Assembly: GCA_016182045.1 (NCBI GenBank)
Contig: JACOYE010000007.1
Coordinates: 98,121-162,120, forward strand
DNA length: 64,000 nucleotides
Direction: 5' to 3'
Source: Candidatus Microgenomates bacterium
GTDB taxonomy: Bacteria; Patescibacteriota; Microgenomatia; Daviesbacterales; UBA10151
Part shown: positions 1 through 64,000 of the stretch, in pieces
Numbering within the stretch: position 1 is the stretch's first letter
Layout of the letters: the number at the start of each line of letters is the position of its first letter
Position numbers and translations under genes: made by a program
Notes under the pieces: generated by a model
What the model saw: the letters and a program-made list of their open reading frames with translations, nothing else
The model's database searches: none
What the model was told of the DNA's origin: nothing

Positions 1-540
1 TACTGAGGTGAAAAAAAGAATTGATGAGGAAGTTAAAATGTTCAGACCATGGAGTATTACAAGAGGAAGCAAGAACCCAACCATTGGAGCCCAACGTTTC
101 ATCCTATATAAAAGTATTGGAAGCCATATTAAATAAATCCAAAAATTTTCCCCTCCCACCCACCAGGAAGGAAATGAAGAAAAAAGTAACCCAATTAAAA
201 GTCCAGAGCCAGCGGGATTAAAGATGTGTCTGCCATCCAACCTGACGAAAGCTTTTATCACCATGGCTGTGACTGCCATGACCACCAAAATATAGCTCTT
301 TTCTCCAAATTGGCCAGTAAGACCAATTATCAAGCCGGAAATAATTGCACTAAGAGAAATTACCCATCTTTTAAGTTTTAAATATTTTAAGATAGCATCC
401 GTTGCTACTGCTGCCACCAAAGTTGGAGTAAGTTGCCAAAAAACCTTTTGCATGCCAAATTTAAAACTACCCAAAATATAAAGGGATAATAAAAAAATAA
501 TTACTAAATGATAAAGGCTGAACCTACTAATAAACTTCAT
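1..540 (-). CDS. integral membrane protein, partial (N-terminal part; runs off window start)
   Basis: ATG at 540 then 180 stop-free codons on minus strand down to position 1 (hand translation MKFISRFSLYHLVIIFLLSLYILG...RLDGRHIFNPAGSGLLIG...), several hydrophobic helices; not in ORF track, presumably because no stop occurs in window; overlaps end of 527..1012 by 14 nt. Confidence 0.4.
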   Translation of the reverse strand, partial: MKFISRFSLYHLVIIFLLSLYILGSFKFGMQKVFWQLTPTLVAAVATDAILKYLKLKRWVISLSAIISGLIIGLTGQFGEKSYILVVMAVTAMVIKAFVRLDGRHIFNPAGSGLLIGLLFSSFPSWWVGGENFWIYLIWLPILLYRMKRWAPMVGFLLPLVILHGLNILTSSSILFFTSV

Positions 541-1012
541 TGTTGTGATTCAAAATTTTTGAGGTAGAATGGTTACCTATCATCTTAGTGACATATTTTA
601 GTTTAGCCCCCACTAAATCAGCCGCTCTCCTATGATAATCGGTGTCGGGATAACCTGATGTTACCGCAATCACATCAGGTTTGATTTTTAAAATCAGCTC
701 ATCATATTGGCTCTTCTTTTCCATAAATGGCAGCATAACTACCAAATCTACGCTTGTTAGGTTACTCAAGACTTTGGCCCTCATCTTTTGATCGTGCACC
801 GGCCTCCTCTCACCTTTTAGCTTCTTTACTTTCTGATCGGATTCCAAAAGAACTATCAAATAATCTGCCGCCTTTTTGGCCTTATGCAAAAAAACCACAT
901 GACCGGGATGTAATACATCAAAACATCCCCCCACCAAACATAAGGATTTGCCTTGCTTTGTAATACGCTCTCTTACTGCTTTGATCTTAGTTATTGGTAT
1001 TATTGCACCCAT
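527..1012 (-). CDS. cytidylyltransferase-like nucleotidyltransferase (RfaE domain II / glycerol-3-phosphate cytidylyltransferase family)
   Basis: GGCFDVLHPGH (HxGH nucleotidyltransferase motif) near N-terminus; ~160 aa. Confidence 0.7.
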   Translation of the reverse strand: MGAIIPITKIKAVRERITKQGKSLCLVGGCFDVLHPGHVVFLHKAKKAADYLIVLLESDQKVKKLKGERRPVHDQKMRAKVLSNLTSVDLVVMLPFMEKKSQYDELILKIKPDVIAVTSGYPDTDYHRRAADLVGAKLKYVTKMIGNHSTSKILNHNNEVY

Positions 1013-1016
1013 TGCC

Positions 1017-1280
1017 TTAGTTGCTTGTCAATCCCAAAGCCTGATCTATCCTGGTCCTATCAAAACCTAAAATTGTTTCTTTTCTACCATCATCATAAGT
1101 TATCACAGTAAATGGTACTCCCATCTGGTTTGAGATTTTGACCATTTCTTCTGCAGCTTTTGCATCCTGATCCACATAGATTTCTGCAAATTTAATACCC
1201 TTTGAGCTTAAGTATTCTGACTCCATTTTGCAATATGGACAAGTTGTGGTTTTGTATATTGTAACTTTTACCCTCAACAC
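1017..1280 (-). CDS. glutaredoxin/NrdH-like thiol-disulfide oxidoreductase
   Basis: CPYC active-site motif at residues 14-17, 87 aa thioredoxin-fold size. Confidence 0.7.
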   Translation of the reverse strand: MLRVKVTIYKTTTCPYCKMESEYLSSKGIKFAEIYVDQDAKAAEEMVKISNQMGVPFTVITYDDGRKETILGFDRTRIDQALGLTSN

Positions 1281-1331
1281 CCCCCTTCAAAATATAATTT
1301 ATTATAATTATTATAACCATTATATTAAATT

Positions 1332-1850
1332 ATGGAAAAGGCAACGCTAGCAGGGGGTTGTTTTTGGTGCACTGAGGCTATCTTTAAAAGATTAAAGGGA
1401 GTTTTAGAGGTCATACCAGGGTATGCAGGCGGTAACATGGACAACCCATCATATGAAGATGTGTCAACAGGAAAAACCGGCCATGCCGAGACCATCCAAA
1501 TCACTTTTGACCCCCAAGTTATCCCCTATGAGAAATTACTGGATGTGTATTGGCATTTGATTGATCCCACCACTTTAAATAGACAGGGAGGGGATGTTGG
1601 CACTCAGTATAGATCTGTAATTTTTTACCATAACGAGGAACAAAAACGTACCGCTGAGCAATCTAAGAAAAAAGTTGAGCAATCAGGAATGTATAAAGAT
1701 CCTATTGTCACCAAAATTGAACCATTTACCAACTTTTATTTAGCAGAAAACTATCATCAAAATTATTATGAGAGAAACTCCTCTGTTCCCTATTGCAGGC
1801 TTGTCATTGATCCCAAAATTCGAAAGCTATTGAAATATTTGGGGGATTAA
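1332..1850 (+). CDS. msrA: peptide methionine sulfoxide reductase MsrA
   Basis: GCFWC active-site motif, full-length MsrA-like 172 aa. Confidence 0.9.
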   Translation: MEKATLAGGCFWCTEAIFKRLKGVLEVIPGYAGGNMDNPSYEDVSTGKTGHAETIQITFDPQVIPYEKLLDVYWHLIDPTTLNRQGGDVGTQYRSVIFYHNEEQKRTAEQSKKKVEQSGMYKDPIVTKIEPFTNFYLAENYHQNYYERNSSVPYCRLVIDPKIRKLLKYLGD

Positions 1851-1868
1851 TATTTTTGAGAAAACTGA

Positions 1869-2096
1869 TTAGCTTACAGCCAGTAATTTTTCCCTGGCTA
1901 ATTTTGCTTCAGCTTTATTTTTTAACATCAGAGCGTTTTTGACAATTCGATCTGCAATCATCCTATCAAGAATTTTTTGACATCCAGAATCAGGGCAAAT
2001 GGTTTTGGTGCGAGTAACAATAGAAATGCCACTTTTTTCCTGCCAGCTTTTACCATCAATTCTTTGCTTTCCACATCTAATGCAAGGGTTGTCCAT
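1869..2096 (-). CDS. small zinc-ribbon protein (CxxC...C..C), hypothetical
   Basis: CIRCGK ... CPDSGC cysteine pairs; 75 aa. Confidence 0.3.
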   Translation of the reverse strand: MDNPCIRCGKQRIDGKSWQEKSGISIVTRTKTICPDSGCQKILDRMIADRIVKNALMLKNKAEAKLAREKLLAVS

Positions 2097-2214
2097 AAGT
2101 TTTTCAGTAGATAAAGATTAAGTGATTAGTTTAACACAATCGGATAATTAAAACAATGACGGAAATATTGTATCCTAGTGTATATCGTGTAATTATGTTG
2201 GGAAGCTTGGACTG

Positions 2215-2574
2215 GTGGGGTTTTTATTATCCTTTGCTGGAATGTCAGGGCTTATGTTTATTGTATATTTTGCAGCCATGATCGAGCCAGTATTGGCAAA
2301 AGAAGCACCCAACCTACTTGATATGAATGGCCCGTTATTGCAAGGATTATTAGGGATGTTCTTTTTAGTGACCATTCTCAGTTTTGTGCTTGGTTTTCTG
2401 CTTTTCGGAATTGCAGTTTGGCAAACTAATAAGACAAAATGGCTAGGAGTTTTACTCATCATAGGATCTTTGCCATTTTTATATTATTTTGAATTGGAAG
2501 AAATTTTGCGAAATGACACTAAAAAATATGCGAGGAGAATCGCTAGTGTGCCAGCCCAACCAATAATTTCATAG
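2215..2574 (+). CDS. hypothetical integral membrane protein
   Basis: 119 aa, 3-4 hydrophobic helices; preferred over overlapping antisense ORF 2193..2462. Confidence 0.4.
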   Translation: MGFLLSFAGMSGLMFIVYFAAMIEPVLAKEAPNLLDMNGPLLQGLLGMFFLVTILSFVLGFLLFGIAVWQTNKTKWLGVLLIIGSLPFLYYFELEEILRNDTKKYARRIASVPAQPIIS

Positions 2575-2598
2575 AACATATTATTAATATACAAATTC

Positions 2599-3471
2599 CT
2601 AATTATTACCTATTTTCCAAATCCCCTTTTCTCTAAAAGCAGGTATTGTCTGTCTTTTTGCAGCATTTAAAATAACCGGCACCGGCTTATTAATTTTCGT
2701 AGCATATTCACTAGCTTCAATGATTTTGCTTCCCTTAAGATAAGCAATTCTTTTATGTAAAGCTTCCATCAGGGCAAGCGAAACTATTCTTTCCATTATT
2801 TTTGTTATTCTTTTATCACGATATTCACCAAAAGAACGGTAATAGATTTGTTTTTCTTTATCACGAATAATTATCCCGGGGAAACCTAATTTGTATAATT
2901 GATAATTTATCAATACCCTACCTATCCTACCGTTACCGTCATTAAAAGGATGAATTGTCTCAAATTGCAGATGGAATTTAGAGATATTGTCCACAAAATA
3001 ACTTATATGATCGCTTGAATATTCAATTAAAGCCTTTTCTAGCAAACGTTCTACATGTTCCGGAGCAGTAGCAATAAAAGTTCCAATTCGCACATATTCT
3101 CCTTTTTTACGTAATCTGCCGGCAATGCCATCATCAATATTGCCAATCAACATTTGATGCAAAAGCAAGATAATATCTTTGGATAGCTCCTGTGAAGATT
3201 TATTGTGGATATATTCCATAACCCTAGCCAAATTCTTAGCCTCATATACCTCATGCAGGCTGACATTTTTCGATACCTCCATCTCTAAAAGTATCTTTTC
3301 TGTTTCTTTAAGAGTGAGGGTAGAATTTTCTATCGCATTTGAGTTATAGACACTTTCAGGGATTTCAGCTTCATCAATAATTTTAAGTAATGAACCTTTG
3401 CTAATCTTTAACCGATCATACTCTTTTTTAAGAATTTCAATTCTTTTTTGAAAGGAAGTAGAAGTTGACAT
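2599..3471 (-). CDS. Fic/Doc family protein (AMPylation-type Fido domain)
   Basis: canonical HPFNDGNGRIGR Fic motif. Confidence 0.8.
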   Translation of the reverse strand: MSTSTSFQKRIEILKKEYDRLKISKGSLLKIIDEAEIPESVYNSNAIENSTLTLKETEKILLEMEVSKNVSLHEVYEAKNLARVMEYIHNKSSQELSKDIILLLHQMLIGNIDDGIAGRLRKKGEYVRIGTFIATAPEHVERLLEKALIEYSSDHISYFVDNISKFHLQFETIHPFNDGNGRIGRVLINYQLYKLGFPGIIIRDKEKQIYYRSFGEYRDKRITKIMERIVSLALMEALHKRIAYLKGSKIIEASEYATKINKPVPVILNAAKRQTIPAFREKGIWKIGNN

Positions 3472-3488
3472 AACTTAAATATTATACC

Positions 3489-3556
3489 AAATTCACGTTA
3501 TTTTGTCAATTTAGCGTGAATTTAGAGTATTTTGCGGTATAAATTCACGTTATTTG
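3489..3556. promoter_or_regulatory. operator-like 16-bp motif AAATTCACGTTATTTK (two direct copies 52 bp apart plus an inverted half-site at 3513-3526) in the Fic-1 upstream region
   Basis: seen directly: 3489-3505, 3541-3556 direct; AGCGTGAATTT inverted at ~3513. Confidence 0.4.
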
Positions 3557-3618
3557 TGCTCCCTAATCCTAGTTTTAATCGATCTGATAATTTGAATTCA
3601 ATTCAAAGGACTTTTCAG

Positions 3619-3652
3619 AATCCTGTATGTTTACACTGAGTTTATCGAAGTG
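3619..3652. repeat. R-family intergenic repeat, copy R6 (AATCCTG..GTTTACACTGAG..CGAAGTG) immediately 3' of the HTH-Fic gene
   Basis: matches R1 (38690-38780) core GTTTACACTGAAGCG..GCGAAGTGCTTG. Confidence 0.5.
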
Positions 3653-3677
3653 TTCGTTTTTTTACAACAGATTAAAA

Positions 3678-4733
3678 TTATCTAAAATAAGTCTCGTTGG
3701 CAAACTTAATCTGTTCTATAAACAACTTTTTGATTTCATAAATACTTTCCTGCTCGTAAAACAAAATTAAAGCCTTTTTAAATTCATCTTCATCAACACT
3801 GCGATATGAAAGTGGATATAAATCGTAAGCAAGTAGAATCGCATTTGTCAGCATTCTGGCAGTTCTTTTGTTACCATCTGCATACGGCTGAATATAAGGC
3901 ATCATAAAATGAACAATCAGCGCTTTTTCAAAAGGGCTTTTGACCTTGTTTACAACATTAATTGTTTTTTCAAAAACCTCTTTTGTCTGATGTTCATTAT
4001 CAAGAGGATGATAAGTTGTTCCGGTAATTCCCACTGCTTGTTTTCTGATACCAGAGGAAATCCCCAACCCTTTAGTTAAAATATTGTGCAGCTGATTAAT
4101 TCCTGAAACAGAAATAGTTTTAAAATCATTTTTTGCTTTTAGTATTTCTTCAAAAGCTGCTTTGTGATTAAGAATCATCATTGCCTCATCTTTACTCTTA
4201 CCAGCTGCTTCTTTTTGTTCCTTAATTAAAGACTCTGTTTCTAAAAGCGTGTAAGTATTGCCCTCAATTTTGGATGATTTCCAAGACAATTCAATGACAA
4301 ACCTTTCTAATTCCCTTTTCAAAAGGTCAGGACTTAGTTTCATCGTCTGTTCTCTAAAACTTAGTGCCACTTTCTCTAAGGTGTTTATTTCTTCCGGCGT
4401 CAATAAATCATGCAAGTTTTTAAATATCTCAAAATCAAATGATTTTCTGGCACCAATTCTATTGTCTGGATCATCGGCGAAATATCTTTCAAGGTTAAAC
4501 TCGCGAAGAAGCGGGTTTTGAACTTTGGAAAAATATATTGTAGCTCTAGCCTTTCCTGTTACACTAACCAGTTTTTTAATCAATAAAACATGAATATCTC
4601 TTATAACGGTTGGCTTTGAAACGGGATATAATTTAGAAACTTTTTCTTGAATTTCCTCCCTAAGAAGTCCTTCTGATTGGTTAATTACATTAAGAATGTA
4701 TTTTTGTCTTGTAGTTAATATCGTATCATTCAT
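3678..4733 (-). CDS. Fic family protein with N-terminal winged-helix/HTH-like region
   Basis: variant Fic motif HFMMPYIQPYADGNKRTAR; N-terminal region resembles DNA-binding wHTH (KPTVIRDIHVLL). Confidence 0.65.
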   Translation of the reverse strand: MNDTILTTRQKYILNVINQSEGLLREEIQEKVSKLYPVSKPTVIRDIHVLLIKKLVSVTGKARATIYFSKVQNPLLREFNLERYFADDPDNRIGARKSFDFEIFKNLHDLLTPEEINTLEKVALSFREQTMKLSPDLLKRELERFVIELSWKSSKIEGNTYTLLETESLIKEQKEAAGKSKDEAMMILNHKAAFEEILKAKNDFKTISVSGINQLHNILTKGLGISSGIRKQAVGITGTTYHPLDNEHQTKEVFEKTINVVNKVKSPFEKALIVHFMMPYIQPYADGNKRTARMLTNAILLAYDLYPLSYRSVDEDEFKKALILFYEQESIYEIKKLFIEQIKFANETYFR

Positions 4734-4813
4734 ATATATTATCGTATCATATTGAGACGATATGTCAAGTATTAAATCTGTCCAAAATATTAGTTTGAGT
4801 AAGCAATATCTGG

Positions 4814-4842
4814 CTCCGTATTCCTAGGATTAATCGAACTGG
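4814..4842. repeat. 25-28-bp near-palindromic repeat CCGTATTCCTAGGATTAATCGAACTG, copy 1
   Basis: three copies at 4814-4842, 5668-5695, 6294-6318, each in an upstream region of a minus-strand transcription unit. Confidence 0.6.
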
Positions 4843-4957
4843 ACGATTTGATTGTAATATAAAGACTTTCTTCTAACAAGAACAGCAGCTTAGAGTTTCC
4901 TAATAATTATTAAACTGCTAATTTAGCAGTTAAACAAAATAAGCAGTTTCAAGGGGA

Positions 4958-5620
4958 TTATTTATTCTTCCCAGGTTTAGGAGTGGGGGTAGGTTGGGCA
5001 AACCAATCTATTAAGCCGTTATAAAGAGACTGAGCAATTTCCTGTTGTCTCGTCCCTGTACTATTGCTTAAAAGGGTACATTCGGTCGTGTTTGAAATAA
5101 AAACTGTTTCTTGGATAGTTGCAGGCATATTTACTTTAAGTAATACTCCTGATGCAAAATTTGTTACTCCTAAATCAGATACTCCTAATTCAGTTGCCAA
5201 ACGAGCATGAATTCTTTCTGCAAATGCCTTATCCTTATTAAGTTTTCCATACAATCCTAAAGTTCCGTTCTTGGAATGATCTATGGAACCGTTAAGATGG
5301 ACTGAAACTAGAGCTTCACCACCAAAGTTGTTGGCAAAAGTATAACGGTCATTATTTGATTTGTAACTATCATCTGTTCTAGTCATACCCACAATTGCTC
5401 TATCAGTTTCTAAAAGAGTTTTTAATTTATTAGCAATCTGTAAGTTAGCATCTGCTTCGGTTAAAGTAGGACAAGCAGTTGAACCTAAATCTGTTCCACC
5501 ATGTCCGGGATCAATAACGATTTTATGGCCTGTAACCGGAGAAACAGCAAGTGTAGTTTGAGGAAGGAAAGCAAATAAAGCAAAAAGAAATAATACGAAA
5601 ATGCTTGTTCTTTTAAGCAT
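4958..5620 (-). CDS. N-acetylmuramoyl-L-alanine amidase (Amidase_3 family), secreted
   Basis: signal peptide then IVIDPGHGGTDLG motif typical of Amidase_3. Confidence 0.75.
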   Translation of the reverse strand: MLKRTSIFVLFLFALFAFLPQTTLAVSPVTGHKIVIDPGHGGTDLGSTACPTLTEADANLQIANKLKTLLETDRAIVGMTRTDDSYKSNNDRYTFANNFGGEALVSVHLNGSIDHSKNGTLGLYGKLNKDKAFAERIHARLATELGVSDLGVTNFASGVLLKVNMPATIQETVFISNTTECTLLSNSTGTRQQEIAQSLYNGLIDWFAQPTPTPKPGKNK

Positions 5621-5667
5621 AATTCTAGTCTATCACAAATTCTTTTGGTTAGATTAATAAATTCGAG

Positions 5668-5695
5668 CTCCGTATTCCTAGGATTAATTGAACTG
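5668..5695. repeat. CCTAGG-centred repeat, copy 2
   Basis: CTCCGTATTCCTAGGATTAATTGAACTG. Confidence 0.6.
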
Positions 5696-5706
5696 CCGTA
5701 GAAAAA

Positions 5707-5967
5707 TTATTCACTTGCAGATTGGTGAAGAATAGAGGAAGCAAGTGTTTGATAAGGAATTCCCTGTTTGACAGCTTTAGCTTTTAGCTTATACAGATCC
5801 CGTTCAGATAGTCTGATATTAATATTCTTGGTTTTATTCAGAGTATTCCTAGCAATCTGCATTAATTCCTTTTTGCGCTTAGTAAAATTTTTAACCGATT
5901 TCCATTCACCTCTTTCAATCTCTGCTAAAAGTTGTTTCTCCTCATCATCTAATTCATAATATTTCAT
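5707..5967 (-). CDS. brnA: BrnA-like antitoxin (type II TA)
   Basis: small protein adjacent to BrnT-like gene; YELDDEEKQLLAEIERGEW N-terminus typical of BrnA/COG3514 family. Confidence 0.65.
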   Translation of the reverse strand: MKYYELDDEEKQLLAEIERGEWKSVKNFTKRKKELMQIARNTLNKTKNINIRLSERDLYKLKAKAVKQGIPYQTLASSILHQSASE

Positions 5968-5969
5968 AA

Positions 5970-6254
5970 TTACTTCTTCTCACCTCCATATAAATATTTT
6001 TTAGTTGCTTTCCGAGAAGGAAAGATAGTTTTTAAAAAAATCTTTTCTTCGTCTTCTACATAAGGAACATAGTAAGCATAATCATCTATCTCAACTACAA
6101 GAATTCTTTGATTAGGATAACGCTTTTTATTTGGATGTTCAAAATCATCTAATACTCTTCCCTCTTCAATAGCTGTTTGAACATCTTCGAATGAAATCTC
6201 CCTTAGTGCTTTTAAAAGAGCACTCTTCTCTTGATCCCAATCAAAGTATTTCAC
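5970..6254 (-). CDS. brnT: BrnT-like toxin (DUF497 ribonuclease toxin)
   Basis: MKYFDWDQEKSALLKALREISFEDV... resembles BrnT N-terminus; 3-nt gap to BrnA gene. Confidence 0.7.
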   Translation of the reverse strand: MKYFDWDQEKSALLKALREISFEDVQTAIEEGRVLDDFEHPNKKRYPNQRILVVEIDDYAYYVPYVEDEEKIFLKTIFPSRKATKKYLYGGEKK

Positions 6255-6293
6255 TTTAGTATTTTATGACAAATCATATCATTTGTCAATATG

Positions 6294-6318
6294 CCGTATT
6301 CCTAGTATTAATCGAACT
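6294..6318. repeat. CCTAGG-centred repeat, copy 3 (CCTAGTATTAATCGAACT variant)
   Basis: CCGTATTCCTAGTATTAATCGAACT. Confidence 0.55.
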
Positions 6319-6365
6319 AAAAATTTAGTCACATTACACACCTCCAGGGGGTGTTAGGAAATGTA

Positions 6366-6728
6366 TTACTTAACTAAATTTAAAATTTCAGCTTTTAATT
6401 TTTCAGGAGCCTCTAACCCCTTAAATGGTATTCCATGAATATCATTCCCTGCAAATATATAGATATCTCCGTAGCCAAATATTTTACCCAAAACTCCCCG
6501 TCTGACAGTTACCGTATTAATTTTCTGGAAAGGTATTTCAATATCTGTAGATGTCAGGATACCTTTTTTCATAAGCACACCTTTAGGAGTGATGGTAATA
6601 AAATTTCTGAGGTATTCTATTATGTGTATAGGGAAAAGAAAAAAGCCGATTACTATACTCATGAGGAGAAAGTCTATAAATAGCGAGACAGCTAATTTAA
6701 CAGCTGATTGCCGATATATTTTTTCCAT
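6366..6728 (-). CDS. membrane protein with bacterial PH (bPH_2/DUF304-like) domain
   Basis: N-terminal TM helices followed by ITITPKGVLMKKG...TVTVRRGVLGKIFGYGDIYI pattern typical of bPH_2. Confidence 0.45.
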   Translation of the reverse strand: MEKIYRQSAVKLAVSLFIDFLLMSIVIGFFLFPIHIIEYLRNFITITPKGVLMKKGILTSTDIEIPFQKINTVTVRRGVLGKIFGYGDIYIFAGNDIHGIPFKGLEAPEKLKAEILNLVK

Positions 6729-6766
6729 ATTTGAATCTTACTATACTATATTACTTAAATTGAAAT

Positions 6767-6958
6767 TCAAGAATCCAATACAATTTCCGCTTTCTGTTTC
6801 AACCTACTTAAAGCAGAATTAAAACTCGATCCTTGGGCTTCAAGGGAAAGACTATCAAAAGTACCATATGCCTTATAACGAGTACCCTTAGCTCTACCAG
6901 CCTGTTCAACAACATAGCATTCGTAATCTTTAAAGAAAACAGCTATCTTTGTTTTCAT
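6767..6958 (-). CDS. hypothetical small protein
   Basis: 63-aa ORF between HNH gene and bPH gene; no recognisable motif. Confidence 0.25.
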   Translation of the reverse strand: MKTKIAVFFKDYECYVVEQAGRAKGTRYKAYGTFDSLSLEAQGSSFNSALSRLKQKAEIVLDS

Positions 6959-6961
6959 TTG

Positions 6962-7975
6962 TTAACTTTTAATCATTGCATCAAAAACAAAAGGACTATT
7001 CTTTGAAAGAGCTAATGATTGAAAATATTCAAGAGTATTAATCATAGCATCGTTTACTTCATAAATAAATTTTTTGGATGCGATTTTTTCATTACCAACC
7101 AAAACAAAAAGTTCTCCTACTAACTCACCTTTCTCAATTAATGAGAGTTCAAAATTCTCAAATTCAATTGTCAAACGTGTAGAGTCTGCAGTGTTTAAAA
7201 TTATCGGGAATCTTGTAGTATAATCCGGTTCCCTAGAACTGTTTGGATTGATTTTAAAGAATTTTTTAAAATGAACTATCCCATTATTTAATCTTACGTA
7301 GGAACCTTTAATAACTGCAGGCTGTCCATGATTATTAGTAACTGCAAACTCTAGTTGTATTCTTGTTCCAGGTAATTCTGGGCTTTTAACTATACCCATG
7401 AATGGGCTAAGAGTTATAGAAACCTTGTCATCAAATGGAACATTCCCTGATTTTTCTGCTTCAATTTCTTCTCCTCCGGTGACGATTGTATCTGGAATCT
7501 GCGGACTGGGTGTAGCCATATAAATATTGTTTATTATATAACTGTCTCCTTCTTTAATTTCTACTTTGTTATTCCCTAAATTGGTAGAACCTAATGAGGG
7601 ATTGAGTGGTTCTAGATTTAATATAGATCCCTCATGGTCTTTTTTCATTTTCTTCAAAGTTTCCAAGGTGTATTTTATTGGATCATCATCTATTTCTTTA
7701 TGACAACTTTTACATAACCAAATTCCATTTTTAATATCACTTCTTTCCTCAGAAGTCATTTTGGAATTATATCTAGCAGAGGTAGGTTGAGCTCCTTCAA
7801 TATGAGCAGCATCACCTACAATGGTTGCCTTTGTTGGAATGGCATTTCCACCGCTCGTATGTCTTTTGCATTTAGAACAAACCTGACCCGCTCTCTTAGC
7901 TAAAATATCTTTTGTTGTTGTAGAAAAATCATTTGGATCAGATTTAACCATAGTTTTAGGTATATTAAGTGCCAC
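6962..7975 (-). CDS. HNH endonuclease domain protein with unknown C-terminal beta-rich domain
   Basis: CSKCKRH...HIEGAQP...NGIWLCKSCHKEID = HNH (CxxC..H..N..CxxCH) signature in first 110 aa. Confidence 0.55.
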   Translation of the reverse strand: MALNIPKTMVKSDPNDFSTTTKDILAKRAGQVCSKCKRHTSGGNAIPTKATIVGDAAHIEGAQPTSARYNSKMTSEERSDIKNGIWLCKSCHKEIDDDPIKYTLETLKKMKKDHEGSILNLEPLNPSLGSTNLGNNKVEIKEGDSYIINNIYMATPSPQIPDTIVTGGEEIEAEKSGNVPFDDKVSITLSPFMGIVKSPELPGTRIQLEFAVTNNHGQPAVIKGSYVRLNNGIVHFKKFFKINPNSSREPDYTTRFPIILNTADSTRLTIEFENFELSLIEKGELVGELFVLVGNEKIASKKFIYEVNDAMINTLEYFQSLALSKNSPFVFDAMIKS

Positions 7976-7976
7976 T

Positions 7977-8051
7977 TGGCTCCCCCGCGTGGATTCGAAC
8001 CACGAACCTCGATCTTAACAGGATCTCGCTCTACCATTGAGCTACAGGGGA
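7977..8051 (-). tRNA. tRNA-Asn (anticodon GTT)
   Basis: hand-folded cloverleaf: acceptor TCCCCTG/CGGGGGA, D arm GCTC-AATGGTA-GAGC, anticodon loop CTGTTAA, T arm CGTGG-TTCGAAT-CCACG, CCA encoded. Confidence 0.85.
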
Positions 8052-8297
8052 ATATATTAAGTTTTTAATGAACTCACGACCTCGATAACTTTTTAACTGT
8101 TTTTCTCTTCTTAGAGCCTCCACCCGACTGCCTAGCTCTTCTTTATGTACCAATACCCATTCTCCATCAAACCTAGCAGTATAACTATTCTTAAACTGCT
8201 TATCATTATGTAATTTAATTCTCTGATCTAAATTATCTGTTTGACCTATGTATATTTTATTGTGCTTCTTATTATAAACACCATAAACGTAAAACAT
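8031..8297 (-). CDS. GIY-YIG nuclease family small protein (3' end reads into tRNA-Asn)
   Basis: YVYGVY..IYIGQT (GIY-YIG motif) ... R..E; ORF stop TAG lies inside the tRNA D-arm (last codons SPVAQW* encoded by tRNA 5' end); likely start at MFYVYG (8297) rather than 8330. Confidence 0.6.
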   Translation of the reverse strand: MFYVYGVYNKKHNKIYIGQTDNLDQRIKLHNDKQFKNSYTARFDGEWVLVHKEELGSRVEALRREKQLKSYRGREFIKNLIYSPVAQW

Positions 8298-8310
8298 ATT
8301 TGTTCCCGCT

Positions 8311-8361
8311 CTACCTCCGCCATCCGCCAACCGGCGGAGGCGGAGAGCTACAGGGGAATAT
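8311..8361. repeat. GC-rich hairpin (CTCCGCCATCCGCC-AACC-GGCGGAGGCGGAG) followed by a 17-bp duplicate of the tRNA-Asn 5' end (GAGCTACAGGGGAATAT)
   Basis: 8345-8361 repeats 8038-8054 exactly; hairpin at 8311-8343. Confidence 0.6.
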
Positions 8362-8484
8362 TAATGTACGCTCGTTATTTTACCATTCCCCAAAACCTAA
8401 ATCCAGAGCAAAGAGACCACAACTTAATCTTATAATTTGTAAGAATTAATCTTATTTTAATCCTCATAAGCTATATTCCTCAGC

Positions 8485-9396
8485 ATGGTTAGTTTGAGAA
8501 AATTGGCTTCTTATCAAAAACATGTCTTCTTTTCTGCTCTTCTTATCATGGGTATCATTTTAGGTAGTTTTTTAGATGGTAGATTAACAGCAGTTAAAGC
8601 AAATCCTGAATCTAAAACTTTTGAAATTAAGCTTAGACAATTTGTGAAGGAGCGAACTAATCAACAAGTCAGTCATATATCAATCTATTTCCTTGATCTG
8701 AATAATAACTTTGATGCTGGAGTCAATGAGAAGTTTGAATATGACATTGCCAGTTTAGTTAAACTACCTACAATGATGGCTTTATTTAAAAAAGCCCAGT
8801 CAGATCCTCAATTTCTCAGTAAGACCATAATTTATTATAGAAAGTCCTCAGATAATTTAAGACAAAATATGGCACCAGCAAAAGAATTAGAAAATGAGAC
8901 AGTCCTAACCGTGGGGGAGTTAATTGACAGGATGATCGTTTTTTCAGATAACCAAGCTTACAATCTGCTTTTGGCAAATATTGATGACGATATTGTTAGA
9001 AAGGCATTCAAAGATTTAGGGATTGATTTGCCTGATCAGGAAAACGCACAAATGTATATGTCAGCAGAAAAATATGCCACAGCTTTTTTAAAAGTCTTAT
9101 TTAACGGGTCATATTTAAATAAAGAGATGTCTGAAAAAGCTTTAGGACTATTAATGCGGACTAACTTCAAAGATGGCCTAACGCCAGGCTTACCTACCTC
9201 AATTAAAGTAGCTCATAAATTTGGAGAGCGCTCTTGGGATAAAATTTCCACCAAACAGTTACATGATTGCGGGATCATTTATTACCCAAATCATCCTTAC
9301 TTACTTTGTGTAATGACCAGAGGAAATAGTTTTGAGGCTCAAAGTCAGATTATCAAAGATCTTTCCGAGATAGTTTATAACTTGATAAAAACTTAA
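8485..9396 (+). CDS. class A beta-lactamase-family serine hydrolase (PBP-like)
   Basis: SLVK (SxxK), SDN, KFG(E) motif triad in the expected order; N-terminal TM/signal. Confidence 0.55.
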   Translation: MVSLRKLASYQKHVFFSALLIMGIILGSFLDGRLTAVKANPESKTFEIKLRQFVKERTNQQVSHISIYFLDLNNNFDAGVNEKFEYDIASLVKLPTMMALFKKAQSDPQFLSKTIIYYRKSSDNLRQNMAPAKELENETVLTVGELIDRMIVFSDNQAYNLLLANIDDDIVRKAFKDLGIDLPDQENAQMYMSAEKYATAFLKVLFNGSYLNKEMSEKALGLLMRTNFKDGLTPGLPTSIKVAHKFGERSWDKISTKQLHDCGIIYYPNHPYLLCVMTRGNSFEAQSQIIKDLSEIVYNLIKT

Positions 9397-11329
9397 TAGT
9401 ATTCTCCCGCTCTTTTAAAGCCAATTTAGCTCCTGCCTCAATTTTTCCTAATAGACGATCAGCCAGTGTATAATCTGAGACAACTGAACATTGCTTTAAA
9501 GATTTTTTAGCTAGCTTCGTATTTTTAAGTATTCGATGACTGACTTTTACTATGATCTTATACCAAAAAATCTGCTGTAATTTAGGAATTATGGAAGATA
9601 CAGAGACAGCAGTTCTGATTGGGTATTCTTTTAAAAGGAGTGCTCCTACTGCGTTAATATGACCCATCCTTAAGTCTTTTTCCCAATCATGAGCGTCATC
9701 ATTTAGTTGTCTGGCTATTAAATAATGTTTGAAAAATTCAAATAAGCTTTTGACCTCTTTAGACTTTGCTGAGAAACCTAAGGCGAAAAGGGTGGCTATG
9801 GGTGTTAAACTGTGACCTAAGGAGCGCTCCTCCAATTTTTCCAAATTACCGTAATCGGGAATTTTAAAATCTTTTAAATTAATTTTCCCTCCTGAAATTT
9901 TTACTCGGCAATGGCTTACCTCCCAAGTATTAGCATTTTCCAATTTGTCCATCACTTTCTTAAAAAACTGATTAAACTTTGTATCGGGCAAAAGATTGGT
10001 CAGGATAGTAATCAGTTCCCGCAAAGCCAAATTGGCAACTGACAACTTTTCCACAGTTCCCTCGTCGTCTAAAAAATTATCATAAATAGTGTAAGAGAGC
10101 CAGCCATACAGATTAGCCATGCCCAGCTGAATAATCAGCTCATCTGAAACCTTTTCTTCGTCAACTTTCATAGCCAGCTTAAAATAGTAAGGTAGTAAGA
10201 CCACCTGTTTTTTATTTTCTTTATTAAGAGTATTCTCCAAGCTATCTAGAGCTTGATTTTGCAAATCTTTATCCAAACTTACAAGTCTTAATCTGATCCG
10301 CTCCATAATTGCACCATAAATTGAATCCTCTTTGTTAAGGATGTTTCTCTTTACAGGGAAATGTTGCTTTAAAAAATCATCAAGATATTTTTGCAGTGAT
10401 TCCAGACAAAAGGCGGTGGTGAGGACAGGAGAACCTGAATAATGTTTTTTCCCTGATAAGGCAGGGTCAAGACAAAAAGCAAATGCATCCCAATCCCCAT
10501 TTAAATTTTGTTGGGAGAGCAAATAATCTATGATTGGAGTAAGTTGTTGGAAGGAAATACCCAGGTAAAGAAGTGCAGATGTGGCTAAAGCAGTATCTAA
10601 AGGATTCTCCCACCTTCCTTCCTGCTGCTTTCTGAAAAGTAGCTTTCTTAGATTGCTTGAATATCTTTTGTTTTGTCCACTGAAGCGGGCAATAAAATAA
10701 ACAAGCGGATAAATACTGGGATAATAAGGAGACTCTAGTTGTTTAATCTTCGAGGCAATAAATTTATTCAAGTTGGGTAGGGAAATATCCTGCAATGAAA
10801 GAAAGTAGGCAATGTTAGAATTGACAGCCAGATCAACATCTTTCCAAATATCATCGGCATCAGCTGGTACCAACCAAGTACGATATGGTCCCCCTGTGGC
10901 AATTTCCGTGTATGTCAGTAAATTCACCACGTCTGCCAAAACTTCCCCATCTATCAAGTTTTGATTAAATCCAAAAAATGCTGAAAGGGCACAAAAAGTG
11001 TCATCTAGATCATCCGGGTAGGGCATCAATTTTGCCTCTTTAGAACCTCTCGCCCAATAATTAAATGACCAGGTTTGACTTTTTTGACTGAGTAAAAATG
11101 ATGCGCACTTTTGCTTAATTAGCTTAATCTTATTAGTTTCTTTAAGATTGTTTAAACAGCCTAGAATTAGGCTCGTGGAAAAGACCGAATGAAATTTTAG
11201 TGTCTTATCAAAATTGTGAGGATTAGGTGATGATAAACTTAAAAAACTACCATTTTTCTGTTGTTTCTTGGCAAGATAATTAACTCCATTTTGAATGGCA
11301 TCTCTGACTTGATCTTGGAGAGTTGACAT
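9353..11329 (-). CDS. hypothetical protein with N-terminal prenyltransferase/squalene-cyclase-like alpha/alpha-toroid (QxxxGxW) repeats
   Basis: repeated Q..G(S/W/R)W/F motifs (QQKNGSF, QQEGRWENP, QQNLNGDWD); C-terminal 350 aa unassigned. Confidence 0.35.
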   Translation of the reverse strand: MSTLQDQVRDAIQNGVNYLAKKQQKNGSFLSLSSPNPHNFDKTLKFHSVFSTSLILGCLNNLKETNKIKLIKQKCASFLLSQKSQTWSFNYWARGSKEAKLMPYPDDLDDTFCALSAFFGFNQNLIDGEVLADVVNLLTYTEIATGGPYRTWLVPADADDIWKDVDLAVNSNIAYFLSLQDISLPNLNKFIASKIKQLESPYYPSIYPLVYFIARFSGQNKRYSSNLRKLLFRKQQEGRWENPLDTALATSALLYLGISFQQLTPIIDYLLSQQNLNGDWDAFAFCLDPALSGKKHYSGSPVLTTAFCLESLQKYLDDFLKQHFPVKRNILNKEDSIYGAIMERIRLRLVSLDKDLQNQALDSLENTLNKENKKQVVLLPYYFKLAMKVDEEKVSDELIIQLGMANLYGWLSYTIYDNFLDDEGTVEKLSVANLALRELITILTNLLPDTKFNQFFKKVMDKLENANTWEVSHCRVKISGGKINLKDFKIPDYGNLEKLEERSLGHSLTPIATLFALGFSAKSKEVKSLFEFFKHYLIARQLNDDAHDWEKDLRMGHINAVGALLLKEYPIRTAVSVSSIIPKLQQIFWYKIIVKVSHRILKNTKLAKKSLKQCSVVSDYTLADRLLGKIEAGAKLALKERENTIKFLSSYKLSRKDL

Positions 11330-11333
11330 CTTT

Positions 11334-12752
11334 TTAAGCTTTGGCAGATTTGCTGAGGGGAAATTCCACAGTAAAGGTGGTCCCCTGCCCTACTTTAGTG
11401 TCCACTGAATACTTTCCTTGAAAATCTTTTTCAATGATGTCTTTGCAAATAGATAGTCCAATCCCAGTACCTTTGTCCAAACCTTTGGTGGTAAAAAGAG
11501 GGTCAAATATTTTTGATAAGATTTTTTTATCAATTCCACTGCCCCAATCTTGAATCTCCAGTTTGGCCATACCATTGACTTGACTTAATCTAATCTCCAC
11601 TACCCTCTGCTTTTTTCTTATTCCATCATAAGCATCTATGGCATTGGACACCAAATTGGTGATCAATTGGTTAAATTTAAGAGGGTTAGCAAAAGTTTCA
11701 ATATCACCTTCAGGCTGAAAAACTATCCTGACATGATTTGCTCTGGCTCTGGACCCCAGCATCTGAATAGCCTGAACAATTTCCTCTTTAAGTGAAAACT
11801 TTTGTGAGATAACCTGATCTTGAATCTGCTTTTTGGCACCCTGAATAAAACTTTCCAAACGCTTGGTACCAATGATTGCCCGCTCTAAGGCAAGCTGAGC
11901 ATCAACTAATTTTGGCTGTTTCGTTTGTCTGGTTTGTCTGGTCAGCTTGTTTAAATTTAAGGAGATTAGTGTCAACGGGTTAACTAAATCATGGAACAAA
12001 CCGGAAGCAGAACGTCCAAATTCTGCAAAACGATAGAGTTGGGATATTTTCTCTACCTGAGTCTGTCTTAACTCGTGAGTTCGCTTCTCCACCATAATCT
12101 CCAACTGATCTCTTTGTCTTCTTAAAGCTGCTTCAGATCTCCAAGCCCGTTTGAGTGCTTTTTCGATTTCACGATTTGACAGATAAGAAACGATGGCAAT
12201 AACTCCCAGAGTAATAACATAAACAATTGCATCAGTTATTAAAACAGGTTTAATTTTCCAATCATTATTAGGTTGATATAAATTATTAATTTGTAAATAG
12301 GAAAAAAGCAGTATGCTTAATCCGCTCAAAACAGTTATTATTAGGGCAGATTTGGTACTAATCAAGATTCCAGCCATTACTATAAGTAGTGCGAAAAGCA
12401 ACAATCCTTGACTGAGATCGGGTCCAAAGCGATAATTAACGTATACACCTACCAGATAAAGCAATGCGATAAAAAGGATGGCTGAAATATTACTTTTCCT
12501 AAAACGTGACATTAACAGCAGCAGGCATAAAAAGGTTAGGATCGTACCGGTAATTAAAGGGTTTTCGCTGGTAGATGACCCAGGATAGAGAATAGGATCA
12601 ATCAGATTAATAAAAAATGCCACTCCTGCCAGAATGATTGATCCTAAGAGTAAGATATTTAATATAAACTCTCTTCTAGATTTATCTTTATTAGCAGATT
12701 TGGGTAGTATTAAATAACTCCAAAGAGTTTTCAAAACTCCACGAAATTTCAT
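11334..12752 (-). CDS. sensor histidine kinase (multi-TM sensor + HisKA + HATPase_c)
   Basis: ~6 N-terminal TM helices; H-box FHDLVNPL; G-boxes GTGIGLSICKDIIE. Confidence 0.85.
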   Translation of the reverse strand: MKFRGVLKTLWSYLILPKSANKDKSRREFILNILLLGSIILAGVAFFINLIDPILYPGSSTSENPLITGTILTFLCLLLLMSRFRKSNISAILFIALLYLVGVYVNYRFGPDLSQGLLLFALLIVMAGILISTKSALIITVLSGLSILLFSYLQINNLYQPNNDWKIKPVLITDAIVYVITLGVIAIVSYLSNREIEKALKRAWRSEAALRRQRDQLEIMVEKRTHELRQTQVEKISQLYRFAEFGRSASGLFHDLVNPLTLISLNLNKLTRQTRQTKQPKLVDAQLALERAIIGTKRLESFIQGAKKQIQDQVISQKFSLKEEIVQAIQMLGSRARANHVRIVFQPEGDIETFANPLKFNQLITNLVSNAIDAYDGIRKKQRVVEIRLSQVNGMAKLEIQDWGSGIDKKILSKIFDPLFTTKGLDKGTGIGLSICKDIIEKDFQGKYSVDTKVGQGTTFTVEFPLSKSAKA

Positions 12753-12997
12753 ATACTGATTGCCTAGTATAAATTATTCTCTTAAATTTATACACCACCC
12801 CAAGCCATCATTGAAGATGTATTGCTTAAAACTAAGCTAGTTAATTTTGACTTATTTCTGACAGTTTTATCTGTCAAGAGTTTTCTAAGCGCCACTTTCA
12901 TCTATCTCACCTCCTTTCTTAAGCTTCTAGTTTTAGAGTACAAAGCACTATTGAAACAACGATTTCAATAGTTGGCGTAGTACTCGCAAGCTTGAGG

Positions 12998-13663
12998 CTA
13001 CGCCTCAAGCTTATAACCTAAACCATGAACTGTTTTAATAAGTTTTTTGTTAAATTCACGATCAACATGATCCCTTAAGTATTTAATATGCACATCAACA
13101 GTATTAGTCAGTGGCTCCTCAGTACTATCCCAAACATGCTCCAGTATCATTTCTCTAGAGATCACCCTGCCTACATTTCTAGCCAGATACTCTAACAAAT
13201 AAAGTTCTTTGCGCCTTAGATGAATGACCTTTTGTCCGCGCCTTACCACCCCTTTATCAAGATCAATTGTCAAATCACCCACATTAATTAAATTAGACTG
13301 GATCGGATGAGGACGTCTCAACAAGGCTTTGATTCTGGCTAACAGTTCATCAAAATTAAATGGCTTAGTTAAGTAATCATCAATACCTACATTTAAAGCT
13401 TTAACCTTTTCTGCTACTTCATCTTTACCGGTCAACATTAATATGGGAGTTTTAATATTATTTTCTCTTAACTTTTGACAGATTTCCAAACCACTAATAT
13501 CAGGCAACAGGTAATCTAAAATAATCAGATCATAATCGTTGACTTGCGCTAAAAATTCACCTTCCTCACCAGTTTGTGCTGTTTCAATGATAAAATAGGC
13601 TGTTAACTGATCTTTGAGTGTGTCAACAATCTCCTGATCATCATCCACCACTAATATTTTCAT
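12998..13663 (-). CDS. OmpR-family response regulator
   Basis: REC domain (MKILVVDDD...D at 53) + winged-helix Trans_reg_C (LTNTVDVHIKYLRDHV). Confidence 0.9.
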   Translation of the reverse strand: MKILVVDDDQEIVDTLKDQLTAYFIIETAQTGEEGEFLAQVNDYDLIILDYLLPDISGLEICQKLRENNIKTPILMLTGKDEVAEKVKALNVGIDDYLTKPFNFDELLARIKALLRRPHPIQSNLINVGDLTIDLDKGVVRRGQKVIHLRRKELYLLEYLARNVGRVISREMILEHVWDSTEEPLTNTVDVHIKYLRDHVDREFNKKLIKTVHGLGYKLEA

Positions 13664-13752
13664 AGCGTAATGATATTAAATTATTATTAAAAAAACATTA
13701 AAAAAGTCTTAAACTATTATTTGGGGTGGGTCATGATATAAAATTGCAATTA

Positions 13753-14844
13753 CTATTCCAGATAATCCCTCAATTTCTTAGCCCTAGTTGGATGTTTTAA
13801 TTTTCTGATGGCTTTGGCCTCAATCTGTCTGATTCTTTCCCTGGTTACTCCAAATTCTCTTCCCACCTCTTCCAAAGTTCTTTGTTTACCATCCTCTAAC
13901 CCAAAGCGAAGCTGCAACACCCTTTTTTCTCTGGGAGAGAGTGAATCCAATACCTCATCCAGGTGAATTTTTAAAAGTTCTCTGGTGGCTTGCTCGTCCG
14001 GCTGCAACCCCTGATCAGCAATAAAATCTCCCAGGTGGGAATCTTCCTCATCACCAACAGGTGTTTCCAAAGAGGTTGGTTCTTGTGAAACTTTGATAAT
14101 CTCTCGGGCCTTAATCTCATCTATCCCCAGCTCTTTGGCCACTTCCTCAGGGGTTGGCTCTCTACCCAACTCCTGCATTAACCTTCTTTGAGTCCTGTTA
14201 AAGCGGTTTATGGTTTCCACCATATGAACAGGAATCCTGATGGTTCTGGCTTGATCGGCAATGGCCCGGGTGATGGCCTGTCTAATCCACCAGGTGGCGT
14301 AGGTGGAGAATTTATAACCTCTTCTCCAATCATACTTGTCAACTGCTCTCATCAGTCCAATGTTTCCCTCTTCAATTAAATCCAAAAGGCTCATGCCTCT
14401 GCCCACATATTTTTTGGCAATTGATACCACCAACCTTAAATTGGCAGAAGTCAACTTATCCCTGGCAATCTTAACTCCTTTTTCTGCTTTTTTGGCCAGC
14501 TCTATCTCATCTTGGGCTGTCAAAAGAGGAATTTTGCCAATATCTCTTAAGTATTGTCTAACCGGATCGGTTACTGATCCTTCCTCCAAAGTGGTCAAAA
14601 GTTCCAGCTCTTTTTCTAACTCTGTGGCTGATTTGGAATCTGCTTCCAACTCTTCTGCCGTGGTCTCAAAAACATCTATACCTGTCTCAATCAACTTAAT
14701 ATAAAATAGATCAAGCTCCTCAATGGTTTCCTCTGGCTTGGGAAAAACCTGCAAGATCTCTTCTTGGGTGACAAAACCTCGATTCTTTCCCAGTTTGAGA
14801 AGTTTTTTAACATCCAGTTGTACTTCCTTCTTTTGTTTAGCCAT
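13753..14844 (-). CDS. rpoD: RNA polymerase sigma-70 factor RpoD
   Basis: regions 1.2, 2 ([16 protein letters not shown]), 3, 4 ([23 protein letters not shown]) all present. Confidence 0.9.
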
Positions 14845-14881
14845 ATGATTAAGAGTCTAGTCGCTAGAATCTAGACACCAC

Positions 14882-16660
14882 TTATAGATTCTTCAATTTA
14901 ACAGATAGATCCCTAAACCTCCTGTTTAAGATCTCTATCACCTCCATCTTACCAAACTCTTGGGCATTCTTAATTTCATACGATAATTTTTCCAAAGAAG
15001 CCTTAATTAAGGCTTTCTTAAGCTCGGATACCACTCCATTGACCTCTTTCTGCCAATGAGTAGGATCAGAAAGTTTACTATCAATCTCAGTTAAATATAA
15101 CCTATCAACTTCTCCCACCATCTCCTCAGGTAATGTGGAGACAAACTCATTGATACCAAAGGCTTTACTCTTAAAAGAAATTGAGTCCAGGTACAAAACC
15201 AAAAGCACAAATAGATGCCTAAACAACTCTTTTAAGAATAAAGTCTCAGGAAAGGAAGGTACAAAATTGGCCTCAGGTGGGATATGCAGTAGCAACGCCA
15301 TTAAATATTCTTCCAAAAGCTCACGTCTGGTTTTGGTATTAACCACATTATCCTGGGTACTGGTTGGTTTAAAAACTTTGATAAAACTCGATTGAGATTT
15401 TCTTACCCTGTCCACTGCCTCTCTAATCACCTTATCATCTGTTTTGATAAAAGCGGACAACTTTTGAATATAACGCTCTCTCACCAAATCATCGCTAATT
15501 TTTCCCCAAAGAGGAATTAACTCCTCACCAATCTTTTTCAAATCAGCCGCACTTTTAAGATCAAATCTGTTAGAGATGGAGGTTAAATAATAATCGTAGA
15601 TGGGAGTAGCTTCAGTGATGGCTTTTTGCCAAATCTTTGGATCTTCTAAAACTGCTTCTGCAGCATCCTTACCTGCCTCAATTTGGATGACTTTGATATT
15701 TAAACCAGCTTTGTCTGCCAATTCAATCCCTCTTCTTGCAGCTGAATCACCTGCCAAATCCATATCAAAACAAAGGCTGACAGTATCAGTCAGTCTTTTA
15801 ATCAGTTCTATTTGACCTTCGGTTAAAGCAGTGCCTTTTGAGGCCACCACATTCCTGACACCTGACTGAAAAGAAAGTATAGCATCCATCTCTCCCTCCA
15901 CTAAAATGGCCTCTTTTTTGCTTCTGATTTCAGACTTTGAAAGATTAATACCAAAAAGAAAACTGCCTTTATCAAAAATTGGTGTTTGGGGAGTATTGAT
16001 ATATTTGGGTTCGGCAGGAAAAAGGATCCTGCCGGAAAAGCCTCTCAGTTTATCTTTACCATCAATAAGAGGAAAAGTGATCCTGCCTCTGAAACGGTCA
16101 TAAATAGAAGATTTTGAAGGCACTCCCAAACCAGAGGTGATGATTTCCTGATAAGTAAAACCTCTTTTTAATAAAAACTTGGTCAAAGACTCCCAGGAGT
16201 TGGGGGCATAGCCAATGCCAAATTGTTCAATGGAAGAACCACTCACTCCTCTGCTATTTAAATATTTCAAAGCTTTCTTGCCTAAGGTATGCTTTAGCAA
16301 AATATAGTGGAAGAATTCCTGAGCCTTTAAGTTAACCTCAAACAGTCTGTCGCGAAAATCTTTCCTCTCAGCTGATCTTTTTAAAACAACACCGGCTCTT
16401 TTGGCCAAAGCCTCAAGCGCCTCTTTAAACTCCATCCCTTCTTTTTCCATTAGAAAAGTAAAGTGATCTCCGCCCTTTTGGCAACCAAAGCAATGCCAAA
16501 TTTGTCGCTCAGGAGAAACTACAAAAGAGGGGGTTTTCTCGCTATGAAATGGGCAAAGAGCCTTAAAATTTATACCTGCTTTTTTTAAAGGGAGATATTC
16601 TTGTATTAAATCAACAATGTTGATCTTTTGCTTAATCAGTTCTGTTTCGTCCATAGCCAT
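14882..16660 (-). CDS. dnaG: DNA primase DnaG
   Basis: zinc-binding CPFHSEKTPSF...CFGC, Toprim domain; immediately upstream of rpoD (macromolecular synthesis operon order). Confidence 0.9.
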   Translation of the reverse strand: MAMDETELIKQKINIVDLIQEYLPLKKAGINFKALCPFHSEKTPSFVVSPERQIWHCFGCQKGGDHFTFLMEKEGMEFKEALEALAKRAGVVLKRSAERKDFRDRLFEVNLKAQEFFHYILLKHTLGKKALKYLNSRGVSGSSIEQFGIGYAPNSWESLTKFLLKRGFTYQEIITSGLGVPSKSSIYDRFRGRITFPLIDGKDKLRGFSGRILFPAEPKYINTPQTPIFDKGSFLFGINLSKSEIRSKKEAILVEGEMDAILSFQSGVRNVVASKGTALTEGQIELIKRLTDTVSLCFDMDLAGDSAARRGIELADKAGLNIKVIQIEAGKDAAEAVLEDPKIWQKAITEATPIYDYYLTSISNRFDLKSAADLKKIGEELIPLWGKISDDLVRERYIQKLSAFIKTDDKVIREAVDRVRKSQSSFIKVFKPTSTQDNVVNTKTRRELLEEYLMALLLHIPPEANFVPSFPETLFLKELFRHLFVLLVLYLDSISFKSKAFGINEFVSTLPEEMVGEVDRLYLTEIDSKLSDPTHWQKEVNGVVSELKKALIKASLEKLSYEIKNAQEFGKMEVIEILNRRFRDLSVKLKNL

Positions 16661-16676
16661 AACAGTTATCTGGTCG

Positions 16677-16701
16677 CCCCACGTTCAGTTTACATGAACG
16701 T
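16677..16701. repeat. 25-bp palindromic hairpin element CCACGTTCA-GTTTACA-TGAACGTGG (copy 1)
   Basis: second near-identical copy at 44193-44217. Confidence 0.5.
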
Positions 16702-16764
16702 GGAAGCCACTGGAAACTGTTGGGCAAATTATACTCCAAAGAAAGTACGGAAACAAGGGTTGGA

Positions 16765-16853
16765 GGCGGTGGGAGTGGGATTCGAACCCACGATACCTTA
16801 CGGTATACGAGCTTTCCAAGCCCGCGCACTAGGCCAGACTATGCGATCCCACC
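16765..16853 (-). tRNA. tRNA-Ser (anticodon GGA), long variable arm
   Basis: hand-folded: acceptor GGTGGGA/TCCCACC, anticodon loop TTGGAAA, 16-nt variable arm, T arm GTGGG-TTCGAAT-CCCAC. Confidence 0.8.
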
Positions 16854-16950
16854 AGGCTTTTGCAATTATAACCTAAGGTTGTATTCTCATTCCATCGTAA
16901 GCAGGTTGAGCTTTGGGGCAGATTTTTTTGCATCTTAAGGAGCAGGAAGA

Positions 16951-17352
16951 CTATTTTAACATCTCGCGAGCTTTTTTTAAAAGGACTTTGTCCTGAGAAA
17001 AAGTTAATTGTTTTAAAGCATCCTTTACTTCATACCAGCCAGCTTCTTCAACCTCCCAATCATGCAGAGAGGGATCACCTGAAACATATTTCATTAAAAA
17101 ATAAGTAACCACCTTAAAGATTTTCTCTCCATTTAGGATATATACATATTTGGAATAACCAACCTTATCCAAAATTTCAGCTTCCACTCCACCTTCTTCC
17201 CTTACCTCACGAACAGCAGCTTGTTGAGATGTCTGTCCTGGATCAATCAAACCCTTAGGAAAACTCCAATGATGATTTTGAGAATGCTTGGTCAAAAGCA
17301 CTTGACCCTGACTATTGAAAACAATCCCTCCTGCGGAAAATTCACGTTTCAT
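16951..17352 (-). CDS. NUDIX hydrolase
   Basis: Nudix box GLIDPGQTSQQAAVREVREEGGV. Confidence 0.8.
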   Translation of the reverse strand: MKREFSAGGIVFNSQGQVLLTKHSQNHHWSFPKGLIDPGQTSQQAAVREVREEGGVEAEILDKVGYSKYVYILNGEKIFKVVTYFLMKYVSGDPSLHDWEVEEAGWYEVKDALKQLTFSQDKVLLKKAREMLK

Positions 17353-17603
17353 CTGTAAATATCCTTTCTGTTATCCACATCATGAATTACTAAAATTTCA
17401 TCCTCAGCATCAAATGCCACTCTATAATCTCCTATTCTAAATCTGTATTGCCCTAAATCACTACGGGTTAATGGCTCCGCAAAATCCAAGGGGTCTTCCT
17501 GTGTACAAAAATAGTCTAATTTGGCGATAATTCGAATCTGAATTTCTTTGGGTAACTTTTTAAACCTCCTCAGAGAACTTTTAGTAAACTGGTAGTCAAA
17601 CAT
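17349..17603 (-). CDS. RelE/ParE-family toxin
   Basis: 84 aa, YRFRIGDYRVAFDAEDEILVIHDV matches RelE/ParE C-terminal pattern; overlaps antitoxin gene by 1 nt. Confidence 0.65.
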   Translation of the reverse strand: MFDYQFTKSSLRRFKKLPKEIQIRIIAKLDYFCTQEDPLDFAEPLTRSDLGQYRFRIGDYRVAFDAEDEILVIHDVDNRKDIYR

Positions 17604-17884
17604 TATGCTATTCCCAACATCTTCTTAACTTGGGCAGAAGAATATCTGACCTTATCAACTCTTGATTTTGCTATTCTTTTCAAATAGTTTTCAGAAGACA
17701 TTGCTTCCAGATCCTCTAAGAAGGATTCCCAAACGCGATTAGGCACCAATACTCCCACAGGCTTATTGTTTCTCATTACTCTGACAAATTTTCCATTTTT
17801 TTCAGCTTTTTTGAAAACTTTGGTCAAACCTGCCTGGGCTTTTTGGATGCTGGTAAAGTCTTCATTAGCAATCAATTGTGCCAT
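17603..17884 (-). CDS. Phd/YefM-like antitoxin
   Basis: 93-aa partner directly upstream of RelE-like gene. Confidence 0.5.
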   Translation of the reverse strand: MAQLIANEDFTSIQKAQAGLTKVFKKAEKNGKFVRVMRNNKPVGVLVPNRVWESFLEDLEAMSSENYLKRIAKSRVDKVRYSSAQVKKMLGIA

Positions 17885-17917
17885 ATGTAATAATTATTAC
17901 AGAATCCTTACAGAATG

Positions 17918-17970
17918 TCAATGGTTAAAAACAATTCCACCAGCACTAAATTCCCGTTTCATATTTGGAG
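17918..17970. repeat. diverged duplicate of the NUDIX gene 5' end (encodes MKREFSAGGIVFN on minus strand)
   Basis: rc of 17918-17970 = ATGAAACGGGAATTTAGTGCTGGTGGAATTGTTTTTAAC vs real start ATGAAACGTGAATTTTCCGCAGGAGGGATTGTTTTCAAT at 17352. Confidence 0.6.
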
Positions 17971-17988
17971 TAAATTTTATGCTAAACT

Positions 17989-18708
17989 TTATATTTCTAC
18001 AATCGCTGATACGGGTAGGTGATCTGACCCTTCTGAATCTTTAACTCTGAATGAGCGTACTCTGATATCTTTACTGACAAAAATATAATCTAATCGATGC
18101 CGCAACTTTGTTTCCGCAAATCCCTCGACATTAAATGGATAGACTGTCCATGTTGGAACTGTTAAATTCTGATCAGCATTAACCATAACTTGATTTAGCT
18201 TGGTCACAATTAAACTGTCGGGGTGGGAATTGAAATCACCCATCAGGATTGCTCTTGCAGAAGGAAGCAGTTTTATTAAATTATCTACCTGTAGATTGCG
18301 CATCTTTGATTCTTTAAATTGATGAGAATAAGCCAGATGGACAGTAAAAACTGTCAGCATATTATTTCCCGTGTTAATTTTAGCTTCCACTGCAATCCGT
18401 GGTTCTGTCTCTGCTGTATTCTTATATAAACTCAAACCACTCAACTTGTGAAATATACTCTTTGCTATTGGATATCTACTCAAAATAGCATTCCCCTGCG
18501 GATATCCTAAACGGGTTTGATCCACGGCCCGGTGATAGCTACATTGATAACCAAGCTCTTTGGCAATAACAGCAGCAGTATTAGTTCCATCTTTTTCTAT
18601 GGCCTCTTGTAACCCGATGACATCAGCATTATTCTGCTTTAAAAAAGAAATTATCATCTTTAGATGATGGCCTTGCCAAATATTCCAGGAGACAACTTTA
18701 ATCTGCAT
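17989..18708 (-). CDS. endonuclease/exonuclease/phosphatase (EEP) family protein
   Basis: WNIWQG..., GDFNSHPDS, SDHLPV motifs. Confidence 0.75.
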   Translation of the reverse strand: MQIKVVSWNIWQGHHLKMIISFLKQNNADVIGLQEAIEKDGTNTAAVIAKELGYQCSYHRAVDQTRLGYPQGNAILSRYPIAKSIFHKLSGLSLYKNTAETEPRIAVEAKINTGNNMLTVFTVHLAYSHQFKESKMRNLQVDNLIKLLPSARAILMGDFNSHPDSLIVTKLNQVMVNADQNLTVPTWTVYPFNVEGFAETKLRHRLDYIFVSKDIRVRSFRVKDSEGSDHLPVSAIVEI

Positions 18709-18767
18709 AATTTGTTTATGATTATACCATTGACAATTTATTGTAATACTATAAAATAGGTATTACT

Positions 18768-19040
18768 ATGCAGATACAACCTACTACTGTAACTCAAAAG
18801 GGACAAGTCACCATTCCCTCTCCCATCAGAAGGGCCCTCGGATTAAAACGCGGGGATCAAGTTCAATTTACTATTACCAAAAAAAAAGTAGTTCAATTAA
18901 AGTCAGCTAAAAAATTCTCCATTATGTCTCTTTATGGTTCTTTAAAACCCAAGATTAAGCCAAAACTCTCCGGTCAGAAGCTAATTAAATGGGAAAAAGA
19001 AATGGCTCACCAAGCATGGGCGGAGCAAGCTAACAAATGA
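18768..19040 (+). CDS. AbrB/MazE(SpoVT)-type antitoxin (VapB-like)
   Basis: N-terminal swapped-hairpin pattern KGQVTIPSPIRRALGLKRGDQV; overlaps PIN gene by 4 nt. Confidence 0.6.
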   Translation: MQIQPTTVTQKGQVTIPSPIRRALGLKRGDQVQFTITKKKVVQLKSAKKFSIMSLYGSLKPKIKPKLSGQKLIKWEKEMAHQAWAEQANK

Positions 19041-19435
19041 TCTTCATTGATTCTAATGTAATTATCAGGTTTGTTTTAAATGATAATCCGAAACTTTCAG
19101 CTAAATCTTATCAGATACTAAAACAGATAGAAAATGGTGCTAAAGTTTATCTTGCACCAATAATTTTGGCTGAGATAGTTTATGTACTGTTAAAAGTATA
19201 CAAACTGGGAAAAACAGAAATCAAAAATAAAGTCTTACCTGTTGTAATGATGGAAAATATTAATATGGAAAAGAAGGATATTTTACCCAGGGCATTTGAA
19301 TTTTTTGTATCTAAGAATGTTGATTTTGAGGATGCATACTTAGCTGCCTTAATGGAGAAAAAACAAATTAAAAAACTTTATTCTTTTGATGAGGATTTTG
19401 ATAAATTTCCCCAAATTGAAAGACTAGAAGGTTAG
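19037..19435 (+). CDS. PIN-domain toxin (VapC-like)
   Basis: MIFIDSNVIIRF... conserved acidic residues (D5, E..., D at FDED). Confidence 0.7.
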   Translation: MIFIDSNVIIRFVLNDNPKLSAKSYQILKQIENGAKVYLAPIILAEIVYVLLKVYKLGKTEIKNKVLPVVMMENINMEKKDILPRAFEFFVSKNVDFEDAYLAALMEKKQIKKLYSFDEDFDKFPQIERLEG

Positions 19436-19441
19436 TAATAG

Positions 19442-19527
19442 CGGAGGCGGGAGGATTCGAACCTCCGTGGGACTTTCGCCCCGATAGTTTTCGAAACTAT
19501 TTCCTTAAGCCACTCGGACACGCCTCC
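19442..19527 (-). tRNA. tRNA-Ser (anticodon CGA)
   Basis: hand-folded, anticodon loop TTCGAAA, long variable arm. Confidence 0.8.
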
Positions 19528-19529
19528 TC

Positions 19530-19605
19530 TGGCGCCCCCGGGGCGAGTCGAACGCCCAACCACATGGACCGCAACCATGCGTTCTATCCATTGAACTACG
19601 GGGAC
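19530..19605 (-). tRNA. tRNA-Arg (anticodon GCG as read)
   Basis: hand-folded: D arm GTTC-AATGGATA-GAAC, anticodon stem CATGG/CCATG, loop TTGCGGT, T arm GGGCG-TTCGACT-CGCCC, CCA encoded. Confidence 0.7.
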
Positions 19606-19624
19606 AACACGGGTATTTTAGCAT

Positions 19625-19672
19625 TTGGAATGTGAGATTGCCACGTCACCTGCGGTGACTCGCAATGACAGA
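19625..19672. repeat. S-family repeat, inverted left-half copy (GTGAGATTGCCACGTC...CTCGCAATGACAGAGG)
   Basis: rc matches 21217-21258 (TTTGTCATTGCGAGG...GACGTGGCAATCTCAC). Confidence 0.55.
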
Positions 19673-19676
19673 GGAG

Positions 19677-20270
19677 TTATCTATGAATATTTTCCAAAGG
19701 GAAATGTTTTTGCAGTCCTTCCGACCATTTTTCCATCCAGGATTTGAAGGGCACTTCCACAAAAGGTAAGAATCTGGCCACAATCTTTTTCACCTGTTCC
19801 TCACCCTGTCCTGAGCTTGTCGAAGGATCCAAAACCAGCATTAACTGTCCGGGAAATCTGAGTCTTGTTTGGATGATTAAAATTTTATGATTTTCTTTTT
19901 CTTTAAACCAAAATGAATCCAAAAAATGCCAGAAATAGAAATCCTCACCAATGGTGATGCCTTGAGTAGAAATTCTATATTTTATATCATGCGGTGGAAC
20001 AAATGCCAAAACATAGGCCACAAATGTCAAAGCCAAAAGTACCCCAATCAGTAAAAATTCCCTGGCCAAAAGCAAAATTAGGATCAAAAGAATAACTATG
20101 ATGGCGATAGTGGTGTAAAAGGAGCGGTCTTTTCTCCTAAAGGGGCGGGCAGGTGCTTCCCAGGAAAGTAAGGTTTTAACCTCCCCTGCTTCCATGATTT
20201 TGGGGTGAAGGGGTCCTGGTTCAGAGCCAGCTGGTTGCTTTTTAGTTTGTTTTTTTTCTTCCTTGGGCAT
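19677..20270 (-). CDS. hypothetical membrane protein
   Basis: 197 aa, Lys-rich N-terminus, two TM helices. Confidence 0.4.
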   Translation of the reverse strand: MPKEEKKQTKKQPAGSEPGPLHPKIMEAGEVKTLLSWEAPARPFRRKDRSFYTTIAIIVILLILILLLAREFLLIGVLLALTFVAYVLAFVPPHDIKYRISTQGITIGEDFYFWHFLDSFWFKEKENHKILIIQTRLRFPGQLMLVLDPSTSSGQGEEQVKKIVARFLPFVEVPFKSWMEKWSEGLQKHFPLENIHR

Positions 20271-20307
20271 TTTCTTTAGTGTAATCCTAAAAACCTACTC
20301 TGTAAAG

Positions 20308-20397
20308 TGGCGGAGGGGGTGAGATTCGAACTCACGGTGACATTGCTGCCACAGTGGTTTTCAAGACCACCGCTCTAGGCCACTAAGCGACCCCTCC
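20308..20397 (-). tRNA. tRNA-Ser (anticodon TGA)
   Basis: hand-folded, loop CTTGAAA, long variable arm, CCA encoded. Confidence 0.8.
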
Positions 20398-20487
20398 TGG
20401 CGGAGAGGGTGGGATTCGAACCCACGATACCCTTACGGGTATAGCTCGTTAGCACCGAGCGGCACTCGACCACTATGCGACCTCTCC
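20398..20487 (-). tRNA. tRNA-Ser (anticodon GCT)
   Basis: hand-folded, loop GTGCTAA, long variable arm, CCA encoded. Confidence 0.75.
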
Positions 20488-20519
20488 AAACCAGATAATT
20501 TTACCAGAATCCATTCTCT

Positions 20520-21221
20520 CTATCTAGCCAGCGTGATGGCCCAGACTTTTTTGGCACCTGCTCTTTTTAAAATCCAGCAACATTCCCTGAGTGTTGAACC
20601 GGTGGTCCAGACATCATCTATAAGCAGGGTATAGGGTTTAGGGGATAGGGTATAGTCAGAAGAAATTTCAAAAGCACCAGAAATATTTTGTTTTCTTTGT
20701 TTACCTTTAAGTTTTGCTTGGGATCTGGTATAACGGATGCGTTTTAGTCCATCACAGTAACCTAAACCAAGCTTTTTGGATAATATTTGTCCAATTAAAG
20801 ATGACTGGTTAAATCCCCGAGAATTGGCTCTCCACCAATATAGCGGCACAGGAATGACTACCCATCCAACTCCTTGATCTTTTTTAATTTGATCTAAAAC
20901 AAAAGGCTGATATTTGGCCCAATATTCTATAGTAATATCCATCAAAATTTCCGCCAAATCTTTAATCCCTTTATATTTAAGTTGCTGAATGGCCGAGCGT
21001 AGTGAATCCTGGTATATTCCTAGACTCCATAATCCATCTAGTCCATATTTTCTGCGACAAACCGGATGAGTCTGCCCACCCACAGCCAATCTTTCACATC
21101 TGGGACAAACTAAATCAGTCTGCTTTATATCCCTTATACAATTCTGACAAAAATAGCTTCCCTCCTTACCACAACCAACGCATTTTTTGGGAAATAAAAT
21201 ATCTAGAATCCAGTTTGTCAT
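20520..21221 (-). CDS. comF: ComF family protein (phosphoribosyltransferase-like competence protein)
   Basis: N-terminal CxxC..CxxC zinc finger, C-terminal PRTase motif LLIDDVWTTGSTL. Confidence 0.8.
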   Translation of the reverse strand: MTNWILDILFPKKCVGCGKEGSYFCQNCIRDIKQTDLVCPRCERLAVGGQTHPVCRRKYGLDGLWSLGIYQDSLRSAIQQLKYKGIKDLAEILMDITIEYWAKYQPFVLDQIKKDQGVGWVVIPVPLYWWRANSRGFNQSSLIGQILSKKLGLGYCDGLKRIRYTRSQAKLKGKQRKQNISGAFEISSDYTLSPKPYTLLIDDVWTTGSTLRECCWILKRAGAKKVWAITLAR

Positions 21222-21285
21222 TGCGAGGAGCGAAACGACGTGGCAATCTCACTAGTGAGATCCTTCGCTACGCTCAGGATGACAG
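21217..21285. repeat. S-family repeat, full copy A, containing the perfect 16-bp palindrome ATCTCACTAGTGAGAT
   Basis: TTTGTCATTGCGAGG...ACGTGGCAATCTCACTAGTGAGATCC...CGCTCAGGATGACAG; termini TTTGTCAT / ATGACAG inverted. Confidence 0.55.
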
Positions 21286-21356
21286 CCTCATTTCGGATAT
21301 TGTAACGAGACTGTCAATTTGCTTTTTGCTATAGCATATGATATAGTACACTCTAC

Positions 21357-21716
21357 GGGGATGTATAGTCTCGACAGGATTGCTCTTTAAAAACTGCAAG
21401 CCGTTTAGGAAACATTAAACGTAAAATATTGTTTCAAAATTAAACGACAGATATTCTGATCGTTTCGCTCCAAACTACTTAGTAGCTTAAAGCGATATCT
21501 TGGGAAATCTTTTCCTGGCTAGATCCCCAAGGTATGTACCCAGTCAGGATGCGACTGGTTTGATTCTGATTAAGTCAGATCAGTTTAAGATAACTTAATC
21601 AAGCTTCAGCTTTCCTGCTAGTTGGTTACAACTGAAACTTAAATATTAACTAGCTAAGCTTGTAGAAGTTTTTATTAAAGTAATTTTGGACTCGGCTCAC
21701 AGCCGACATCTCCACC
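21357..21716 (+). ncRNA. ssrA: tmRNA (SsrA)
   Basis: 5' GGGGATGTATAGTCTCGACAGG pairs with 3' CATCTCC-A-CC (G3:U70 Ala-identity pair, discriminator A); lies immediately upstream of convergent smpB; candidate tag frame ends ...NYLVA-TAA at 21487-21489 (uncertain). Confidence 0.7.
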
Positions 21717-21718
21717 CA

Positions 21719-22159
21719 TTATTCTTTTCCCCGTAGCTCTTGTTGTACTCGGCGTATGTGATCTTTCTCTTTGATTATGCGGCGCTTATCAAATTCTTTT
21801 TTGGATTTTCCTAGTCCCACTTCTATCTTAAATTTATTATTTTTTTCATAAATAGATACTGGAACTAAAGTGGTGGCTTTCCCAGAAACTTTACCAATCA
21901 AAGAGTTAATTTGACTTTTGTGCAAAAGCAGTTTTCTTGATCTGGTGGCATCATAATCTTTCTGACTACTTTGTTGAAACTTAGGAATATTGGCATTGAC
22001 CAGATATGCTTCCCCGTTTAAGATTCTGACATAACTTTCACCCAAATCTACTCTACCAGCTCGGATAGATTTCACCTCAGCACCAGATAGGACTATACCA
22101 GCCTCAATCCGCTCCAGAATATGATAATTATGAAGGGCTTTTTTATTTAAAATTTTCAT
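21719..22159 (-). CDS. smpB: SsrA-binding protein SmpB
   Basis: full-length SmpB-like 146 aa. Confidence 0.9.
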   Translation of the reverse strand: MKILNKKALHNYHILERIEAGIVLSGAEVKSIRAGRVDLGESYVRILNGEAYLVNANIPKFQQSSQKDYDATRSRKLLLHKSQINSLIGKVSGKATTLVPVSIYEKNNKFKIEVGLGKSKKEFDKRRIIKEKDHIRRVQQELRGKE

Positions 22160-22364
22160 TTTCCCTTAAGCTTTTAAATATCTTAACATACCTGATAACA
22201 ACATTATTTAGAAGCTGCTGCTTTTGACAGTAATCCATTACCATTAGGTGTTATTTTTCTACGAAATATTATTAAAAAATTTTCACTAAAATATATAATT
22301 TAGGTTCAATTTATTAATATTTATTGAAAATTTTTATTAACAAAATGTTGAAAAATAACACATA

Positions 22365-23561
22365 CTAGCGAATAAAATCTAAGTAGTTCTCCTGGTTAAT
22401 CAGTTGCACTGTTGTTCCATATTCACTGGTAAAGGACTTTGAACCCTTACTCAACAAACCAGTTCCATATTTAAACTCAAATGCCTTTAGCTCCTCATTG
22501 ATGGGTTTTTCTATGTAATCTACCTCTGCTCCTGAATAGCTTCTCCAAAAGTTGGACTCAATACTTTTCCCTTGATTGGCAAATCTCTTTTTTCTTTCAA
22601 CAAAGAGAAAGTTCTCCCATAAAAATCCTGCATCAGCTCTTAAATCAATAGAATTGAAGTCACCAATTAAACTATTCCTAATACCCAAATCTACAAAATA
22701 GATTTTATAACGGCTGCCAATTTCCCTTCTGGGGTTTTTGGAGTAAGGATGGGCACTGACAACTACATAAGATTTTTCTAAAATATCCAGGTAACTAACC
22801 ACTGTCTTCCTGTCTATCTTAAGTCTGTTTGACAGCTCATTCTCGTTAACCTCTGAACCAATCTGATAAGCCAGAGCCTTTGTTAAATCTTTAATAGCTT
22901 GGGAATTTTTAACCCGGGCAAATGCCAATATATCCTTAAAAAGGTAGCTTTCCACAATCCGCTCAAGAAGGGATTGTTTTTGTTCGGGCGTATTTGATAG
23001 ATAGACTTCTGGATATAAACCATAAAGCATTACTTGTGGCAACAGGGCGTCTGCTTCATTTTTAAGTATTACCTCATGAGTGTCTCCTGCTTGCAAGGCT
23101 TCAGTAAACGAAAAAGGGTATAAAGTAAAATCTAGATAACGTCCAGTTAACGGATCACTAAGTTTATTCTTTAAATCAAAACTGGAAGAACCCGTTGCCA
23201 GCACTCGTACTTTCGGAAAATTATCATAAATAATTTTTAATGTCAGTCCTGGATTATCCAGCCATTGAGCCTCGTCAATCAACAAAACATCAACCTCTGA
23301 GAGTAATCTTTCTAAGATTGCCTTTGAGTTGGTGTTTACCGCTGCATTATCCTCTGCTAAATCACAGTTTAGGTATAACACCCTCTTACCTTCTCCTTCC
23401 AGCCTTTTGCTAATGTCTTTAGCTAAAGTGGTTTTACCAACCTGTCTAGCTCCCAGCACCAAAATAATCTTTCCAGATGATTTTAGACTTGAGAATATCA
23501 AATTTTCAATTAATCTTGGTATCATAATCCCAATATTAATACTAATTCTGGGATTTGTCAA
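22365..23561 (-). CDS. AAA_14-type ATPase with DUF4143-like C-terminal domain (COG1373 family), paralog 1
   Basis: Walker A GARQVGKTTL, Walker B LLIDEAQ; same architecture as 38781..40091 and 40951..42210. Confidence 0.7.
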   Translation of the reverse strand: MTNPRISINIGIMIPRLIENLIFSSLKSSGKIILVLGARQVGKTTLAKDISKRLEGEGKRVLYLNCDLAEDNAAVNTNSKAILERLLSEVDVLLIDEAQWLDNPGLTLKIIYDNFPKVRVLATGSSSFDLKNKLSDPLTGRYLDFTLYPFSFTEALQAGDTHEVILKNEADALLPQVMLYGLYPEVYLSNTPEQKQSLLERIVESYLFKDILAFARVKNSQAIKDLTKALAYQIGSEVNENELSNRLKIDRKTVVSYLDILEKSYVVVSAHPYSKNPRREIGSRYKIYFVDLGIRNSLIGDFNSIDLRADAGFLWENFLFVERKKRFANQGKSIESNFWRSYSGAEVDYIEKPINEELKAFEFKYGTGLLSKGSKSFTSEYGTTVQLINQENYLDFIR

Positions 23562-23577
23562 GTGGAGAAGGTATGTT

Positions 23578-25389
23578 CTATTTTAAATCTACCTGATAAA
23601 TCTTACTTCCTTCCAAAAGATAAACTTTTTTCCCTTTCTCATCCACCACCAGATCCGTGGCTGTTGCAAATTTTTCTCCTTCTATTTGCCCCTTATAACT
23701 TCCTGTTTTTGTTAAAATTAAAAGCCTTGAGTTACCTGAATCTAAAAGATAAAGATTATCTGTATCTGAGGAAACAAAAAAGCTTTTTGGATCTTTCACT
23801 CCCTTATCCAACCCCTCATAAGAAAAATTATCTTTGCTGCCTCTGGTGAACCTTAACATCTCTCCGTCCTGCTTGATAAGATATACGGAGGATTCAATCT
23901 GCATCCTGACCGCGTTGCCAAAATCAGCCTTAACATCCTTTAAAAGATACTCCCTCTTGGCAGAATACCCCCCTGAAGTGGGCAGATATTTCCAAATCTG
24001 ATTCTTGGAAACATCTAAAAGATAAACATTTGAGGCAAAGCCTGACGCATCCAAAATATTGCCCCAGTCATCATCACTTTTGGAAACCTCGCTCACTTTT
24101 TGATTGGTGATATCCACTCTTAAGACTCCCTTATTCCGCGAATAGACAAAGGCAAAATTGCCGTTTATTGAGGCAAATACAGCCTCCCCCAGCTGCTCCT
24201 CTCCTGCCAAAATCTGATTGCTTTTTTTGGCAATATCCAAACTGATCAGGGTTTTTACATCCGGATCCAAAAGCAACAATTTACCTGCTGATAAACTCAT
24301 CTGCAGTGCTTTGAAATCTTTTTTAATAAGATCCAGATCCAAAAACAGGGGAAATTCCGAGGCTGTGAATTGTTGCAAAATTGAGGATGAGGAGATCTCA
24401 ATTTGTTTTTTTAAATCTTGCGCTTCAGACTGATTCGGTTTTAAAGCCAAAGCCTGATTAACTCTACTAGTGGCGCTGTCCAGCTTATCTTTGGCTTCCT
24501 TGGGATTTAAGCTGGCCAAGCCTTTGGCCGCATTGAAATCATCTTTTGCTTGCTGCAACAACTGATTAAACTGAGCCTGTCTCTGTTGATCCTGACTGCT
24601 TTTATATTTTAATCCCGTTCCCACCCCGATTATTAGGATCAAGATAATAGCTAAAATCAGTCTACCCCTGCCACTTTTGGGGAAAAATCTCCTTAATGTT
24701 GATGCTGAGACCAACAGCTTAGAAAAAATGCCCAAAACATTAGGTTGTGCCTCTGTTTCCACTTCTGCCATTTCCTGTTCTGAAGATAGAGTCGGAATGG
24801 GTTTCTCTTCTGAGACAGGTTCAACCTCCAAAGCCAAAGCTGCCAAACCCTGGTTTTCCAAGTTGGCCCCGCCAACCTTGGCCGACATCTCCTCTTCCCA
24901 TGAATCTTTTGGCAAATCCAAAACCTGGCCAAGTTCCGAACCTAAAAAGTCAATTAAACTTTTGGTTGATAAAAGCAGTTTATCTTTCTCCTGCAGAAAT
25001 CCCGAGATCAGCTGAGACGGTGCACCGACTGTTAAAAGGGGAGAAAGTTGCCCGCCTCTTTTCAGATAAACCTCCACCTCCCCCTGGCCAATTAAATAGA
25101 GCACCTTACCGGAGATTGCTGCCAGCAAAAGGTCAAAGGAACCTTCCTTCGATAATTTCTCACTTGTCTCATCAAAAGTAGCTTTTAACTTCTCGGATGC
25201 CGAACCTTCAAAATCAAAGTAGAAATCGGAAGCCTCAGATAAGGTTTGTCTGCCCTTGGTAAAGGCATCATCGCAAGAGAGGAACATCACTGCCAGAAAT
25301 ATATTCTCCTCATCTTCTTCCCGCCGGATAACTTGAGCTGCTTTTTGATCGGTATTTAAACCAATAACATGAGCAATTTTGAGTTTCAT
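23578..25389 (-). CDS. hypothetical single-pass membrane protein with extracellular coiled-coil and beta-propeller-like C-terminal repeats
   Basis: TM LILAIILILIIGVGTGL mid-protein; C-terminal repeated YLLD/YLIK beta-strand motifs. Confidence 0.35.
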   Translation of the reverse strand: MKLKIAHVIGLNTDQKAAQVIRREEDEENIFLAVMFLSCDDAFTKGRQTLSEASDFYFDFEGSASEKLKATFDETSEKLSKEGSFDLLLAAISGKVLYLIGQGEVEVYLKRGGQLSPLLTVGAPSQLISGFLQEKDKLLLSTKSLIDFLGSELGQVLDLPKDSWEEEMSAKVGGANLENQGLAALALEVEPVSEEKPIPTLSSEQEMAEVETEAQPNVLGIFSKLLVSASTLRRFFPKSGRGRLILAIILILIIGVGTGLKYKSSQDQQRQAQFNQLLQQAKDDFNAAKGLASLNPKEAKDKLDSATSRVNQALALKPNQSEAQDLKKQIEISSSSILQQFTASEFPLFLDLDLIKKDFKALQMSLSAGKLLLLDPDVKTLISLDIAKKSNQILAGEEQLGEAVFASINGNFAFVYSRNKGVLRVDITNQKVSEVSKSDDDWGNILDASGFASNVYLLDVSKNQIWKYLPTSGGYSAKREYLLKDVKADFGNAVRMQIESSVYLIKQDGEMLRFTRGSKDNFSYEGLDKGVKDPKSFFVSSDTDNLYLLDSGNSRLLILTKTGSYKGQIEGEKFATATDLVVDEKGKKVYLLEGSKIYQVDLK

Positions 25390-25626
25390 TTACAGTATTC
25401 CCCAGGCCAAAATTAGCAGTCCTATGGCAAAACCTGCATGAATAATAGATATGGCTTTTACAACTGGTGAGACCGGCGTAATCAAAGTTTTACTCATTAA
25501 ATCAACCTGTCTGATAATAAGTAAGGCAAATATAGCGTAAAATATCAAAATAAGCAAAATTACCCCTTTTAAAAAAACCAAAGTTAAGGGCAAGTTTAAT
25601 AAATTAGATACACCCTCTGCTACCAT
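25390..25626 (-). CDS. small membrane protein
   Basis: 78 aa, two TM helices. Confidence 0.3.
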   Translation of the reverse strand: MVAEGVSNLLNLPLTLVFLKGVILLILIFYAIFALLIIRQVDLMSKTLITPVSPVVKAISIIHAGFAIGLLILAWGIL

Positions 25627-26174
25627 CAGTTACCTCCATATTTTTTGTGTGCTTGATCCAAAATAAAATCAGCCACCTTATGAGGTAGTGGCACATCTAT
25701 AAAATCGATATTTTTGGTGGCTCCGGCAGTTTGCACAAAGACGTTCCCGAAATGAAAAATGGTCTGTAATATTCCCCCCATGGAGGATGAGGTATCTTCC
25801 ACATTTCTTAAGGGAGCCATATCAATATTTTTAAAAAGAAGGGAGTGAAAATCTATATCCACGATATTTTTATCAGTCACAATATAGACATTAAAATACC
25901 AGAAAAGAAACCCCTCAAAAACCACCACCAAAACCAAAAGATAGTTAATAATCAAAATTAGTATCAAAAAAGTTTCTGGCAGGAGAGACAAATCAAATCC
26001 AACAGCTTGGCTCACCCTCGGTAGGAAAAAGGGGATCAAAAAAAGCAAAATAGCCGGAATAATCCAAGAGAGATTGGTAATTGGGTGAGCTCTTAAGAGC
26101 AAAAGAATCTTCTCATCAGCATCTTGACCTTCAAAGTTGCAGTTTTGGGGATTTTCAATATATGAGGAAAACAT
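25626..26174 (-). CDS. hypothetical membrane protein
   Basis: 182 aa, 2-3 TM helices. Confidence 0.35.
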   Translation of the reverse strand: MFSSYIENPQNCNFEGQDADEKILLLLRAHPITNLSWIIPAILLFLIPFFLPRVSQAVGFDLSLLPETFLILILIINYLLVLVVVFEGFLFWYFNVYIVTDKNIVDIDFHSLLFKNIDMAPLRNVEDTSSSMGGILQTIFHFGNVFVQTAGATKNIDFIDVPLPHKVADFILDQAHKKYGGN

Positions 26175-26277
26175 GGCTCAAGTATAGCACAGAAGTAAAT
26201 TTACAAGTACCAATTTACAATTTTCATTGAATTTACAATGATTAAATTTACAAATATTGAAAATTAAAAATTGAAAA

Positions 26278-27990
26278 TTATTTCCTTTCCGCATTAAACA
26301 GTGGTCCCACAATCTGGATATTGGCCGGGGCTCTTAAATTAAAGAAATTCCTAAATTCTGTCCCATCAAATGTTTCTGATCCTCTGTCTCCTGATACTGT
26401 CACAGAAGTGACCATGCCGGATCCAAAATCCACCCCTACTGACACATCGGATACACTGTTAAATGGACTGCCTCCCCTGCTTCTTAACTCCTGTTTAACC
26501 CGATCTTCATTCCAGGTTTCTCCCCCTTCCGGATTTGGTTTGTCGGTTTGGTAAATATGAGAGGAGACACCACCATCTCTTTTAACAAGCATAATCACAT
26601 TGGCAATATCGGAAACTTCTTCCGACTTTAACCAGGCGCTCTTGGCATATTGGGCTCTGACCCCTTGGGCTGCATAAAAACAGGGGGAATCCTTATCATA
26701 GGCTTTGCTCATTAGATCAGAAAAACTGCCCACATCTCCATTGGTATCCCTAAGTCTTTTTGTCCAGGACCTACCTCCTCCAAAAACATCCCCTGCTGTA
26801 AAGGTATAACCTCCATCAGTTGAGGAATACCAGGCAGTGATTGGTGAACCACCTGATACCATAGTTTTGCCTTCTGTGGCTTTGATAGCCTGTTCCCAGT
26901 TACCGCCTTTGTTGCCGCCTTTATAAACCTGACACTTTTGAGAGGTACAAATTTCTCTTGAGCCATTATCGGTATAAGCTAAGGCATAAGAGCGGGCGGC
27001 GATGGCTTGGGCTTTCAAAGCCTCCATGGGCCAGGAATCAGGCATCTCATATATTCCCAAAAGGTAAGTTTCCAAAGACATAGAACCGTAACCTGACACT
27101 GTAATATTAATATTTGGTCTTTGTTCAAAGGAAAAGTCGGCAAAGTATGCTCTTAATATATCTTCATGATTTTGGCCTGCCTGAGCCCTACCCAGGGCCC
27201 CGTATTGATTCATTCCCACCCGGTGTGGAATACCAAAAGTAAAAAAGGCAAAGGTAGGTCTAAAACCAGGATCAAGCTTCCTATCATCGGTACAAAAAAG
27301 AGGGCCTGCTCCCAAAGAGGTGGGCAAATTTAAAGAGGCCTGTCTTTGAGCAATAATTTGTTGCTGGCGGGCAGTTAGTTGGGCAATCTTGGTGAACAGC
27401 TCTGCCTGATAAGCTTTGGCTTTTTTAATTTCTCCCCCCAAAAATTGGGCATTCTTGTCAACCTCAGCCTGTAAGATATTCAGCCTGGCTTTATCTTTTT
27501 CCAGTTTGTCTTTTTGGGTTAATAAATCCAAAACCTCCTCAGTGATGGAGGAGATGATTTGTCTGTCTTCTCTGGTAACAGATTGTCTGTATGATAACTC
27601 CCTGAATAAATCCCCTGCTTGAATTGAGGATAAAATCACCAATAAAGGATCTGTCAAATAAGATCTGATGTAATACGCCCTGACTCTTTTTTCCAAAAGG
27701 GCCTGTTGCAAAGCCAGCTTGTCTTCTCTGATATCCAATTCCTTTTGTTTATTTTTAATATTTAAAGATAGATAATCCAGATTGGCTTGGATTTGATTAA
27801 GCTGTCTTTGTAAAGAATCTAGTTGCCCTTCCAAAGGTTTGGTGGCCTTAACAGACAGCTCCCGAGCCTTATTTAGCTCATCTATTTGCTTTTGTAAATC
27901 TTCAATTTCATCAGCATGGGTAGGGGTAAGGGAGTAGGGTATAGCGAATAAGAAAAAAATAACTGATAAAAAAAGTATAATCTTACGCAT
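26278..27990 (-). CDS. SpoIID/LytB-domain protein with N-terminal coiled coil (secreted)
   Basis: signal peptide; HRVGMNQYGALGRA and QVYKGG motifs of SpoIID/LytB family. Confidence 0.55.
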   Translation of the reverse strand: MRKIILFLSVIFFLFAIPYSLTPTHADEIEDLQKQIDELNKARELSVKATKPLEGQLDSLQRQLNQIQANLDYLSLNIKNKQKELDIREDKLALQQALLEKRVRAYYIRSYLTDPLLVILSSIQAGDLFRELSYRQSVTREDRQIISSITEEVLDLLTQKDKLEKDKARLNILQAEVDKNAQFLGGEIKKAKAYQAELFTKIAQLTARQQQIIAQRQASLNLPTSLGAGPLFCTDDRKLDPGFRPTFAFFTFGIPHRVGMNQYGALGRAQAGQNHEDILRAYFADFSFEQRPNINITVSGYGSMSLETYLLGIYEMPDSWPMEALKAQAIAARSYALAYTDNGSREICTSQKCQVYKGGNKGGNWEQAIKATEGKTMVSGGSPITAWYSSTDGGYTFTAGDVFGGGRSWTKRLRDTNGDVGSFSDLMSKAYDKDSPCFYAAQGVRAQYAKSAWLKSEEVSDIANVIMLVKRDGGVSSHIYQTDKPNPEGGETWNEDRVKQELRSRGGSPFNSVSDVSVGVDFGSGMVTSVTVSGDRGSETFDGTEFRNFFNLRAPANIQIVGPLFNAERK

Positions 27991-28127
27991 GGAGATAGAT
28001 ATTTAATTTTAGCATAAGTAGTGGTATTTTTAATATCCTAAAATTTTTGGGCTATTGACAAAATTACAAATATATGATATTACATAAAATGTAAATTACT
28101 TAATTTACAAAGAGTGAGGCTGAGAAT

Positions 28128-28418
28128 ATGACCAGAATTGTAAAATCTTTGCGGAGCGGACAACTGACTATCCCTGCTGATTTCAGGGAACAGCTGGGAA
28201 TCGATACAGACACTTTACTCCAAATCAACCTGATCAATGGTGAGTTGCGTATCAAACCTGTTAAAACCACCCAAACCGTAGCAGGATCGCCCTGGATCAA
28301 GGAATTGTATAAACTTTTTGCCCCGATTCGTAAAGACGCATCAAAATATACCGATGCACAAATAAATACTACTATTGACCGTGCGGTAAAAGCTGTGCGA
28401 AGAAAAAGACATGGTTAA
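28128..28418 (+). CDS. AbrB/SpoVT-type antitoxin
   Basis: GQLTIPADFREQLGI swapped-hairpin N-terminus; overlaps PIN gene by 8 nt. Confidence 0.55.
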   Translation: MTRIVKSLRSGQLTIPADFREQLGIDTDTLLQINLINGELRIKPVKTTQTVAGSPWIKELYKLFAPIRKDASKYTDAQINTTIDRAVKAVRRKRHG

Positions 28419-28833
28419 AGTGGTATTCGATACTATGGTTTTTGTCCGCAGTCTAATAAACCCCAGAAGCTTTTGGGGGAAACTTATCTTTAAATACTCA
28501 AACTCCTACCGTCTCTTTGTTTCGCGACCAGTGCTGCTGGAATTACTTGAAGTTTTAAACAGAGAGGAAATTAGCAAAAAGTTTAAGAGTATTAAAGGAT
28601 TAAATAGCAACAAAATTCTGCAAATTATCTCTCAAGCTGAAACAGTTGAAATATCGGATATCCCGCTGATTTCAAGAGATATAAAAGATGACAAATTTCT
28701 TGCTACTGCCAAGGCTGCAGATGCTGACTATCTGATTACCGAAGATGAAGATTTGTTGGTGCTAAAAGTTTATGCGGGAGTAAAAATCATCAATACAGCC
28801 ACTTTTTTGGATATTATTAAAACTAAACCCTAA
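28411..28833 (+). CDS. PIN-domain protein (putative toxin)
   Basis: VVFDTMVFVRS ... ITEDEDLL acidic residue pattern. Confidence 0.55.
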   Translation: MVKVVFDTMVFVRSLINPRSFWGKLIFKYSNSYRLFVSRPVLLELLEVLNREEISKKFKSIKGLNSNKILQIISQAETVEISDIPLISRDIKDDKFLATAKAADADYLITEDEDLLVLKVYAGVKIINTATFLDIIKTKP

Positions 28834-28890
28834 TCCCTAGACCCTAAACCCTAACTTGTGCTAAGCCACAACTATCTCTCTTTTAGAGAC
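28834..28890. terminator. telomere-like CCCTAG/CCCTAA x3 followed by a 14-bp-stem hairpin (CCACAACTATCTCT...AGAGACTAGTTGTGG)
   Basis: seen directly downstream of the PIN gene stop. Confidence 0.3.
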
Positions 28891-28895
28891 TAGTT

Positions 28896-29903
28896 GTGGT
28901 AAGCTTAAAATTAATGTCCAAAATATCTTTCTATCTAATTTCAGCTGTAACCTTTTTTCTGGTGATGACACTCTTTCTAAAATTCCCGCAGGTTATTCAA
29001 GCCCAGTCAATACCAACCATAGGAGATCTTAAGGTAGGAGAATCTAAACAAATCACTGTATCCGGTTTAGACGCAAAGGAAAAATACTATTGGAGTGAAT
29101 CAAAAGTGACATCTGTTATCCTTGGCCAAACTAACACTCCTATTTTTTATGGTTGTTTTGACTCCAGTGACAAGGGGGAGATACAACGGACCATAGGACC
29201 GTTTTCAACACCAGGACTTTATAAATTAGTAATCGATAGGTCTGAAACTGGCTGTACACCCTCGGGCAATCCAGTGGTATCACAAGACTTTTCGGTGGGA
29301 GGACCAACAGGGCAGAGTTGTTGTACTGCAGCTTTGCCGCGTTATGATAGAAATAAAGATGTCTGTGCAGATATAACCCTACATAATCCTCTACTTCCAC
29401 AACAGACGATTGAAGTAGAAACAGAATGTTCCAACACAAACCCTAAAAGCTACTGTGAACCAGAATCTTTACAATGTTTTACCACTAAAACTCAGGTAAA
29501 GGCCGGGAAAATATGTTTCGATCCTCACGAGCCAGGTTTTGATAAAAATAAACATATTATTTGCGCTAAAAGTGGAGGACAAGAAATTACCGGATGCACT
29601 GATAATAAAGACAATCCGGGGATTGCCACTGCCATTGGCTGTATACATACCTCACCGGTTGGATTTGTTAAAGACGCTTTAAAGTTTATCATTGCCATCT
29701 CTGGGGGTTTGGCATTTTTGATGATGCTTTTGGGAGCATTTCAGATGCTGACATCAGCCGGAAATCCCGAGACTTTGCAGGCCGGACGGGAAAGATTTCA
29801 ATCTGCCATCATCGGGCTTTTGTTTGTGATCTTTGCAGTTTTGCTGCTTCGCATCATTGGAGTTGATATACTGGGACTTGGAAAACAGTTTGGAGGACCA
29901 TGA
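28896..29903 (+). CDS. secreted Cys-rich protein fused to a C-terminal VirB2/TrbC-like T4SS pilin module
   Basis: signal peptide; ~20 Cys in residues 80-240; C-terminal LMMLLGAFQMLTSAGNPETLQAGRERFQSAIIGLLFVIFAVLLL matches the two-helix motif of the five downstream pilin paralogs. Confidence 0.5.
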   Translation: MVSLKLMSKISFYLISAVTFFLVMTLFLKFPQVIQAQSIPTIGDLKVGESKQITVSGLDAKEKYYWSESKVTSVILGQTNTPIFYGCFDSSDKGEIQRTIGPFSTPGLYKLVIDRSETGCTPSGNPVVSQDFSVGGPTGQSCCTAALPRYDRNKDVCADITLHNPLLPQQTIEVETECSNTNPKSYCEPESLQCFTTKTQVKAGKICFDPHEPGFDKNKHIICAKSGGQEITGCTDNKDNPGIATAIGCIHTSPVGFVKDALKFIIAISGGLAFLMMLLGAFQMLTSAGNPETLQAGRERFQSAIIGLLFVIFAVLLLRIIGVDILGLGKQFGGP

Positions 29904-30298
29904 TGATAATGTCAAATTACAAATTTCAAATTACAAATGAAGGTCAAAATCCAAATACTAAAAAGAAATATGATCTTGAGGAAAGGACTGCCAAGTTTGG
30001 GGAAAAGATTCTGGAGTTTGCCAAAAAAATACCACAAAACCCTGTAACATTACCAATCATCAGTCAGCTGGTACGTTCAGGCACCAGTATAGGAGCTAAT
30101 TATTGCGAAGCAGACGGGGCGGAAAGCAAAAAAGACTTCAGACATAAAATAGGAATTTGTAAAAAAGAAGCTAAGGAAACTAAACATTGGCTTAGGATGG
30201 TAGCAAAAGCTGTACCAGACCTTGCACCGGAAGCAAGGGAGTATTGGCAAGAAGCTCAGGAATTGACTTTAATTTTTTCGGCAATTATCAGAAAATAA
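29900..30298 (+). CDS. four-helix-bundle protein (TIGR02436-like, 23S rRNA IVS-protein family)
   Basis: SIGANYCEADGAESKKDFRHKIGICKKEAKETKHWLRM signature. Confidence 0.7.
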   Translation: MMIMSNYKFQITNEGQNPNTKKKYDLEERTAKFGEKILEFAKKIPQNPVTLPIISQLVRSGTSIGANYCEADGAESKKDFRHKIGICKKEAKETKHWLRMVAKAVPDLAPEAREYWQEAQELTLIFSAIIRK

Positions 30299-30407
30299 AA
30301 TATAATGACAAAATCCAAATTACAAATGGCAAATCAAACCTAAATGTCAAAGACAAAAAATTTGTCATTTAGGCTTTGAAATTCATTTGACATTTGGACT
30401 TTGAGCT

Positions 30408-30728
30408 TTGATATTACCAGCTATGTTAAACGATTTACTAAAAGATAGCGGTGTCCCAAATTTTGGCGGTGCAAATGCCAATTTGGGAGCGGTTCTTTCA
30501 GGCCTTTTAAATATTACCTTCTTTATAGCAGTATTTATGACCTTTTACTGGCTGGTCTGGGGATCATTCCAATATATTTTAGCTCAGGGCGAAAAGGAAA
30601 AACTGGCCAGGGCCAGGGAAAGAATCAAATGGGCCATAATAGGACTGTTAGTAGTCTTAATGTCTTATTCTTTTGCCAGATTTGCTTCTGAAATATTCCC
30701 ACCGGGAAAAGGAGGACTACCATTCTAA
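30408..30728 (+). CDS. VirB2/TrbC-like T4SS pilin family protein, paralog 1
   Basis: two hydrophobic helices flanking W(G)x..xxGEKEKLARARERIKWAIIGL loop motif. Confidence 0.5.
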   Translation: MILPAMLNDLLKDSGVPNFGGANANLGAVLSGLLNITFFIAVFMTFYWLVWGSFQYILAQGEKEKLARARERIKWAIIGLLVVLMSYSFARFASEIFPPGKGGLPF

Positions 30729-30778
30729 TAGAAGGAGTAGATATTGGAGAAAAGTTTGGCTTTGGGGATATTAAATCT

Positions 30779-31033
30779 TTGGGAGAAGGAACTTCCAGAT
30801 TGGTTGGACCGATGTTTGCTGCGGCTGCTGTAGCAGTAATTTTATACTTTTTATTTGGAGCATTTTTCTATTTAAGATCAGCCGGAGATAAAGAGGAGAT
30901 CCAAAATGCCAGAAATATGATGACTCATGCTATTGTTGGATTTATACTGTTAATATTTGCCTTTCTGATTTTACAGTTTTTGTTGTATAGTTTATTTGGT
31001 CAACAGATTCCCTTTATCGGAGGAGAAAAATGA
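30779..31033 (+). CDS. VirB2/TrbC-like pilin paralog 2
   Basis: LFGAFFYLRSAGDKEEIQNARNMMTHAIVGF motif. Confidence 0.5.
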   Translation: MGEGTSRLVGPMFAAAAVAVILYFLFGAFFYLRSAGDKEEIQNARNMMTHAIVGFILLIFAFLILQFLLYSLFGQQIPFIGGEK

Positions 31034-31497
31034 TAGTTAAAACTTTTTTGTTTATATTATTTACCGTTTACTCTCTACTATTTACTGTCCCTGTTTATGC
31101 CCGGCCATGTTACCAAGCTCCTGATGGATCACTAATATGCCCTACCCTTTCTCCTGCTCCGACACCAAATGCCATAGAAAGCATTTTTGGCAAAATTATC
31201 CCTCCTGATGCTTTAAAAGGCCTCTTACAACAAGACCCCACCGGGGCCGGGGCCATCAGTAATTTTTTATCCAGACTGGTGGCTTTAATTTATGTTTTTG
31301 CTGCCATAATTTTAATCTTCATGCTGCTTTGGGGAGCCTGGGACTGGATGACCTCTGAGGGAGATAAGGAAAAGATCCAATCTGCCAGAAATAAAATCAT
31401 CAATGCTTTTATTGGTATTTTACTTTTTGCGGTGGCTTTTGCAGTTATCCGAGTTCTGGGACAATTTACCGGTTTTACCTTCTTTGTGGGACAATAG
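31030..31497 (+). CDS. VirB2/TrbC-like pilin paralog 3
   Basis: signal peptide; LLWGAWDWMTSEGDKEKIQSARNKIINAFIGILLFAVAFAV. Confidence 0.55.
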   Translation: MIVKTFLFILFTVYSLLFTVPVYARPCYQAPDGSLICPTLSPAPTPNAIESIFGKIIPPDALKGLLQQDPTGAGAISNFLSRLVALIYVFAAIILIFMLLWGAWDWMTSEGDKEKIQSARNKIINAFIGILLFAVAFAVIRVLGQFTGFTFFVGQ

Positions 31498-31536
31498 CCC
31501 CCCTTGACAAGTAATTTAGTTTGTGACTAAGATTAG

Positions 31537-31920
31537 ATGGCTATGCGAAAATTAGCACTGGTAGGATCATCAATAGTCTATCTTCTTTCCGCAGTGATGG
31601 TATTTGCCCAATCACCCACCCCACAAATCAAAATTTCTCCTCCCACCCAAGGTTACTCTGATCTGGGGGCTTTTGTGACCAATGTTTTAACTTTGTCTTT
31701 TATAGTGGCTGTCCTAGTAGTTTTGGTGATGCTGATTTGGGGAGCTTTTGAATGGATCACTTCCGGTGGAGACAAGGAAGCAGTAGGAAAAGCCAGAAAC
31801 AGAATCATCAATGCCTTGATTGGCCTGGCTGTTTTGGCTGTGGCTTTTGCCCTATTTAAAGTGGCAGGTCAATTTTTGGGCTTCCCCACCACAGAATTTA
31901 CCATTCCCACACCACCTTAA
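31537..31920 (+). CDS. VirB2/TrbC-like pilin paralog 4
   Basis: signal peptide; LIWGAFEWITSGGDKEAVGKARNRIINALIGLAVLAVAFAL. Confidence 0.55.
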   Translation: MAMRKLALVGSSIVYLLSAVMVFAQSPTPQIKISPPTQGYSDLGAFVTNVLTLSFIVAVLVVLVMLIWGAFEWITSGGDKEAVGKARNRIINALIGLAVLAVAFALFKVAGQFLGFPTTEFTIPTPP

Positions 31921-31965
31921 TAAGTTAGGTTGACCATCATACTAAATTGGTGCTAAGGTTAAGAT

Positions 31966-32313
31966 ATGGGTCCTGATCCAGCTGGCTTAAAACAAATAGA
32001 GGATGTTTTTACCAACATTATCTCGGTGGTGGTGGGGTTGGGTTTTATTACTCTTTTGGTTTTGCTTGTTTGGGCCGGAATTAAATATTTAATCTCAGGG
32101 GGAGAGCCAAAAGCCATCCAGCAGGCTCATCTAATAGTCACCTGGGCTCTTTTGGGAGTCCTATTTTTGGCCATAGCCTGGCTGGTATTACAACTTGTGG
32201 GAGCTTTTACCGGACTTCCTGTAACTATCTTTAATGTCAGAGCCCTTTGCGAAGTGGGCGGTACCCAATTTTGCACCCCCACTCCAAGTCCAAGTCCAAC
32301 TCCCAGCCCTTAG
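31966..32313 (+). CDS. VirB2/TrbC-like pilin paralog 5 (diverged), Pro/Ser/Thr-rich tail
   Basis: LVWAGIKYLISGGEPKAIQQAHLIVTWALLGVLFLAIAW; C-terminal TPTPSPSPTPSP. Confidence 0.45.
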   Translation: MGPDPAGLKQIEDVFTNIISVVVGLGFITLLVLLVWAGIKYLISGGEPKAIQQAHLIVTWALLGVLFLAIAWLVLQLVGAFTGLPVTIFNVRALCEVGGTQFCTPTPSPSPTPSP

Positions 32314-32352
32314 GGGTTGCAAAAGTAGATTGATTTGTTTTACTGTTAAAGT

Positions 32353-34188
32353 ATGGTAGGGAAACCCAAAGCTCAAATGTCAAATTTCAAATCAAATCTA
32401 AATTTCAAAAAATTTGTCATTTGTCATTTTAATTTTGGCATTCATTTGTTATTTGTTATTTTGATTTTGACATTAGTGGCCACTCCAGTTTCAGCCCAGA
32501 CCTCCACCCCATCTGCCTCCCCCCTACAACCTACCACCTACAACCTACCACCTACTGTTTCACCCACCTCCCCTCTCTACACCGACCTTTTAGTCCACAA
32601 CTTATTCCATTCATTTAGTTGTCTGGCAGTGGGTCAATCTGTCATTGGCCAAGCTTGTTTAACCTACCAGCTTACCCAAAATACTCAAGGAGCTATTCAA
32701 TCCATACCGGTTTTATCACAGACTAATTTATCTGGGGGAGCTTTGGGGGCCACCACCTCTTTGATAGGCATGCTTTATCAAAATCCTCCGATCAGAACAG
32801 CTGATTATCTGGCATCAGTGGGACAAGGTTTGGGAATTGTGAAGGAAGCTCATGCCCAAGTGGTAGGGTCTGGGGCCAATGTCTTAAGTCCAATTTTAGC
32901 TCTTTGGCAGGTTTCAAGAAATATAGCTTACTTGGTAATGATTATAATTTTTGTAATTATAGGGCTGATGGTGATGTTCAGACAAAGGATTAACCCTCAA
33001 ACAGTCATCACAGCTCAAGCTGCATTACCCGGTCTTGTGATTGGCCTAATTTTAATAACCTTTAGCTACTTTTTGGCAGGATTAATATCAGATACGGCCT
33101 TTATTGGCACAAATTTGGTAGGGGCTTACTTTTCTGCAGTTAAAGGACACTCAGACAAACCGCAAAATCTGGTAGATGAGATAAAATCTCAAAATGTTTT
33201 AACTATTTTCACTCCCTTTACCAGAATAGCCAGCTTTGACAAAGTTAGCGATGCCCTGAGTTCAATCTGGAATGATCTAGCAGATCCAAATGTATGTAGG
33301 AATTGTCCATGGGAACAGGATCCACAGAAAGTTCTGACTGCCCTGATGGCATTTCTGGTTGCTCAAGTTATCATGCCCTTTGGAGGAATGCTTGGGGGAC
33401 CAGGACAATTGGCAGCTGGGGTGATATCATTTGGGGGAGCTGCCCTTCTTCCTACACAACTGGTCACTGTAGGCCTAACCTTTGTAGCCATGGTAATTTT
33501 GATTTATGCCATGTTTAGATTACTACTGCGATTGATTAATAATTATCTCAGCATTATTTTTTTGACAATCACCGCTCCATTTCAATTTTTAGCTGCCGCT
33601 TTGCCGGGCAGACAGGGAACCGCCACCAATTGGATTCTACAGATGCTGGCCAATATCTTGGCATTTCCGGCTGTTTTGGCAGTGTTTTATTTCGTGGCCT
33701 TTTTGTTAGGCCAAGATTTTGGCCCCCTTAAAGTTTCTCAGATAAACCAAGTGCAAAACAATGGACCGGTAACAGCTGCATACGCACAAGGTAAAATCAA
33801 TGTGGCAGATATTGAAACTTTTCCTTTGTTTGGCGGCATGGATTTAGAGTTTATCAGGATTCTTTTGGCTTTCGGGGCACTGGTGGCATTGCCTAAGATT
33901 CCTGATTTGGTGGCAAGAGCCCTGGGAGCAGTAAGTGAGGCAGGACAACTGCTCGGTCAGGAACTGGGTGGCAGCGTTGCTGCAGGCAGAGGCTATGCCG
34001 GCCAATTCCAACAAGGTGCTAGCGGTCTGGCTGGACAAGCGGGTAGACTGACAAACGAAACATACTACTATAGAGATGAAGCTGGCAATCTAAAAGTAAA
34101 TCCAATGTTGTCTCGAGCTGGACAAATATCGAAAGCTATATCTAATGTGAAGGGATGGTTTGGTAGAGGTCCGAAACCTACTATCTAG
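32353..34188 (+). CDS. polytopic membrane protein, candidate VirB6/TrbL-like T4SS channel subunit
   Basis: signal peptide, Pro/Thr-rich region, then >=8 TM helices; position directly after pilin genes. Confidence 0.35.
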   Translation: MVGKPKAQMSNFKSNLNFKKFVICHFNFGIHLLFVILILTLVATPVSAQTSTPSASPLQPTTYNLPPTVSPTSPLYTDLLVHNLFHSFSCLAVGQSVIGQACLTYQLTQNTQGAIQSIPVLSQTNLSGGALGATTSLIGMLYQNPPIRTADYLASVGQGLGIVKEAHAQVVGSGANVLSPILALWQVSRNIAYLVMIIIFVIIGLMVMFRQRINPQTVITAQAALPGLVIGLILITFSYFLAGLISDTAFIGTNLVGAYFSAVKGHSDKPQNLVDEIKSQNVLTIFTPFTRIASFDKVSDALSSIWNDLADPNVCRNCPWEQDPQKVLTALMAFLVAQVIMPFGGMLGGPGQLAAGVISFGGAALLPTQLVTVGLTFVAMVILIYAMFRLLLRLINNYLSIIFLTITAPFQFLAAALPGRQGTATNWILQMLANILAFPAVLAVFYFVAFLLGQDFGPLKVSQINQVQNNGPVTAAYAQGKINVADIETFPLFGGMDLEFIRILLAFGALVALPKIPDLVARALGAVSEAGQLLGQELGGSVAAGRGYAGQFQQGASGLAGQAGRLTNETYYYRDEAGNLKVNPMLSRAGQISKAISNVKGWFGRGPKPTI

Positions 34189-34202
34189 CGGGAAGGATTA
34201 GG

Positions 34203-37200
34203 CTAAATTATCTTATCGGTCAACCAATCTTCAATTGATTCAGATCCTGTTGTCTTATTCCCTCCTTCATAGATTTTAAACTTTTTAGAAAGGAAGCTAT
34301 TCCAATATTTTTCCCTTCTGTATACATCAGCTCCACCTCCTGGGCTCTCATCCTGCAACCAATCATAAAATCCTCTTCGTCCTTCCTCCCCATACAAAAA
34401 TGCATCTTGTCTATTCCTGGCAGTACCATTATTTTTTAGGATATCTTTGTCTGATTCAATGGCAGTATTAAAACTACCATCCGACAAAAATACCTCTACT
34501 TCCTCTAGATTTAAAGCTCCTGCTGAATTATCAGTGGCTGAATACATCACCCTCATATCATGGGTAACCTTTGTTAACCTGCCAAAACATTCTTTAAATT
34601 TATATAGAAACGGTATGGTCTTTGTTGCACTATCTAAAAGGTCTCCAGAGATAGCGTCTCCAGCATATCCATGCATAGTTTCATTATTATCAGTTGGTTT
34701 TTCATACAAACCAAAAACCCACTCTCCTGTTTGAGGATCAACATAGCCAACTGAATGATTAAACATTTCAACTGCTTTATCCTGCACTTCAAAAATTTTC
34801 GTCAGTCCAAATTGTCCCACTATGCCTTGGTGCGAAATCTTCTTGATTTCATCTGCCATTACCTTAACTGCTCCAGATAATCCATGTACTCCCCATCTGG
34901 GACCTGCGGCATCATGTTCAAAAGGAGCATCAGCAATTTCAGCACCAAGTCTTCTGGATAAACGAGAAGTTTGCTGAGCTGCAAATTCCACAAAACCTAA
35001 TGTAAACCTATCCATTCCTGCCCAATCCTCGTTCCTATAACCTACCCGCATCCTGCCTATATAACCATCTCTAGGAAGAAATGCTCTATATAATCCATGC
35101 TTCCCTCTTTGTCTATCTTGAAATGACTCTAAGACGGCAGCTGCTACAAGGGCAACTTCTCTTTGTTGTTGAACATCTTCAAACTTTTTAACCCGTCTTA
35201 AAGTTGGATCTACAATCAAAAGTTGGGTGGCTAATATATCTTCATCTTCCCAACGAGACAAACCGTCTCTGATTCGTTCTGCTACCTTAAAGATACGAGG
35301 AGCCAATATAGTCACTCTATTATTGCCCTGGTAATACCAATAGGTATGGTCAGTATAACGGTTACGAAAATCGCTACTTTGGGCAGCTATTTGGAAAGTT
35401 GCTACTGCTTCCTCAACTAAAGTATCCCCTACTAGCTTTGCTTTGGTATTTTTGTTGATATTGTCATAATTAACAAGCTGACGATCATTAGGATCAGCTT
35501 TATCATAAATAATAACTTTACCATCCTGATCAAACTCTAATCCTATTGGATTGCCGTTATTATCAAAAGAAAGTTTAACTTCTTTGCCTGCCTGGTTAAA
35601 ACCCAAGATTTCACCATTTTTGAATTTTGTGAATTGACCTGTATTAGGCTCTATCCTTCCCAGCGGTCTTTTAAAAGTCATTGGTTTTGGTTGACCATCT
35701 GGACCTAACTCATCATCCAAAAGTTGAGCTGTATATCCCTTTGTTCTTAATTCTTCTGTCAACCTTGCTCTTGCTTCTCTTACTTTTTGCCTTCTGACTT
35801 TTGCCGGTTCGTTTGCATATTTCATCTTGGTCCAGGTAACACCCCATTGGACAAAGTTTTCTGCCTGGTAAGTTGGGATATTGTCAACAAAGTCATGTTT
35901 ATCTTCAGGGCTTAGCCGTGCATAAAGATCTTGCCAATATTTAGGAAAGCTATCTAGTCTTTTGCCACCGCTTTCCCCACCTCTCATTTTGTATAACATC
36001 CAGCCTATCTCGAACGATCTTCTATTAGCTTGCGGGAGAGAATCTCTTATTTTTTCAATTTCCTCTACTTTAAGTGCATCCGTATTTATTACTTTTGTTT
36101 TGTCTGTATCTATCCATTTCAGTCTTAATCCATCACTCACACTCTGGTAATATTGAATATGAGGATTTCTGTCCACATATAAAAATCCTCTACCTCTTCT
36201 AGCTTTCTCTCCTAATACTCCCTGCATTTGAAAAGCAATATCAAAATTAGCTGCTGCTTCATCATAAGCTGCCTTGTATGCTTGTCGATCTCGCGGACTT
36301 AATCGATCAATTGCCTTTTCGCCTTTTTCTAATTTTATCTGACCCCTAATTATAGCTTGTCTGAGTTCCCGAAGCTGTACCTGAATTCTTCCTAAATCTA
36401 TTGACTTTCTGATGGTTTCCGGGAGGTCAGCAAAAGCTGGATATTTTCTTTGATACTGTCTTTGATCTTCGGGCTTACTTTGATCTTCGGCAAAACGGTC
36501 TTGATCTTCTTTATAGCTTAGATAATTTTTAATGTGGTAATCACCTTTATCAAAACCTTCGTATAATCTTTTAAACTCTTCATCGGATTTGGTCAGGCCG
36601 AGTCTTTTTAAATTTGCTCTGTAAGCATTAAGCCTGGCTTGATCATGTACACGCTTTGCCTGATTATCTCCACCTAGTAGATCAATCGCTGTTTCGCCTG
36701 GCTTCAATTTTATTCTACCAGTGCTGATATCGTTTTCTATACTTCGAAGATCTGACTTAATTCTCTCTAAATCGCCGGCCGCATCAATTTTCGCTTGTAA
36801 ATCATCAGAGTTAAAATACTCATCCCTAGGATCATAATCCTTAAGCACAATACCCATTCCTCTTTCAATTACCATCTCCTGAATTTGATCTTGTTTGAAA
36901 TGACCAGCAACAATATCTAACTCTCCTCTTTCTCCTACAGGATTATTATAAATATCCATTACATCTTCGAAGTCAAAAATCTCAGTAAAAACAGCTACTC
37001 CCCCTTTTCCTGCTCGATATAATGCTACCCATCTGGCTGGCCCTTCATCCAAAGACATTGCCACCATTGCCTCTTTTTTCTGCTTGGGGTTATAAACCTC
37101 ATTTGCATAGTTACCCACAAAAACATATAATAATGCTTCCAGTTCCAACCTATTTTCTTCCAAAAAATCAGCATCGATATTACCTTCTCTGACCTGTCTT

Positions 37201-38627
37201 CCTCCTTCTGCACCGAAACTCTCGATGAAATTTTTGACATGTTCAAAAATAGCAGCTGGTGATTTACCTACAGATCCAGACCTTATCATTTGGAAAAAAG
37301 TTTCTTTTGCTATCAGAAATTGTTCCGGGGTTCGAGCAGTAACATGATAATATTTAGGATAACTGGTTGTTTCCCAATAAGTTTCCCTTTGAGCTCTACT
37401 TACTTGTTCAGGAGTAGGAACAGACCACTCACCTTCTATGTGATCTGGTTGAGGTTGACCATTACGACTCCTTTCTAATCTACGGCTAGCCCAATCAATA
37501 TATGCCTCCCCAACGCCTGCTAATTGCTGGGGAAGATTAGGATCTTCTAAGCTTCTTTCACGAAATTCTACTAAAGCTATAACTCTAGCTCTGGCAATCC
37601 CTCGCTCAAATAGAACATCTGCTTCCTCAGGAGGAATACGAGGGTTAATAATCTGTTGATATACAGTATTCAAAACCGCATCAACTTCTTTTAAAAGCCC
37701 CTGATTTTTTGCCTGTCTAAAATAGACTTGCAAATCTTTTTGGGCATCTTGCAGCTCTTGTTGGGATGTTGTATTGGCATACTGATTTCTTCTAGTCTCT
37801 ATAGACCTGTTAGGATCATTAGAATCTGGTAATGATTCAGCAGGAAAACCTTCAGCTTCTTCAGTCCCTTCAAGCTGATATTGAGCACGAAACTGCTCTA
37901 CCATTTCATTCATCTCCTGTATTGCTTGTGGCAAAGGAGGAAATTCTGGGGGCTGTAGTGGCTGACCAGGTTCTCTTTGTGCTGGTCTTGGATAAGCTTT
38001 ATGAGGGCCAAAAGGATCTGGATCGTTTCTTTCCCCACATAATGCATCTACATATTCCTTTAATTCTTGAAGTCGTTGTGCATAGACAGGGCCATTTACT
38101 TCGTTGTATCTTTCTTCATAAGTCATGGTGGTCCTGAATCTGACAATTTCTTCAACAAGCCATCTGCCTCTTTCCGGGCTGGTTTCCCATTCTGGTCCTC
38201 TGGGTGGTGGCTCCCGATCTCCACCATTCCCTCCATCTGGGGGGGGCGGGCCACCACCTCTTCTAGGTTCTCCAGGTTCAAAAGGAGGAAGCTCACCAAA
38301 ACCCGGGGGACGTTCTACTACTGGGGGTATTTCTGCTTGTTCTGAAGAAGTATCGGCAAGCGGCTGTTCTGATGTTTGCTGGGGAGCTGATGGTGGAATA
38401 TTCTCAGGAATTATTGAGGGATCTAAGGCGGATTCTGGAGCACCTTCAAAAATATGCTCAAAGGGTGGGGGTATGGGGGTTATAGGAGGCGCTGATTCTG
38501 TTGCCACTCCGCTTGCGGGTGGTACCTGTTCTCCCATTCCTACAGCATTAGGAGGAGCTAAAGTTGTCGTTGAACCTGTTTCCGCTGATGAAGCATCTGC
38601 CATGTTTATTCTTTCTACTTGGGCCAT
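34203..38627 (-). CDS. giant (1474 aa) hypothetical protein, Pro/Glu/Ala-rich disordered N-terminus, internal ~45-aa duplicated module
   Basis: single uninterrupted ORF; no Walker motif, TM or signal peptide seen; promoter TTGACA-17-TACACT at rc of 38648-38676. Confidence 0.45.
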   Translation of the reverse strand: MAQVERINMADASSAETGSTTTLAPPNAVGMGEQVPPASGVATESAPPITPIPPPFEHIFEGAPESALDPSIIPENIPPSAPQQTSEQPLADTSSEQAEIPPVVERPPGFGELPPFEPGEPRRGGGPPPPDGGNGGDREPPPRGPEWETSPERGRWLVEEIVRFRTTMTYEERYNEVNGPVYAQRLQELKEYVDALCGERNDPDPFGPHKAYPRPAQREPGQPLQPPEFPPLPQAIQEMNEMVEQFRAQYQLEGTEEAEGFPAESLPDSNDPNRSIETRRNQYANTTSQQELQDAQKDLQVYFRQAKNQGLLKEVDAVLNTVYQQIINPRIPPEEADVLFERGIARARVIALVEFRERSLEDPNLPQQLAGVGEAYIDWASRRLERSRNGQPQPDHIEGEWSVPTPEQVSRAQRETYWETTSYPKYYHVTARTPEQFLIAKETFFQMIRSGSVGKSPAAIFEHVKNFIESFGAEGGRQVREGNIDADFLEENRLELEALLYVFVGNYANEVYNPKQKKEAMVAMSLDEGPARWVALYRAGKGGVAVFTEIFDFEDVMDIYNNPVGERGELDIVAGHFKQDQIQEMVIERGMGIVLKDYDPRDEYFNSDDLQAKIDAAGDLERIKSDLRSIENDISTGRIKLKPGETAIDLLGGDNQAKRVHDQARLNAYRANLKRLGLTKSDEEFKRLYEGFDKGDYHIKNYLSYKEDQDRFAEDQSKPEDQRQYQRKYPAFADLPETIRKSIDLGRIQVQLRELRQAIIRGQIKLEKGEKAIDRLSPRDRQAYKAAYDEAAANFDIAFQMQGVLGEKARRGRGFLYVDRNPHIQYYQSVSDGLRLKWIDTDKTKVINTDALKVEEIEKIRDSLPQANRRSFEIGWMLYKMRGGESGGKRLDSFPKYWQDLYARLSPEDKHDFVDNIPTYQAENFVQWGVTWTKMKYANEPAKVRRQKVREARARLTEELRTKGYTAQLLDDELGPDGQPKPMTFKRPLGRIEPNTGQFTKFKNGEILGFNQAGKEVKLSFDNNGNPIGLEFDQDGKVIIYDKADPNDRQLVNYDNINKNTKAKLVGDTLVEEAVATFQIAAQSSDFRNRYTDHTYWYYQGNNRVTILAPRIFKVAERIRDGLSRWEDEDILATQLLIVDPTLRRVKKFEDVQQQREVALVAAAVLESFQDRQRGKHGLYRAFLPRDGYIGRMRVGYRNEDWAGMDRFTLGFVEFAAQQTSRLSRRLGAEIADAPFEHDAAGPRWGVHGLSGAVKVMADEIKKISHQGIVGQFGLTKIFEVQDKAVEMFNHSVGYVDPQTGEWVFGLYEKPTDNNETMHGYAGDAISGDLLDSATKTIPFLYKFKECFGRLTKVTHDMRVMYSATDNSAGALNLEEVEVFLSDGSFNTAIESDKDILKNNGTARNRQDAFLYGEEGRRGFYDWLQDESPGGGADVYRREKYWNSFLSKKFKIYEGGNKTTGSESIEDWLTDKII

Positions 38628-38689
38628 GGTTTGTAGAAGACAGTCCCAAAGCCCTGCTAATTTTTAGTGTAGGACTTAGGTAAGCTAAC

Positions 38690-38780
38690 TGTCAAATCCT
38701 TTCTTGGGGAAAGTTTACACTGAAGCGTTGCGAAGTGCTTGATTTATTCCTTACAAAATCCTGATATAAATGAAGCTAAA
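38690..38780. repeat. R-family intergenic element, copy R1
   Basis: TGTCAAATCCT..GGGGAAAGTTTACACTGAAGCG..GCGAAGTGCTTGATTTATTCC..AAATCCTGA. Confidence 0.6.
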
Positions 38781-40091
38781 CTAATTATTGAGAGGATCTA
38801 ATAACCATTTAAACATTGGAATTACCTTAATTTTGCCATTTTCAAAATCTACACTATCCTCATCTTCAGTTAATATCACTGCAGAATTTATGTTAAGTTC
38901 TTGCATAGCTGCTATTAAAGCCTTAACTTCTCTTTTTTGTGTCTCTTCATCCGCCAGACTTTGACAAACCTGAATTAAAATTTTTTGTTTAGGAAGATAA
39001 AAATCAACTTCTAAATCATTCTGAGTTGTGTAATAATAAATTTCTTCAAACAGTCTTCTTAGGGTTAAGAATACTAGATTTTCCAAAAGTTTGCCTCTAT
39101 TTTCAGAAAAAGAAAATGCCACTGATTTTATTAAACCTGTGTCGATGGCATAAATCTTTTTATTGGCAATTTGCTGTTTTTTGATAGAAAAAGCAAATTT
39201 ATTGATAGTAAACATCAACCAGCTGGTTTGTAGATAATCAATATAGTTTTTAACAGTGTTAACACTACCTAATTTAAGAAGTTCTTTTAACTTATTAAAT
39301 GAAACCAGAGAAGATATATTGCTGATCAAATAAAAACTTAGTTCTTTTAAAGCTTTAGTTTCTTCTATCTTGTAGCGTACAGCCACATCTCTGTAAATCA
39401 CATCATCATATAAAGTTTTGTGTAAGTTAATCTCAGGATACTTTAAGGCATCAGGTATACCCCCAGTGACTATATAATCATTAAAATATCTTTTCAGCTT
39501 GCTCTTTTGTAAGGTGGTTAAATAAGCTAAATTGGGCGTTTTCTGTTGTTTAAATGCTAAAAACTCTGCAAATGAAAATGGGAAAAGTTCAATCGGTGTA
39601 TACCTACCGGTAAGTTTGGTTCCCAGTTCTTTACTAAGTAAAGCAGCATTTGAGCCGGTGATATAAAACTTGCAGCCTTCATCAATCATCCGACGGACAA
39701 ATCTCTCCCAACCTATAACATTTTGTACTTCATCTAATAAAAATATCTTTCTTTGTCCAAAGAATTCCAGTTGGGTCTCATATAAGAGATTAAAATCATC
39801 TGCAGTAAAATTTAAAAATCTTTCATCTTCAAAGTTGACAAAATAATAGTCATCCGACGAATAAAATTTGTGGGCAATTTGAGCAAGCAGTGTAGATTTA
39901 CCAACTCGTCGTAAACCAGAAATTACTACGGCATAAGAAGAATTTGCATACTTTTTAATTTGAATAAGATTTTCTCTGGTTACTCCTAATTCTTTCTTTT
40001 TGAATTGCTCTGACTGATCCAATAACAAAGTTTTCAGTAAATCCTTTTTCATCGTCAGTGAAATTATAACTAATAAAGTTTTCACTGTCAA
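38781..40091 (-). CDS. AAA_14/DUF4143 ATPase (COG1373 family), paralog 2
   Basis: Walker A GLRRVGKSTLL, Walker B FLLDEVQ; likely true start at internal MKKD (40052) given TTGACA-16-TATAAT promoter inside annotated start. Confidence 0.7.
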   Translation of the reverse strand: MTVKTLLVIISLTMKKDLLKTLLLDQSEQFKKKELGVTRENLIQIKKYANSSYAVVISGLRRVGKSTLLAQIAHKFYSSDDYYFVNFEDERFLNFTADDFNLLYETQLEFFGQRKIFLLDEVQNVIGWERFVRRMIDEGCKFYITGSNAALLSKELGTKLTGRYTPIELFPFSFAEFLAFKQQKTPNLAYLTTLQKSKLKRYFNDYIVTGGIPDALKYPEINLHKTLYDDVIYRDVAVRYKIEETKALKELSFYLISNISSLVSFNKLKELLKLGSVNTVKNYIDYLQTSWLMFTINKFAFSIKKQQIANKKIYAIDTGLIKSVAFSFSENRGKLLENLVFLTLRRLFEEIYYYTTQNDLEVDFYLPKQKILIQVCQSLADEETQKREVKALIAAMQELNINSAVILTEDEDSVDFENGKIKVIPMFKWLLDPLNN

Positions 40092-40137
40092 TGAAAACTT
40101 AGGACTGATTTTAGTTTAGAGCTTTGTTAAACTTACT

Positions 40138-40277
40138 GTCAATCCTTCGACTCAGTTTACCCTGAGCTTGTCGAAGGGCTCAGGATTATAATCTCCTTTC
40201 TGGGGTAAGTTTACACTTCGACTACGCTCAATGCTTGATTAAATTCTAATATAATCCTGACGGGATGGAGGTTAAAC
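40138..40277. repeat. R-family element, copy R2 (with extra imperfect hairpin insert)
   Basis: TGTCAATCC...GGGGTAAGTTTACACTTCGACTACGCTCAATGCTTGATTAAATTCTAATATAATCCTGACGGGATGGAGGTTAAAC. Confidence 0.6.
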
Positions 40278-40294
40278 TTTACTCTTAAAATATA

Positions 40295-40573
40295 CTACTC
40301 CTCTTTGCCATACAAATCATCATGAGTTCCTAAGGCTGAAAAATATGCTATAGTTTCTTCTCCGCTACTTACTTCCTCATAAAATGCTCTATAATCTGCT
40401 GTTATATCAATACTCCTAAAACCTAAATAATGCTCTCGTAAAGGATGATTATTAAGCTGTGGATCATTAGGATCTTTCAAGAATACTCTGATCCGAGTCT
40501 CAAAATTTTTGCGGATTCTAACATTGACCTTTTTAAGCTTTTTCAAGAAATCAGGGTCATATTGAATCTTCAT
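40295..40573 (-). CDS. RelE/ParE(YafQ-like) family toxin
   Basis: HPLREHYLGFRSIDITADYRAFYEE pattern; 4-nt overlap with antitoxin. Confidence 0.6.
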   Translation of the reverse strand: MKIQYDPDFLKKLKKVNVRIRKNFETRIRVFLKDPNDPQLNNHPLREHYLGFRSIDITADYRAFYEEVSSGEETIAYFSALGTHDDLYGKEE

Positions 40574-40884
40574 ATACCCTGTTTTTTAAGATAAGCAATT
40601 GCATCCTCAGCATTATCAAAAACAGGAGAACCTTTTCCTTCTTTTCTATTTTTCTGTGCTTGCTGCAATGTTTTAATGAGATACTCACTGGGCTCTCCGT
40701 TTCCATATACACTAAAACTAACAGTTTTTGTCTTGATGAATTGCTTTAAAAAGGCCTTGATAATAACGGATAAAGGCATGCCAAGAGCTTCAGCTGTTAT
40801 CTGTGCTTCTTTTTTAGTTCGTGGATCAATTTTGGTAGTAATTACTGCATAACTCATGGTATTCCATAGTATATACAATAGCAT
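40570..40884 (-). CDS. RelB/DinJ-family antitoxin
   Basis: KIDPRTKKEAQITAEALGMPLSVIIKAFLKQFI ribbon-helix-helix pattern; probable start at MSYAV (~40857) because TTGACA-16-TATATA promoter overlaps annotated start. Confidence 0.6.
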   Translation of the reverse strand: MLLYILWNTMSYAVITTKIDPRTKKEAQITAEALGMPLSVIIKAFLKQFIKTKTVSFSVYGNGEPSEYLIKTLQQAQKNRKEGKGSPVFDNAEDAIAYLKKQGI

Positions 40885-40891
40885 ATACTTT

Positions 40892-40950
40892 TGTCAAATT
40901 TTGTGCTTGATTTAATTCTAATGAAATCCTGACGGGATGGAGGTTAAAAA
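40892..40950. repeat. R-family element, copy R3 (short form)
   Basis: TTGTCAAATTTTGTGCTTGATTTAATTCTAATGAAATCCTGACGGGATGGAGGTTAAAAAC. Confidence 0.6.
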
Positions 40951-42210
40951 CTATTTAAGCTTTGACTGTTCTAAAAGCGCATGAAATGGAAGAACATAAA
41001 TCTTAGTCTTATCTATTACTGCCTCTTGTTTATCGCCAAGATGAATAAGGTATGCTTTTTTTGGCTTATATTTTCTCAAAAAACTTCTGAAAGAGCGAGG
41101 CATTTCTAATTTTGACATCCTTTTATGTTTTGCTTCTAGCGGCACTGCCTCCAAACCTGTAACAAGAATAAAGTCAACCTCAGCCCTATCTCGTGTCCGC
41201 CAAAAATGAATTTGAGTCGGACTCATATCAAATTGCTCCCTAAGCATATTGAAAATGAGATTTTCAAATAAGTGCCCACTTAAAGGTTGCGGTATTCGTG
41301 GCAAACCAAACAGTCCCAGCAGAAAGTTACGAAGTCCAATATCATAAAAATAATATACCGGAGATTTACTAATCTCTTTTCTGACATTCCGGTAATACGG
41401 GCTCACCTTCTTAATTATGAATGTTTTCTCTAAATACCATAGGTAGTGTTGGACTGTTTTATCAGCGATCCCAATAGTTGAAGAAAGCTCGGTAGTATTG
41501 ACCAAGCTGCCGATTTGAGAGGCAATAACCTTAAGCAGGTTAGTAAAAGCTTCTTCTTTCTCAATATTGAGTAGTTTTTTAATATCCTGCTCGATATAGC
41601 TTTTATAGATTTCCTCCATTGCACTTTGTTTTTTCCATACAGTATCAGAGAGAATAACTTGAGGATAACCACCAAAAACCATATATTCCTCAAGAAACCG
41701 CTGCGTCTTGTCTTTCTCCAGGGCAAAAAACTCCCCTAATCTATCTTCATACCTATACTCTGTCCTAAAGTTAATAAATTCCTTTAAACTAATTGGATCA
41801 ATGCTAAACATCCTCTTGCGCCCGGCCATAGATTCGGAGATTTTAGCTTTTAACTCTAAGCTACCCGAACCTGAGATGATAAACTTATACGGTAAGTTCA
41901 TATCAGCAATACCTTTTAAGAAAAGTTCTGCGTTTTCTTTACGTTGAATCTCGTCAATAAACACATAGGCTTTCTCTTTACCAACTTGAAGTTCGATGTA
42001 TGAAATTAACTGACCTTGGGAATCAAAAAAGGGCCTGTGATCATCTATATCAAGGTTTAAAAAAAGAGTTTTCTCTCCTTTTGCCTTTAGTTTACCTTCC
42101 AAATACTTCATCAGGTAAGTTTTCCCTACCTGTCTGGGCCCAATGAGGATTGTCATTTCTTTTTCTGTAAGATGTCCTTCTAAAGCCTGGGTTATCGTTC
42201 TTTTGATCAT
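40951..42210 (-). CDS. AAA_14/DUF4143 ATPase (COG1373 family), paralog 3
   Basis: Walker A GPRQVGKTYLM, Walker B VFIDEIQ. Confidence 0.7.
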   Translation of the reverse strand: MIKRTITQALEGHLTEKEMTILIGPRQVGKTYLMKYLEGKLKAKGEKTLFLNLDIDDHRPFFDSQGQLISYIELQVGKEKAYVFIDEIQRKENAELFLKGIADMNLPYKFIISGSGSLELKAKISESMAGRKRMFSIDPISLKEFINFRTEYRYEDRLGEFFALEKDKTQRFLEEYMVFGGYPQVILSDTVWKKQSAMEEIYKSYIEQDIKKLLNIEKEEAFTNLLKVIASQIGSLVNTTELSSTIGIADKTVQHYLWYLEKTFIIKKVSPYYRNVRKEISKSPVYYFYDIGLRNFLLGLFGLPRIPQPLSGHLFENLIFNMLREQFDMSPTQIHFWRTRDRAEVDFILVTGLEAVPLEAKHKRMSKLEMPRSFRSFLRKYKPKKAYLIHLGDKQEAVIDKTKIYVLPFHALLEQSKLK

Positions 42211-42309
42211 ATACTACTATTTTAGTACCGAATTTCTAGAAGTCAAGTAGTAAAATTATCGGGTAAGAGTAGTTGGTTTGTATCCGGCATAGAATTTCCC
42301 AAACTTCTT

Positions 42310-42385
42310 TGTCAAATCCTGATCAGTTTACACTAAGCGATGCGTAAGTGCTTGATTTCATTCTGATGGAATCCTAACGAAATTA
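42310..42385. repeat. R-family element, copy R4
   Basis: TGTCAAATCCTGATCAGTTTACACTAAGCGATGCGTAAGTGCTTGATTTCATTCTGATGGAATCCTAACG. Confidence 0.6.
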
Positions 42386-42398
42386 CGGCTATATTGTA

Positions 42399-42872
42399 TT
42401 AAGTGAGATTTGCTGCCAAAGTAAATCCGAGTTTAGAATACCAATCATCCATAGAGAAAATAACATCAGTATTTAATTTTTTGGCAGTTGCTACAACCAG
42501 TGCATCAAAGACTGTTTTTTTCTTGCTACCTTTTGGGTCAAATACTTTTAAAGCCTCCTTAAGTAAATCTACATCTGTATTTTCTATTGATAACGACCCA
42601 TCTGTTATTCTCTCCACAATCTTAGCAGCAATATCTGACCTTTTAAGTTTTCGTATCAGTGTCGTGATAGTTTCCGTAATTGTGGTTAGGGGAAAAACTG
42701 TTTGAGCATCATGCTGTAATAGTTTGGCAACGGTTTCAACGGCTTTCTGATGACTTTTGTCTTCTTCGTGCAAAATAGCAATTAAAGCATCAGTGTCTCC
42801 TACCACAATCAGTTGTTTTTTAATCCCAGGTGTACTCATCATGTTTTTCAGATAAATCAGCTGGTAAACCAC
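42399..42872 (-). CDS. PIN-domain toxin (VapC-like)
   Basis: LIVVGDTDALIAIL ... conserved D/E positions; probable start at internal MMSTPG. Confidence 0.6.
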   Translation of the reverse strand: MVYQLIYLKNMMSTPGIKKQLIVVGDTDALIAILHEEDKSHQKAVETVAKLLQHDAQTVFPLTTITETITTLIRKLKRSDIAAKIVERITDGSLSIENTDVDLLKEALKVFDPKGSKKKTVFDALVVATAKKLNTDVIFSMDDWYSKLGFTLAANLT

Positions 42873-43092
42873 TCCCCTTGGGAATAATACCAGCCAGATC
42901 CAGGAGTACTTTGGTAGATTGCTTATTCTTCAAACTCTTGAGTCTTTCCAAATCATCTAATGAAACAATTGCCACCTGCGGTTTTCTTTTGGAAACCACT
43001 ATAGCAGGCTGCCTGGTTTTCTTGACTTTATCAAAGACTCTCCGGTAGTTTCTAAGAATATCTCTGGCAGTTACAATTGTGGTATCCAACAT
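42820..43092 (-). CDS. Phd/YefM-family antitoxin
   Basis: TIVTARDILRNYRRVFDKV...PAIVVSKRKPQVAIVSLDDLERL; TTGACA-17-TATTAT promoter at rc of 43093-43140. Confidence 0.6.
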   Translation of the reverse strand: MLDTTIVTARDILRNYRRVFDKVKKTRQPAIVVSKRKPQVAIVSLDDLERLKSLKNKQSTKVLLDLAGIIPKGSGLPADLSEKHDEYTWD

Positions 43093-43114
43093 ATAAAAAC
43101 ATAATACACTATTT

Positions 43115-43468
43115 CTACATATTTGTCAAGTAATTTTTTGACATTTCTATTGACATTTGGAGAGGAGTTAAATTTAATCCTGGTATTACCTTTTTTTTGC
43201 ACAGGTGCAGGCTGGAGCTACTCCTGCCGCATTCATCACATCTATCCCATCCACCGCTGCCGCCCCCAGAATGTTCTGACCAACTCCCATTCCCACTCCC
43301 ATAGCCTCCATGAGAAGTTCTGATCTGATGAGAAGATCCAGTAGTCTGTAATCTAAAACGACCTCTACCTCTAGGGATGGTTAATGGCAACTTATCTAGT
43401 GGCTCAACTGGTAATGGACTGGTCTCGGCCACTGAGACAGCTTCTGGAACAATGGCTTCTTTAGACAT
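43115..43468 (-). CDS. hypothetical Gly/Ser-rich small protein with CDECG motif
   Basis: 117 aa; GGYGSGNGSWSEHSGGGSGGWDRCDECGRSSSS; GC-richer than surroundings; uncertain. Confidence 0.3.
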   Translation of the reverse strand: MSKEAIVPEAVSVAETSPLPVEPLDKLPLTIPRGRGRFRLQTTGSSHQIRTSHGGYGSGNGSWSEHSGGGSGGWDRCDECGRSSSSLHLCKKKVIPGLNLTPLQMSIEMSKNYLTNM

Positions 43469-43547
43469 ACCTTACATTCCGCAATCGCGGCTGATACAAA
43501 ACTTATTTTAAAGTATCAATTATCATTTTGGCAAGTAGACTATCTAA

Positions 43548-43922
43548 TTAAGCTTTTAAGGCTTTAATATGATATTTCAGTATTTTCTCATCAACAGTAA
43601 TTAGAGTTAATTTCTCTACTTTTGCTTGAGCTATTATGATTCTATCAAATGGGTCTTTATGATAATCCTCTAATACCTCAATTTCTAGAACATGGTCAAT
43701 ATTAATTGGAAGTATAGTAAACAGGCTTTTTTTAATCCCACCTGCAATATCTCTTGGAACTTTCAAACCTTTTCTCTTTTTTATAATAATCTCCCAGACA
43801 GTTGCAACAGAAACAAATACCATATTATTTGGGTCAGAAATTACCTTCTGAAAAGCTTTAGAGAATCTAGTGCTTTTCTCCATAGCCCAAATAAAAACTT
43901 GGGTATCAAGGAGATAATTCAT
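43548..43922 (-). CDS. vapC: PIN-domain toxin VapC
   Basis: LLDTQVFIW...VATVWEIIIK...HKDPFDRIIIAQA classic VapC pattern. Confidence 0.75.
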   Translation of the reverse strand: MNYLLDTQVFIWAMEKSTRFSKAFQKVISDPNNMVFVSVATVWEIIIKKRKGLKVPRDIAGGIKKSLFTILPINIDHVLEIEVLEDYHKDPFDRIIIAQAKVEKLTLITVDEKILKYHIKALKA

Positions 43923-44171
43923 TTAAATATCACCTTCATAAAATAGTTTATTTATTTCCTCATCCTCTTTATCGAAATCTTTAGGAACCCAAACTTTACC
44001 TTTCCATAATCCCAATTTGCGGGGTTTTAACTTTTCTTTATAAGGACTAAGTTTAGCCACAGGTTTGCCTGCTTTGGCAATAATAACCTCCTCCCCTTTG
44101 GAGGTTTTTTCAATAAGTTTAGACAGGTTTGTTTTAGCATCGTGAATGTTTACAACTTGCATGGTAATCAT
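43923..44171 (-). CDS. Phd/YefM-type antitoxin (VapB)
   Basis: 82 aa directly upstream, adjacent without overlap (1-nt apart) with VapC. Confidence 0.6.
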   Translation of the reverse strand: MITMQVVNIHDAKTNLSKLIEKTSKGEEVIIAKAGKPVAKLSPYKEKLKPRKLGLWKGKVWVPKDFDKEDEEINKLFYEGDI

Positions 44172-44192
44172 ATCTTAGCTAACTTAGCTAAC

Positions 44193-44217
44193 TTTGTCAA
44201 CCACGTTCATTTTACAT
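44193..44217. repeat. 25-bp palindromic hairpin element CCACGTTCA-TTTTACA-TGAACGTGG (copy 2)
   Basis: identical arms to 16677-16701. Confidence 0.5.
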
Positions 44218-44232
44218 GAACGTGGTCAATAC

Positions 44233-45621
44233 TTAAATTAACATCCCGCCGCATTTATAACAATCTTCGGTACAATAGTTTACTTCACCACAACTGAGGC
44301 AACTTTTACCCTTTTTGCCATTTTCTCCTCCAAAAATTCCACTAAAACGATTGATAATTCCCAGGATAAAACCTGCCGTCACGCTTAAAACATTCCCTAA
44401 AGAAAAACCGCCTCCAATTGAAAATCCTCCTGATAAACCGCATCCAACCGCTACTGCTCTGACAGCCTGGTGGCCTAACCAGTTAATTTCTTCCCATAAA
44501 CTTCTAAAAACAGGCATTAGCTTATGAGTTACAGCTGAAACTGAACTTAAAATTCTATCTTTTATTCCTGTTATCCTTTTCCACATATAATCTGCTCCGT
44601 TTAAAACTGCATTTAAGGTAATTGCCACCTTTTCCGGGCTAAAGATTGAGTCACAAATTGCACTCACCAAAAATTGCATCCTCGCTGTACCTTCCTGAGT
44701 AATTTTCTGAAACTCCTCTTCTTTTAAAGCATTTTTTATTGGTATTAAAATCTCGCTATTGCCCCCTATAATAGGGTTAGCGAGCAACCACTGATCAATT
44801 GGAATATCAACACCATCAAAATAATCCGGCCTTGAAGCAGTTATTATCTCTTCTGCCTGTTCATAACTTAAATCTGAAGCAAACCTAGTCATTTGAACTA
44901 TTCTTCTTTGAGTAAATGGGTCTTCTAAAAGCTCATAACGATCTCGGAAATTATCTTTAAATATAGTATCTTTTACTAAACCTGGTCCTGAAACAACTCC
45001 AGCTTTTAAGCTTATCTGAGCATTGGGATCTGCAAAAGCTTCCTGTATTTTTAAAATACCGATCCTTTCCTGCTCCATTCTTGAAACATCAGGTGATCCT
45101 AGTTGCTTGTAATATTCAATTCCGATTGTTAAAACATCCTCAAAAGCCTGGTTAGGTAAGTCTCTGCTTCTTAATTTACCATCATCGTCAATATCATAGA
45201 TAACAATACTGGTAGCTACATGATACCTTTCTCTTAGAGCTGTTTCTATTTGTTTTATTTCATATAATTTAAACTGCTCTCTTTCCTCTTCGGTTTGCAG
45301 CTGCTCAAATGCGGCTCTTTCCAAAACAGGATTATAATTTCTGATTACCCCTCTTTCTCTTATTCCCAATCTGCTATCAAAAAAACTTTGCAATCTTGCT
45401 ACCCTTATTAAATATTCTTCTATATCCAGGCGGCTTTCTTTTTGTGACTTAGGAGCTTCTGTAGGGGCTGTAATTCGCTCTGTTGGTTGCGCGATAACTA
45501 TTGTATTGTCAAATGAGAAATTTGGCTCATATCTTCCGCCTACATCTGGTTGTACTAAAATATCAATTTCTTTAAAAGTAGATATTGGTGAATGTTCAGC
45601 TGCTTCTGTTCTCATAGCCAT
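44233..45621 (-). CDS. hypothetical protein with C-terminal Gly-rich hydrophobic segment and Cys-rich tail (SCLSCGEVNYCTEDCYKCGG)
   Basis: 462 aa; no recognised catalytic motif. Confidence 0.35.
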   Translation of the reverse strand: MAMRTEAAEHSPISTFKEIDILVQPDVGGRYEPNFSFDNTIVIAQPTERITAPTEAPKSQKESRLDIEEYLIRVARLQSFFDSRLGIRERGVIRNYNPVLERAAFEQLQTEEEREQFKLYEIKQIETALRERYHVATSIVIYDIDDDGKLRSRDLPNQAFEDVLTIGIEYYKQLGSPDVSRMEQERIGILKIQEAFADPNAQISLKAGVVSGPGLVKDTIFKDNFRDRYELLEDPFTQRRIVQMTRFASDLSYEQAEEIITASRPDYFDGVDIPIDQWLLANPIIGGNSEILIPIKNALKEEEFQKITQEGTARMQFLVSAICDSIFSPEKVAITLNAVLNGADYMWKRITGIKDRILSSVSAVTHKLMPVFRSLWEEINWLGHQAVRAVAVGCGLSGGFSIGGGFSLGNVLSVTAGFILGIINRFSGIFGGENGKKGKSCLSCGEVNYCTEDCYKCGGMLI

Positions 45622-45626
45622 TAAAA

Positions 45627-45672
45627 AACCCTCTCTTCGAGGGTTAAGTTTACTCTTTGACTCGAAGAGATA
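45627..45672. repeat. R-family-related hairpin element, copy R5 (AACCCTC-TCTTC-GAGGGTT then GTTAAGTTTACTCT..CTCGAAGAG)
   Basis: shares AAGTTTAC core and CTTCGA/TCGAAG arms with R2. Confidence 0.45.
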
Positions 45673-45962
45673 TTAAAGGAACCCAGGCAGCCCGACTGTA
45701 ACGGTTACGGCATAGTGATAGAATTACACTATCTTCCCCTGGAAAAGATTAGTCTGATCCAATCTGTCCCCTTTAAATTGTAAATTCAGCTTAAATTAAG
45801 TCAGAATCTTTGTCAATCCACCAGATGTTGTATCAATACCTTGTAGTTACTCACAGAAATGGTGGGGATTGTGCTTAAATGATCCTTTTTGTACCCCTAG
45901 ACTCATTAATTTTCACGCAGTAGGATAACTCATAGTTAGCAGAAAGAAACGGTCCCTAATTT

Positions 45963-47009
45963 ATGGATGCACATCCTGTTCCTCAAAATGTCACCTCCTT
46001 CCAATTCAAATTGGTGGGGGATATGACTTTAAAACAATTTATTTATTTGGCTGCAGGGGTTGGTATTGCCTATTTTATCTTTGTCTTTCTGACAGCCGAC
46101 TACCCTGTGGTTGCCTGGCCCCTGATTGTCATCTCCACCATCCTGGGTGCAGCTTTTGCCTTTTTACCAATAGGGTCAAGGCCCCTGGATTACTGGCTGG
46201 GAGCATTTTTAAAAGCCATCTACTCCCCCACCAAAAGAGTCTGGCAAAAAAACAAGAAAAGTTACCTTCAGGATCCCCTTTTTAAAAGTAGATACGTGAT
46301 GTTTGCTTCCACTTTACATCCTCAACCGCCGATCGGTCCAATCCTCAGGCCGGTTGATCAAACCCAACCTGCCGGAACTTTACAGGTTAGCCTGGCGCTT
46401 TCACCACCTTCCCCCTCCAATCTGCCCACCCAAGAGGAACTTAAGAAAACAGTGGAGCTGGCTCGTCAGGCTCAAATATTACAAACCCAAATTATCCAGA
46501 CCGAAAGAGCTCTGGATCAAATTAGAGCAAAAGCCAATCAACCCATTGCTGCTCCCGCTGATTACACTGAGCAGGTCAACAAAATCATGACCGATTTACA
46601 AAGATTGATCAGTCAAACTTCTAATATTAAGAGCGAACTGGATGCTGTCAGTCATCCTGAGCAAACCGAACCTCAAGTTGTGGTACCTAAAGAAAAGTTA
46701 AGGGTGGTGATACCCAAAAAAACTCAACCTCAGGTAGCTTTAACCATCTTTCCCAATGTGATAAACGGTATTGTTAAAAATGTAGATGGGGATTATCTGG
46801 AAGGAGTAGTGGCAGTCATTTACGATAAAGAGGGCTTACCGGTCAGAGCTTTAAAAACTAACAAGCTGGGCCAATTTTCAGGCTCAACCCCTCTGCCCAA
46901 CGGTACATACACATTAGAGCTTGAGAAAGAAGACCTAAACTTTGATGCTTTACAAATAGAACTGGACGGTCAAATACTGCCACCGCTTATTATCACGGCT
47001 AAACAGTAA
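45963..47009 (+). CDS. T4SS-locus membrane protein: N-terminal two-TM region, Pro/Gln-rich coiled coil, C-terminal beta-sandwich-like domain
   Basis: TM helices at residues 27-46 and 50-70; C-terminal NGTYTLELEKED beta-sandwich-like segment. Confidence 0.35.
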   Translation: MDAHPVPQNVTSFQFKLVGDMTLKQFIYLAAGVGIAYFIFVFLTADYPVVAWPLIVISTILGAAFAFLPIGSRPLDYWLGAFLKAIYSPTKRVWQKNKKSYLQDPLFKSRYVMFASTLHPQPPIGPILRPVDQTQPAGTLQVSLALSPPSPSNLPTQEELKKTVELARQAQILQTQIIQTERALDQIRAKANQPIAAPADYTEQVNKIMTDLQRLISQTSNIKSELDAVSHPEQTEPQVVVPKEKLRVVIPKKTQPQVALTIFPNVINGIVKNVDGDYLEGVVAVIYDKEGLPVRALKTNKLGQFSGSTPLPNGTYTLELEKEDLNFDALQIELDGQILPPLIITAKQ

Positions 47010-47015
47010 AAATTT

Positions 47016-47765
47016 ATGAAAACAACTCAACAACATCTGGCTTTCGCCGATATCAAAGACGACCTGATTTTTCTAAAGGACGGAGGAGGGGCTTTGGTGT
47101 TACAAACTTCCGCAGTCAATTTTGGATTGTTATCGGCCCGCGAACAGGTGGCAATCATTGCTGCTTTTGCACAACTTCTAAACTCACTTTCTTTTAGCAT
47201 ACAAATTGTTGTCCACTCGGAAAGACTCAATATCTCCTCCTATCTTAATCTGTTGGACCAAGCTAAAAAGAGTCAAACCAATCCCCTTCTGTCCAAACTG
47301 ATGACTTCTTACCGCCAATTTATCCAAACCACCATTAAGGAAAACGAGGTTTTGGATAAAAAATTTTATATAGTCATTCCGCTTTTTAAGCTGGAGGTGG
47401 GACTTACTTCATCCAAAGAAGCACTGGATCAAAAAATTAAGACCGTACTTTTCCCCAGAAGAGATCAACTGATCCGCCAACTTAACAGAGTTGGCCTTAA
47501 GGCCACTCAACTGACTTCAACTAAACTGATCGATCTCTTTTATGATATCTACAACGGTGGGGAAGCAGAATTGTCACCACCTCAACCTTTAAGTGAAGCT
47601 GAACAGGTAAAACTTAATCAAGTCCAGCCAGTAATGGCACCTACAATTCAAAGCCAAAGCCCACTTCAGACCATCCCCCCTCAAGGACCAACCCCTTACC
47701 AACCATTGAGCAGTCAACCAACCAAAACCCATCCGTTTGTGGTGGAAGAATTGGAGGAAACTTAA
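47016..47765 (+). CDS. VirB4 extreme-N-terminal-like domain protein (separate ORF)
   Basis: HLAFADIKDDLIFLKDGGGALVLQTSAVNFGLLSAREQ...LNSLSFSIQIVVH resembles the first ~150 residues of VirB4/TrbE ATPases. Confidence 0.35.
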   Translation: MKTTQQHLAFADIKDDLIFLKDGGGALVLQTSAVNFGLLSAREQVAIIAAFAQLLNSLSFSIQIVVHSERLNISSYLNLLDQAKKSQTNPLLSKLMTSYRQFIQTTIKENEVLDKKFYIVIPLFKLEVGLTSSKEALDQKIKTVLFPRRDQLIRQLNRVGLKATQLTSTKLIDLFYDIYNGGEAELSPPQPLSEAEQVKLNQVQPVMAPTIQSQSPLQTIPPQGPTPYQPLSSQPTKTHPFVVEELEET

Positions 47766-47857
47766 ATTTTAAATTACAAATTTGAAATTTTAATTCAAAT
47801 TAAAATGTATTAATTTTTAATGTTTTAAACATTTAGTCATTTAAAATTGATTAAAAA

Positions 47858-49633
47858 TTGAAAATTATGAAGATACCAAAATTATTTAAAAAACCCAAAG
47901 CCCAAGAGGTTATTACTCCTCAATTAACCATTGAGGATGTCATTGCTCCTGCTGAGCTGGAGGTGGATTTTAATGAGTTGAAGATCAACAATTTTCATTT
48001 TAGGACTTATTTCGTGTCCAACTATCCCAGATTTATTGAACCTAATTGGCTGGAGCCTTTAATCTCTTTTGATCACTCTCTTTTGATTTCCATGTTTATT
48101 TATCCAACTCAACCGGCCGGTGTTTTGGATGAGTTAAAAAGAAAAATTGCCGAAATGGAAGCCACCATCCAAACCGACATAGAGAGGGGTAAGGCAGTTG
48201 ATCCGACAGTAGAGGTAGCATTGGAGGATGCCCGAACGCTTCAGGAACAACTGGTGAAAGGATCGGAAAGATTTTTCCAGTTTGCCTTGTACGTAACAGT
48301 CCCTGCTGCTACCAAAGAGGAGTTGCATAATACCTCCAAGCTGGTGGAGTCAACTTTGGCCTCTTTATCTATCACCTCCCAGCCGACCACCCTGCAGATG
48401 GAGGATGGTTTTAAATCAACCATCCCACAAGGGTTAGATCTTTTGAATCTGACTCACAATATGGATACCACCTCTTTGGCCACCACCTTCCCTTTTGCCT
48501 CATCGGAGTTGACTGCCAACGAAGGCATCATGTACGGCATTAACGAGCACAACGATTCCTTAATTTTGTTTGACAGATTCAGTTTGGAGAATGCCAATTC
48601 GGTTATCTTCGCCAAATCCGGGGCAGGCAAGAGCTATTTTGTCAAACTGGAAGCCTTAAGATCTTTAATGTTTGGAACAGAAATACTAATTATTGATCCT
48701 GAGCAGGAATATTTATCTTTATCTCAGGCAGTAGGTGGTGAGTATATTAATTTTTCTCCCTCTTCTGCTGTTAAAATCAATCCTTTTGATATGTCTTCTC
48801 AAGTATCGGAGGAAAATGAGTTAGGTAGAAAAATCCTCTCTTTGACAGCCTTTCTAAAAATTGTCCTGGGAAACTTATCTGCCCAGGAAGCAGCTATTTT
48901 GGACCGGGCCTTAAAGCAAACTTATTCGCTCAAAGGCATTACCGATGACCCCAAAACACAAAGCAATCCGCCAGCCGGCGGACCACCTTTGATGGAAGAT
49001 TTATACAAAGTGTTAATCGGCATGGAGGAACAACCCGCCCTGGAGCTGGCAGCCAGACTGGAAAGATTTATCAAAGGATCGCTGTCTGGTATTTTCTCTC
49101 AACAATCAAATGTGGACTTATCCAATTCCTTCACGGTTTTTTCTTTAAGAGATCTTCCGGATCAGCTAAGACCGCTGGCCATCCATATGATTTTAGATTA
49201 TGTCTGGACTAAGATCAGAAGCAAGTTAAAAAAAAGAATTATGGTGGTGGATGAGGCCTGGTATTTGATGAAAAATCCAGATTCTGCCGACTTTTTGGTG
49301 GACATGGCCAAAAGAGCTCGCAAATATTATTTGGGGCTGACCACCCTCACCCAAGACATCGAGGATTTTTTGGGGACCGAGAGAGGCAAGGAGATTATTT
49401 CCAACTCATCAATCCAAGTGCTACTTAAACAGGCTCCGGCCTCAATTGATCTGCTGGCTCAAATATTTAACTTATCAGAGGGGGAACAAAGACTTTTGCT
49501 ATCAGAAGGGATCGGTCAAGGGCTATTTTTTGCAGGCAATACTCATGTGGCTATGAGAGTGGTAGCCTCACCCCAGGAACATCAGTTGATCACCTCCAAT
49601 CCACAAGAAATATTGGCAAGACAAAATGTATAA
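47858..49633 (+). CDS. VirB4/TraC/TrbE-type T4SS ATPase
   Basis: Walker A AKSGAGKSY, IIDPEQEY, Walker B VVDEAW (DEAW hallmark), LTTLTQ motif. Confidence 0.8.
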   Translation: MKIMKIPKLFKKPKAQEVITPQLTIEDVIAPAELEVDFNELKINNFHFRTYFVSNYPRFIEPNWLEPLISFDHSLLISMFIYPTQPAGVLDELKRKIAEMEATIQTDIERGKAVDPTVEVALEDARTLQEQLVKGSERFFQFALYVTVPAATKEELHNTSKLVESTLASLSITSQPTTLQMEDGFKSTIPQGLDLLNLTHNMDTTSLATTFPFASSELTANEGIMYGINEHNDSLILFDRFSLENANSVIFAKSGAGKSYFVKLEALRSLMFGTEILIIDPEQEYLSLSQAVGGEYINFSPSSAVKINPFDMSSQVSEENELGRKILSLTAFLKIVLGNLSAQEAAILDRALKQTYSLKGITDDPKTQSNPPAGGPPLMEDLYKVLIGMEEQPALELAARLERFIKGSLSGIFSQQSNVDLSNSFTVFSLRDLPDQLRPLAIHMILDYVWTKIRSKLKKRIMVVDEAWYLMKNPDSADFLVDMAKRARKYYLGLTTLTQDIEDFLGTERGKEIISNSSIQVLLKQAPASIDLLAQIFNLSEGEQRLLLSEGIGQGLFFAGNTHVAMRVVASPQEHQLITSNPQEILARQNV

Positions 49634-49642
49634 TGGAACTGT

Positions 49643-51868
49643 ATGGCATTACGTGATGTCAAAAACTTTAGATTTTTATACAAGGCTTTAGAATATAAAT
49701 ACCTTCACCCACAAGCCAGTGGATATTTGGGGTTGGATTACGATCCTCACATTTATAAACTATTTTATGACACATTAACTTTTATCCAACAGACAGCGCA
49801 TGTGGATCTGAGAGATTATTTAAATATTAAAGATCCTAAAGTTTTAGAAAAATTTTATAAAGGTTTGGCCATAGATATAAGGTTAAGATTTTTAAGTAAA
49901 CCTGAAAGTGTGGCCACAGATGCTCGATATATTTTGACTGATGAGTATTATCAACAATATCCACAAGATTCAGAGGCAGAAAAAGAAGTTTTAGGGGCGC
50001 AAACATCCTCAACTGCATCTTCAGAATCTCAACAGCCAGGAATAGGATTCCCCTTTCCGGCAGGTTTAAGCGGACAGAGAATCCCCAGGAGAGTAGTTTA
50101 CATTGCACCCCAGACTAAAACTCCCCAAGCTAAATTATACGTGGCTGATAAAAGCGGCAGGGTGGTGGAAGAAAGAACCATCACTCCCACCTCAACAATT
50201 GTTAAGAAACCGGAAACACCATCAGTCTCAGAACACCCTCTGGGTGGAAAAACCATCAAAGCTGCTGAACAGCCAAAATTGGTGGTTGCAGAAGCACCTT
50301 CAAAGCAAATCTTTATTGCTGACAAAAGTGGGGCAATTAAAGGAATCCACAATATCAAATCTCCCAGCTGGTTAAAAACTTTCGGCTCAAATACCCAGAT
50401 ATTTACCAAAAAAGCTGTTAATCGTCTGGCTTCGGGCTTGACTAATTTCTTAAAGGGAGCGGGAGGAGCAGGGGGAGGTCTTTTGGGAGGTCTTGCTGGG
50501 ACAGGAGGCAGATTTTTAGGTGGCGCAGGAATTGGTGGTCTTAACTCCCTGGTATCTTTTTCTAATCAAATATCCAGAGGAAGTATTATTAAAGGCCCTC
50601 CAGGAAAATTCTGGCTGATTCTTTTGGGAGTGTTTCTTTTGGTAGGCACTATTGCCGCCATATCCCCTACCGGGCAACCAACTCCCACCGCTCAAGCAGG
50701 ACCAGTTGGACCTATAAATCTGTTAAGTTGTCAGCTTACCAGATCTGACCAAACACCGATACAAGGCTCTATTAAAAGCTCTATTCTGGTTAGATTATTC
50801 CAGGAAGCCGAACTTACCACTACAGTACCCGCAGCAGTTTTGGCAGGGATTGCCAGATTGGAAAACCCTAATTTTGTGATAAATGCCGATGATAATCATG
50901 ATGCCTTTTATGATAGAAATTTTACTGATCTGACAACTTGTACTCCTCATTTTGGCATGAGTCCCACCGGAGCATTGGGTCTAATGCAACTCCAACCGCC
51001 TGGCACAACAGGTTCATTTCCCTCAGGACTAGAACAGGGAGCTAAATTTTTAAATAAGACCTTGCAAGAGGTAAATTATTGTAATGTTAGAGAAAATATA
51101 TTCCTGGCTGCCGGATTTATTTTAAAAAAGCTACAAGGTTATAATATCGGGGATGGAACCAGGTGGGATCCTGCCTGGACAAATGACCAGAATGTTATCT
51201 ACAAGGTAGCGGAAAGTTTTTATGGCTGTCTACCCTATGGAGGTTCAAACCCTACCAAATGTGAGGGACCTTACAGTTATGGCCAGGATCTTTGGGCCAG
51301 TATCCAATCCTGTCAATCTATAGCATCACAACCTCTGGGCTGTCCAGCCATAGGAACTATCACTGGCCCTTACGGGTATAATATCCCTGATTATAATTAT
51401 CAGAACGAAGGATGTACCCCTCTTCAAAACTGCCATAACGGCATTGACATAGGTGCTTCTTTAGGTGATACGCTAGTATCAACCATTGAGGGAATAGTCA
51501 CAGAAATAGGTGACAATCATCCTCAAAGAGGTGATTATATCCAAATCTCAAATCAATCATCTGCGCTTGTCATAACCTATGAGCATATGTTAGATATCAG
51601 TGTACAAAAGGGAGAACAAATACAAAGGGGTCAAAAAGTAGGAACGGTTGGGGAGGGCGGTGAGGGTGTCAGTGGTCCTCATCTACATTATAAAATCCAA
51701 AAAAACGGAAACCTCCTTAATCCTTTTAAATATCTGGGTGATTCTTCTCCTCCTCTCCCATCACATACTCTGGCTTCATCTGATAATCTGGCAGATAACG
51801 ATTATGCTAATGTTCCCATTACTCCTGAAATAAGGGATAACTGGGGGCAGTGTAATAAATCACCATGA
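49643..51868 (+). CDS. bifunctional cell-wall hydrolase: lytic transglycosylase (SLT-like) + M23 metallopeptidase, membrane-anchored (VirB1/CwlT/TcpG analogue)
   Basis: TM at ~aa 325; GALGLMQLQP (SLT); HNGIDIG ... GPHLHY (M23 HxxxD / HxH). Confidence 0.7.
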   Translation: MALRDVKNFRFLYKALEYKYLHPQASGYLGLDYDPHIYKLFYDTLTFIQQTAHVDLRDYLNIKDPKVLEKFYKGLAIDIRLRFLSKPESVATDARYILTDEYYQQYPQDSEAEKEVLGAQTSSTASSESQQPGIGFPFPAGLSGQRIPRRVVYIAPQTKTPQAKLYVADKSGRVVEERTITPTSTIVKKPETPSVSEHPLGGKTIKAAEQPKLVVAEAPSKQIFIADKSGAIKGIHNIKSPSWLKTFGSNTQIFTKKAVNRLASGLTNFLKGAGGAGGGLLGGLAGTGGRFLGGAGIGGLNSLVSFSNQISRGSIIKGPPGKFWLILLGVFLLVGTIAAISPTGQPTPTAQAGPVGPINLLSCQLTRSDQTPIQGSIKSSILVRLFQEAELTTTVPAAVLAGIARLENPNFVINADDNHDAFYDRNFTDLTTCTPHFGMSPTGALGLMQLQPPGTTGSFPSGLEQGAKFLNKTLQEVNYCNVRENIFLAAGFILKKLQGYNIGDGTRWDPAWTNDQNVIYKVAESFYGCLPYGGSNPTKCEGPYSYGQDLWASIQSCQSIASQPLGCPAIGTITGPYGYNIPDYNYQNEGCTPLQNCHNGIDIGASLGDTLVSTIEGIVTEIGDNHPQRGDYIQISNQSSALVITYEHMLDISVQKGEQIQRGQKVGTVGEGGEGVSGPHLHYKIQKNGNLLNPFKYLGDSSPPLPSHTLASSDNLADNDYANVPITPEIRDNWGQCNKSP

Positions 51869-52320
51869 TCAGTAAAAAAAGCGTTTTGATTGTAGTTTTT
51901 ATTTTGGGAATGGTTTTGGTTTCGCTGAAATTAAGCTTACCCAAGACAGATAGTTTGCCCCAAACAAGCAAACAGCAGGTTGTGAACCAGAATGTAAGCG
52001 AAGCCTCTCCTCAAATTATTTCCACCAAACCAGATCCTTTGGAAGAGGCTATTATTTCCTCAACAGAAGTTATTGAAATTACATTTAACAGATCTTTGGA
52101 AAATGAGGGGGAACTTAAAGTGAGGATTGACCCAAAGATTGATTTTGAAATCAAGCTTTCCCAGGATCGCAAAGTGGGCAAGATCATTCCTAAAACCCCA
52201 TATGAGCTGGGTACCACCTACACCTTATTTATTGGCCCGGATACCAAGTTTGACGGGGTGGGAAGATGGGGAGAAGAAAAGATTTTCCACTTTAAAACAA
52301 TAACCTACAGGGGGGTGTGA
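51865..52320 (+). CDS. small secreted/membrane-anchored protein with Ig-like beta domain
   Basis: N-terminal TM/signal then beta-rich 100 aa. Confidence 0.35.
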   Translation: MISKKSVLIVVFILGMVLVSLKLSLPKTDSLPQTSKQQVVNQNVSEASPQIISTKPDPLEEAIISSTEVIEITFNRSLENEGELKVRIDPKIDFEIKLSQDRKVGKIIPKTPYELGTTYTLFIGPDTKFDGVGRWGEEKIFHFKTITYRGV

Positions 52321-52324
52321 TGGT

Positions 52325-53440
52325 TTATATCTTCACCGGCATGACGATAAATTCCAACCCCTCCACTCCCACCGGCTTAATCAAACAAGGCGATAAAGAC
52401 CCGGAAAATTCCATCATTAGCTGTGAAGAGGGGGCATTGCTGATGGCATCTAATAAAAATTTGGAGTTAAAGGCAATCTGCATTTGATCCCCCTCTATCT
52501 GAGCATCGACCTGATTTTGTTGGCTGCCCAACTCTTTGGCTGAAGATTCCAGACTGATCTGGTTATTTTGAGCGGTCAAAGTGGTAATATTGGTTTCGTT
52601 TTTGGCAAAAACTAAAGCCAGTTTGATGGCTTTCAACAGCTCCTCCCGATCTAGCAGCGCTCTAGTTTTAATCTCGGTGGGAATAATTTTTTCCCAGGAA
52701 GGAAACTGACCCTCAATCAACCTTGAGGAAATAATAGTTTGGCCAATGGTAAAGATGGCCTGATTTTGGTTTGGCGATAGAGAAATATTAACTTCACCAG
52801 CATTCTCTTCCCCAATAACTCTTAACACTTCCTCAAAAGTTCTTTTGGGTATTAGGCTTTTAAACCCTTCTGCTCCTCCGCCTTTGGCGTTGCTTGGTAC
52901 CAATTGTACTTGCCTGTGAGCCAGCCTAAAACCGTCTGTGGCCACAAAATCCAATTTTCCGTCTTTAACGTCAGTCAGAATTCCAGTCAAAACAGGTCTG
53001 CCTTCATCAACCGCAGCAGCATAAAGAATTTGAGCTGATGTTAAAAAAACCTCCTTGGGGAAGGTGACCCCCTTACCTTCCGATAGAGGGATAACAGGAA
53101 ATTCCGAGGCCAAGATGCCATTAATTTGAGCCTTTAGTTTGCCGGATTGAATAGATAGGATTTCTCCTGTTGCTTCCAGCTCGATTTTGCTTTGACCCAA
53201 ACCCGAGACCAGATCAACCAAAGTTTTGGCAGGAATTGTCAGCTCACCTGATGAAACTCCTTCTACCGAGACAAATTTGATCACCCCCACTTCCAAATTG
53301 GTGGCGGCAATTTTTAATTTATTACCTTCCAGGGACAATAAAATGTTATCTAAAACCGGTAAGGTAGATCGAACCCCAACAGATCTGCTAACTGATTGTA
53401 AAACAGGAAGTAAGTCTTGCTGTAATACGGAAAACTTCAT
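52325..53440 (-). CDS. dnaN: DNA polymerase III beta sliding clamp DnaN
   Basis: full-length three-domain clamp, MKFSVLQQDLL...PVLDNILL. Confidence 0.9.
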   Translation of the reverse strand: MKFSVLQQDLLPVLQSVSRSVGVRSTLPVLDNILLSLEGNKLKIAATNLEVGVIKFVSVEGVSSGELTIPAKTLVDLVSGLGQSKIELEATGEILSIQSGKLKAQINGILASEFPVIPLSEGKGVTFPKEVFLTSAQILYAAAVDEGRPVLTGILTDVKDGKLDFVATDGFRLAHRQVQLVPSNAKGGGAEGFKSLIPKRTFEEVLRVIGEENAGEVNISLSPNQNQAIFTIGQTIISSRLIEGQFPSWEKIIPTEIKTRALLDREELLKAIKLALVFAKNETNITTLTAQNNQISLESSAKELGSQQNQVDAQIEGDQMQIAFNSKFLLDAISNAPSSQLMMEFSGSLSPCLIKPVGVEGLEFIVMPVKI

Positions 53441-53442
53441 CT

Positions 53443-53895
53443 TTAATCTCCTTTCCGAGAAGTGACAAACTTTTGTATTTCTTCCTCAGTCACCTTAATC
53501 AATCTGAAATTTACTCTTCCGGCAGCAATTAGGTTTTTAATGTGTTTTTCCTCATCTGTCAATAGGTTGTTTAAACCGCTTTTGACTTCAATAAAATCAA
53601 TTCTTTGGTTATTTTTAATACCAATAAAATCAATCGGCCAACCTAAAGGGATAATCCGGTCATAATCATATCTCAGCTCGGCATAAGTTAAAAGCTCGGC
53701 CATTCTGCCTTTTTGGGGATTAATGGAACCTTGGATAACCTGTAACACTTTGGTGGGTAGTTCTTGTAAACCTTTATATAAATCAATCAAATCCGTGGGA
53801 ATATCTTGTGGTTTTCTCCCATGTAATCTGCCAATTAAATAAGCAACTACCAAAAATAGAATTAATATTCCGATTACCCACCAATTAGTATTCAT
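53443..53895 (-). CDS. membrane-anchored PD-(D/E)xK-like nuclease-fold protein (hypothetical)
   Basis: N-terminal TM; D...IDFIEVK motif; located between dnaA and dnaN. Confidence 0.35.
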   Translation of the reverse strand: MNTNWWVIGILILFLVVAYLIGRLHGRKPQDIPTDLIDLYKGLQELPTKVLQVIQGSINPQKGRMAELLTYAELRYDYDRIIPLGWPIDFIGIKNNQRIDFIEVKSGLNNLLTDEEKHIKNLIAAGRVNFRLIKVTEEEIQKFVTSRKGD

Positions 53896-54075
53896 AAACT
53901 TATCAACAAACTGTTCGATTATACATTAATTTTAAATATATTAGTAATATTAATATACTAGGTGGATATGTTGATAAACTTCACCTATAAATTCAATTTT
54001 CGATTTAATTTCGTGTTAAAGCAGTGTTAATTTTTAGTGGATAAGATGTGGAAAAGTGACAATTCCGGTGGATAA
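53896..54075. promoter_or_regulatory. putative oriC: AT-rich unwinding element plus >=4 DnaA-box-like 9-mers (GTGGATAAG, TGTGGAAAA, GGTGGATAA, GGTGGATAT)
   Basis: seen directly at 53961, 54037-54045, 54047-54055, 54066-54076. Confidence 0.5.
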
Positions 54076-55392
54076 TTAAGCAGCCAACCTGCCTCTTATT
54101 TCTGATAACATTCTTTGTATCTCCCGGTCAGTGCTTACTAAATTCTTAATTTTATCTCTGCCGTGCATAACTGTGGTGTGATCTCTTTTACCTAAAATTT
54201 GTCCAATTTTTTCCACAGTTATATTAAGGTGTTCACTTAGAATAAACATGGCCATATGCCTGGGGAAAACCAGCTCTTTTTGTCTTTTTGCTCCAATTAG
54301 ATCTTTTTGAGTTAAGTTAAAATAATCACAAACTGCCTCCAGCACCTGCTTTGGTTCAATTTTTAATCCCTGCCGGGTAGGTATTTTAAGGTGTTGACTA
54401 ATATTTGCTGTGGTGGGAAGTAAATTTTGAGCTTTCAAAAGCTGCAGGATTCCCATCAACCTTCCCTCAAGCTCTCTGATATTGGTTTCAAAAGATGAGG
54501 CCAACATCTGCAAAGCCGCCTCCTCTAAAACTACCCGTTGCTCTTCGCACTTGGCTCTTAAGATGGCCATCCTGGTGTCGAAATCAGGGGCTTGGATGTC
54601 AATCATTAAGCCGCCGGCAAAGCGCGATTTTAACCTGTCCTCCAGTTTGGCAATTTCATGAGGGGATCTGTCTGAAGTAATCACAATCTGGGAATTCTTA
54701 CCAAGCAGCTCATTAAAAGTATGGAAAAACTCCTCTTGGGTTCCCTCCCTGCCTGAAAAAAACTGGATATCATCTATTAGTAAAACTTGGGGGGAGCGGT
54801 ATTTGGTTCTTAAATCTCCCATCCGGTTAGTTTTGATGGCCTCAACATAATCATTCAAAAACTTCTCAGATGGGCTATAAATGATTTTAGTTTGTGGTTT
54901 TTTATTTAAGATGGCATTGCCGATGCCTATCATCAGATGGGTTTTGCCCACCCCTGTTCCTCCGTAGATAAATAGAGGGTTATATGAGATACCTGGGTTT
55001 TGGGTCACTGATTGGGCTGCGGCATAAGCCACATTATTGGTTGGTCCCACCACAAAATTTGCTAAAGTATATTTGGGGTTAAGATACGATGTTTGAGTTT
55101 GAAAAGGTTGAAAAAATTCTTCATCTTTTTCCTGTGTTTCAATGTCATTTTCTTTGATAACAAATAAAACATTAATCTTTTTTTCCAGGATCTTAGTTAA
55201 AACTTCCTCGATTAAAGATTTGTATTTTTTATTTAAAGTTTCTTTGATAAAAGCTGAAGAAGTGCTCAAAGTCACATTTTCACCGTCAATAGACTTCAAA
55301 AGGGTTTTTAAAAAGTAAGCCTTAAGGTTATCAGGTCCTACCGCTGGTTTAATCAGTTGTAATAATTTGTGCCAAACTCTCAAGTTGTCCAT
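54076..55392 (-). CDS. dnaA: chromosomal replication initiator DnaA
   Basis: Walker A GGTGVGKTHLM, LLIDDIQF, C-terminal DNA-binding domain DHTTVMHGRDKI. Confidence 0.9.
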   Translation of the reverse strand: MDNLRVWHKLLQLIKPAVGPDNLKAYFLKTLLKSIDGENVTLSTSSAFIKETLNKKYKSLIEEVLTKILEKKINVLFVIKENDIETQEKDEEFFQPFQTQTSYLNPKYTLANFVVGPTNNVAYAAAQSVTQNPGISYNPLFIYGGTGVGKTHLMIGIGNAILNKKPQTKIIYSPSEKFLNDYVEAIKTNRMGDLRTKYRSPQVLLIDDIQFFSGREGTQEEFFHTFNELLGKNSQIVITSDRSPHEIAKLEDRLKSRFAGGLMIDIQAPDFDTRMAILRAKCEEQRVVLEEAALQMLASSFETNIRELEGRLMGILQLLKAQNLLPTTANISQHLKIPTRQGLKIEPKQVLEAVCDYFNLTQKDLIGAKRQKELVFPRHMAMFILSEHLNITVEKIGQILGKRDHTTVMHGRDKIKNLVSTDREIQRMLSEIRGRLAA

Positions 55393-55413
55393 GGTTAGAT
55401 TAAGCTATTCACA

Positions 55414-55444
55414 AGTGTGGAAAACTTTCTTGATTTTATCCACA
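55414..55444. promoter_or_regulatory. DnaA boxes upstream of dnaA (TGTGGAAAA at 55414-55422; perfect TTATCCACA at 55436-55444)
   Basis: seen directly. Confidence 0.6.
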
Positions 55445-55477
55445 ATTTAATCCAGCAGGGGATTCTTTAGCAAGATG

Positions 55478-55521
55478 GAGGAACTATTAAAAACTAGATC
55501 AAAATTTTTGTCGTTGCAAGG
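55478..55521. repeat. 45-bp direct repeat DR-left (GGAACTATTAAAAACTAGATCAAAATTTTTGTCGTTGCAAGG)
   Basis: near-identical copy at 56032-56076. Confidence 0.65.
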
Positions 55522-55562
55522 ATTCCCTTTACATATTGCAGCTGGTGGTGTAATATAAAAAT

Positions 55563-55754
55563 ATGAACAAGATTAAAAATCCGATGGTGAATTATGAGAA
55601 TAAATGGGTTGCCTTATCTTCGGACAAAAAAAAGGTTGTAGCAGCTGGGAGTTCAATCAAGCAATTAGAGAAAAAGCTCAAAGGATTCAAGAAAGAAGAA
55701 GTAATACTTACTTTTGTTCCCCCTTTTGATAAAGTGCTATCGCTTCAATGTTAA
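55563..55754 (+). CDS. small protein, DUF5678-like (hypothetical)
   Basis: NKWVALSSDKKKVVAAGSSIKQLEKKL...EEVILTFVP. Confidence 0.35.
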   Translation: MNKIKNPMVNYENKWVALSSDKKKVVAAGSSIKQLEKKLKGFKKEEVILTFVPPFDKVLSLQC

Positions 55755-56014
55755 ATAGTAAGGTTTTAACTTACGATTATTTAAGGTTTCTTGAGAAGGA
55801 TGAGAAAACTCAGGAATTTACCAGAGAAATATTTGCACCGTTTATCTCCGTAAGAATTTCCTTTGACCATAAGCTAAGTTTCCCTTTTCATGCACTCGTT
55901 GATTCCGGCGCCGCAAGAAATTTACTGCCTGCGGCTTTAGGGGAACAAATCCAAAGAGTTATTTTTGATGAAAACTTCCACCAAGTGCAACTAATTCTTA
56001 AAAGTGAAAGCTAA
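55748..56014 (+). CDS. retropepsin-like aspartic peptidase fragment (clan AA, DSGA motif)
   Basis: HALVDSGAARNLLP = D-S-G-A active-site signature; 88 aa, short for a full domain. Confidence 0.45.
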   Translation: MLNSKVLTYDYLRFLEKDEKTQEFTREIFAPFISVRISFDHKLSFPFHALVDSGAARNLLPAALGEQIQRVIFDENFHQVQLILKSES

Positions 56015-56031
56015 TTAAAGCTAATTAAGGA

Positions 56032-56076
56032 ACTGTTAAAAACTAGATCAAGTTTTTTTGTCATTGCGAGGTATTG
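56032..56076. repeat. 45-bp direct repeat DR-right (GGAACTGTTAAAAACTAGATCAAGTTTTTTTGTCATTGCGAGG)
   Basis: pairs with 55478-55521; also contains the S-family core TTTGTCATTGCGAGG. Confidence 0.65.
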
Positions 56077-56108
56077 TATCGATGAGTTAAATTTAGTAAA
56101 CTACCCTC

Positions 56109-56246
56109 ATGCCAAAGAGAACTTATCAGCCCAAGAAATTAAAAAGAGTCAGAAAGCATGGTTTTAGAAAAAGGATGGCTACTCATGATGGAGCTAAGGT
56201 ATTAAAAAGAAGAAGGATCAGGGGTAGAAAAAGGTTGACGGTATAA
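56109..56246 (+). CDS. rpmH: 50S ribosomal protein L34
   Basis: hand-translated [45 protein letters not shown]; not in ORF track (45 aa). Confidence 0.9.
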
Positions 56247-56584
56247 TGCTATCCAAAGAAAAACGACTTAATCTTAAAATAGACTTTAAATGGGTGGCTT
56301 CTGGTAGAAAACTGGAAACTAAATACTTAAAACTTTTTGTAAAGTCTGGGGATAATAGAACACCTCGGGTTGGTATAGCTTTGGGGAGTAAATCATTTAA
56401 AAAGGCCACCCAAAGAAATAGGGCCAAAAGAGTAGCTTCAGCTGCTTTCGGGATGCTCTATAAAAAGCTCCCGCCTAATGCTAATATAATAGCTCTTCCC
56501 AAAACTGGTGTACTTGAGGTAAAATCATCTGATGTGCTATTGGATTTGGAGAAGACATTAAAGCATGAAAAATTTATTGATTAA
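56246..56584 (+). CDS. rnpA: RNase P protein component RnpA
   Basis: 112 aa basic protein directly after rpmH (TAATG overlap); RnpA-like KRLNLKIDFK...RNRAKR. Confidence 0.85.
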   Translation: MLSKEKRLNLKIDFKWVASGRKLETKYLKLFVKSGDNRTPRVGIALGSKSFKKATQRNRAKRVASAAFGMLYKKLPPNANIIALPKTGVLEVKSSDVLLDLEKTLKHEKFID

Positions 56585-56765
56585 TTTAATTAATTTTTAC
56601 CAGACATATTTATCCTTTGACCGAGGCGTGTTATCCATTTTTGCCCCAGGCGGAGCATGTAAATATCCCATGTCTTGTTCTGAATATAGTAAACAAGCAA
56701 TCATCAAATATGGCCTCATCCGTGGCGGATGGATGGGCTTAACAAGAATCTGGAGCTGCAGATGA
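56565..56765 (+). CDS. yidD: membrane protein insertion efficiency factor YidD
   Basis: CKYPMSCSEY motif (cf. C-x-F-x-PSCS-x-Y). Confidence 0.8.
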   Translation: MKNLLINLINFYQTYLSFDRGVLSIFAPGGACKYPMSCSEYSKQAIIKYGLIRGGWMGLTRIWSCR

Positions 56766-57607
56766 GCGGAATAGGTGACATTTTTAATTTAGTTTTCTTT
56801 GGTCCGGTAATTAATCTGTTAGTTTTAATATTCCAAGGATTACAAGCAATTCACATTCCAGGGGCTTTAGGTTTTTCCATAATAATCTTGACTGTTTTAA
56901 TCAGGCTTTTGGTTTGGCCATTTATGGCTAGTCAGATTAAAGCTACCAAAAAAATGGCTGATTTAAAACCACATTTAGATGTCCTTAAACAAAAGCATAA
57001 GGATGACAAGCAGGCATTTGCTCAGGCCCAGATGGCACTTTATAAAGAACATGGAGTAAATCCTGCCGGAGGCTGTTTACCGGCCTTAATTCAGATCCCA
57101 GTTTTTATCGCACTTTATCAATCGATCATTAATATTTTACCTGGAGCTGGAGGGCATATAGACAAGATAAACTCTCTTTTGTACTTTCCGCAGCTTAAGT
57201 TACCTTCTACCTTGGACCCAAGTTTCTTAGGTCTTAATTTAGGCATTAAACCTGCTGAGTTTACATCTCACGGGGTGTTTCTTCTGTTAATACCAACTAT
57301 CACAGCAGGATTAACTTTTGTTCAATCTAAAATGACTTTGCCAAAACCGATTAAGCATCACCTGGGTGAACCTCCTAAGGAGACAAAAGAAAAAGAAGGC
57401 ATGGAAGAAAGTATGGGCCAAGTCCAATCTCAAATGGTTTATCTTATGCCAATAATGATTGGCTATTTTGCTTTTACCTTCCCAATTGGACTTGCAATTT
57501 ATTGGAATGTCTATACAATACTGGGGATAGTTCAGCAATATAGGGTTGCAGGCTGGGGAGGGATGGCTGGTATGGCGGGAAAGTTCGGAATAAAGACTGT
57601 AAAATAG
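56729..57607 (+). CDS. yidC: membrane protein insertase YidC (short Gram-positive/CPR type)
   Basis: 5 TM helices, conserved position after rnpA-yidD. Confidence 0.85.
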   Translation: MDGLNKNLELQMSGIGDIFNLVFFGPVINLLVLIFQGLQAIHIPGALGFSIIILTVLIRLLVWPFMASQIKATKKMADLKPHLDVLKQKHKDDKQAFAQAQMALYKEHGVNPAGGCLPALIQIPVFIALYQSIINILPGAGGHIDKINSLLYFPQLKLPSTLDPSFLGLNLGIKPAEFTSHGVFLLLIPTITAGLTFVQSKMTLPKPIKHHLGEPPKETKEKEGMEESMGQVQSQMVYLMPIMIGYFAFTFPIGLAIYWNVYTILGIVQQYRVAGWGGMAGMAGKFGIKTVK

Positions 57608-57616
57608 GTAATGAAT

Positions 57617-57693
57617 ATTCCGACCGAGATCCCTCGACTCGCTTCGCTCGCTCGGGATGACAAAATGCGTTGGGAGATTATACGCATTTTGTC
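57617..57693. repeat. S-family repeat copy B (ATTCCGACCGAGATCCCTCGACTC...GCTCGGGATGACAAAAT) plus 11-bp-stem hairpin GACAAAATGCG/CGCATTTTGTC
   Basis: seen directly between yidC and jag. Confidence 0.55.
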
Positions 57694-58193
57694 AAATGGA
57701 GACACAAACTATGGAAAATCAGCTAAGTGAAGTACTAGACAATCTATTGGGACTGCTTCTTTTGGAAGGAAGCTATGAGATTGAGGAAAAAGATGAAGCC
57801 TTTTTAGTCTCTGTGGAAACCAAAGATGCAGGAAGATTGATTGGTTTTAGGGGGGAATCATTAGAGGCTCTACAATTAATTGTCAATCAAATCATATCTC
57901 AAAAGATGAGAAAGGAAGAAGAGTTTAAAAGAGTAATTTTGGATGTTGAGGGATGGAGGAAAAAGAAAGAGGAGGAGCTTTCTCAAAGAGCTGAGAGTTG
58001 GGGTAAACAGGTTTTGGAAACAGGCCAGGCTTTGGAGCTTGAACCAATGTCTTCCTGGCAAAGAAGGATTGTACATACAACTATTGGCGAAATGGAAGGT
58101 GTGGAGAGTGAGAGCATTGGTGAAAGTAGGGATAGGCATGTAGTAATAAAACTCAAAACTCAAATGTCAAATGTCAAAACTAAAGAGGATTGA
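57657..58193 (+). CDS. jag: Jag/KhpB-like R3H RNA-binding protein
   Basis: KH-like + R3H C-terminus (WQRRIVHTTIGEMEGVESESIGE); true start probably METQTMENQ. Confidence 0.8.
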   Translation: MTKCVGRLYAFCQMETQTMENQLSEVLDNLLGLLLLEGSYEIEEKDEAFLVSVETKDAGRLIGFRGESLEALQLIVNQIISQKMRKEEEFKRVILDVEGWRKKKEEELSQRAESWGKQVLETGQALELEPMSSWQRRIVHTTIGEMEGVESESIGESRDRHVVIKLKTQMSNVKTKED

Positions 58194-59364
58194 GAATGTT
58201 CTTCTGTTTTTGACCCTGCTCTTTTTACCTACTCAACTTGGTAAACATTTTTGGCCTGAGTTTAGTTTTATCTATTCCCTGCCGGTGGATTATCTTGCTC
58301 CCACCATTTATTTCTGGGATTTGTTGGTAGTCAGTCTAGTAACAGTTTGGATATTAAGAAGGCCTAAGATAAATTGGTTGGCGTTCAACTTACTAATGAT
58401 ATTTTTGCTAATACAGGCTGTGTCCTTAGTGGGGACAGTCAATATTGGCGCAGGTTTGGTGCGGCTGGAACAGTATACGCTAGCAGGACTTTTTGGAATA
58501 TATTTAGCTAGCTCAAAACTCAAAACAAATAATCTGCCCTATTTTCCTCTGATGCTGGCTGTTTTATTTGAGTCTGTTTTGGCAATTGCCCAATTCTTAA
58601 AAGGAGGAACTTTGGGGCTTTGGATTTTGGGGGAAAGAACTTTTTCCATCTCTACCCCTGCTATTGCCAAATTTGATTTTCAAGGCATTCAATTTTTAAG
58701 GCCTTATGCAACCTTCCCCCACCCAAATGTCTTGGCAGCTTTTATGTTAGTAGTAAGTCTTTTAATAGGCAAGAGAATGGTTGGATTCTTAGCAGGATTG
58801 ACTACTTTGCTTACTTTTTCCAGGGCTGCTATTTTGGCAGGAGCAGTAGCTGCTTTTGTGCTACTTAATAGAAAGGGAAGAGTAGTTCTGATGGTTGTAA
58901 TTATCATTTTATCACCCATTTTATATACCAGATTTTCCTCTGTCTTTAATTTTGATAATTTGGCTATTTTACGAAGAGAAGAACTGACCCAGACAGCTTT
59001 TAAAATGTTTTTGTCTTCCCCAATTTTTGGAGTGGGTTTAAATAACTTTATTCCCAAGGCCTCTGATCAGTTACTTGTGGGACCAAGCAGGTTTTTACAA
59101 CCAGTCCACAACATCATTCTTTTAAGCTTGTCTGAAACTGGAATTGTGGGTTTGGCAGCTTTTTTAAGTCTTATTGGATACCCTATTTATAGACTCTTAA
59201 AACTAAACCTTAAACCCTATCCCCTAAGCCCTCTCTTACTAGCTTGGGGAATAATAATTTTCCTGGGAATGTTTGACCATTACTTTTTAACCTTACCCCA
59301 AGGTTATAGACTGCTTTTTCTAGTATGGGGGTTGTCTCTATCCATGCTAGAATGGAAGAAATGA
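58171..59364 (+). CDS. O-antigen ligase/Wzy-like polytopic membrane protein
   Basis: ~10 TM helices with large loop; family assignment tentative. Confidence 0.45.
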   Translation: MSKLKRIENVLLFLTLLFLPTQLGKHFWPEFSFIYSLPVDYLAPTIYFWDLLVVSLVTVWILRRPKINWLAFNLLMIFLLIQAVSLVGTVNIGAGLVRLEQYTLAGLFGIYLASSKLKTNNLPYFPLMLAVLFESVLAIAQFLKGGTLGLWILGERTFSISTPAIAKFDFQGIQFLRPYATFPHPNVLAAFMLVVSLLIGKRMVGFLAGLTTLLTFSRAAILAGAVAAFVLLNRKGRVVLMVVIIILSPILYTRFSSVFNFDNLAILRREELTQTAFKMFLSSPIFGVGLNNFIPKASDQLLVGPSRFLQPVHNIILLSLSETGIVGLAAFLSLIGYPIYRLLKLNLKPYPLSPLLLAWGIIIFLGMFDHYFLTLPQGYRLLFLVWGLSLSMLEWKK

Positions 59365-60569
59365 GACAGCTTCTAAAAATTTCCCAGCAGACTGGCTGGC
59401 AAGTACTTGGTAAAATTATCACCTCTGTTTCTACATTTATCATCTTAGGAGTGGTAACCAGAAACTATGGAGAGGAAGGAACTGGGGTTTTTACACTAGC
59501 TCTCACCTATTTGGCCATTCTTTATTTACTGTCTGATTTTGGATTTAATGCACATGTGCTTCGCAAATTTTCAATTTTCAATTTTCAATTTTCAATTGAA
59601 TGGAGGAAATTATTGGGGACGCGAATCATATGGTCAGTAATACTGGTAGTTCTAGCTGTGGGACTGCTTCCCTTTTGGCCATTTGCCACTAAAGAGTTTT
59701 CTCAGGCAATCATGATTGGCAGTCTGGCCATTGTTGGATCCGGAGTATTTGTAACCTGTAATTTAATTTTTCAATCCAAATTAAGATATGATCTGTCGGT
59801 TTTGGCATCAAGTACGGGAACAATCATCAGCTTGGTAGTATTTGTTTACCTGATCTGGCTTAAATACCCCATCCCCTTTTTGATGCTGGCTCACCTTTTG
59901 GGCTGGACGATAATTGCCATGGTGGCGTTTGTTCTGATCAGAAAGATTGGGCAAGTTGTCTTCCCGATTTACGATAAACAATATACCATTAACTTATTCA
60001 AAACCTCATGGCCGATTGCTGCAACCTTGGCTTTAAATGTGGTTTATTTTAGGGCAGATTCTTTTATGATTTCCTATTTTAGATCAAATGCTGAAGTTGG
60101 CATCTATAATGTGGCCTACTCTGTTTTTCAGACAGCTTTAGTTTTACCTACATTTATAATGAATGCTTACTATCCTATGATGTTAAAATCTTTTAAAGGC
60201 ATCAAGATAGTGGCACTGGGACTTTTGGTGATAGCCTCTGGGAGCACTTTACTCGTCCTCATTTTAGCCCCATTTATCAGCAAGCTTTTAACAGGAGGCG
60301 GATTTTTAGGAACAAGTCTTAGCCTGCAAATTTTGTCTTTAGGCTTTCCTGCCTATTTTTTATCTGCTCTTTTGATGTGGATAATGGTCACTCAAGGTAG
60401 ATATAAAATAATGCTGATAATTTATGCTGTAGGGCTGGTTGTCAATTTGGTGTTGAACTTGATCTATATACCACAGTACTCTTTTGTGGCTGCTTCTTGG
60501 ATTACGGTAATTTCCGAATACGTCATATTGATGTTGCAGGGTGTGGTATTATGGTTCGAACGCAGATGA
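59325..60569 (+). CDS. polysaccharide/oligosaccharide flippase (Wzx/MOP-type) membrane protein
   Basis: 12-14 TM helices, typical flippase length. Confidence 0.45.
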   Translation: MGVVSIHARMEEMRQLLKISQQTGWQVLGKIITSVSTFIILGVVTRNYGEEGTGVFTLALTYLAILYLLSDFGFNAHVLRKFSIFNFQFSIEWRKLLGTRIIWSVILVVLAVGLLPFWPFATKEFSQAIMIGSLAIVGSGVFVTCNLIFQSKLRYDLSVLASSTGTIISLVVFVYLIWLKYPIPFLMLAHLLGWTIIAMVAFVLIRKIGQVVFPIYDKQYTINLFKTSWPIAATLALNVVYFRADSFMISYFRSNAEVGIYNVAYSVFQTALVLPTFIMNAYYPMMLKSFKGIKIVALGLLVIASGSTLLVLILAPFISKLLTGGGFLGTSLSLQILSLGFPAYFLSALLMWIMVTQGRYKIMLIIYAVGLVVNLVLNLIYIPQYSFVAASWITVISEYVILMLQGVVLWFERR

Positions 60570-60991
60570 AGCTGATTATTTATACAGATGGAGCCTCCCG
60601 CGGTAATCCAGGTCCTGCCGCTTATGGGTTTACTATTCAAGACGAAAATGGAAAGCTTTTGTATGAGGAGGGTAAATATATTGGTGTAACCACCAATAAT
60701 GTGGCGGAATATACTGCGGTTTTGGAAGTTCTAAAGCATGTCACCAAGCATGCCAGGGAGAAGTTTGCTCAGGAAAAACTACAAGTAGAACTTTATGCTG
60801 ACTCCAAGCTGGTGGCTGAGCAATTATCCGGCAGGTATAAGATTAAAGCCAAGCATTTAAAGCCAATTATCGAACAGATTCAGAAATTGGCAATTGAGGT
60901 GGGTGGAATCATCTTTAGCCATGTTCCACGCTCCCAAAATACTCAAGCTGATAGACTTGCCAATCAAGCCCTGGATAATAAATTACGTTAA
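60566..60991 (+). CDS. rnhA: ribonuclease H (RnhA type)
   Basis: MKLIIYTDGASRGNPGPAAYG...; ORF track start 60497 includes upstream read-through, likely start at 60566. Confidence 0.85.
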   Translation: MKLIIYTDGASRGNPGPAAYGFTIQDENGKLLYEEGKYIGVTTNNVAEYTAVLEVLKHVTKHAREKFAQEKLQVELYADSKLVAEQLSGRYKIKAKHLKPIIEQIQKLAIEVGGIIFSHVPRSQNTQADRLANQALDNKLR

Positions 60992-61078
60992 ATTCCTACC
61001 GAGATACTTCGACTCTGGTTCGACTACTTCGATTACACTCAGTACAGGTTCGCTCACCATCGCTCAGGATGACAAAAT
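60992..61078. repeat. S-family repeat copy C (ATTCCTACCGAGATACTTCGACTC...CGCTCAGGATGACAAAAT)
   Basis: begins directly after the rnhA stop. Confidence 0.55.
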
Positions 61079-61153
61079 AATTTGACAATTTTAATATACT
61101 TTGTCACCTTTCCTCTCTCTTGCAATTGCTAATGCAGATGTTAGGATTTACCC

Positions 61154-64000
61154 GTGGCTGAAACTGACGAAGATATCATTAAAAAAAATATTATTCAGCT
61201 TTCGCGAAACACTCCTGTAGCTTTAGTCGTGGGAGCTTCGGGCTTTTTAGGTTCTCATCTGGTTGATAAGCTACTGGAAACAGGTATTCATGTTGTGGGT
61301 GTTGATAACTTTAAAAATGGATTAAAGCAGAACCTGGAAGTAGCGGTAAAAAATAAACATTTTCACCTTGTAAATTTATCTGCTGAGGATTTGGACTTAA
61401 ATCTGGAAAGATTGGATTATTTATTTATAGTAGCTTCAGGCGGTTGGGACATTGACAAGATACTTAAGCTTTTTAATTCCACCAGATGCCGGACTCTTTT
61501 AGTTTCATCGGTGGATTTATACTCAGATGAAGTGAACGAAAACATCAAGTGGTTTAGGCAAACCGAGGCAAAATTGGCCCGAGTTGCTCATGAGAATAAA
61601 TTAAATGCCAGGATATTAAGATTAGGTCCGGTTTTTGGTCCCAGGATGATCTTTAAAACAAAAGATCCCATCGTCAGATTAATTCAGATAGCCTTAACTG
61701 GTGATTTACAGAAAGAATTTGCCTTAGATTTTTCATCAAGAGCTCTATATGTTGATGACGCTATTGCCCTGATTGTCAAGTGCATGATGGCCGGAGCAAC
61801 AGCCATGAAGATCTTTGACGGGGTTTCACCTACTCCTGTAAAGGTTTCGGAAGTAAAGCAGATCCTTTTGGACCCTCTTTGGTACGAACAACGCCAATTT
61901 AAGCCTTCTGAGTTGCCCCCTTGGCCTACTCCCAATTTGGAAAAAACGCAAAAGTTTTTAAACTGGCACCCCCGTACCGACTTGATAGAGGCTTTAAAAA
62001 ATACCCTGGTCTATTTTAGGGATAAGGAAATCCCTTTGGCCAAGTTTGAGGATGAGGTGCAGGAGAAGAAGCAAGCAGAGGAGAAGCAGTGGCAGCAAAA
62101 GCAGCAAGAGCACCTCAGGGTTATTAAGCAAGAGCCTCCCCAAAAGAGGAGGTTTAGCTGGCCCAAGTTGCCGATGAATTTATCAAAAATCTATTTTTTG
62201 GCGATTTTAATGCTGATATTTTATGCCATGATTTGGCCGGCAATGGTCTTGGGTTGGGGGGTGACAACCTTTAGGTATCAGCTGGCTCAGGCAGCGGCCA
62301 ATTTACAAAAAGGGGAGTTTGAGACCAGTTTAAATAATATCAGTCAGGCGGAGGCTGGTGTTGCTCAGGCACAATCAGTGGTTGATTCAGTGGCTCCTTT
62401 AAGAAAAGTTGATTTTTTAAAAGATCAATTTGAGGCGGTAGACTCTCTTTTAGAACTGGCCGCACTCTCTGCCAAAGCCTCCAGAGGTACCACAGTTGGC
62501 ACTAGCGCGCTTTTTGAAGGCTTAAAGGCTGTGACAGGGGAGGTGGACATGAGCGCAGCTGATTTATTCAGCCAGGCTCAGGTGGAGCTGGCCGGGGCAG
62601 ATCAGAATTTGGCATTAGCTCAGCTCTTTTTGGAGGATGATAATTTTTATCAAAATATCCCCTCTTTTTTTAAGGAGAGGAGCTTAGCTTTAAAGGATAG
62701 GTTGGAGATCTATTCAGATTTGATATCAAAGGCAAGAGCATCAAGCATGATCCTGCCGGAAATTGTGGCGCTTGGGGGCAAAAAAGATTATCTGGTGCTT
62801 TTACAAAACAATAACGAGCTTCGACCCACAGGTGGTTTTATCGGCTCTTTTGCTAAAATTTCCTTTGAAGGAGGGAAGCTGAAGAAACTAGAGGTGAATG
62901 ATATTTATGCCATTGATGGGCAGCTTAAGGTACACATTGAACCGCCAAAAGAAATTAAGGAGGATTTAGGGCAAATAGATTGGTTTTTGCGGGATTCAAA
63001 CTGGGAAAGCGATTTTCCCACCTCGGCCAGGCAGGCTGAATGGTTTTATAACAAAGAGACAGGGGAGACAGTCCAAGGGGTAGTGGCTTTGGATGTATCG
63101 GCCATGGAAAAGCTTTTGGGGGTGGTGGGACCTTTGGATTTGGCTGATTATAATGAAACTATCACAGCGGAAAATTTGTTTGAAAGAACCATCACTCATG
63201 CCGAGCAGGGTTTTTTCCCCGGTTCTCAATCTAAAAAAAGCTTTATCACAGCTTTGACCACCCAACTTTTTAACAAAGTTTTTTTCCTGCCTAAACTAAA
63301 CTGGTCGGGTATTGTCCAAGCTTTGGGCGAGGTTTTGGAAGAAAAGCACATGAGTATTTACCTAAATGATCCGAAGCTGTTTTCTTATCTTCTCTCCCAA
63401 AATTGGGCAGGCGCCTTGCCCAGGACTGCTGAGGAGGCAGAAGGTTTGGTGACAGACCTGCTCGCCCCGGTGGAGGCTAATTTGGGAGCTAACAAAGTTA
63501 ATTACTATCTTGACAGATCTTACAATTTGGAAACTACCATCGGTAAAGACGGTGAAATCAAACACAAGCTTAAGATCACCTATTTAAACAGGAGTCCTTC
63601 CGATGCCTGGCCGGGAGGAGTGTACAAAAATAGAATGAGGATCTATCTGCCTTTTGGCTCCAAAATGACCAGGATGCTGTGGGGGGAGGTGGATATCACC
63701 CGCAGTGTCACAAGCTTTGTGGATTTTGGCAGGTCAGGCTATTCCATGCTTTTGGAGCTTCAACCAAAAGAGCAAAAAAGTTTGATTTTGGATTATGAGC
63801 CGCCTCTTCCTTTGCAGTTTAAAGACGGTCAGGCTATTTACAGACTGGATGTAATTAAGCAGGCAGGAACTCTGACAGATCCTTTTGAATGGAGGGTGAC
63901 TTTTCCCCTCAATTACAGATTGGTTTCCCAGGATAGTCAGAGATTGGCTCCGCAAGAGAGGGTAATCTCCACAGATTTATCCAAGGACAGAAGTTTTGAG
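61154..64000 (+). CDS. long ORF, partial: NAD-dependent epimerase/dehydratase-like N-domain fused via a TM helix to a DUF4012-like extracellular domain (runs off window end)
   Basis: hand-translated single stop-free frame from 61145 to 64000 (first plausible start GTG 61154); Rossmann ALVVGASGFLGSHLVDKLL; TM IYFLAILMLIFYAMIWPAMVLGWGV; LLQNNNELRPTGGFIGSFA (DUF4012-like). Not in ORF track (no stop in window); the four listed minus-strand ORFs here are antisense artefacts. Confidence 0.55.
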   Translation, partial: MAETDEDIIKKNIIQLSRNTPVALVVGASGFLGSHLVDKLLETGIHVVGVDNFKNGLKQNLEVAVKNKHFHLVNLSAEDLDLNLERLDYLFIVASGGWDIDKILKLFNSTRCRTLLVSSVDLYSDEVNENIKWFRQTEAKLARVAHENKLNARILRLGPVFGPRMIFKTKDPIVRLIQIALTGDLQKEFALDFSSRALYVDDAIALIVKCMMAGATAMKIFDGVSPTPVKVSEVKQILLDPLWYEQRQFKPSELPPWPTPNLEKTQKFLNWHPRTDLIEALKNTLVYFRDKEIPLAKFEDEVQEKKQAEEKQWQQKQQEHLRVIKQEPPQKRRFSWPKLPMNLSKIYFLAILMLIFYAMIWPAMVLGWGVTTFRYQLAQAAANLQKGEFETSLNNISQAEAGVAQAQSVVDSVAPLRKVDFLKDQFEAVDSLLELAALSAKASRGTTVGTSALFEGLKAVTGEVDMSAADLFSQAQVELAGADQNLALAQLFLEDDNFYQNIPSFFKERSLALKDRLEIYSDLISKARASSMILPEIVALGGKKDYLVLLQNNNELRPTGGFIGSFAKISFEGGKLKKLEVNDIYAIDGQLKVHIEPPKEIKEDLGQIDWFLRDSNWESDFPTSARQAEWFYNKETGETVQGVVALDVSAMEKLLGVVGPLDLADYNETITAENLFERTITHAEQGFFPGSQSKKSFITALTTQLFNKVFFLPKLNWSGIVQALGEVLEEKHMSIYLNDPKLFSYLLSQNWAGALPRTAEEAEGLVTDLLAPVEANLGANKVNYYLDRSYNLETTIGKDGEIKHKLKITYLNRSPSDAWPGGVYKNRMRIYLPFGSKMTRMLWGEVDITRSVTSFVDFGRSGYSMLLELQPKEQKSLILDYEPPLPLQFKDGQAIYRLDVIKQAGTLTDPFEWRVTFPLNYRLVSQDSQRLAPQERVISTDLSKDRSFE

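Follow-up and report, generated by a model that had tools for sequence, protein, structure and literature searches.

What is a short, repeated sequence doing in consecutive intergenic gaps of a Microgenomates genome, in front of a Fic-domain gene, an amidase gene and a toxin–antitoxin pair? In the 64-kb stretch of DNA analysed here (the window), the preliminary description had placed this sequence at three sites, 60–120 bp upstream of minus-strand units. Its recurrence is borne out: the 17-mer GTATTCCTAGGATTAAT matches exactly at 4818–4834 and 5672–5688 and with one mismatch at 6296–6312, and at least three matches were found in none of 100 dinucleotide-preserving shuffles. The number is four rather than three, as a more diverged copy (R4) at 3557–3587 had been missed, and the upstream position stands with different distances: ~40 bp to the start codon of BrnT, 48 bp for the amidase, 81 bp for HTH-Fic and 86 bp for the 290-aa Fic protein. 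The four copies (R1–R4) all lie inside 3557–6320, in direct orientation on the plus strand and antisense to the genes, and occupy consecutive gaps. A position-weight scan of the 64 kb found no further copies outside this segment, and shuffled sequence also gave none. The conserved block spans 29–31 bp (coding-strand reading CAGTTCGATTAATCCTAGGAATACGGAGC), and in R1, R3 and R4 family-conserved sequence, the arm, extends another 25–40 nt beyond it.

From the tRNA-Asn gene to the last copy and the gene beyond it, the features are as follows.

7977–8051, minus strand: tRNA-Asn (GTT), by ARAGORN and Rfam (tRNA, 62.8 bits)
7959–7976, minus strand: X-type cassette leader AGTGGCACTTAATATACC, directly 3′ of tRNA-Asn, with an inverted arm CTTAATATACCT 12 nt past the junction
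6366–7958, minus strand: cargo of cassette 0, comprising ORF337 (weak HNH_2 match), ORF63 and a bPH_2 protein (Pfam)
6294–6345, minus strand: R3 (6294–6320) with 25 nt of arm (6321–6345); reverse-strand reading CRIPSINRTKNL
5707–6293, minus strand: BrnT/BrnA toxin–antitoxin cassette (Pfam), with its own promoter (11/12, –35 at 6289; promoter scan)
5647–5696, minus strand: R2 (5666–5696) with Z-type leader CGAATTTATTAATCTAACC (5647–5665); inverted arm 9/12
4958–5620, minus strand: Amidase_3 (N-acetylmuramoyl-L-alanine amidase) cassette cargo (Pfam, 3.5e-36)
4792–4880, minus strand: R1 (4812–4842) with arm (4842–4880) and Y-type leader (4792–4811); inverted arm CTTACTCAAACT 10/12
3678–4768, minus strand: HTH-Fic cassette cargo (Pfam), which carries its own TATCGT...ACGATA palindrome as well as a promoter with its –35 box at 4768 (promoter scan)
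3557–3623, minus strand: R4 (3557–3587) with arm (3588–3623); terminal copy without a leader arm
2599–3509, minus strand: Fic-domain gene, 290 aa (Pfam); three ACGTGAATTT repeats and a promoter that matches the consensus at 12/12 (promoter scan)

Our answer, which we consider very probable, is that the repeat is the P half of an attP site located inside the gene of a large serine recombinase (LSR), that the 3′ end of tRNA-Asn is the corresponding attB and that the window holds a cassette array. The assignment of the P half follows from two observations developed below: the sequences flanking the repeat are exchanged with those flanking tRNA-Asn, and the repeat is the 3′ coding end of an LSR gene (L054 and L055).

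The window holds an array anchored at tRNA-Asn and made up of four cassettes that lack an integrase, each of which terminates in a decayed fragment of an integrase tail. The 3′-terminal ~20 nt of the tRNA gene (GGTTCGAATCCACGCGGGGG|AG) are predicted to act as the B half of attB and hence as the anchor. ORF337 is 93.5% identical at the nucleotide level to L001, with homology beginning at the GGAGCC junction, and bPH together with R3 is 92.5% identical to L037. R3 ends right after ...ACGG, lacks the AG and the leader arm and directly abuts the BrnT –35 box; BrnT/BrnA has a palindromic operator of its own (TGACAAATGATATGATTTGTCA, 6267–6288), and BrnTA followed immediately by the motif recurs in L002, L006, L012 and L014. 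R2, which has a stop codon in the tail frame (see below), would form an internal attP-like junction with its Z leader. R1 is the window copy nearest the family consensus (reverse-strand reading WLRIPRINRTGRF); with its arm and Y leader it is the best-preserved candidate attP-like site of the window, and its 78-nt block is 95% identical to L008, L024, L030 and L032, where a different gene stands in front. The HTH-Fic gene is 95% identical in nucleotide sequence to L010/L038 and 97% to L006 (Levyibacteriota). R4, a variant subtype common to L006 and L013, is predicted to be attR-like, and the 290-aa Fic gene immediately distal to it may be backbone or an older insertion. The arms of the window copies are cut off at differing left ends. 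Overall, the cassettes are 92–97% identical in nucleotide sequence to those of other MAGs, compared with 75–84% for tRNA-Asn and msrA.

The motif belongs to a family with 18 genome and 24 metagenome loci, nearly all of them in Daviesbacteria/Levyibacteriota-type CPR. Other genomes have 1–5 copies, at the tRNA-Asn locus; in L022, for example, five direct copies follow the tRNA gene. In ~10 distinct genomes tRNA-Asn is upstream of the motif and co-oriented with it, whereas motif and tRNA are inverted relative to each other at two loci (L024 and L049), which counts against the model. Conservation stops sharply at ...ACGG|AG(CC). What follows this boundary falls into leader families (X, Y and Z), which are located after the true tRNA-Asn 3′ end in some genomes and after the motif in others. 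In L001 and L018 the 29-nt motif is followed by the X leader, which in L015 comes after two other GAGCCA junctions; the Z leader follows tRNA-Asn in L013 and L018. Comparison of independent pairs (the window at R3 with L037, at R2 with L002 and at the tRNA with L001) places the breakpoints at GG|AG|CC to the base. Leaders X, Y and Z diverge from the P′ sequence of the LSR itself after the first ~8 nt. The HTH-Fic gene is preceded by a Y leader in the window and by an X leader in L010; modules have thus been swapped at gene boundaries, and other recombination must therefore also shape the island.

The geometry of the two site types can be compared with that of characterized LSR sites. The outer arm GTTCGAWT occupies half-site positions 17–24 in the motif and 12–19 in tRNA-Asn, giving sites of ~49 and ~44 bp, respectively. 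In LSR systems, the ZD motif of the host-type half-site is shifted 5 bp toward the centre relative to attP (PMC3783163), and the displacement seen here is of the same size and direction, as expected for an attP/attB pair. An inverted copy of the arm is present 11–12 nt past the junction in all nine of the nine tRNA junctions and also in internal array junctions. The repeat thus has the features of an LSR attachment site, namely linkage to an LSR gene (L054 and L004), a shared element-side half and the 5-bp motif shift. The linkage is seen outside the window; within its 64 kb we found no LSR and no recombinase gene of any other kind.

The identity of the repeat became apparent from its opposite strand, which together with up to ~100 nt alongside encodes the last ~45 codons of an LSR. 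Arm and motif show codon periodicity in one reverse frame, and across more than 50 copies this tail frame stays open with an excess of synonymous changes. At L054, an LSR gene with Resolvase, Recombinase and Zn_ribbon_recom domains leads into arm and motif, its ORF continuing in frame, across one TGA, into ...AWLRNPSINLT..IIKAFQNPVWAEQARERLKQIKLLTRATVA* (532 aa). P0054 aligns with residues 462–531 of this LSR (86% identity, E 1e-41) and has Trp where the LSR has the stop. The same gene body leads into the repeat in L054 and onto tRNA-Asn in L055, and CCAAGCTTGACGAGAGGCGTA follows motif ...ACGGAG in the former and tRNA-Asn ...GGGGGAG in the latter. L054 is the sole case of an LSR gene contiguous with the exact tail, and it contains the in-frame TGA. 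Among the 120 homologues listed of 1,961, most end in WL(P/R) or read ...DSN..., the latter being the tRNA T-loop reverse-translated, and a few uninterrupted ones keep a homologous tail of ~45 aa, these tails being more diverged. The tRNA-Asn of the window itself reads WLPRVDSNHEP, in agreement with the tails of P0143 and P0166. Only small ORFs were retrieved when the ~45-codon tail was used for a profile search, and no motif was seen within 8–10 kb at the distal ends of those intact LSR elements that were examined.

Serine recombinase genes are integrated over the same tRNA-Asn 3′ end in L044–L048 and L055. A second LSR family lies on tRNA-Asn in four of four contexts and abuts the motif in L004. 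This L004-type recombinase likewise targets tRNA-Asn; we rejected it as the source of the motif tail since its frame is off by one, the element-side arms of its homologues differ and their far ends lack the motif. BLASTP of P0059 against the C-terminus of the family-1 recombinase was not significant (E 2.7); the link between motif and LSR was instead made through L054. Recombinase pseudogene remnants behind the terminal copies were also considered and rejected, as tblastn returns only the translated motif. A tyrosine integrase in cis was rejected as well, none being found by a regex screen or by Pfam on candidate ORFs in the window and the array neighbours.

These observations suggest how the array could have arisen. 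In Daviesbacteria/Microgenomates, LSRs use the 3′ end of tRNA-Asn as the insertion point for mobile elements, and in one very large family attP would lie within the 3′ end of the integrase gene, with crossover at Trp-Leu-Arg/Pro (TGG CTC CGT), ~45 codons before the stop. Because the crossover would fall inside the gene, integration would cut it: the body would remain by the tRNA (attL) and gain a short tRNA-encoded tail, and the last ~45 codons would end up at the opposite end of the element (attR). Since only these last ~45 residues would be detached, the integrated LSR copy is probably still catalytically intact. The repeat would then be the crossover-proximal 29 bp of an orphaned gene end, and the four remnants would separate small integrase-less cassettes (ORF337/bPH, BrnTA, amidase and HTH-Fic), each beginning with a short leader that bears an inverted copy of the outer arm, having its own promoter and closing with a repeat. 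We infer that an LSR acting in trans inserted the cassettes successively at the end of the tRNA gene, and R1 and R2 may still be competent for recombination.

How do other explanations fare against this evidence? The preliminary description had favored a shared operator, possibly bound by the HTH of Fic-2, and a dimeric transcription factor of this kind could co-regulate consecutive units, the window copies being intergenic, upstream of minus-strand genes, centred on a CCTAGG near-palindrome and adjoined by an HTH-Fic gene. We nevertheless consider an operator highly improbable. The near-palindromic core is present as described, but it is confined to the window copies, with arms matching at only ~4–6 of 11–13 positions by manual comparison; in ~45 related CPR (Daviesbacteria/Levyibacteriota) loci the same two bases vary, being GA, AA, TC or TA, and most family members read GACTAGG or AACTAGG, so the palindrome is incidental. 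An operator is further unsupported because the repeat lies 0, 45 and 52 bp from the downstream –35 box, because each unit has its own near-consensus sigma-70 promoter and its own, different promoter-embedded palindrome, because at other loci the downstream gene can have either orientation and the repeat nevertheless follows the stop codon of the upstream gene by 10–120 bp, and because the motif occurs at many loci without an HTH-Fic gene. Neither dyad symmetry, nor a fixed promoter distance, nor co-occurrence with a regulator is thus observed, and the repeat sequence is accounted for as the coding end of a recombinase gene. That coding end might instead belong to a free-standing small gene (the reverse-strand ORF of 45–90 aa, ...LRNPSINLT..IIKAFQNPIWAEQARERLKQIKLLTK*), with the repeat as its conserved coding sequence. 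Gene callers do predict 41 such ORFs, with an open frame, a conserved stop position and codon periodicity, but this reading deserves next to no credence: N-termini and start codons are unrelated among copies and conservation starts exactly at the junction, the peptide is that of the LSR C-terminus, in frame with the LSR body (86% identity), and the window copies are reduced to 10–20 codons. A small ORF on the forward strand, ending GGATTCTGA, was rejected as well, having 13–46 open codons, often no start and fewer synonymous changes than the reverse frame.

The recombinase origin of the repeat can also be accepted without active cassettes. The copies could be dead remnants of old integrations, in which full-size elements carrying a recombinase lost their interiors; array and shuffling would then result from homologous or illegitimate recombination between conserved blocks of ~75–130 nt. 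Such passive scars would account for the arms cut at different left ends, for R3 without AG and leader, for the stop in the tail frame of R2, for the modules swapped at gene boundaries and for a 64-kb window without a recombinase. Canonical LSRs, moreover, recombine attP with attB only, and attP × attL is forbidden (PMC3783163); repeated insertion beside an occupied tRNA, an attP × attL event, is thus not expected. We still regard this alternative as unlikely. In internal junctions the leaders hold the inverted arm at a fixed 11–12 nt, suggesting selection for a functional half-site; cassettes 92–97% identical across species have their breakpoints exactly at the site centre; and the tail frame is open, with its synonymous excess, in more than 50 copies. 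An extension of the cassette-array reading, doubtful but worth stating, is that Microgenomates CPR carry out integron-like cassette capture at tRNA-Asn with serine recombinases, using minimal ~50-bp attP-like cassettes, an integrase in trans and a switch by tail exchange. Each insertion beside a resident integrase gene would restore the native C-terminal tail of that gene, as in L054, and tail exchange could switch integrase activity or directionality.

The likeness to LSR sites such as those of Listeria A118/LI, Bxb1 and φC31 includes the ~50-bp length, the inverted outer arms and the central exchange, and the host-side shift of 5 bp (17–24 versus 12–19 here, 16–24 versus 11–19 in PMC3783163). 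Here, too, the integrase gene lies at the element edge by the site, with an HTH_17/MerR excisionase-like gene adjacent. Three differences from canonical LSRs are evident: (i) the crossover lies inside the integrase coding sequence, ~45 codons from its stop, so that the C-terminal tail is exchanged; (ii) integration is directed to a tRNA gene, at its 3′ end; and (iii) integrase-less cassettes with attP-like junctions pile up in tandem, which a strict attP × attB rule does not predict and which challenges that rule. An intragenic site is known from the SSV-family ‘suicidal’ tyrosine integrases of archaea, where the recombination site lies within the integrase ORF and integration into a tRNA gene splits the gene, leaving, as here, an orphan gene fragment at the far end of the element (PMC7253208). 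Those enzymes, tyrosine recombinases encoded by viruses and plasmids of archaea, are inactivated by the split, whereas the present enzyme is a Resolvase/Recombinase-domain serine recombinase of CPR bacteria from which ~45 residues are detached. The LSR family shares the intragenic attachment site and not the tyrosine chemistry or archaeal setting, and is an analogue of the SSV-type integrases, not a member. In the literature searched, the combination of intragenic attP and tRNA attB is described only for these archaeal enzymes.

An apparent regulatory motif thus becomes a marker of genome plasticity. It points to a tRNA-Asn hotspot through which species with ~1-Mb genomes, none of them represented in culture, exchange toxin–antitoxin, Fic and cell-wall genes, and to a very large serine integrase family (~2,000 database members) with attP within the integrase gene and attB at a tRNA 3′ end. 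The sequences themselves reveal attP, attB and the crossover region, which opens the family to immediate testing, and it could yield new orthogonal integrases.

Genomic islands are known to grow at tRNA genes as integrative elements, and cis-mobilizable elements that lack an integrase, accumulate in tandem. Here, similarly, direct att-type repeats bound consecutive tRNA-side blocks, some of which lack a recombinase, and the cargo includes TA and Fic genes, but the repeats do not duplicate the 3′ end of the tRNA, the blocks are only 0.6–1.6 kb with one or two genes and the recombinase is of the serine type. Integron attC arrays resemble the locus in their same-orientation cassettes of one or two genes, each with a conserved recombination-site element at its end, and in their toxin–antitoxin cargo, a typical content of chromosomal arrays. 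Unlike integrons, the array has no IntI or attI, its cassettes have their own promoters and its anchor is a tRNA gene. An attC site was rejected, as was a structured RNA, terminator or attC-like hairpin: the RNAalifold consensus of 19 copies has 0 pairs, and neither the window nor the loci yielded a tyrosine recombinase. Some motif copies contain an apparent hairpin, GCCTTGAT..ATCAAAGGC, that is not conserved.

Several further candidates were set aside. The preliminary description named a small mobile element as its alternative, and dozens of copies scattered without relation to promoters as the sign of a REP or MITE. No such scatter is seen: there are four copies in 64 kb, all within 2.8 kb, and 1–5 per other genome at the tRNA-Asn hotspot, with no conserved structure. 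The mobile-element idea survives as the remnant of an attachment site, and REP and MITE are rejected. A viral origin was rejected with 0 matches in viral_contigs. Neither ARAGORN nor Rfam (gathering and E-value modes) finds anything at the motif, which cannot fold as a T-arm/acceptor; a decayed tRNA or tRNA-like RNA was rejected accordingly. A duplicated tRNA 3′ end was likewise dismissed, as motif and tRNA-Asn have in common only GTTCGA and GGAGCC(A), the spacing between the two being 5 nt longer in the motif. Finally, the motif partly resembles a Firmicutes dif sequence. We rejected a dif/pdif-type Xer site (11-6-11) since the resemblance is not colinear, the copies are direct rather than inverted pairs and the locus lies ~50 kb from dnaA/dnaN, on the origin side rather than at the terminus.

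The preliminary description counted three copies of a CCTAGG-centred near-palindrome and proposed a shared dimeric operator, possibly bound by the HTH of Fic-2, or a small mobile element. The three copies are indeed present: the 17-mer GTATTCCTAGGATTAAT occurs exactly at 4818 and 5672 and with one mismatch at 6296, a set of matches reached in no shuffled version of the window. The count falls one short, however, as a more diverged fourth copy lies at 3557–3587. All four are on the plus strand inside 2.8 kb, and a weight-matrix scan finds none elsewhere in the 64 kb. Read on the minus (gene) strand, the block is CAGTTCGATTAATCCTAGGAATACGGAGC, and the order is tRNA-Asn (8051–7977), ORF337, ORF63, a bPH protein, R3, BrnT/BrnA, R2, Amidase_3, R1, HTH-Fic, R4 and Fic-290. 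The four copies (R1–R4) and the neighbouring promoters are:

3481–3540, minus strand: near-consensus sigma-70 promoter of the Fic-290 unit, overlapped by three ACGTGAATTT
3557–3587, plus strand: repeat R4
4741–4768, minus strand: near-consensus sigma-70 promoter of the HTH-Fic unit, overlapped by TATCGT...ACGATA
4812–4842, plus strand: repeat R1
5666–5696, plus strand: repeat R2
6261–6289, minus strand: near-consensus sigma-70 promoter of the BrnTA unit, overlapped by TGACAAATGATATGATTTGTCA
6294–6320, plus strand: repeat R3

These promoters, the region's three best sigma-70-type matches, lie downstream of the repeats at distances of 0, 45 and 52 bp, and each overlaps its own, differing palindrome or repeat; the overlapping elements are probably the actual autoregulatory operators of the three units. 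Scanning metagenomes together with a single genome from each species yields 42 further motif loci (three matches appear chance-like), nearly all from Candidatus Daviesbacteria/Levyibacteriota-type CPR, plus MAGs under other labels, with the consensus TCAGTTCGATTAA-NN-CTAGGAATACGGAGCC. The two bases NN, which make CCTAGG in the window, vary across the family (GA, AA, TC or TA) and the palindrome is therefore incidental. At these loci the motif follows a co-oriented gene, 10–120 bp beyond its stop codon; the next gene downstream can have either orientation, and many of the loci lack HTH-Fic. The separate promoters and palindromes, their spacing, the variable NN and the loci lacking HTH-Fic all argue against a shared operator. 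Scattered copies of the REP or MITE kind, the outcome against which the operator proposal had been set, are not seen either, and the 1–5 copies per genome rule out both element types. Attachment sites of the attC kind, an RNA and a terminator are likewise excluded, because the motif has 0 conserved pairs and no Rfam match.

The repeat is probably a serine-integrase att-site remnant, distinguished by an attP inside the integrase gene, tRNA-Asn as the target and small cassettes in tandem. Motif conservation ends sharply after ...ACGGAG(CC), and the flanks are reassorted among loci. The sequence following the window tRNA-Asn junction, GGGGGAGCCA^AGTGGCACTTAATATACC (caret, junction), also follows the motif at loci L001 and L018. 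The leader (the start of a cassette, directly past the junction) GATAGTTCTTAC.CGAACT follows tRNA-Asn in L012 and L016, but the motif in L005 and at window R1; similarly, CGAATTTTCTTAATCTAACC follows tRNA-Asn in L013 and L018, but the motif at R2. Base-by-base comparison places the homology breaks at ...ACGG^ (R3 versus L037), ...ACGGAG^ (R2 versus L002) and GGAGCC^, the start of the ORF337 cassette (window versus L001). The motif boundary and the tRNA-Asn 3′ end are thus equivalent recombination junctions. A co-oriented tRNA-Asn lies upstream of the motif in ~10 distinct genomes, in three of which a group I intron interrupts it, and in L022 it is followed by five direct motif copies.

Other junctions end in G(A/G)GAGCC (oriented positions: L001 ~1040, L010 ~2200, L004 ~7180, L015 ~1142 and L006 ~990). 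Leaders of the X or Z family follow them, but to the left of these junctions the sequence bears no relation to the 29-nt motif, and the tRNA-Asn hotspot therefore has more attachment-arm types. Motif and tRNA-Asn are inverted rather than direct in L024 (258–282 plus; 8854–8928 minus) and L049 (~3671–3695 minus; 4811–4883 plus), suggesting that DNA can also be inverted between att-type sites.

Every leader carries an inverted copy (CTTAATCGAACY) of the outer arm of the motif, AGTTCGATTAAG, 11–12 nt past the junction. This arm is found at 9/9 tRNA junctions and at the internal array junctions, matching at 8–11 of 12 positions, where the background mode is 6. If the count starts at the last G ahead of AG, GTTCGAWT falls at positions 17–24 in the motif and 12–19 in tRNA-Asn (the T-loop), giving sites of ~49 and ~44 bp, respectively. 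The same arrangement is seen in large serine integrase sites, where the zinc-ribbon-domain motif lies at 16–24 in attP and at 11–19 in attB, a shift of 5 bp towards the centre (PMC3783163).

Two large serine recombinases bear on the origin of the motif. In L004, the 3′ end of the recombinase gene overlaps the motif. Its 45 close homologues come from Microgenomates-group CPR; in 4/4 contexts with readable DNA, genes of this family run into a convergent tRNA-Asn and overlap its 3′ end. They sit at the margin of elements that also contain genes for an XRE-type repressor and an HTH_17/MerR excisionase-like protein. The motif was not found within 8–10 kb in these elements, so the tRNA-Asn target is shared but the arm is not.

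Conservation extends 40–100 nt upstream of the motif, whatever the neighbouring gene, and third-position variation there best fits a single reverse frame (329 synonymous and 553 non-synonymous changes), reading (N)WLR(N/I)P(S/R)(F/I/L)N(R/L)TD..IIKAFQNPIWAEQARERLKQIKLLTK... to a stop. The peptide profile matches 41 small predicted ORFs, whose conservation begins at the junction (LR.P). The second recombinase, in L054, has Resolvase, Recombinase and Zn_ribbon_recom domains. Its frame reads ...KLTLQNLELKGKKARYD up to a TGA, beyond which INPFDKIAFYASRQAWLRNPSINLT..IIKAFQNPVWAEQARERLKQIKLLTRATVA follows without a frame change to a stop, 532 aa in total; no other recombinase gene was found joined to precisely this tail. 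Protein P0054 is 86% identical to residues 462–531 (E 1e-41), with Trp at the stop position. The TGA (4594–4596, TGG in a relative) could reflect a pseudogene, a sequencing error or recoding.

At E ≤ 1e-40, the database contains 1,961 members of the L054-type family. Nearly all of the top 120 share ...PFD.I.NYA.RQ.WL(P/R), followed either by a stop or by (R/G)xDSN(L/Q/H)(E/Q)P, which is the tRNA T-loop reverse-translated. The window tRNA-Asn reads WLPRVDSNHEP, matching the tails of P0143 and P0166; in a small number of uninterrupted members, a homologous tail of ~45 residues is retained. One member, in L055, overlaps tRNA-Asn, and the junction there is ...GGGGGAG^CCAAGCTTGACGAGAGGCGTA; in L054, this element-side sequence is joined instead to ...GGATTACGGAG of the motif. 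This comparison identifies the motif as the putative P half of attP, located inside the integrase gene, and the tRNA-Asn 3′ end as the predicted B half of attB. The closest mechanistic precedent for such an intragenic site is the SSV-type tyrosine 'suicidal' integrases of archaea (PMC7253208); literature searches returned no description in serine integrases or CPR bacteria.

Within the window, all four copies translate into truncated tails: WLRIPRINRTGRF for R1, CRIPSINRTKNL for R3, LPNPSFNRSDNL for R4, and one with a stop for R2. R1 and R2 keep the leader arm and are attP-like, R3 has lost AG and the leader, and R4, at the end of the array, is attR-like. Other MAGs contain window cassettes at 92–97% nucleotide identity (ORF337 in L001; bPH with R3 in L037; BrnA with R2 in L002; HTH-Fic in L010/L038 and the Levyibacteriota MAG L006), whereas tRNA-Asn and msrA are only 75–84% identical; the difference indicates recent horizontal exchange of these cassettes.

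No recombinase gene is encoded within the 64-kb window. Serine integrases normally recombine attP with attB only, and the pile-up of cassettes beside an already occupied tRNA is outside this behaviour. Dead scars combined with homologous recombination could account for the array, though not for the identity of the repeat. In addition to the stacking, the cassette leaders are unlike the element-side arm of the recombinase, modules are also swapped at gene boundaries, two loci show inverted orientation and the L054 gene contains a TGA; this scenario therefore stays a serious partial rival to array formation by integrase.

The intron-bearing tRNA-Asn genes of several Daviesbacteria (Rfam RF00028, 65–68 bits, in the anticodon loop) lie at L016 (oriented 5891–6106), L018 (oriented 869–1066) and L023 (~2683 onward); they keep the array anchor role and are not called by ARAGORN because of the interruption. 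In the window, a GIY-YIG nuclease-domain ORF (99 aa; 8031–8330, minus) lies directly upstream of tRNA-Asn with ~20 nt overlap, and ORF337, on its other side, matches HNH_2 weakly; the two may be homing-endonuclease-like genes connected with the hotspot. The rpoD gene and probably dnaG (13753–16660, minus) are located within a few kb of tRNA-Asn, as in L045–L049, distant CPR loci with integrated recombinases; the hotspot is therefore a single chromosomal locus conserved throughout the Microgenomates group. Four clustered tRNA-Ser genes (GGA, CGA, TGA, GCT) and a tRNA-Arg occupy 16765–20487 (minus), with two directly abutting pairs (19441–19605 and 20308–20487). The dnaN and dnaA genes (52325–55392, minus) lie at the cumulative GC skew minimum (~54 kb), from which genes diverge; this is probably the replication origin, ~46–50 kb from the array. 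Two AAA_14/DUF4143 ATPase genes (22365–23561 and 40951–42210, minus) belong to a family that is also cassette cargo in the L015 and L022 arrays. Elsewhere, T4SS_pilin and PrgI-family domain ORFs (28896–29903 and 45963–47009, plus) suggest a type IV secretion or conjugation-like apparatus.

Follow-up and report, generated by a model that had tools for sequence, protein, structure and literature searches.

Toxin-antitoxin (TA) pairs are highly mobile. To our knowledge, the spread of TA copies outside plasmids, phages, transposons and integrons is poorly understood. Patescibacteria are ultra-small bacteria whose genomes are among the smallest known, and we analyzed a 64-kb stretch of DNA (the window) from a member of this group. 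In the window, a phd-relE pair lies immediately upstream of a nudix gene, and the first 13 codons of the nudix gene occur a second time upstream of the pair. How did one gene start come to stand on both sides of a TA pair? The initial annotation of the window proposed that the TA pair had been inserted at the nudix start, that the insertion had duplicated its target, and that the two copies had then diverged. We compared the locus with its counterparts in other genomes, which are denoted here by L numbers.

Organization of the locus

Homologues of the genes place the host in Candidatus Daviesbacteria/Microgenomates (Patescibacteria). The host is an uncultured groundwater bacterium. The features of the locus are listed in Table 1.

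Table 1. Features of the nudix locus and its surroundings, in coordinates of the window
Feature	Coordinates	Strand	Remarks
ComF-family gene	20520..21221		Profile score under the curated cut-off
tRNA-Ser(cga) and tRNA-Arg(gcg)	19441..19605	-	Conserved left border of the island
PIN/VapC toxin, second TA cassette	19037..19435	+	PF01850
AbrB/MazE-like antitoxin, second TA cassette	18768..19040	+	PF04014
EEP (endonuclease/exonuclease/phosphatase-family) gene	17989..18708	-	PF03372; between the VapBC cassette and the orphan start
Orphan nudix start, codons 1-13	17924..17962	-	Peptide MKREFSAGGIVFN; nucleotides ATGAAACGGGAATTTAGTGCTGGTGGAATTGTTTTTAAC
Cassette promoter/operator, 37 nt	17885..17921	-	Predicted
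phd/yefM-family antitoxin gene, 93 aa	17603..17884	-	PF02604, E 4.7e-9, 36.3 bits (cut-off 29.8)
relE/parE-family toxin gene, 84 aa	17349..17603	-	PF05016, E 3.8e-6, 27.8 bits (cut-off 23)
First 13 codons of the intact nudix gene	17314..17352	-	Peptide MKREFSAGGIVFN; probably the cassette-borne copy
nudix gene, 133 aa, Ap4A-hydrolase-like	16951..17352	-	PF00293, E 1.3e-24
tRNA-Ser(gga)	16765..16853	-	Just past the nudix end; dnaG also lies in this direction

The matches to PF02604, PF05016 and PF00293 all exceed the Pfam cut-off, and the phd-relE pair is a predicted type II TA module with a RelE/ParE toxin and a Phd/YefM antitoxin. In the NCBIfam profile search, the antitoxin matched phd_fam slightly under its cut-off, and no match was obtained for the toxin. 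The antitoxin has 191 homologues, of which the named ones are from Microgenomates. Among solved structures, the toxin comes nearest to 2khe and to M. tuberculosis Rv2866 (in 3g5o), and the best structural relative of the nudix protein is the Aquifex Ap4A hydrolase 3i7u (E 6e-35, residues 1-130 aligned). The PADLOC defence profiles gave no matches for the TA pair or the EEP protein, and only a weak match to PDC-S07 for the nudix protein.

The antitoxin gene comes first in the pair. The phd stop and the relE start overlap by 1 nt, and the TGA stop of relE overlaps the nudix ATG (ATGA). Upstream of phd, the predicted promoter consists of the -35 box TTGACA (17921..17916), a 17-nt spacer and the TG-extended -10 box AATAAT (17898..17893); it is the top-scoring sigma-70-like site in 16700..19700 (11/12 matches plus the TG). 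A perfect 16-nt palindrome, TGTAATAATTATTACA (17901..17886), overlaps the -10 box and is a candidate operator. Both the promoter-like site and the palindrome are kept across the cassette loci.

The EEP gene and the orphan start are separated by 26 nt. The VapBC cassette (18768..19435, plus strand) has the orientation opposite to that of nudix and adjoins tRNA-Ser(cga). No transposase or integrase gene was found in this 2.1-kb island, nor was one evident among the open reading frames read up to 27 kb. On the other side, tRNA-Ser(gga) follows the nudix gene after 97 nt. This tRNA gene is 82-93% identical between species, and its conservation could make it a recombination anchor on the right side.

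The nudix start is present in two copies

When all six frames of the 64-kb window were translated, the 13-residue peptide appeared at just two sites. As the initial annotation had reported, the same 13 residues are encoded at both (13/13 aa identical). The nucleotide repeat is also real, and its identity is 77% (30/39 nt) instead of the approximately 80% given there. The upstream copy is present as described, at 17962..17924 rather than 17918-17970, and the downstream copy is at 17352..17314. With 38 nt at 79% and a spacing of 610, the pair exceeds every other direct repeat found in 16900..19700. All nine nucleotide differences between the copies are synonymous, including Ser AGT vs TCC, and the longest identical run is 8 nt. 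The TA pair had been placed exactly between the copies. It does lie between them, but phd does not follow the upstream copy directly: a CA dinucleotide and the 37-nt promoter/operator (17921..17885) come in between.

The frame of the upstream copy continues through CAT and ends at the TGA at 17920..17918, within the -35 hexamer of the phd promoter. The initial annotation had raised the possibility that this copy begins another real gene on the minus strand; it is a 14-codon dead end. We also considered a functional short reading frame under selection, for example one that encodes a leader peptide or helps to regulate the TA operon. Its 14 codons are indeed intact and end inside the -35 box, but the counterparts in L088, L105 and L098 carry missense changes or deletions or are nearly gone, and most cassettes have no such frame at all. 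Thus, a function of this kind is scarcely plausible.

The source is a metagenome-assembled genome, in which two co-existing strains might be joined into a chimera. However, the Logan contig L104, from a second, independent assembly, is identical to 19406..17884 of the window over its 1523 nt and covers VapC, EEP, the orphan start and TTGACA. Since this contig spans the junction, the junction is not misassembled. Furthermore, an assembler would have had no shared run of more than 8 nt at which to jump between the copies, and the same architecture occurs in unrelated assemblies. The likelihood of a chimera is therefore close to nil. L104 overlaps its neighbouring contig solely in the palindromic operator, which accounts for the contig break at its end.

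The two copies are different alleles

If the insertion had duplicated approximately 39-41 nt of its target in place, as the initial annotation proposed, the copies would have drifted apart within one genome. The direct repeats flanking the cassette fit this proposal, and so does the orphan copy in L096, which is most like its own intact gene (34/39). The divergence in the window is, however, at the between-species level. The copies differ at 7 of approximately 8 synonymous sites, and their pS is 0.86 as against 0.69-0.84 for between-species nudix pairs, in a comparison where the nearest sequences have at most approximately 83% nucleotide identity, dS is saturated and the same strain is represented by two short contigs only. 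The mean pairwise identity of 56 Daviesbacteria nudix starts is 32.0 +/- 2.4 of 39, and that of the window pair is 30. Among the nudix starts of other genomes, 38/55 fit the orphan copy better than the window's own intact start does; the best matches are those of L007 and L026 (36/39).

The kind of change is also difficult to reconcile with drift in place. In a simulation of neutral decay, an orphan copy that has acquired no amino acid change at all, as here with 9/9 differences synonymous, had a probability of P = 1e-4 to 1e-2. The switch between Ser AGT and TCC is impossible through synonymous single steps. A target-site duplication of the transposase type fits no better: transposons and insertion sequences leave 2-14 bp repeats that are identical at first, whereas this repeat has 39 nt, is 77% identical and is of allelic origin, and neither terminal inverted repeats nor a transposase were found. 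We therefore consider duplication in place very unlikely.

The synonymous-only, saturated differences and the intact orphan peptide show that selection at the protein level acted on both copies until recently, and the event must be recent because the orphan start is undecayed. These comparisons show that the two copies are alleles from different Daviesbacteria lineages, joined by a recent recombination. We infer that the upstream copy is the start of the resident nudix gene and that the downstream copy arrived with the cassette. Neither the donor nor an empty site of this strain was found among the sequences compared, because all of these are at or below approximately 83% nucleotide identity. 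The initial annotation is thus partly supported: a TA cassette was inserted at the nudix start and the upstream copy is the footprint of this insertion, but the footprint is not a diverged in-place duplication.

The cassette has fixed edges and appears to include a nudix patch

Related Phd proteins (67-93% identical) were found at approximately 30 loci, of which about 20 are distinct. Wherever a locus includes the left edge, the similarity starts at the -35 box, which reads TTGACA or, in two loci, TTGACT or TTGATA. To the left of this edge, the loci differ: some have the 3' end of a tRNA gene, others a fragment of the nudix start or unrelated genes. At the right edge, the overlap of the relE stop with the nudix ATG is present in most loci. 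Between these edges, the cassette contains only the genes phd and relE, and no terminal inverted repeats were found at its ends.

The nudix start itself behaves in part as if it belonged to the cassette. In L105 and L123, a nudix start of 13-14 codons is fused to the relE stop and is followed by unrelated DNA, with no nudix body. L105 is from a Blackburnbacteria genome, and two further contigs, L106 and L107, confirm the arrangement. In L094 and L116, possible collapsed copies of the patch end in TTTAAT or TTTAAC; L085-L087 are cassette loci without a nudix patch after relE. In L089 and L095, the cassette RelE is 85-90% identical, yet the nudix gene past its start belongs to a subfamily that is only approximately 50% identical; the flanking genes in both loci are of the usual type. 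In L108, L109 and L110, which share one Phd protein, the differences are confined to the nudix 3' end. Codons 1-13 of nudix have a mean nucleotide identity of 82.0%, as against 60-76% for every other segment of the gene, and are its most conserved 39 nt.

The patch-only loci, together with one cassette heading two nudix subfamilies, suggest that the moving unit includes nudix codons 1-13. The patch-only loci could in principle also have arisen by repeated deletions of the nudix body. Given a cassette-borne patch and the allelic divergence of the copies, the cassette would have come to the window already carrying a foreign nudix start.

Another way to bring two alleles together is the import of the whole nudix gene. 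Promoter-phd-relE-nudix DNA taken up from a diverged relative would have been anchored on the right, for example in tRNA-Ser(gga) or dnaG, and joined on the left by an illegitimate joint at TTTAAY, and the resident nudix gene would have been replaced from codon 14 on. The present gene would then be foreign throughout and not only at its start. The position and the conservation of tRNA-Ser(gga) make it a plausible anchor, the left flank of many cassettes closes with TTTAAYYN just ahead of TTGACA, in agreement with codons 12-13 of nudix (TTT AAY), and the use of 3-10 bp microhomologies after natural transformation is a known route (PMC6382021). The motif in the left flanks may just as well be the remnant of an earlier orphan start. 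However, whole-gene import leaves unexplained both the 13-14-codon fragments fused to relE without a nudix body (L105 and L123) and the same cassette heading two nudix subfamilies. Random joints also predict varied end points, whereas three loci share a 41-nt junction. Thus, import of the whole gene is unlikely.

Cassettes and orphan starts recur beside the tRNA cluster

In 27 of approximately 43 Daviesbacteria genome loci, the nudix gene begins 1-100 nt after a cluster of tRNA-Arg(gcg), tRNA-Ser(cga) and, in some, also tRNA-Arg(ccg). The initial annotation had suggested a comparison with relatives that lack the TA pair; these have a single copy of the nudix start, directly after the tRNA cluster. 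The ancestral arrangement, as seen in relatives, is the tRNA cluster followed directly by nudix. In the remaining 16 loci, the gap is filled by 0.4-2.2 kb of varied cargo, such as TA pairs, acetyltransferases, deaminases and membrane proteins. The gap in the window is 2088 nt.

The EEP gene was examined as a usual neighbour of nudix, and this was ruled out. Its nearest homologues (74% and 64%) sit in unrelated gene clusters, the 74% one in another genome. Across 80 genome loci, no EEP gene was found at a distance of 6 kb or less from nudix, and in none of more than 100 loci does one adjoin an intact nudix gene. By these comparisons, the EEP gene is clearly translocated island cargo.

A 41-nt copy of the nudix start followed by TTGACA was found in three loci: it is intact in the window, has two residues changed in L088, and is decayed in its 5' half in L105. 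L098 has a shortened version. The orphan copy of L096 is longer, with the junction at about codon 24, and its closeness to its own intact gene fits either a duplication in place or a close donor in that locus.

In L088, the order is orphan start, phd-relE, orphan start, inverted VapBC and nudix. Thus, L088 contains two stacked cassettes with an orphan start before each. This stacking and the recurrence of the 41-nt junction in L088 and L105 also point to a moving unit of promoter-phd-relE and nudix codons 1-13. The flanks upstream of the orphan starts of the window and L088 have no homology (p = 0.29), which fits separate arrivals at differently furnished sites. A shared flank upstream of the orphan start was found only in L028 and L098. 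The orphan start in these two loci is one and the same decayed copy, with a Gly-to-Glu change in both, and the adjoining cassettes are different; cassettes have therefore evidently also been swapped or lost beside old scars.

The inverted VapBC cassette shows a comparable pattern. A nudix-start fragment of approximately 10-12 codons abuts the VapC 3' end in L004, L028, L088 and, in decayed form, L010. At these fragments, the T-rich codons 10-12 coincide with the complement of the VapC stop region. The site beside the tRNA cluster thus appears to be a recurrent landing place where cassettes stack.

These loci also bear on an event of reversed polarity. The resident order would have been tRNA-promoter-phd-relE-nudix, as in L022, L026, L082 and L090, and the incoming DNA would have been a left block of VapBC, EEP and donor nudix codons 1-13, anchored in the tRNA and joined just upstream of the TA promoter. 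The cassette directly after the tRNA is the commonest configuration, and the evident translocation of EEP agrees with an incoming left block. Only joints that spare the promoter would survive, because the loss of antitoxin expression would be lethal, and this selection would account for the sharp TTGACA edge. However, the donor would need EEP beside an intact nudix gene, an arrangement found in no genome among the more than 100 loci. Chance would also have had to place the end of the donor sequence at codon 13 + 2 nt, whereas L088 and L105 have the same end with different left cargo. Reversed polarity is therefore distinctly unlikely.

A probable course of the insertion

On balance, we consider it somewhat probable that a unit made of the promoter/operator, phd, relE and its own nudix codons 1-13 recombined into the resident nudix gene and thereby orphaned the original start. 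The entry point would be the end of the first 13 codons of the resident gene. After the event, the start copy of the unit would head the nudix gene, and the resident copy would be stranded just upstream of the -35 box. The nudix gene would now be read from the TA operon via the ATGA stop/start overlap.

RecA normally needs 25-35 bp of identity (PMC6382021). A plain homologous crossover between the two alleles is unlikely, because the patch has 39 nt at 77% identity and its identical runs are at most 8 nt. Patescibacteria have competence and homologous-recombination genes, and they exchange genes mainly among themselves (PMC12455944). The window has a ComF-family gene at 20520..21221, with a score under the curated cut-off. 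For the enzymatic mechanism, we infer that the joints were made from taken-up DNA or from a circularised cassette, which would recombine via the short conserved patch with host recombination functions, aided by the T-rich microhomology GTTTTTAAY in the patch. A circularised cassette might enter by a single exchange within the patch; alternatively, a one-sided homologous event might be finished by a microhomology joint. A recombinase may also act in trans.

A stronger version of this reading is possible but rather doubtful. In it, phd-relE and, in parallel, the inverted VapBC would be true mobile cassettes of Microgenomates that use nudix codons 1-13 as their attachment site, pass through a circular form and enter by a single exchange in the 39-41-nt patch, with host recombination or a recombinase encoded elsewhere. 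If this is true, each cassette would bring a replacement start and turn the resident one into a scar. The resulting arrays, in which pieces of the gene start lie between the cassettes, would amount to an integron-like system whose cassettes, as far as examined, contain no integrase.

Comparison with known systems

Some integrative elements carry a replacement for the gene end that they disrupt, as do prophage e14 in the 3' end of E. coli icd and islands in tRNA or tmRNA genes. The present locus is similar in that the inserted DNA brings its own version of the disrupted end, so that the gene stays intact, and in that the host copy, once displaced, persists as a short direct repeat that is not identical and differs mostly at synonymous positions. 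A replacement gene end within the moving DNA is seen in L105 and L123, where the nudix start is fused to relE. In contrast to these elements, the 5' end is replaced here, not the 3' end, and translation of the replacement start is coupled to that of the toxin gene. The element has only approximately 0.6 kb and a TA pair, with no integrase in or near it and no identical repeat core of more than 8 nt.

Integron cassettes, including the TA cassettes of superintegrons, are likewise small, often single-operon units that stack at one site, and TA genes are their typical cargo. Their arrays also gain and lose units by recombination between the separating repeats. Unlike in integrons, each cassette here brings a promoter of its own, pieces of the start of a protein-coding gene form the separating repeats, and no attC, IntI or attI/Pc platform was seen. 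Specifically, no imperfect inverted-repeat site was found at the cassette ends, and no integrase among the open reading frames examined near the locus. The variable accessory block between a tRNA cluster and a core gene (0.4-2.2 kb in 16 of approximately 43 genomes) resembles tRNA-adjacent islands. The difference is that growth appears to occur on the core-gene side, within the first codons, where it leaves gene-start scars, and not at the tRNA 3' end.

Homology-facilitated illegitimate recombination (de Vries & Wackernagel 2002; Prudhomme et al. 2002), as outlined in PMC6382021, combines homology on one side with a 3-10 bp microhomology on the other. The one-sided homology and the microhomology joint resemble the events proposed here, and the host lineage is thought to be competent. 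In that outline, however, the process is described from laboratory crosses with scattered joints, whereas here the joint is at the same nucleotide in different genomes. The homologous segment here is also just 39 nt.

Implications for the spread of TA pairs

A literature search gave no report of TA cassettes that carry a gene start. The locus and its relatives suggest a route by which TA pairs may spread in Patescibacteria: a cassette of 0.6 kb carries along its own version of the best-conserved 39 nt in a housekeeping gene. Such a cassette would land in the nudix gene without inactivating it, capture expression, and leave dated scars of successive arrivals; the same scar in related genomes would mark a preferred landing site for these cassettes. 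On a conservative reading, the locus is a natural example of recombination between deeply diverged genomes via a very short conserved patch. If the insertion is site-directed, it would represent a new kind of cassette system and provide a natural marker for gene flow between uncultured lineages.

Cassettes of the AbrB/MazE-VapC family

The AbrB/MazE-VapC cassette of the window is a member of a second cassette family, besides phd-relE. In other genomes (comparison loci L004, L028, L088 and L010), cassettes of this family are preceded by a nudix-start fragment, a stray copy of the first codons of the Ap4A-hydrolase-like gene nudix, and the T-rich codons 10-12 of the fragment overlap the VapC stop region. 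Beside the VapC gene of the window, no nudix-start fragment is left, and the gap to tRNA-Ser(cga) is only 5 nt.

In each copy of the L004 direct repeat, the promoter is followed by a phd cut down to 63-64 codons and by the nudix start, relE having been deleted. Most differences between the two shortened phd genes are synonymous (pS 0.31, pN 0.04), a pattern that looks as if both orphan antitoxin genes were retained.

In L088, a full-length nudix (5334-5720) lies downstream of two stacked cassettes. Because the Nudix-box stretch (REVxEEGGVEAE...) is missing from it in the alignment, this nudix may be inactive. The same locus carries as cargo a small GIY-YIG-like ORF (MYYVYILKCSDGKTYVGCTDNLDDRLKRHNSG...), which was identified by eye only.

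Features of the window and of comparison loci
Feature	Locus	Position	Strand	Placement
tRNA-Ser(gga)	window	16765..16853		between nudix and dnaG
Perfect 16-nt palindrome	window	17886..17901	-	over -10 of phd promoter
AbrB/MazE-VapC cassette	window	18768..19435	+	adjoins tRNA cluster
ComF-family (competence-related) gene	window	20520..21221	-	just past tRNA cluster
Probable smpB	window	21719..22159	-	just past tRNA cluster
AbrB/MazE-VapC cassette	L004	4903-5619		
AbrB/MazE-VapC cassette	L028	5227-5979		
AbrB/MazE-VapC cassette	L088	4586-5281		
AbrB/MazE-VapC cassette	L010	3126-3832		
~265-nt direct repeat	L004	4667-4938 and 5768-6036		either side of VapBC cassette
GIY-YIG-like ORF	L088	3079-3348		between tRNA cluster and first orphan nudix start

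Conservation of the nudix N-terminus and of the phd promoter

All nudix homologues compared, from Patescibacteria to Aquificae, Actinobacteria and one archaeon, share a nearly invariant N-terminus, MKREFSAGG(I/V), whereas identity over the remainder of the protein drops to 40-50%. The closest homologue of EEP, the endonuclease/exonuclease/phosphatase-family cargo gene, belongs to a cluster in L099 (2880-8133), which also holds methyltransferases, a SET-domain gene and three other Nudix-domain genes, one of them fused to GrpB. The MKREFSAGG start is absent from all three.

The palindrome TGTAATAATTATTACA is kept in nearly all related phd-relE cassettes and is a likely operator for the antitoxin. 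The break and overlap of two same-strain Logan contigs falls exactly at it.

Surroundings of the tRNA genes

The minus-strand gene beyond the ComF-family gene is probably smpB: its sequence points that way, and its counterparts in L111 and L123 are called as SmpB. In L123, a phd-relE cassette that carries its own nudix-start fragment adjoins homologues of these two genes, in rearranged order.

Among Daviesbacteria (L002-L046), tRNA-Ser(gga) is found in either direction and at 0.1-4 kb from nudix, and VapBC cassettes are also present in the nudix-dnaG interval of L016 and L022. This interval is a second variable spot with flanking tRNA genes.

What the first reader, a model, noticed from the sequence alone, without database searches (positions are those of the whole stretch)
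28896..52320. T4SS-like pilus locus with six tandem VirB2/TrbC-type pilin paralogs, split by an inserted cassette region
Six consecutive small proteins (28896, 30408, 30779, 31030, 31537, 31966) share a signal peptide followed by a two-helix hairpin with a conserved loop motif, roughly W-G-A-x-x-W-[MI]-T-S-x-G-[DE]-K-E-x-I-x-x-A-R-N-x-I-x-N-A-x-I-G. This is the VirB2/TrbC pilin topology. They are followed by a >=8-TM protein (VirB6-like). After a ~11.7-kb intervening region (giant gene plus cassette array), the locus continues on the same strand with a membrane protein, a VirB4-N-terminal-like ORF, a DEAW-motif VirB4 ATPase, and an SLT+M23 wall hydrolase (VirB1/CwlT analogue). No relaxase, VirD4 coupling protein or VirB11 is present in the window. 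The locus is therefore more likely a pilus, attachment or DNA-uptake/effector apparatus than a self-transmissible conjugation system. Such minimal multi-pilin T4SS loci in small-genome bacteria are poorly characterised.
Basis: partly seen in the sequence, partly recalled or inferred. Interest (0 to 1): 0.85.

Follow-up and report, generated by a model that had tools for sequence, protein, structure and literature searches.

The report
Patescibacterial chromosomal T4SS with pilin array
This is the chromosomal type IV secretion locus, with six VirB2-like pilin genes, that papers from 2023-2025 already describe for ultrasmall CPR/Patescibacteria bacteria, here in a Daviesbacteria-type genome beside the replication origin, so the call is right but not new.

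Summary
All six ORFs score above Pfam's cut-off for PF18895 (T4SS_pilin). They are followed by an 8-TM protein, and further on by PrgI/VirB3, a TrsD-like VirB4 N-domain ORF, a CD1110-family VirB4 ATPase and an M23 wall hydrolase. The locus abuts dnaN/dnaA. No relaxase, VirD4 or VirB11 is present in the 64 kb.

The organism is a Microgenomates/Daviesbacteria MAG. This architecture is already published (Wang 2023; Quinonero-Coronel 2025): pilin arrays of 2-11 genes, no relaxase, next to dnaA.

- The "inserted" 11.7 kb is only partly an insertion. The giant gene and the 462-aa gene are conserved, divergently transcribed parts of the locus in relatives. Only 38781-44171 (two AAA_14/DUF4143 ATPases and three toxin-antitoxin pairs) is variable.
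- The SLT domain is not confirmed.
- Only three of the six pilins have a signal-like N-terminus.
- The VirB6 assignment is plausible but unproven.

Additions from this work:
- Each pilin paralog has a colinear 1:1 ortholog in relatives (47-73% identity, against 19-45% between paralogs).
- VirB4 is more conserved than DnaA or DnaN.
- A cobalamin riboswitch precedes the 462-aa gene in 8 of 12 loci.

The parts
28896..29903 (+). pil1: 335-aa protein with an N-terminal signal-like TM, a Cys-rich ectodomain of about 220 aa with no Pfam match, and a C-terminal T4SS_pilin domain (residues 259-320). First gene of the array in the window and in relatives.
   Evidence: PF18895 31.7 bits. TM segments. No Pfam match for the ectodomain. 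Only the C-terminal 116-133 aa are conserved in L005/L006 (58-65% identity), and the counterparts there are 383-504 aa.
29900..30298 (+). 23S rRNA intervening-sequence protein family gene (four-helix bundle) lying between pil1 and pil2. Window-specific filler, not part of the conserved set.
   Evidence: PF05635 56.7 bits. No counterpart in L005 or L006 by tblastn. An IVP gene occupies a different variable slot in L003.
30408..30728 (+). pil2, VirB2-like pilin (106 aa)
   Evidence: PF18895 32.9 bits. NF045849 E 2.2e-5. Colinear ortholog at 65% in L006.
30779..31033 (+). pil3, VirB2-like pilin (84 aa, no leader as called)
   Evidence: PF18895 33.5 bits. NF045849 E 6.6e-8. Ortholog at 60% in L006.
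31030..31497 (+). pil4, VirB2-like pilin (155 aa, signal-like N-terminus)
   Evidence: PF18895 30.1 bits. NF045849 E 4.1e-8. Ortholog at 73% in L006.
31537..31920 (+). pil5, VirB2-like pilin (127 aa, signal-like N-terminus)
   Evidence: PF18895 35.0 bits. NF045849 E 1.9e-6. Ortholog at 61% in L006.
31966..32313 (+). pil6, VirB2-like pilin (115 aa, Pro/Ser/Thr-rich C-terminal tail)
   Evidence: PF18895 31.0 bits. Ortholog at 73% in L006.
32353..34188 (+). 611-aa polytopic membrane protein (8 hydrophobic segments). Candidate divergent VirB6.
34203..38627 (-). Giant 1474-aa hydrophilic protein with no TM or signal peptide and a Pro-rich disordered N-terminus. A giant gene holds this slot in relatives, but its sequence is hypervariable. 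Function unknown.
   Evidence: No Pfam or PDB hit, even with a family profile. 63 clusters among 1.84 billion representatives, most (53 of 63) 1160-2013 aa and the rest shorter, probably fragments. 32% identity to L006, 26% to L009, no BLAST hit to the L001/L003 counterparts. Same position in L001, L003, L005, L006 and L009.
38781..44171 (-). Variable cassette block: AAA_14+DUF4143 ATPase (38781-40091), ParE/RelB (40295-40884), AAA_14+DUF4143 (40951-42210), PIN/Phd (42399-43092), unknown 117 aa (43115-43468), PIN/Phd (43548-44171). Four cassettes are each followed by a copy of a 45-nt repeat.
   Evidence: Pfam. In relatives this slot holds one small gene or one TA pair. 45-nt repeat family D1; it is also present in the same slot of L006.
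44233..45621 (-). 462-aa protein of unknown function: a confident alpha/beta core with no known fold match, an invariant GCG.S motif, a Gly-rich segment and a C-terminal Cys zinc ribbon. Divergent from prgI.
45627..45804 (-). Cobalamin riboswitch leader of the 462-aa gene: promoter-like site (45804-45777), aptamer (45756-45677), terminator-like hairpin (45645-45627) and a T-run ending 1 nt before the ATG at 45621.
   Evidence: RF01689 44.3 bits against 36.5. Promoter and terminator scan and sequence. Same element 5' of the gene in L001, L003, L006, L007, L008, L011 and L013.
45963..47009 (+). PrgI/VirB3-like membrane protein with a long C-terminal extension (weak beta-sandwich-like match)
   Evidence: PF12666 35.6 bits against 27. 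TM hairpin at residues 26-68. CarboxypepD_reg E 0.004.
47016..47765 (+). TrsD/TraC-like ORF, a free-standing homolog of the VirB4 N-terminal domain
   Evidence: NF041427 TrsD E 1.4e-8; VirB4_plasma positions 132-284, E 2.9e-9. Orthologs carry PF26593 TraC-like and remain a separate ORF in every relative.
47858..49633 (+). VirB4 ATPase of MPF_FATA type (CD1110 family). It lacks its own N-domain. Annotated start is probably the ATG at 47867.
   Evidence: NF045971 388.8 bits against a cut-off of 325; PF19044 86.1 bits. Walker A and B motifs in the sequence. 81-86% identical in more than 100 Daviesbacteria proteins.
49643..51868 (+). 741-aa bitopic cell-wall hydrolase: N-terminal region, TM at 323-341, a central region with a GLMQ motif (SLT unproven) and a C-terminal M23 peptidase
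   Evidence: PF01551 72.4 bits. PDB ShyA E 2.9e-13. SLT only E 0.081. TM.
51865..52320 (+). 151-aa membrane-anchored Ig-like (Big_5) protein, last gene of the operon
   Evidence: PF13205 24.5 bits against 23.6. Conserved at this position in L001, L003, L008 and L009.
52325..55392 (-). Landmark: dnaN (52325-53440), a 150-aa gene, and dnaA (54076-55392). The replication origin region abuts the T4SS operon.
   Evidence: Sequence and Pfam. Cumulative GC-skew minimum at about 52-54 kb. Same neighbours in relatives.

Best explanation
This is the vertically inherited chromosomal type IV secretion system typical of Patescibacteria (CPR), here in a Microgenomates/Daviesbacteria genome next to oriC. It is related to monoderm (MPF_FATA) conjugation machines. 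Proposed working, all inferred: PrgI/VirB3, the free-standing TrsD-like N-domain and the VirB4 ATPase form the energising complex at the cytoplasmic membrane. The 8-TM protein acts as the VirB6-like platform or translocon. The membrane-anchored M23 hydrolase opens the cell wall. VirB4 extracts six individually conserved VirB2-like pilins from the membrane and assembles them into a heteromeric pilus or conduit that contacts a host cell. The first pilin carries a variable Cys-rich ectodomain and is a candidate tip or adhesin subunit. With no relaxase or coupling protein nearby and fixed chromosomal synteny, the system most likely serves the host-dependent lifestyle, moving proteins or other macromolecules to or from a host, rather than transferring its own DNA. 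Shown here: gene identities, order, conservation and chromosomal position. Inferred: pilus formation, direction of transport and substrate.
For: Six PF18895 pilins score above the cut-off. VirB4 scores above the NCBIfam equivalog cut-off for the CD1110 family. PrgI is above the Pfam cut-off. The TrsD-like ORF and the M23 hydrolase are present. The exact VirB4 protein is annotated as 'Candidatus Microgenomates bacterium', and more than 100 Daviesbacteria homologs are 81-86% identical. Gene order runs from SpoIID through the pilins, the 8-TM protein, the giant gene, the 462-aa-type gene, prgI-trsD-virB4, the hydrolase and Big_5 to dnaN-dnaA, and it is the same in independent genomes. VirB4 (81-82%) is more conserved than DnaN (66%) or DnaA (57-64%), as expected for a core function. 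Each pilin has a colinear 1:1 ortholog at 47-73%, against 19-45% between paralogs, which argues for non-redundant roles. No relaxase, VirD4, VirB11 or integrase was found among the scanned ORFs of the window. Literature: the same architecture, pilin arrays of 2-11 genes enriched in Microgenomatia, lack of relaxase and proximity to dnaA (PMC12102498). The T4SS and its pilin array are essential in Southlakia epibionticum (PMC10633639; PMC12857230). Tubular structures that may be T4SS pili were seen at a parasite-host interface (bioRxiv 10.64898/2026.06.21.733656).
Against: No experiment exists for this lineage, and the substrate and direction of transport are unknown even in Saccharibacteria (PMC11665869). 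The VirB6 identity of the 8-TM protein is only weakly supported. No VirB8-like component was identified. A coupling protein or relaxase could be encoded elsewhere in the genome; only 64 kb of a 184-kb contig were visible. The pilins do not match the classical VirB2/TrbC Pfam model PF04956.
Confidence: 0.85

Rival explanations
1. The machine works in the import direction. It would be a pilus-coupled uptake apparatus for host nucleic acids or other nutrients, analogous to the ComB T4SS of Helicobacter or the archaeal Ced system, rather than an effector exporter.
For: The VirB4 gives a weak match to the DNA-import ATPase CedB (NF041017, E 5e-14, far below cut-off). Reviews raise nutrient or nucleotide acquisition as a possibility because these bacteria lack biosynthesis and competence is dispensable in S. 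epibionticum (PMC11665869). A 2026 preprint reports uptake of host RNA by a cultured patescibacterium with T4SS-like tubes. A cobalamin riboswitch, a nutrient sensor, is embedded in the locus.
Against: There is no direct evidence. The CedB similarity is the generic similarity among VirB4-family ATPases, and CD1110-type conjugation ATPases score far higher (388.8 bits against 51.8 for CedB). No ComEC-like channel is linked to the locus.
Confidence: 0.25
2. It is an ordinary conjugative element (ICE), or a remnant of one, whose relaxase and coupling protein lie outside the window.
For: All recognisable components are homologous to monoderm conjugation proteins: CD1110 VirB4, PrgI, TrsD, and Mycoplasma ICE pilin-like NF045849. 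T4CP homologs exist far from virB4 in many Patescibacteria genomes (PMC12102498). TA cassettes lie inside the locus.
Against: Position and gene order are fixed between housekeeping genes (SpoIID, dnaN, dnaA) across genomes. VirB4 is more conserved than DnaA. GC content does not differ from the flanks. No integrase, relaxase or T4CP is present in 64 kb. Relaxases are rare in the phylum, found in 103 genomes.
Confidence: 0.05
3. The six small proteins are not pilus subunits. They would be membrane-resident two-helix proteins, for example channel or holin-like components, that merely share a topology with VirB2.
For: No pilus has been shown biochemically for any monoderm T4SS. PF04956 (TrbC/VirB2) does not hit. 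Three of the six lack a leader.
Against: All six score above the cut-off for PF18895, and no holin family appears among the sub-threshold matches. Five of six resemble the Mycoplasma ICE pilin-like conjugal transfer protein. They are always linked to the T4SS genes in relatives. The published structure-based annotation calls the Saccharibacteria counterparts pilins.
Confidence: 0.08

Closest known systems
Patescibacteria-clade T4SS (Quinonero-Coronel et al. 2025, Microb Genom, PMC12102498; Southlakia epibionticum SEML1_0006-0019, Wang et al. 2023, Cell, PMC10633639)
   Same: A VirB4 related to MPF_FATA, a TrsD-like ORF, PrgI/VirB3, a peptidase-type wall hydrolase downstream of virB4, a tandem array of sequence-divergent VirB2-like pilins (six in S. 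epibionticum, six here), no relaxase or T4CP nearby, and a location next to dnaA/dnaN.
   Different: This is a Microgenomatia (Daviesbacteria) example. The survey found VirB6 homologs scarce in that class and VirB3 mostly not linked to virB4. Here PrgI is adjacent to virB4 and an 8-TM VirB6 candidate follows the pilins. The two operons are separated by a conserved, divergently transcribed pair: a riboswitch-led 462-aa gene and a hypervariable giant gene. The passages of these papers that I read do not mention that pair.
MPF_FATA conjugative T4SS of Firmicutes and Tenericutes (CTn2 CD1110, pGO1 Trs, pCF10 Prg, Mycoplasma ICE Mbov_0395-0397)
   Same: VirB4 passes the CD1110 equivalog cut-off. 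PrgI and TrsD homologs are present, as is a large bitopic wall hydrolase. Five of six pilins resemble the Mycoplasma ICE pilin-like protein NF045849 (E 4e-8 to 1.5e-3).
   Different: There is no relaxase, T4CP, PrgB-type adhesin or integrase. The locus is chromosomally fixed and not mobile. It carries a multi-gene pilin array. The hydrolase domain is M23 rather than CHAP.
VirB2 paralog arrays of diderm effector T4SSs (Bartonella Trw, Anaplasma, Rickettsia)
   Same: Tandem, divergent VirB2-like pilin paralogs in a non-conjugative, host-interaction T4SS.
   Different: Those are MPF_T systems with an outer-membrane core, and their paralogs are thought to provide antigenic or host-range variation. 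Here each paralog is individually conserved across genomes in a fixed order, which suggests distinct structural roles instead.

Membership tests
Patescibacteria-clade chromosomal T4SS | VirB4 ATPase of the MPF_FATA-related type | tested here: met
   NF045971 (CD1110 family) 388.8 bits against a cut-off of 325; PF19044 86.1 bits; Walker A and B present. No phylogeny was run, so placement inside the 'Patescibacteria clade' is inferred from 81-86% identity to Daviesbacteria proteins.
Patescibacteria-clade chromosomal T4SS | TrsD-like (VirB4 N-domain) ORF and PrgI/VirB3 next to virB4 | tested here: met
   PrgI PF12666 35.6 bits against 27. TrsD NF041427 E 1.4e-8, below the NCBIfam cut-off. Orthologs hit PF26593 TraC-like.
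Patescibacteria-clade chromosomal T4SS | Tandem array of divergent VirB2-like pilins (PF18895) | tested here: met
   Six of six are above the gathering score. Identity between paralogs is 19-45%, against the published mean of 25%.
Patescibacteria-clade chromosomal T4SS | No relaxase or coupling protein linked to the locus | tested here: met
   None among the window ORFs scanned with Pfam or NCBIfam. The rest of the genome could not be examined.
Patescibacteria-clade chromosomal T4SS | Fixed chromosomal position near dnaA/dnaN | tested here: met
   dnaN starts 4 nt after the last T4SS gene and dnaA is at 54076-55392. Same in L001, L003, L007, L008 and L009.
Patescibacteria-clade chromosomal T4SS | VirB6 polytopic membrane component | tested here: inconclusive
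Patescibacteria-clade chromosomal T4SS | Essential for host-associated growth; forms a pilus | not testable with these tools
   Known only for S. epibionticum by Tn-seq. The strong conservation of VirB4 is merely consistent with it.
Self-transmissible conjugative element (ICE or plasmid, MPF_FATA) | Relaxase, T4CP, and integrase or att sites; variable genomic location | tested here: not met
   No such genes in the window. Conserved synteny between housekeeping genes. Uniform GC content.
Classical VirB2/TrbC pilin (Pfam PF04956) | Match to the PF04956 profile | tested here: not met
   PF04956 is not among the hits at E 0.1 or better for any of the six. They belong to the separate family PF18895.
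Classical VirB2/TrbC pilin (Pfam PF04956) | Leader peptide followed by two hydrophobic helices joined by a short polar loop | tested here: inconclusive
   The hairpin is present in all six. A leader-like segment is present in three of six as the ORFs are called.
VirB1/CwlT-type bifunctional hydrolase (lytic transglycosylase plus peptidase) | SLT or lysozyme-like domain in addition to the peptidase domain | tested here: inconclusive
   M23 is clear. SLT gives only E 0.081 over 15 residues (GLMQ motif), and the central region has no PDB sequence hit.

The most novel reading that the evidence does not exclude
The conserved, divergently transcribed pair inside the locus could encode substrates or accessory factors of this T4SS whose expression responds to vitamin B12. 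The pair is a cobalamin-riboswitch-controlled protein with a swappable N-terminal body and a conserved C-terminal 'GCG / Gly-rich / zinc-ribbon' tail, and a hypervariable giant protein of about 1400 aa with no signal peptide. The conserved C-terminal tail on unrelated bodies recalls C-terminal T4SS translocation signals such as XVIPCD in Xanthomonas X-Tfe effectors (recalled from my own knowledge, not tested here). If true, it would link the essential but functionally unexplained patescibacterial T4SS to host-derived cofactor status and would name its first candidate cargo.
Probability: 0.12. Interest if true: 0.7.

Novelty: already known. Interest (0 to 1): 0.3.

Why it matters
The patescibacterial T4SS is of real current interest. 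It is the only T4SS known to be essential for its owner's growth, it is the first monoderm-type system with pilins, and its substrate is unknown. This window adds another clear instance, from the little-studied Microgenomatia. It also adds some comparative points of use to specialists: strict 1:1 conservation of each pilin paralog, a VirB6 candidate in a class where VirB6 was reported scarce, pilin-like relatives in Mycoplasma ICEs, and a B12 riboswitch with two fast-evolving unknown genes fixed between the two T4SS operons. It does not reveal a new kind of system.

Tried and rejected
- SLT domain in the hydrolase. A sub-region scan gave E 0.081 and no PDB hit. Not confirmed.
- Function of the giant protein. 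No Pfam hit, no PDB hit with the single sequence or a 34-sequence profile, and five long distant homologs also have no Pfam domain.
- The afdb50 fold library was unavailable.
- The 45-nt cassette-boundary repeats show no stable hairpin (z between -0.4 and -1.2), so I do not call them terminators or attC sites.
- The ICE reading, the holin reading and the FtsK/HerA reading were all rejected. DUF87 scores 37.6 bits, against 388.8 for the VirB4 model.

Full report
**1. What is there**

Between 28896 and 32313 on the + strand lie six ORFs. Each carries a C-terminal two-helix hydrophobic hairpin, and each scores above Pfam's gathering threshold for PF18895 'Type IV secretion system pilin' (30.1-35.0 bits against 26.6). 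Six adjacent hits above the cut-off cannot be chance.

- Pairwise identity over the pilin domain is 19-45%.
- Only pil1, pil4 and pil5 have a signal-like N-terminal hydrophobic segment as the ORFs are called.
- pil1 (335 aa) is different from the rest. It has a Cys-rich ectodomain of about 220 aa with no family match, placed in front of the pilin domain.
- A gene of the 23S-rRNA-IVP family (PF05635) sits between pil1 and pil2.
- The array is followed by a 611-aa protein with eight hydrophobic segments.

From 45963 on the same strand come five more genes:

- PrgI/VirB3 (PF12666, 35.6 bits against 27).
- A TrsD-like ORF that matches the N-terminal part of VirB4 models.
- A VirB4 ATPase that passes the NCBIfam equivalog cut-off for the CD1110 family (388.8 bits against 325). 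It matches positions 178-733 of that model, so it lacks its own N-domain.
- A 741-aa bitopic hydrolase with a clear M23 domain.
- A small anchored Ig-like protein.

dnaN starts 4 nt after this operon, and dnaA follows. The cumulative GC skew turns at about 52-54 kb. No relaxase, VirD4, VirB11 or integrase is found among the window ORFs scanned, which covered all ORFs of 180 aa or more plus the smaller cassette ORFs.

**2. Whose it is, and whether it is mobile**

The VirB4 is 100% identical to a protein annotated 'Candidatus Microgenomates bacterium' on a 184-kb contig. More than 100 Daviesbacteria proteins are 81-86% identical to it.

I fetched the locus from independent genomes: L001/L005, L003, L006, L007, L008 and L009. 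The order is the same in all. It runs SpoIID(-), a large pilin-domain protein plus four or five small pilins, the polytopic protein, a giant gene on the opposite strand, one or a few small variable genes, a gene of 400-490 aa on the opposite strand, then prgI-trsD-virB4-hydrolase-Big_5, dnaN and dnaA.

VirB4 is 81-82% identical between these genomes. That is more conserved than DnaN (66%) or DnaA (57-64%). GC content matches the flanks. This is a core, vertically inherited chromosomal locus and not an ICE.

**3. The 'inserted cassette region'**

Synteny shows that the giant gene (34203-38627, -) and the 462-aa gene (44233-45621, -) are fixed components. Only 38781-44171 is extra. It contains two AAA_14+DUF4143 ATPases, RelB/ParE, two Phd/PIN pairs and one unknown ORF. 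Relatives have one small gene or one TA pair in this slot.

Four of these cassettes are each followed by a copy of a 45-nt repeat. One copy lies in the same slot of L006. The repeats do not fold stably. Other variable slots lie before pil1 (MazE/PIN here, HicAB in L006) and inside the pilin array (an IVP gene here, three unknown genes in L005).

**4. Comparison with what is known**

The architecture is published.

- Wang et al. 2023 (PMC10633639) found an essential T4SS in Southlakia epibionticum. It includes a series of essential pilin genes and has no recognisable relaxase or coupling protein.
- Quinonero-Coronel et al. 2025 (PMC12102498) surveyed the phylum. They report a Patescibacteria VirB4 clade related to MPF_FATA, with TrsD, PrgI/VirB3, VirB6 and VirB1-like genes nearby. 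They found 441 VirB2 arrays of 2-11 genes, especially in Microgenomatia and Saccharimonadia, with a mean identity of 25%. Relaxases are rare, and the loci lie close to dnaA/dnaN.
- A 2025 review calls these systems unique among monoderm T4SSs for being essential and for possibly making pili (PMC12857230).
- Their function remains 'completely unknown' (PMC11665869).

The finding is therefore a correct recognition of a known kind.

**5. What this analysis adds**

(a) Each of the six paralogs has a colinear one-to-one ortholog in L006 (60-73%) and L005 (47-65%). That is far above the identity between paralogs. The array is old and each member is kept, which points to distinct structural roles rather than interchangeable variants. 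In pil1 only the pilin domain is conserved; the ectodomain varies. That fits a host-contact subunit.

(b) Five of the six pilins also resemble the Mycoplasma ICE 'Mbov_0395 pilin-like conjugal transfer protein' (NF045849, E 4e-8 to 1.5e-3, below its cut-off). Pilin-like proteins may therefore not be foreign to the MPF_FATA lineage.

(d) The SLT domain claimed for the hydrolase is not confirmed.

**6. The embedded pair and the riboswitch (side finding)**

A cobalamin riboswitch aptamer lies at 45677-45756(-) (RF01689, 44.3 bits against 36.5). It is preceded by a promoter-like site. It is followed by a terminator-like hairpin and a T-run ending 1 nt before the ATG of the 462-aa gene.

A cobalamin riboswitch above the gathering score lies in the same place in L001, L003, L006, L007, L008, L011 and L013. 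That makes 8 of 12 distinct complete loci, including a Roizmanbacteria genome. A full-text search for 'cobalamin riboswitch' together with 'Patescibacteria' found no paper.

The giant protein has no TM segment and no signal peptide. It evolves fast: 32% identity to the closest relative and none detectable to others. It belongs to a family of only 63 clusters among 1.84 billion representatives and has no detectable domain or PDB relative. It has its own promoter-like site, so riboswitch control of the giant gene is not established. Whether the two proteins are T4SS cargo or accessory factors is speculation (see the novel case).

**7. Verdict**

The system is a member of the published Patescibacteria T4SS kind, so novelty is low. 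The most likely mechanism is a VirB4-driven pilus or conduit, not used for conjugation, that serves interaction with a host cell. The identities of the parts are shown here. Pilus assembly, transport direction and substrate are inferred.

Noticed in passing
window 45627-45804 (-); also L001 7831-8069(-), L003 7819-8037(-), L006 18305-18476(-), L007 7908-7980(+), L008 7815-7968(+), L011 2184-2388(+), L013 2271-2350(+): A cobalamin riboswitch (RF01689 or RF00174, above gathering) lies between the two T4SS operons as the leader of the 462-aa-type gene. In the window, a promoter-like site precedes it and a terminator-like hairpin abuts the start codon; L001 also has a terminator-like hairpin at the 3' end of its aptamer. 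It is present in 8 of 12 complete loci examined and absent in L009, L012, L014 and L015. A full-text search found no paper linking cobalamin riboswitches and Patescibacteria.
   Followed up: partly
window 44233-45621 (-); L001 6427-7806(-); L003 6349-7812(-): The riboswitch-led slot holds proteins with unrelated N-terminal bodies in at least three versions. All share a conserved C-terminal tail: a GCG motif, a Gly-rich stretch and a CxxC...CxxC zinc ribbon. The window's version has a confident AF2 core with no PDB fold match.
   Followed up: partly
window 34203-38627 (-): A giant hydrophilic protein with no TM or signal peptide. A giant gene holds this position in Daviesbacteria relatives, but its sequence is hypervariable. 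The family has only 63 clusters among 1.84 billion representatives and no Pfam or PDB relative, even with a profile. Nearly invariant motifs include G..GEK..RG and DPTL.R.
   Followed up: partly
window 38736-38780, 40232-40276, 40904-40948, 42349-42393; L006 16243-16269: A 45-nt direct repeat (TGCTTGATT..ATTCT.AT..AATCCTGAC...) lies immediately 3' of four successive cassettes (AAA_14 ATPases and TA pairs). It is also found in the equivalent slot of the closest relative. Zero matches are expected by chance. It forms no stable hairpin. It may mark cassette boundaries in a recombination hot spot.
   Followed up: partly
window 29900-30298 (+); L003 5889-6269 (-): A 23S rRNA intervening-sequence-protein family gene (PF05635) overlaps the end of pil1 by 4 nt. 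The same family occupies a different variable slot of the locus in L003.
   Followed up: no
window 47858-49633 compared with 52325-55392: VirB4 is more conserved between Daviesbacteria genomes (81-82% identity) than DnaN (66%) or DnaA (57-64%). The hydrolase (26-35% over partial alignments) and the giant gene evolve fastest.
   Followed up: yes
window 28896-34188 and 45963-52320 (+) relative to the GC-skew minimum at about 52-54 kb: Both T4SS operons are on the + strand to the left of the inferred origin. They are therefore transcribed toward oriC, head-on to replication. Most genes at 1-28 kb are on the - strand.
   Followed up: no
window 22365-23561 (-), 38781-40091 (-), 40951-42210 (-): Three AAA_14+DUF4143 ATPase paralogs (25-34% identical to each other) lie in one 64-kb window. 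L009 carries one in the same cassette slot.
   Followed up: no
window 2599-3471 (-), 3678-4733 (-): Two neighbouring Fic/DOC-domain genes sit at the far left of the window.
   Followed up: no
L005 9622-9946: In the public gene calls for GCA_040960095.1, the ortholog of pil6 seems to be called on the wrong strand. A 102-aa ORF is called on the - strand, while tblastn places a 57%-identical pilin on the + strand at 9632-9946.
   Followed up: no
L011, L016: Two MAG contigs labelled 'uncultured Gammaproteobacteria' carry the Daviesbacteria-type 462-aa gene, and L011 also has the cobalamin riboswitch. They are probably mis-binned or mislabelled. L011 also has a SAM-I/IV riboswitch hit at 583-698(-), barely above gathering.
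   Followed up: no
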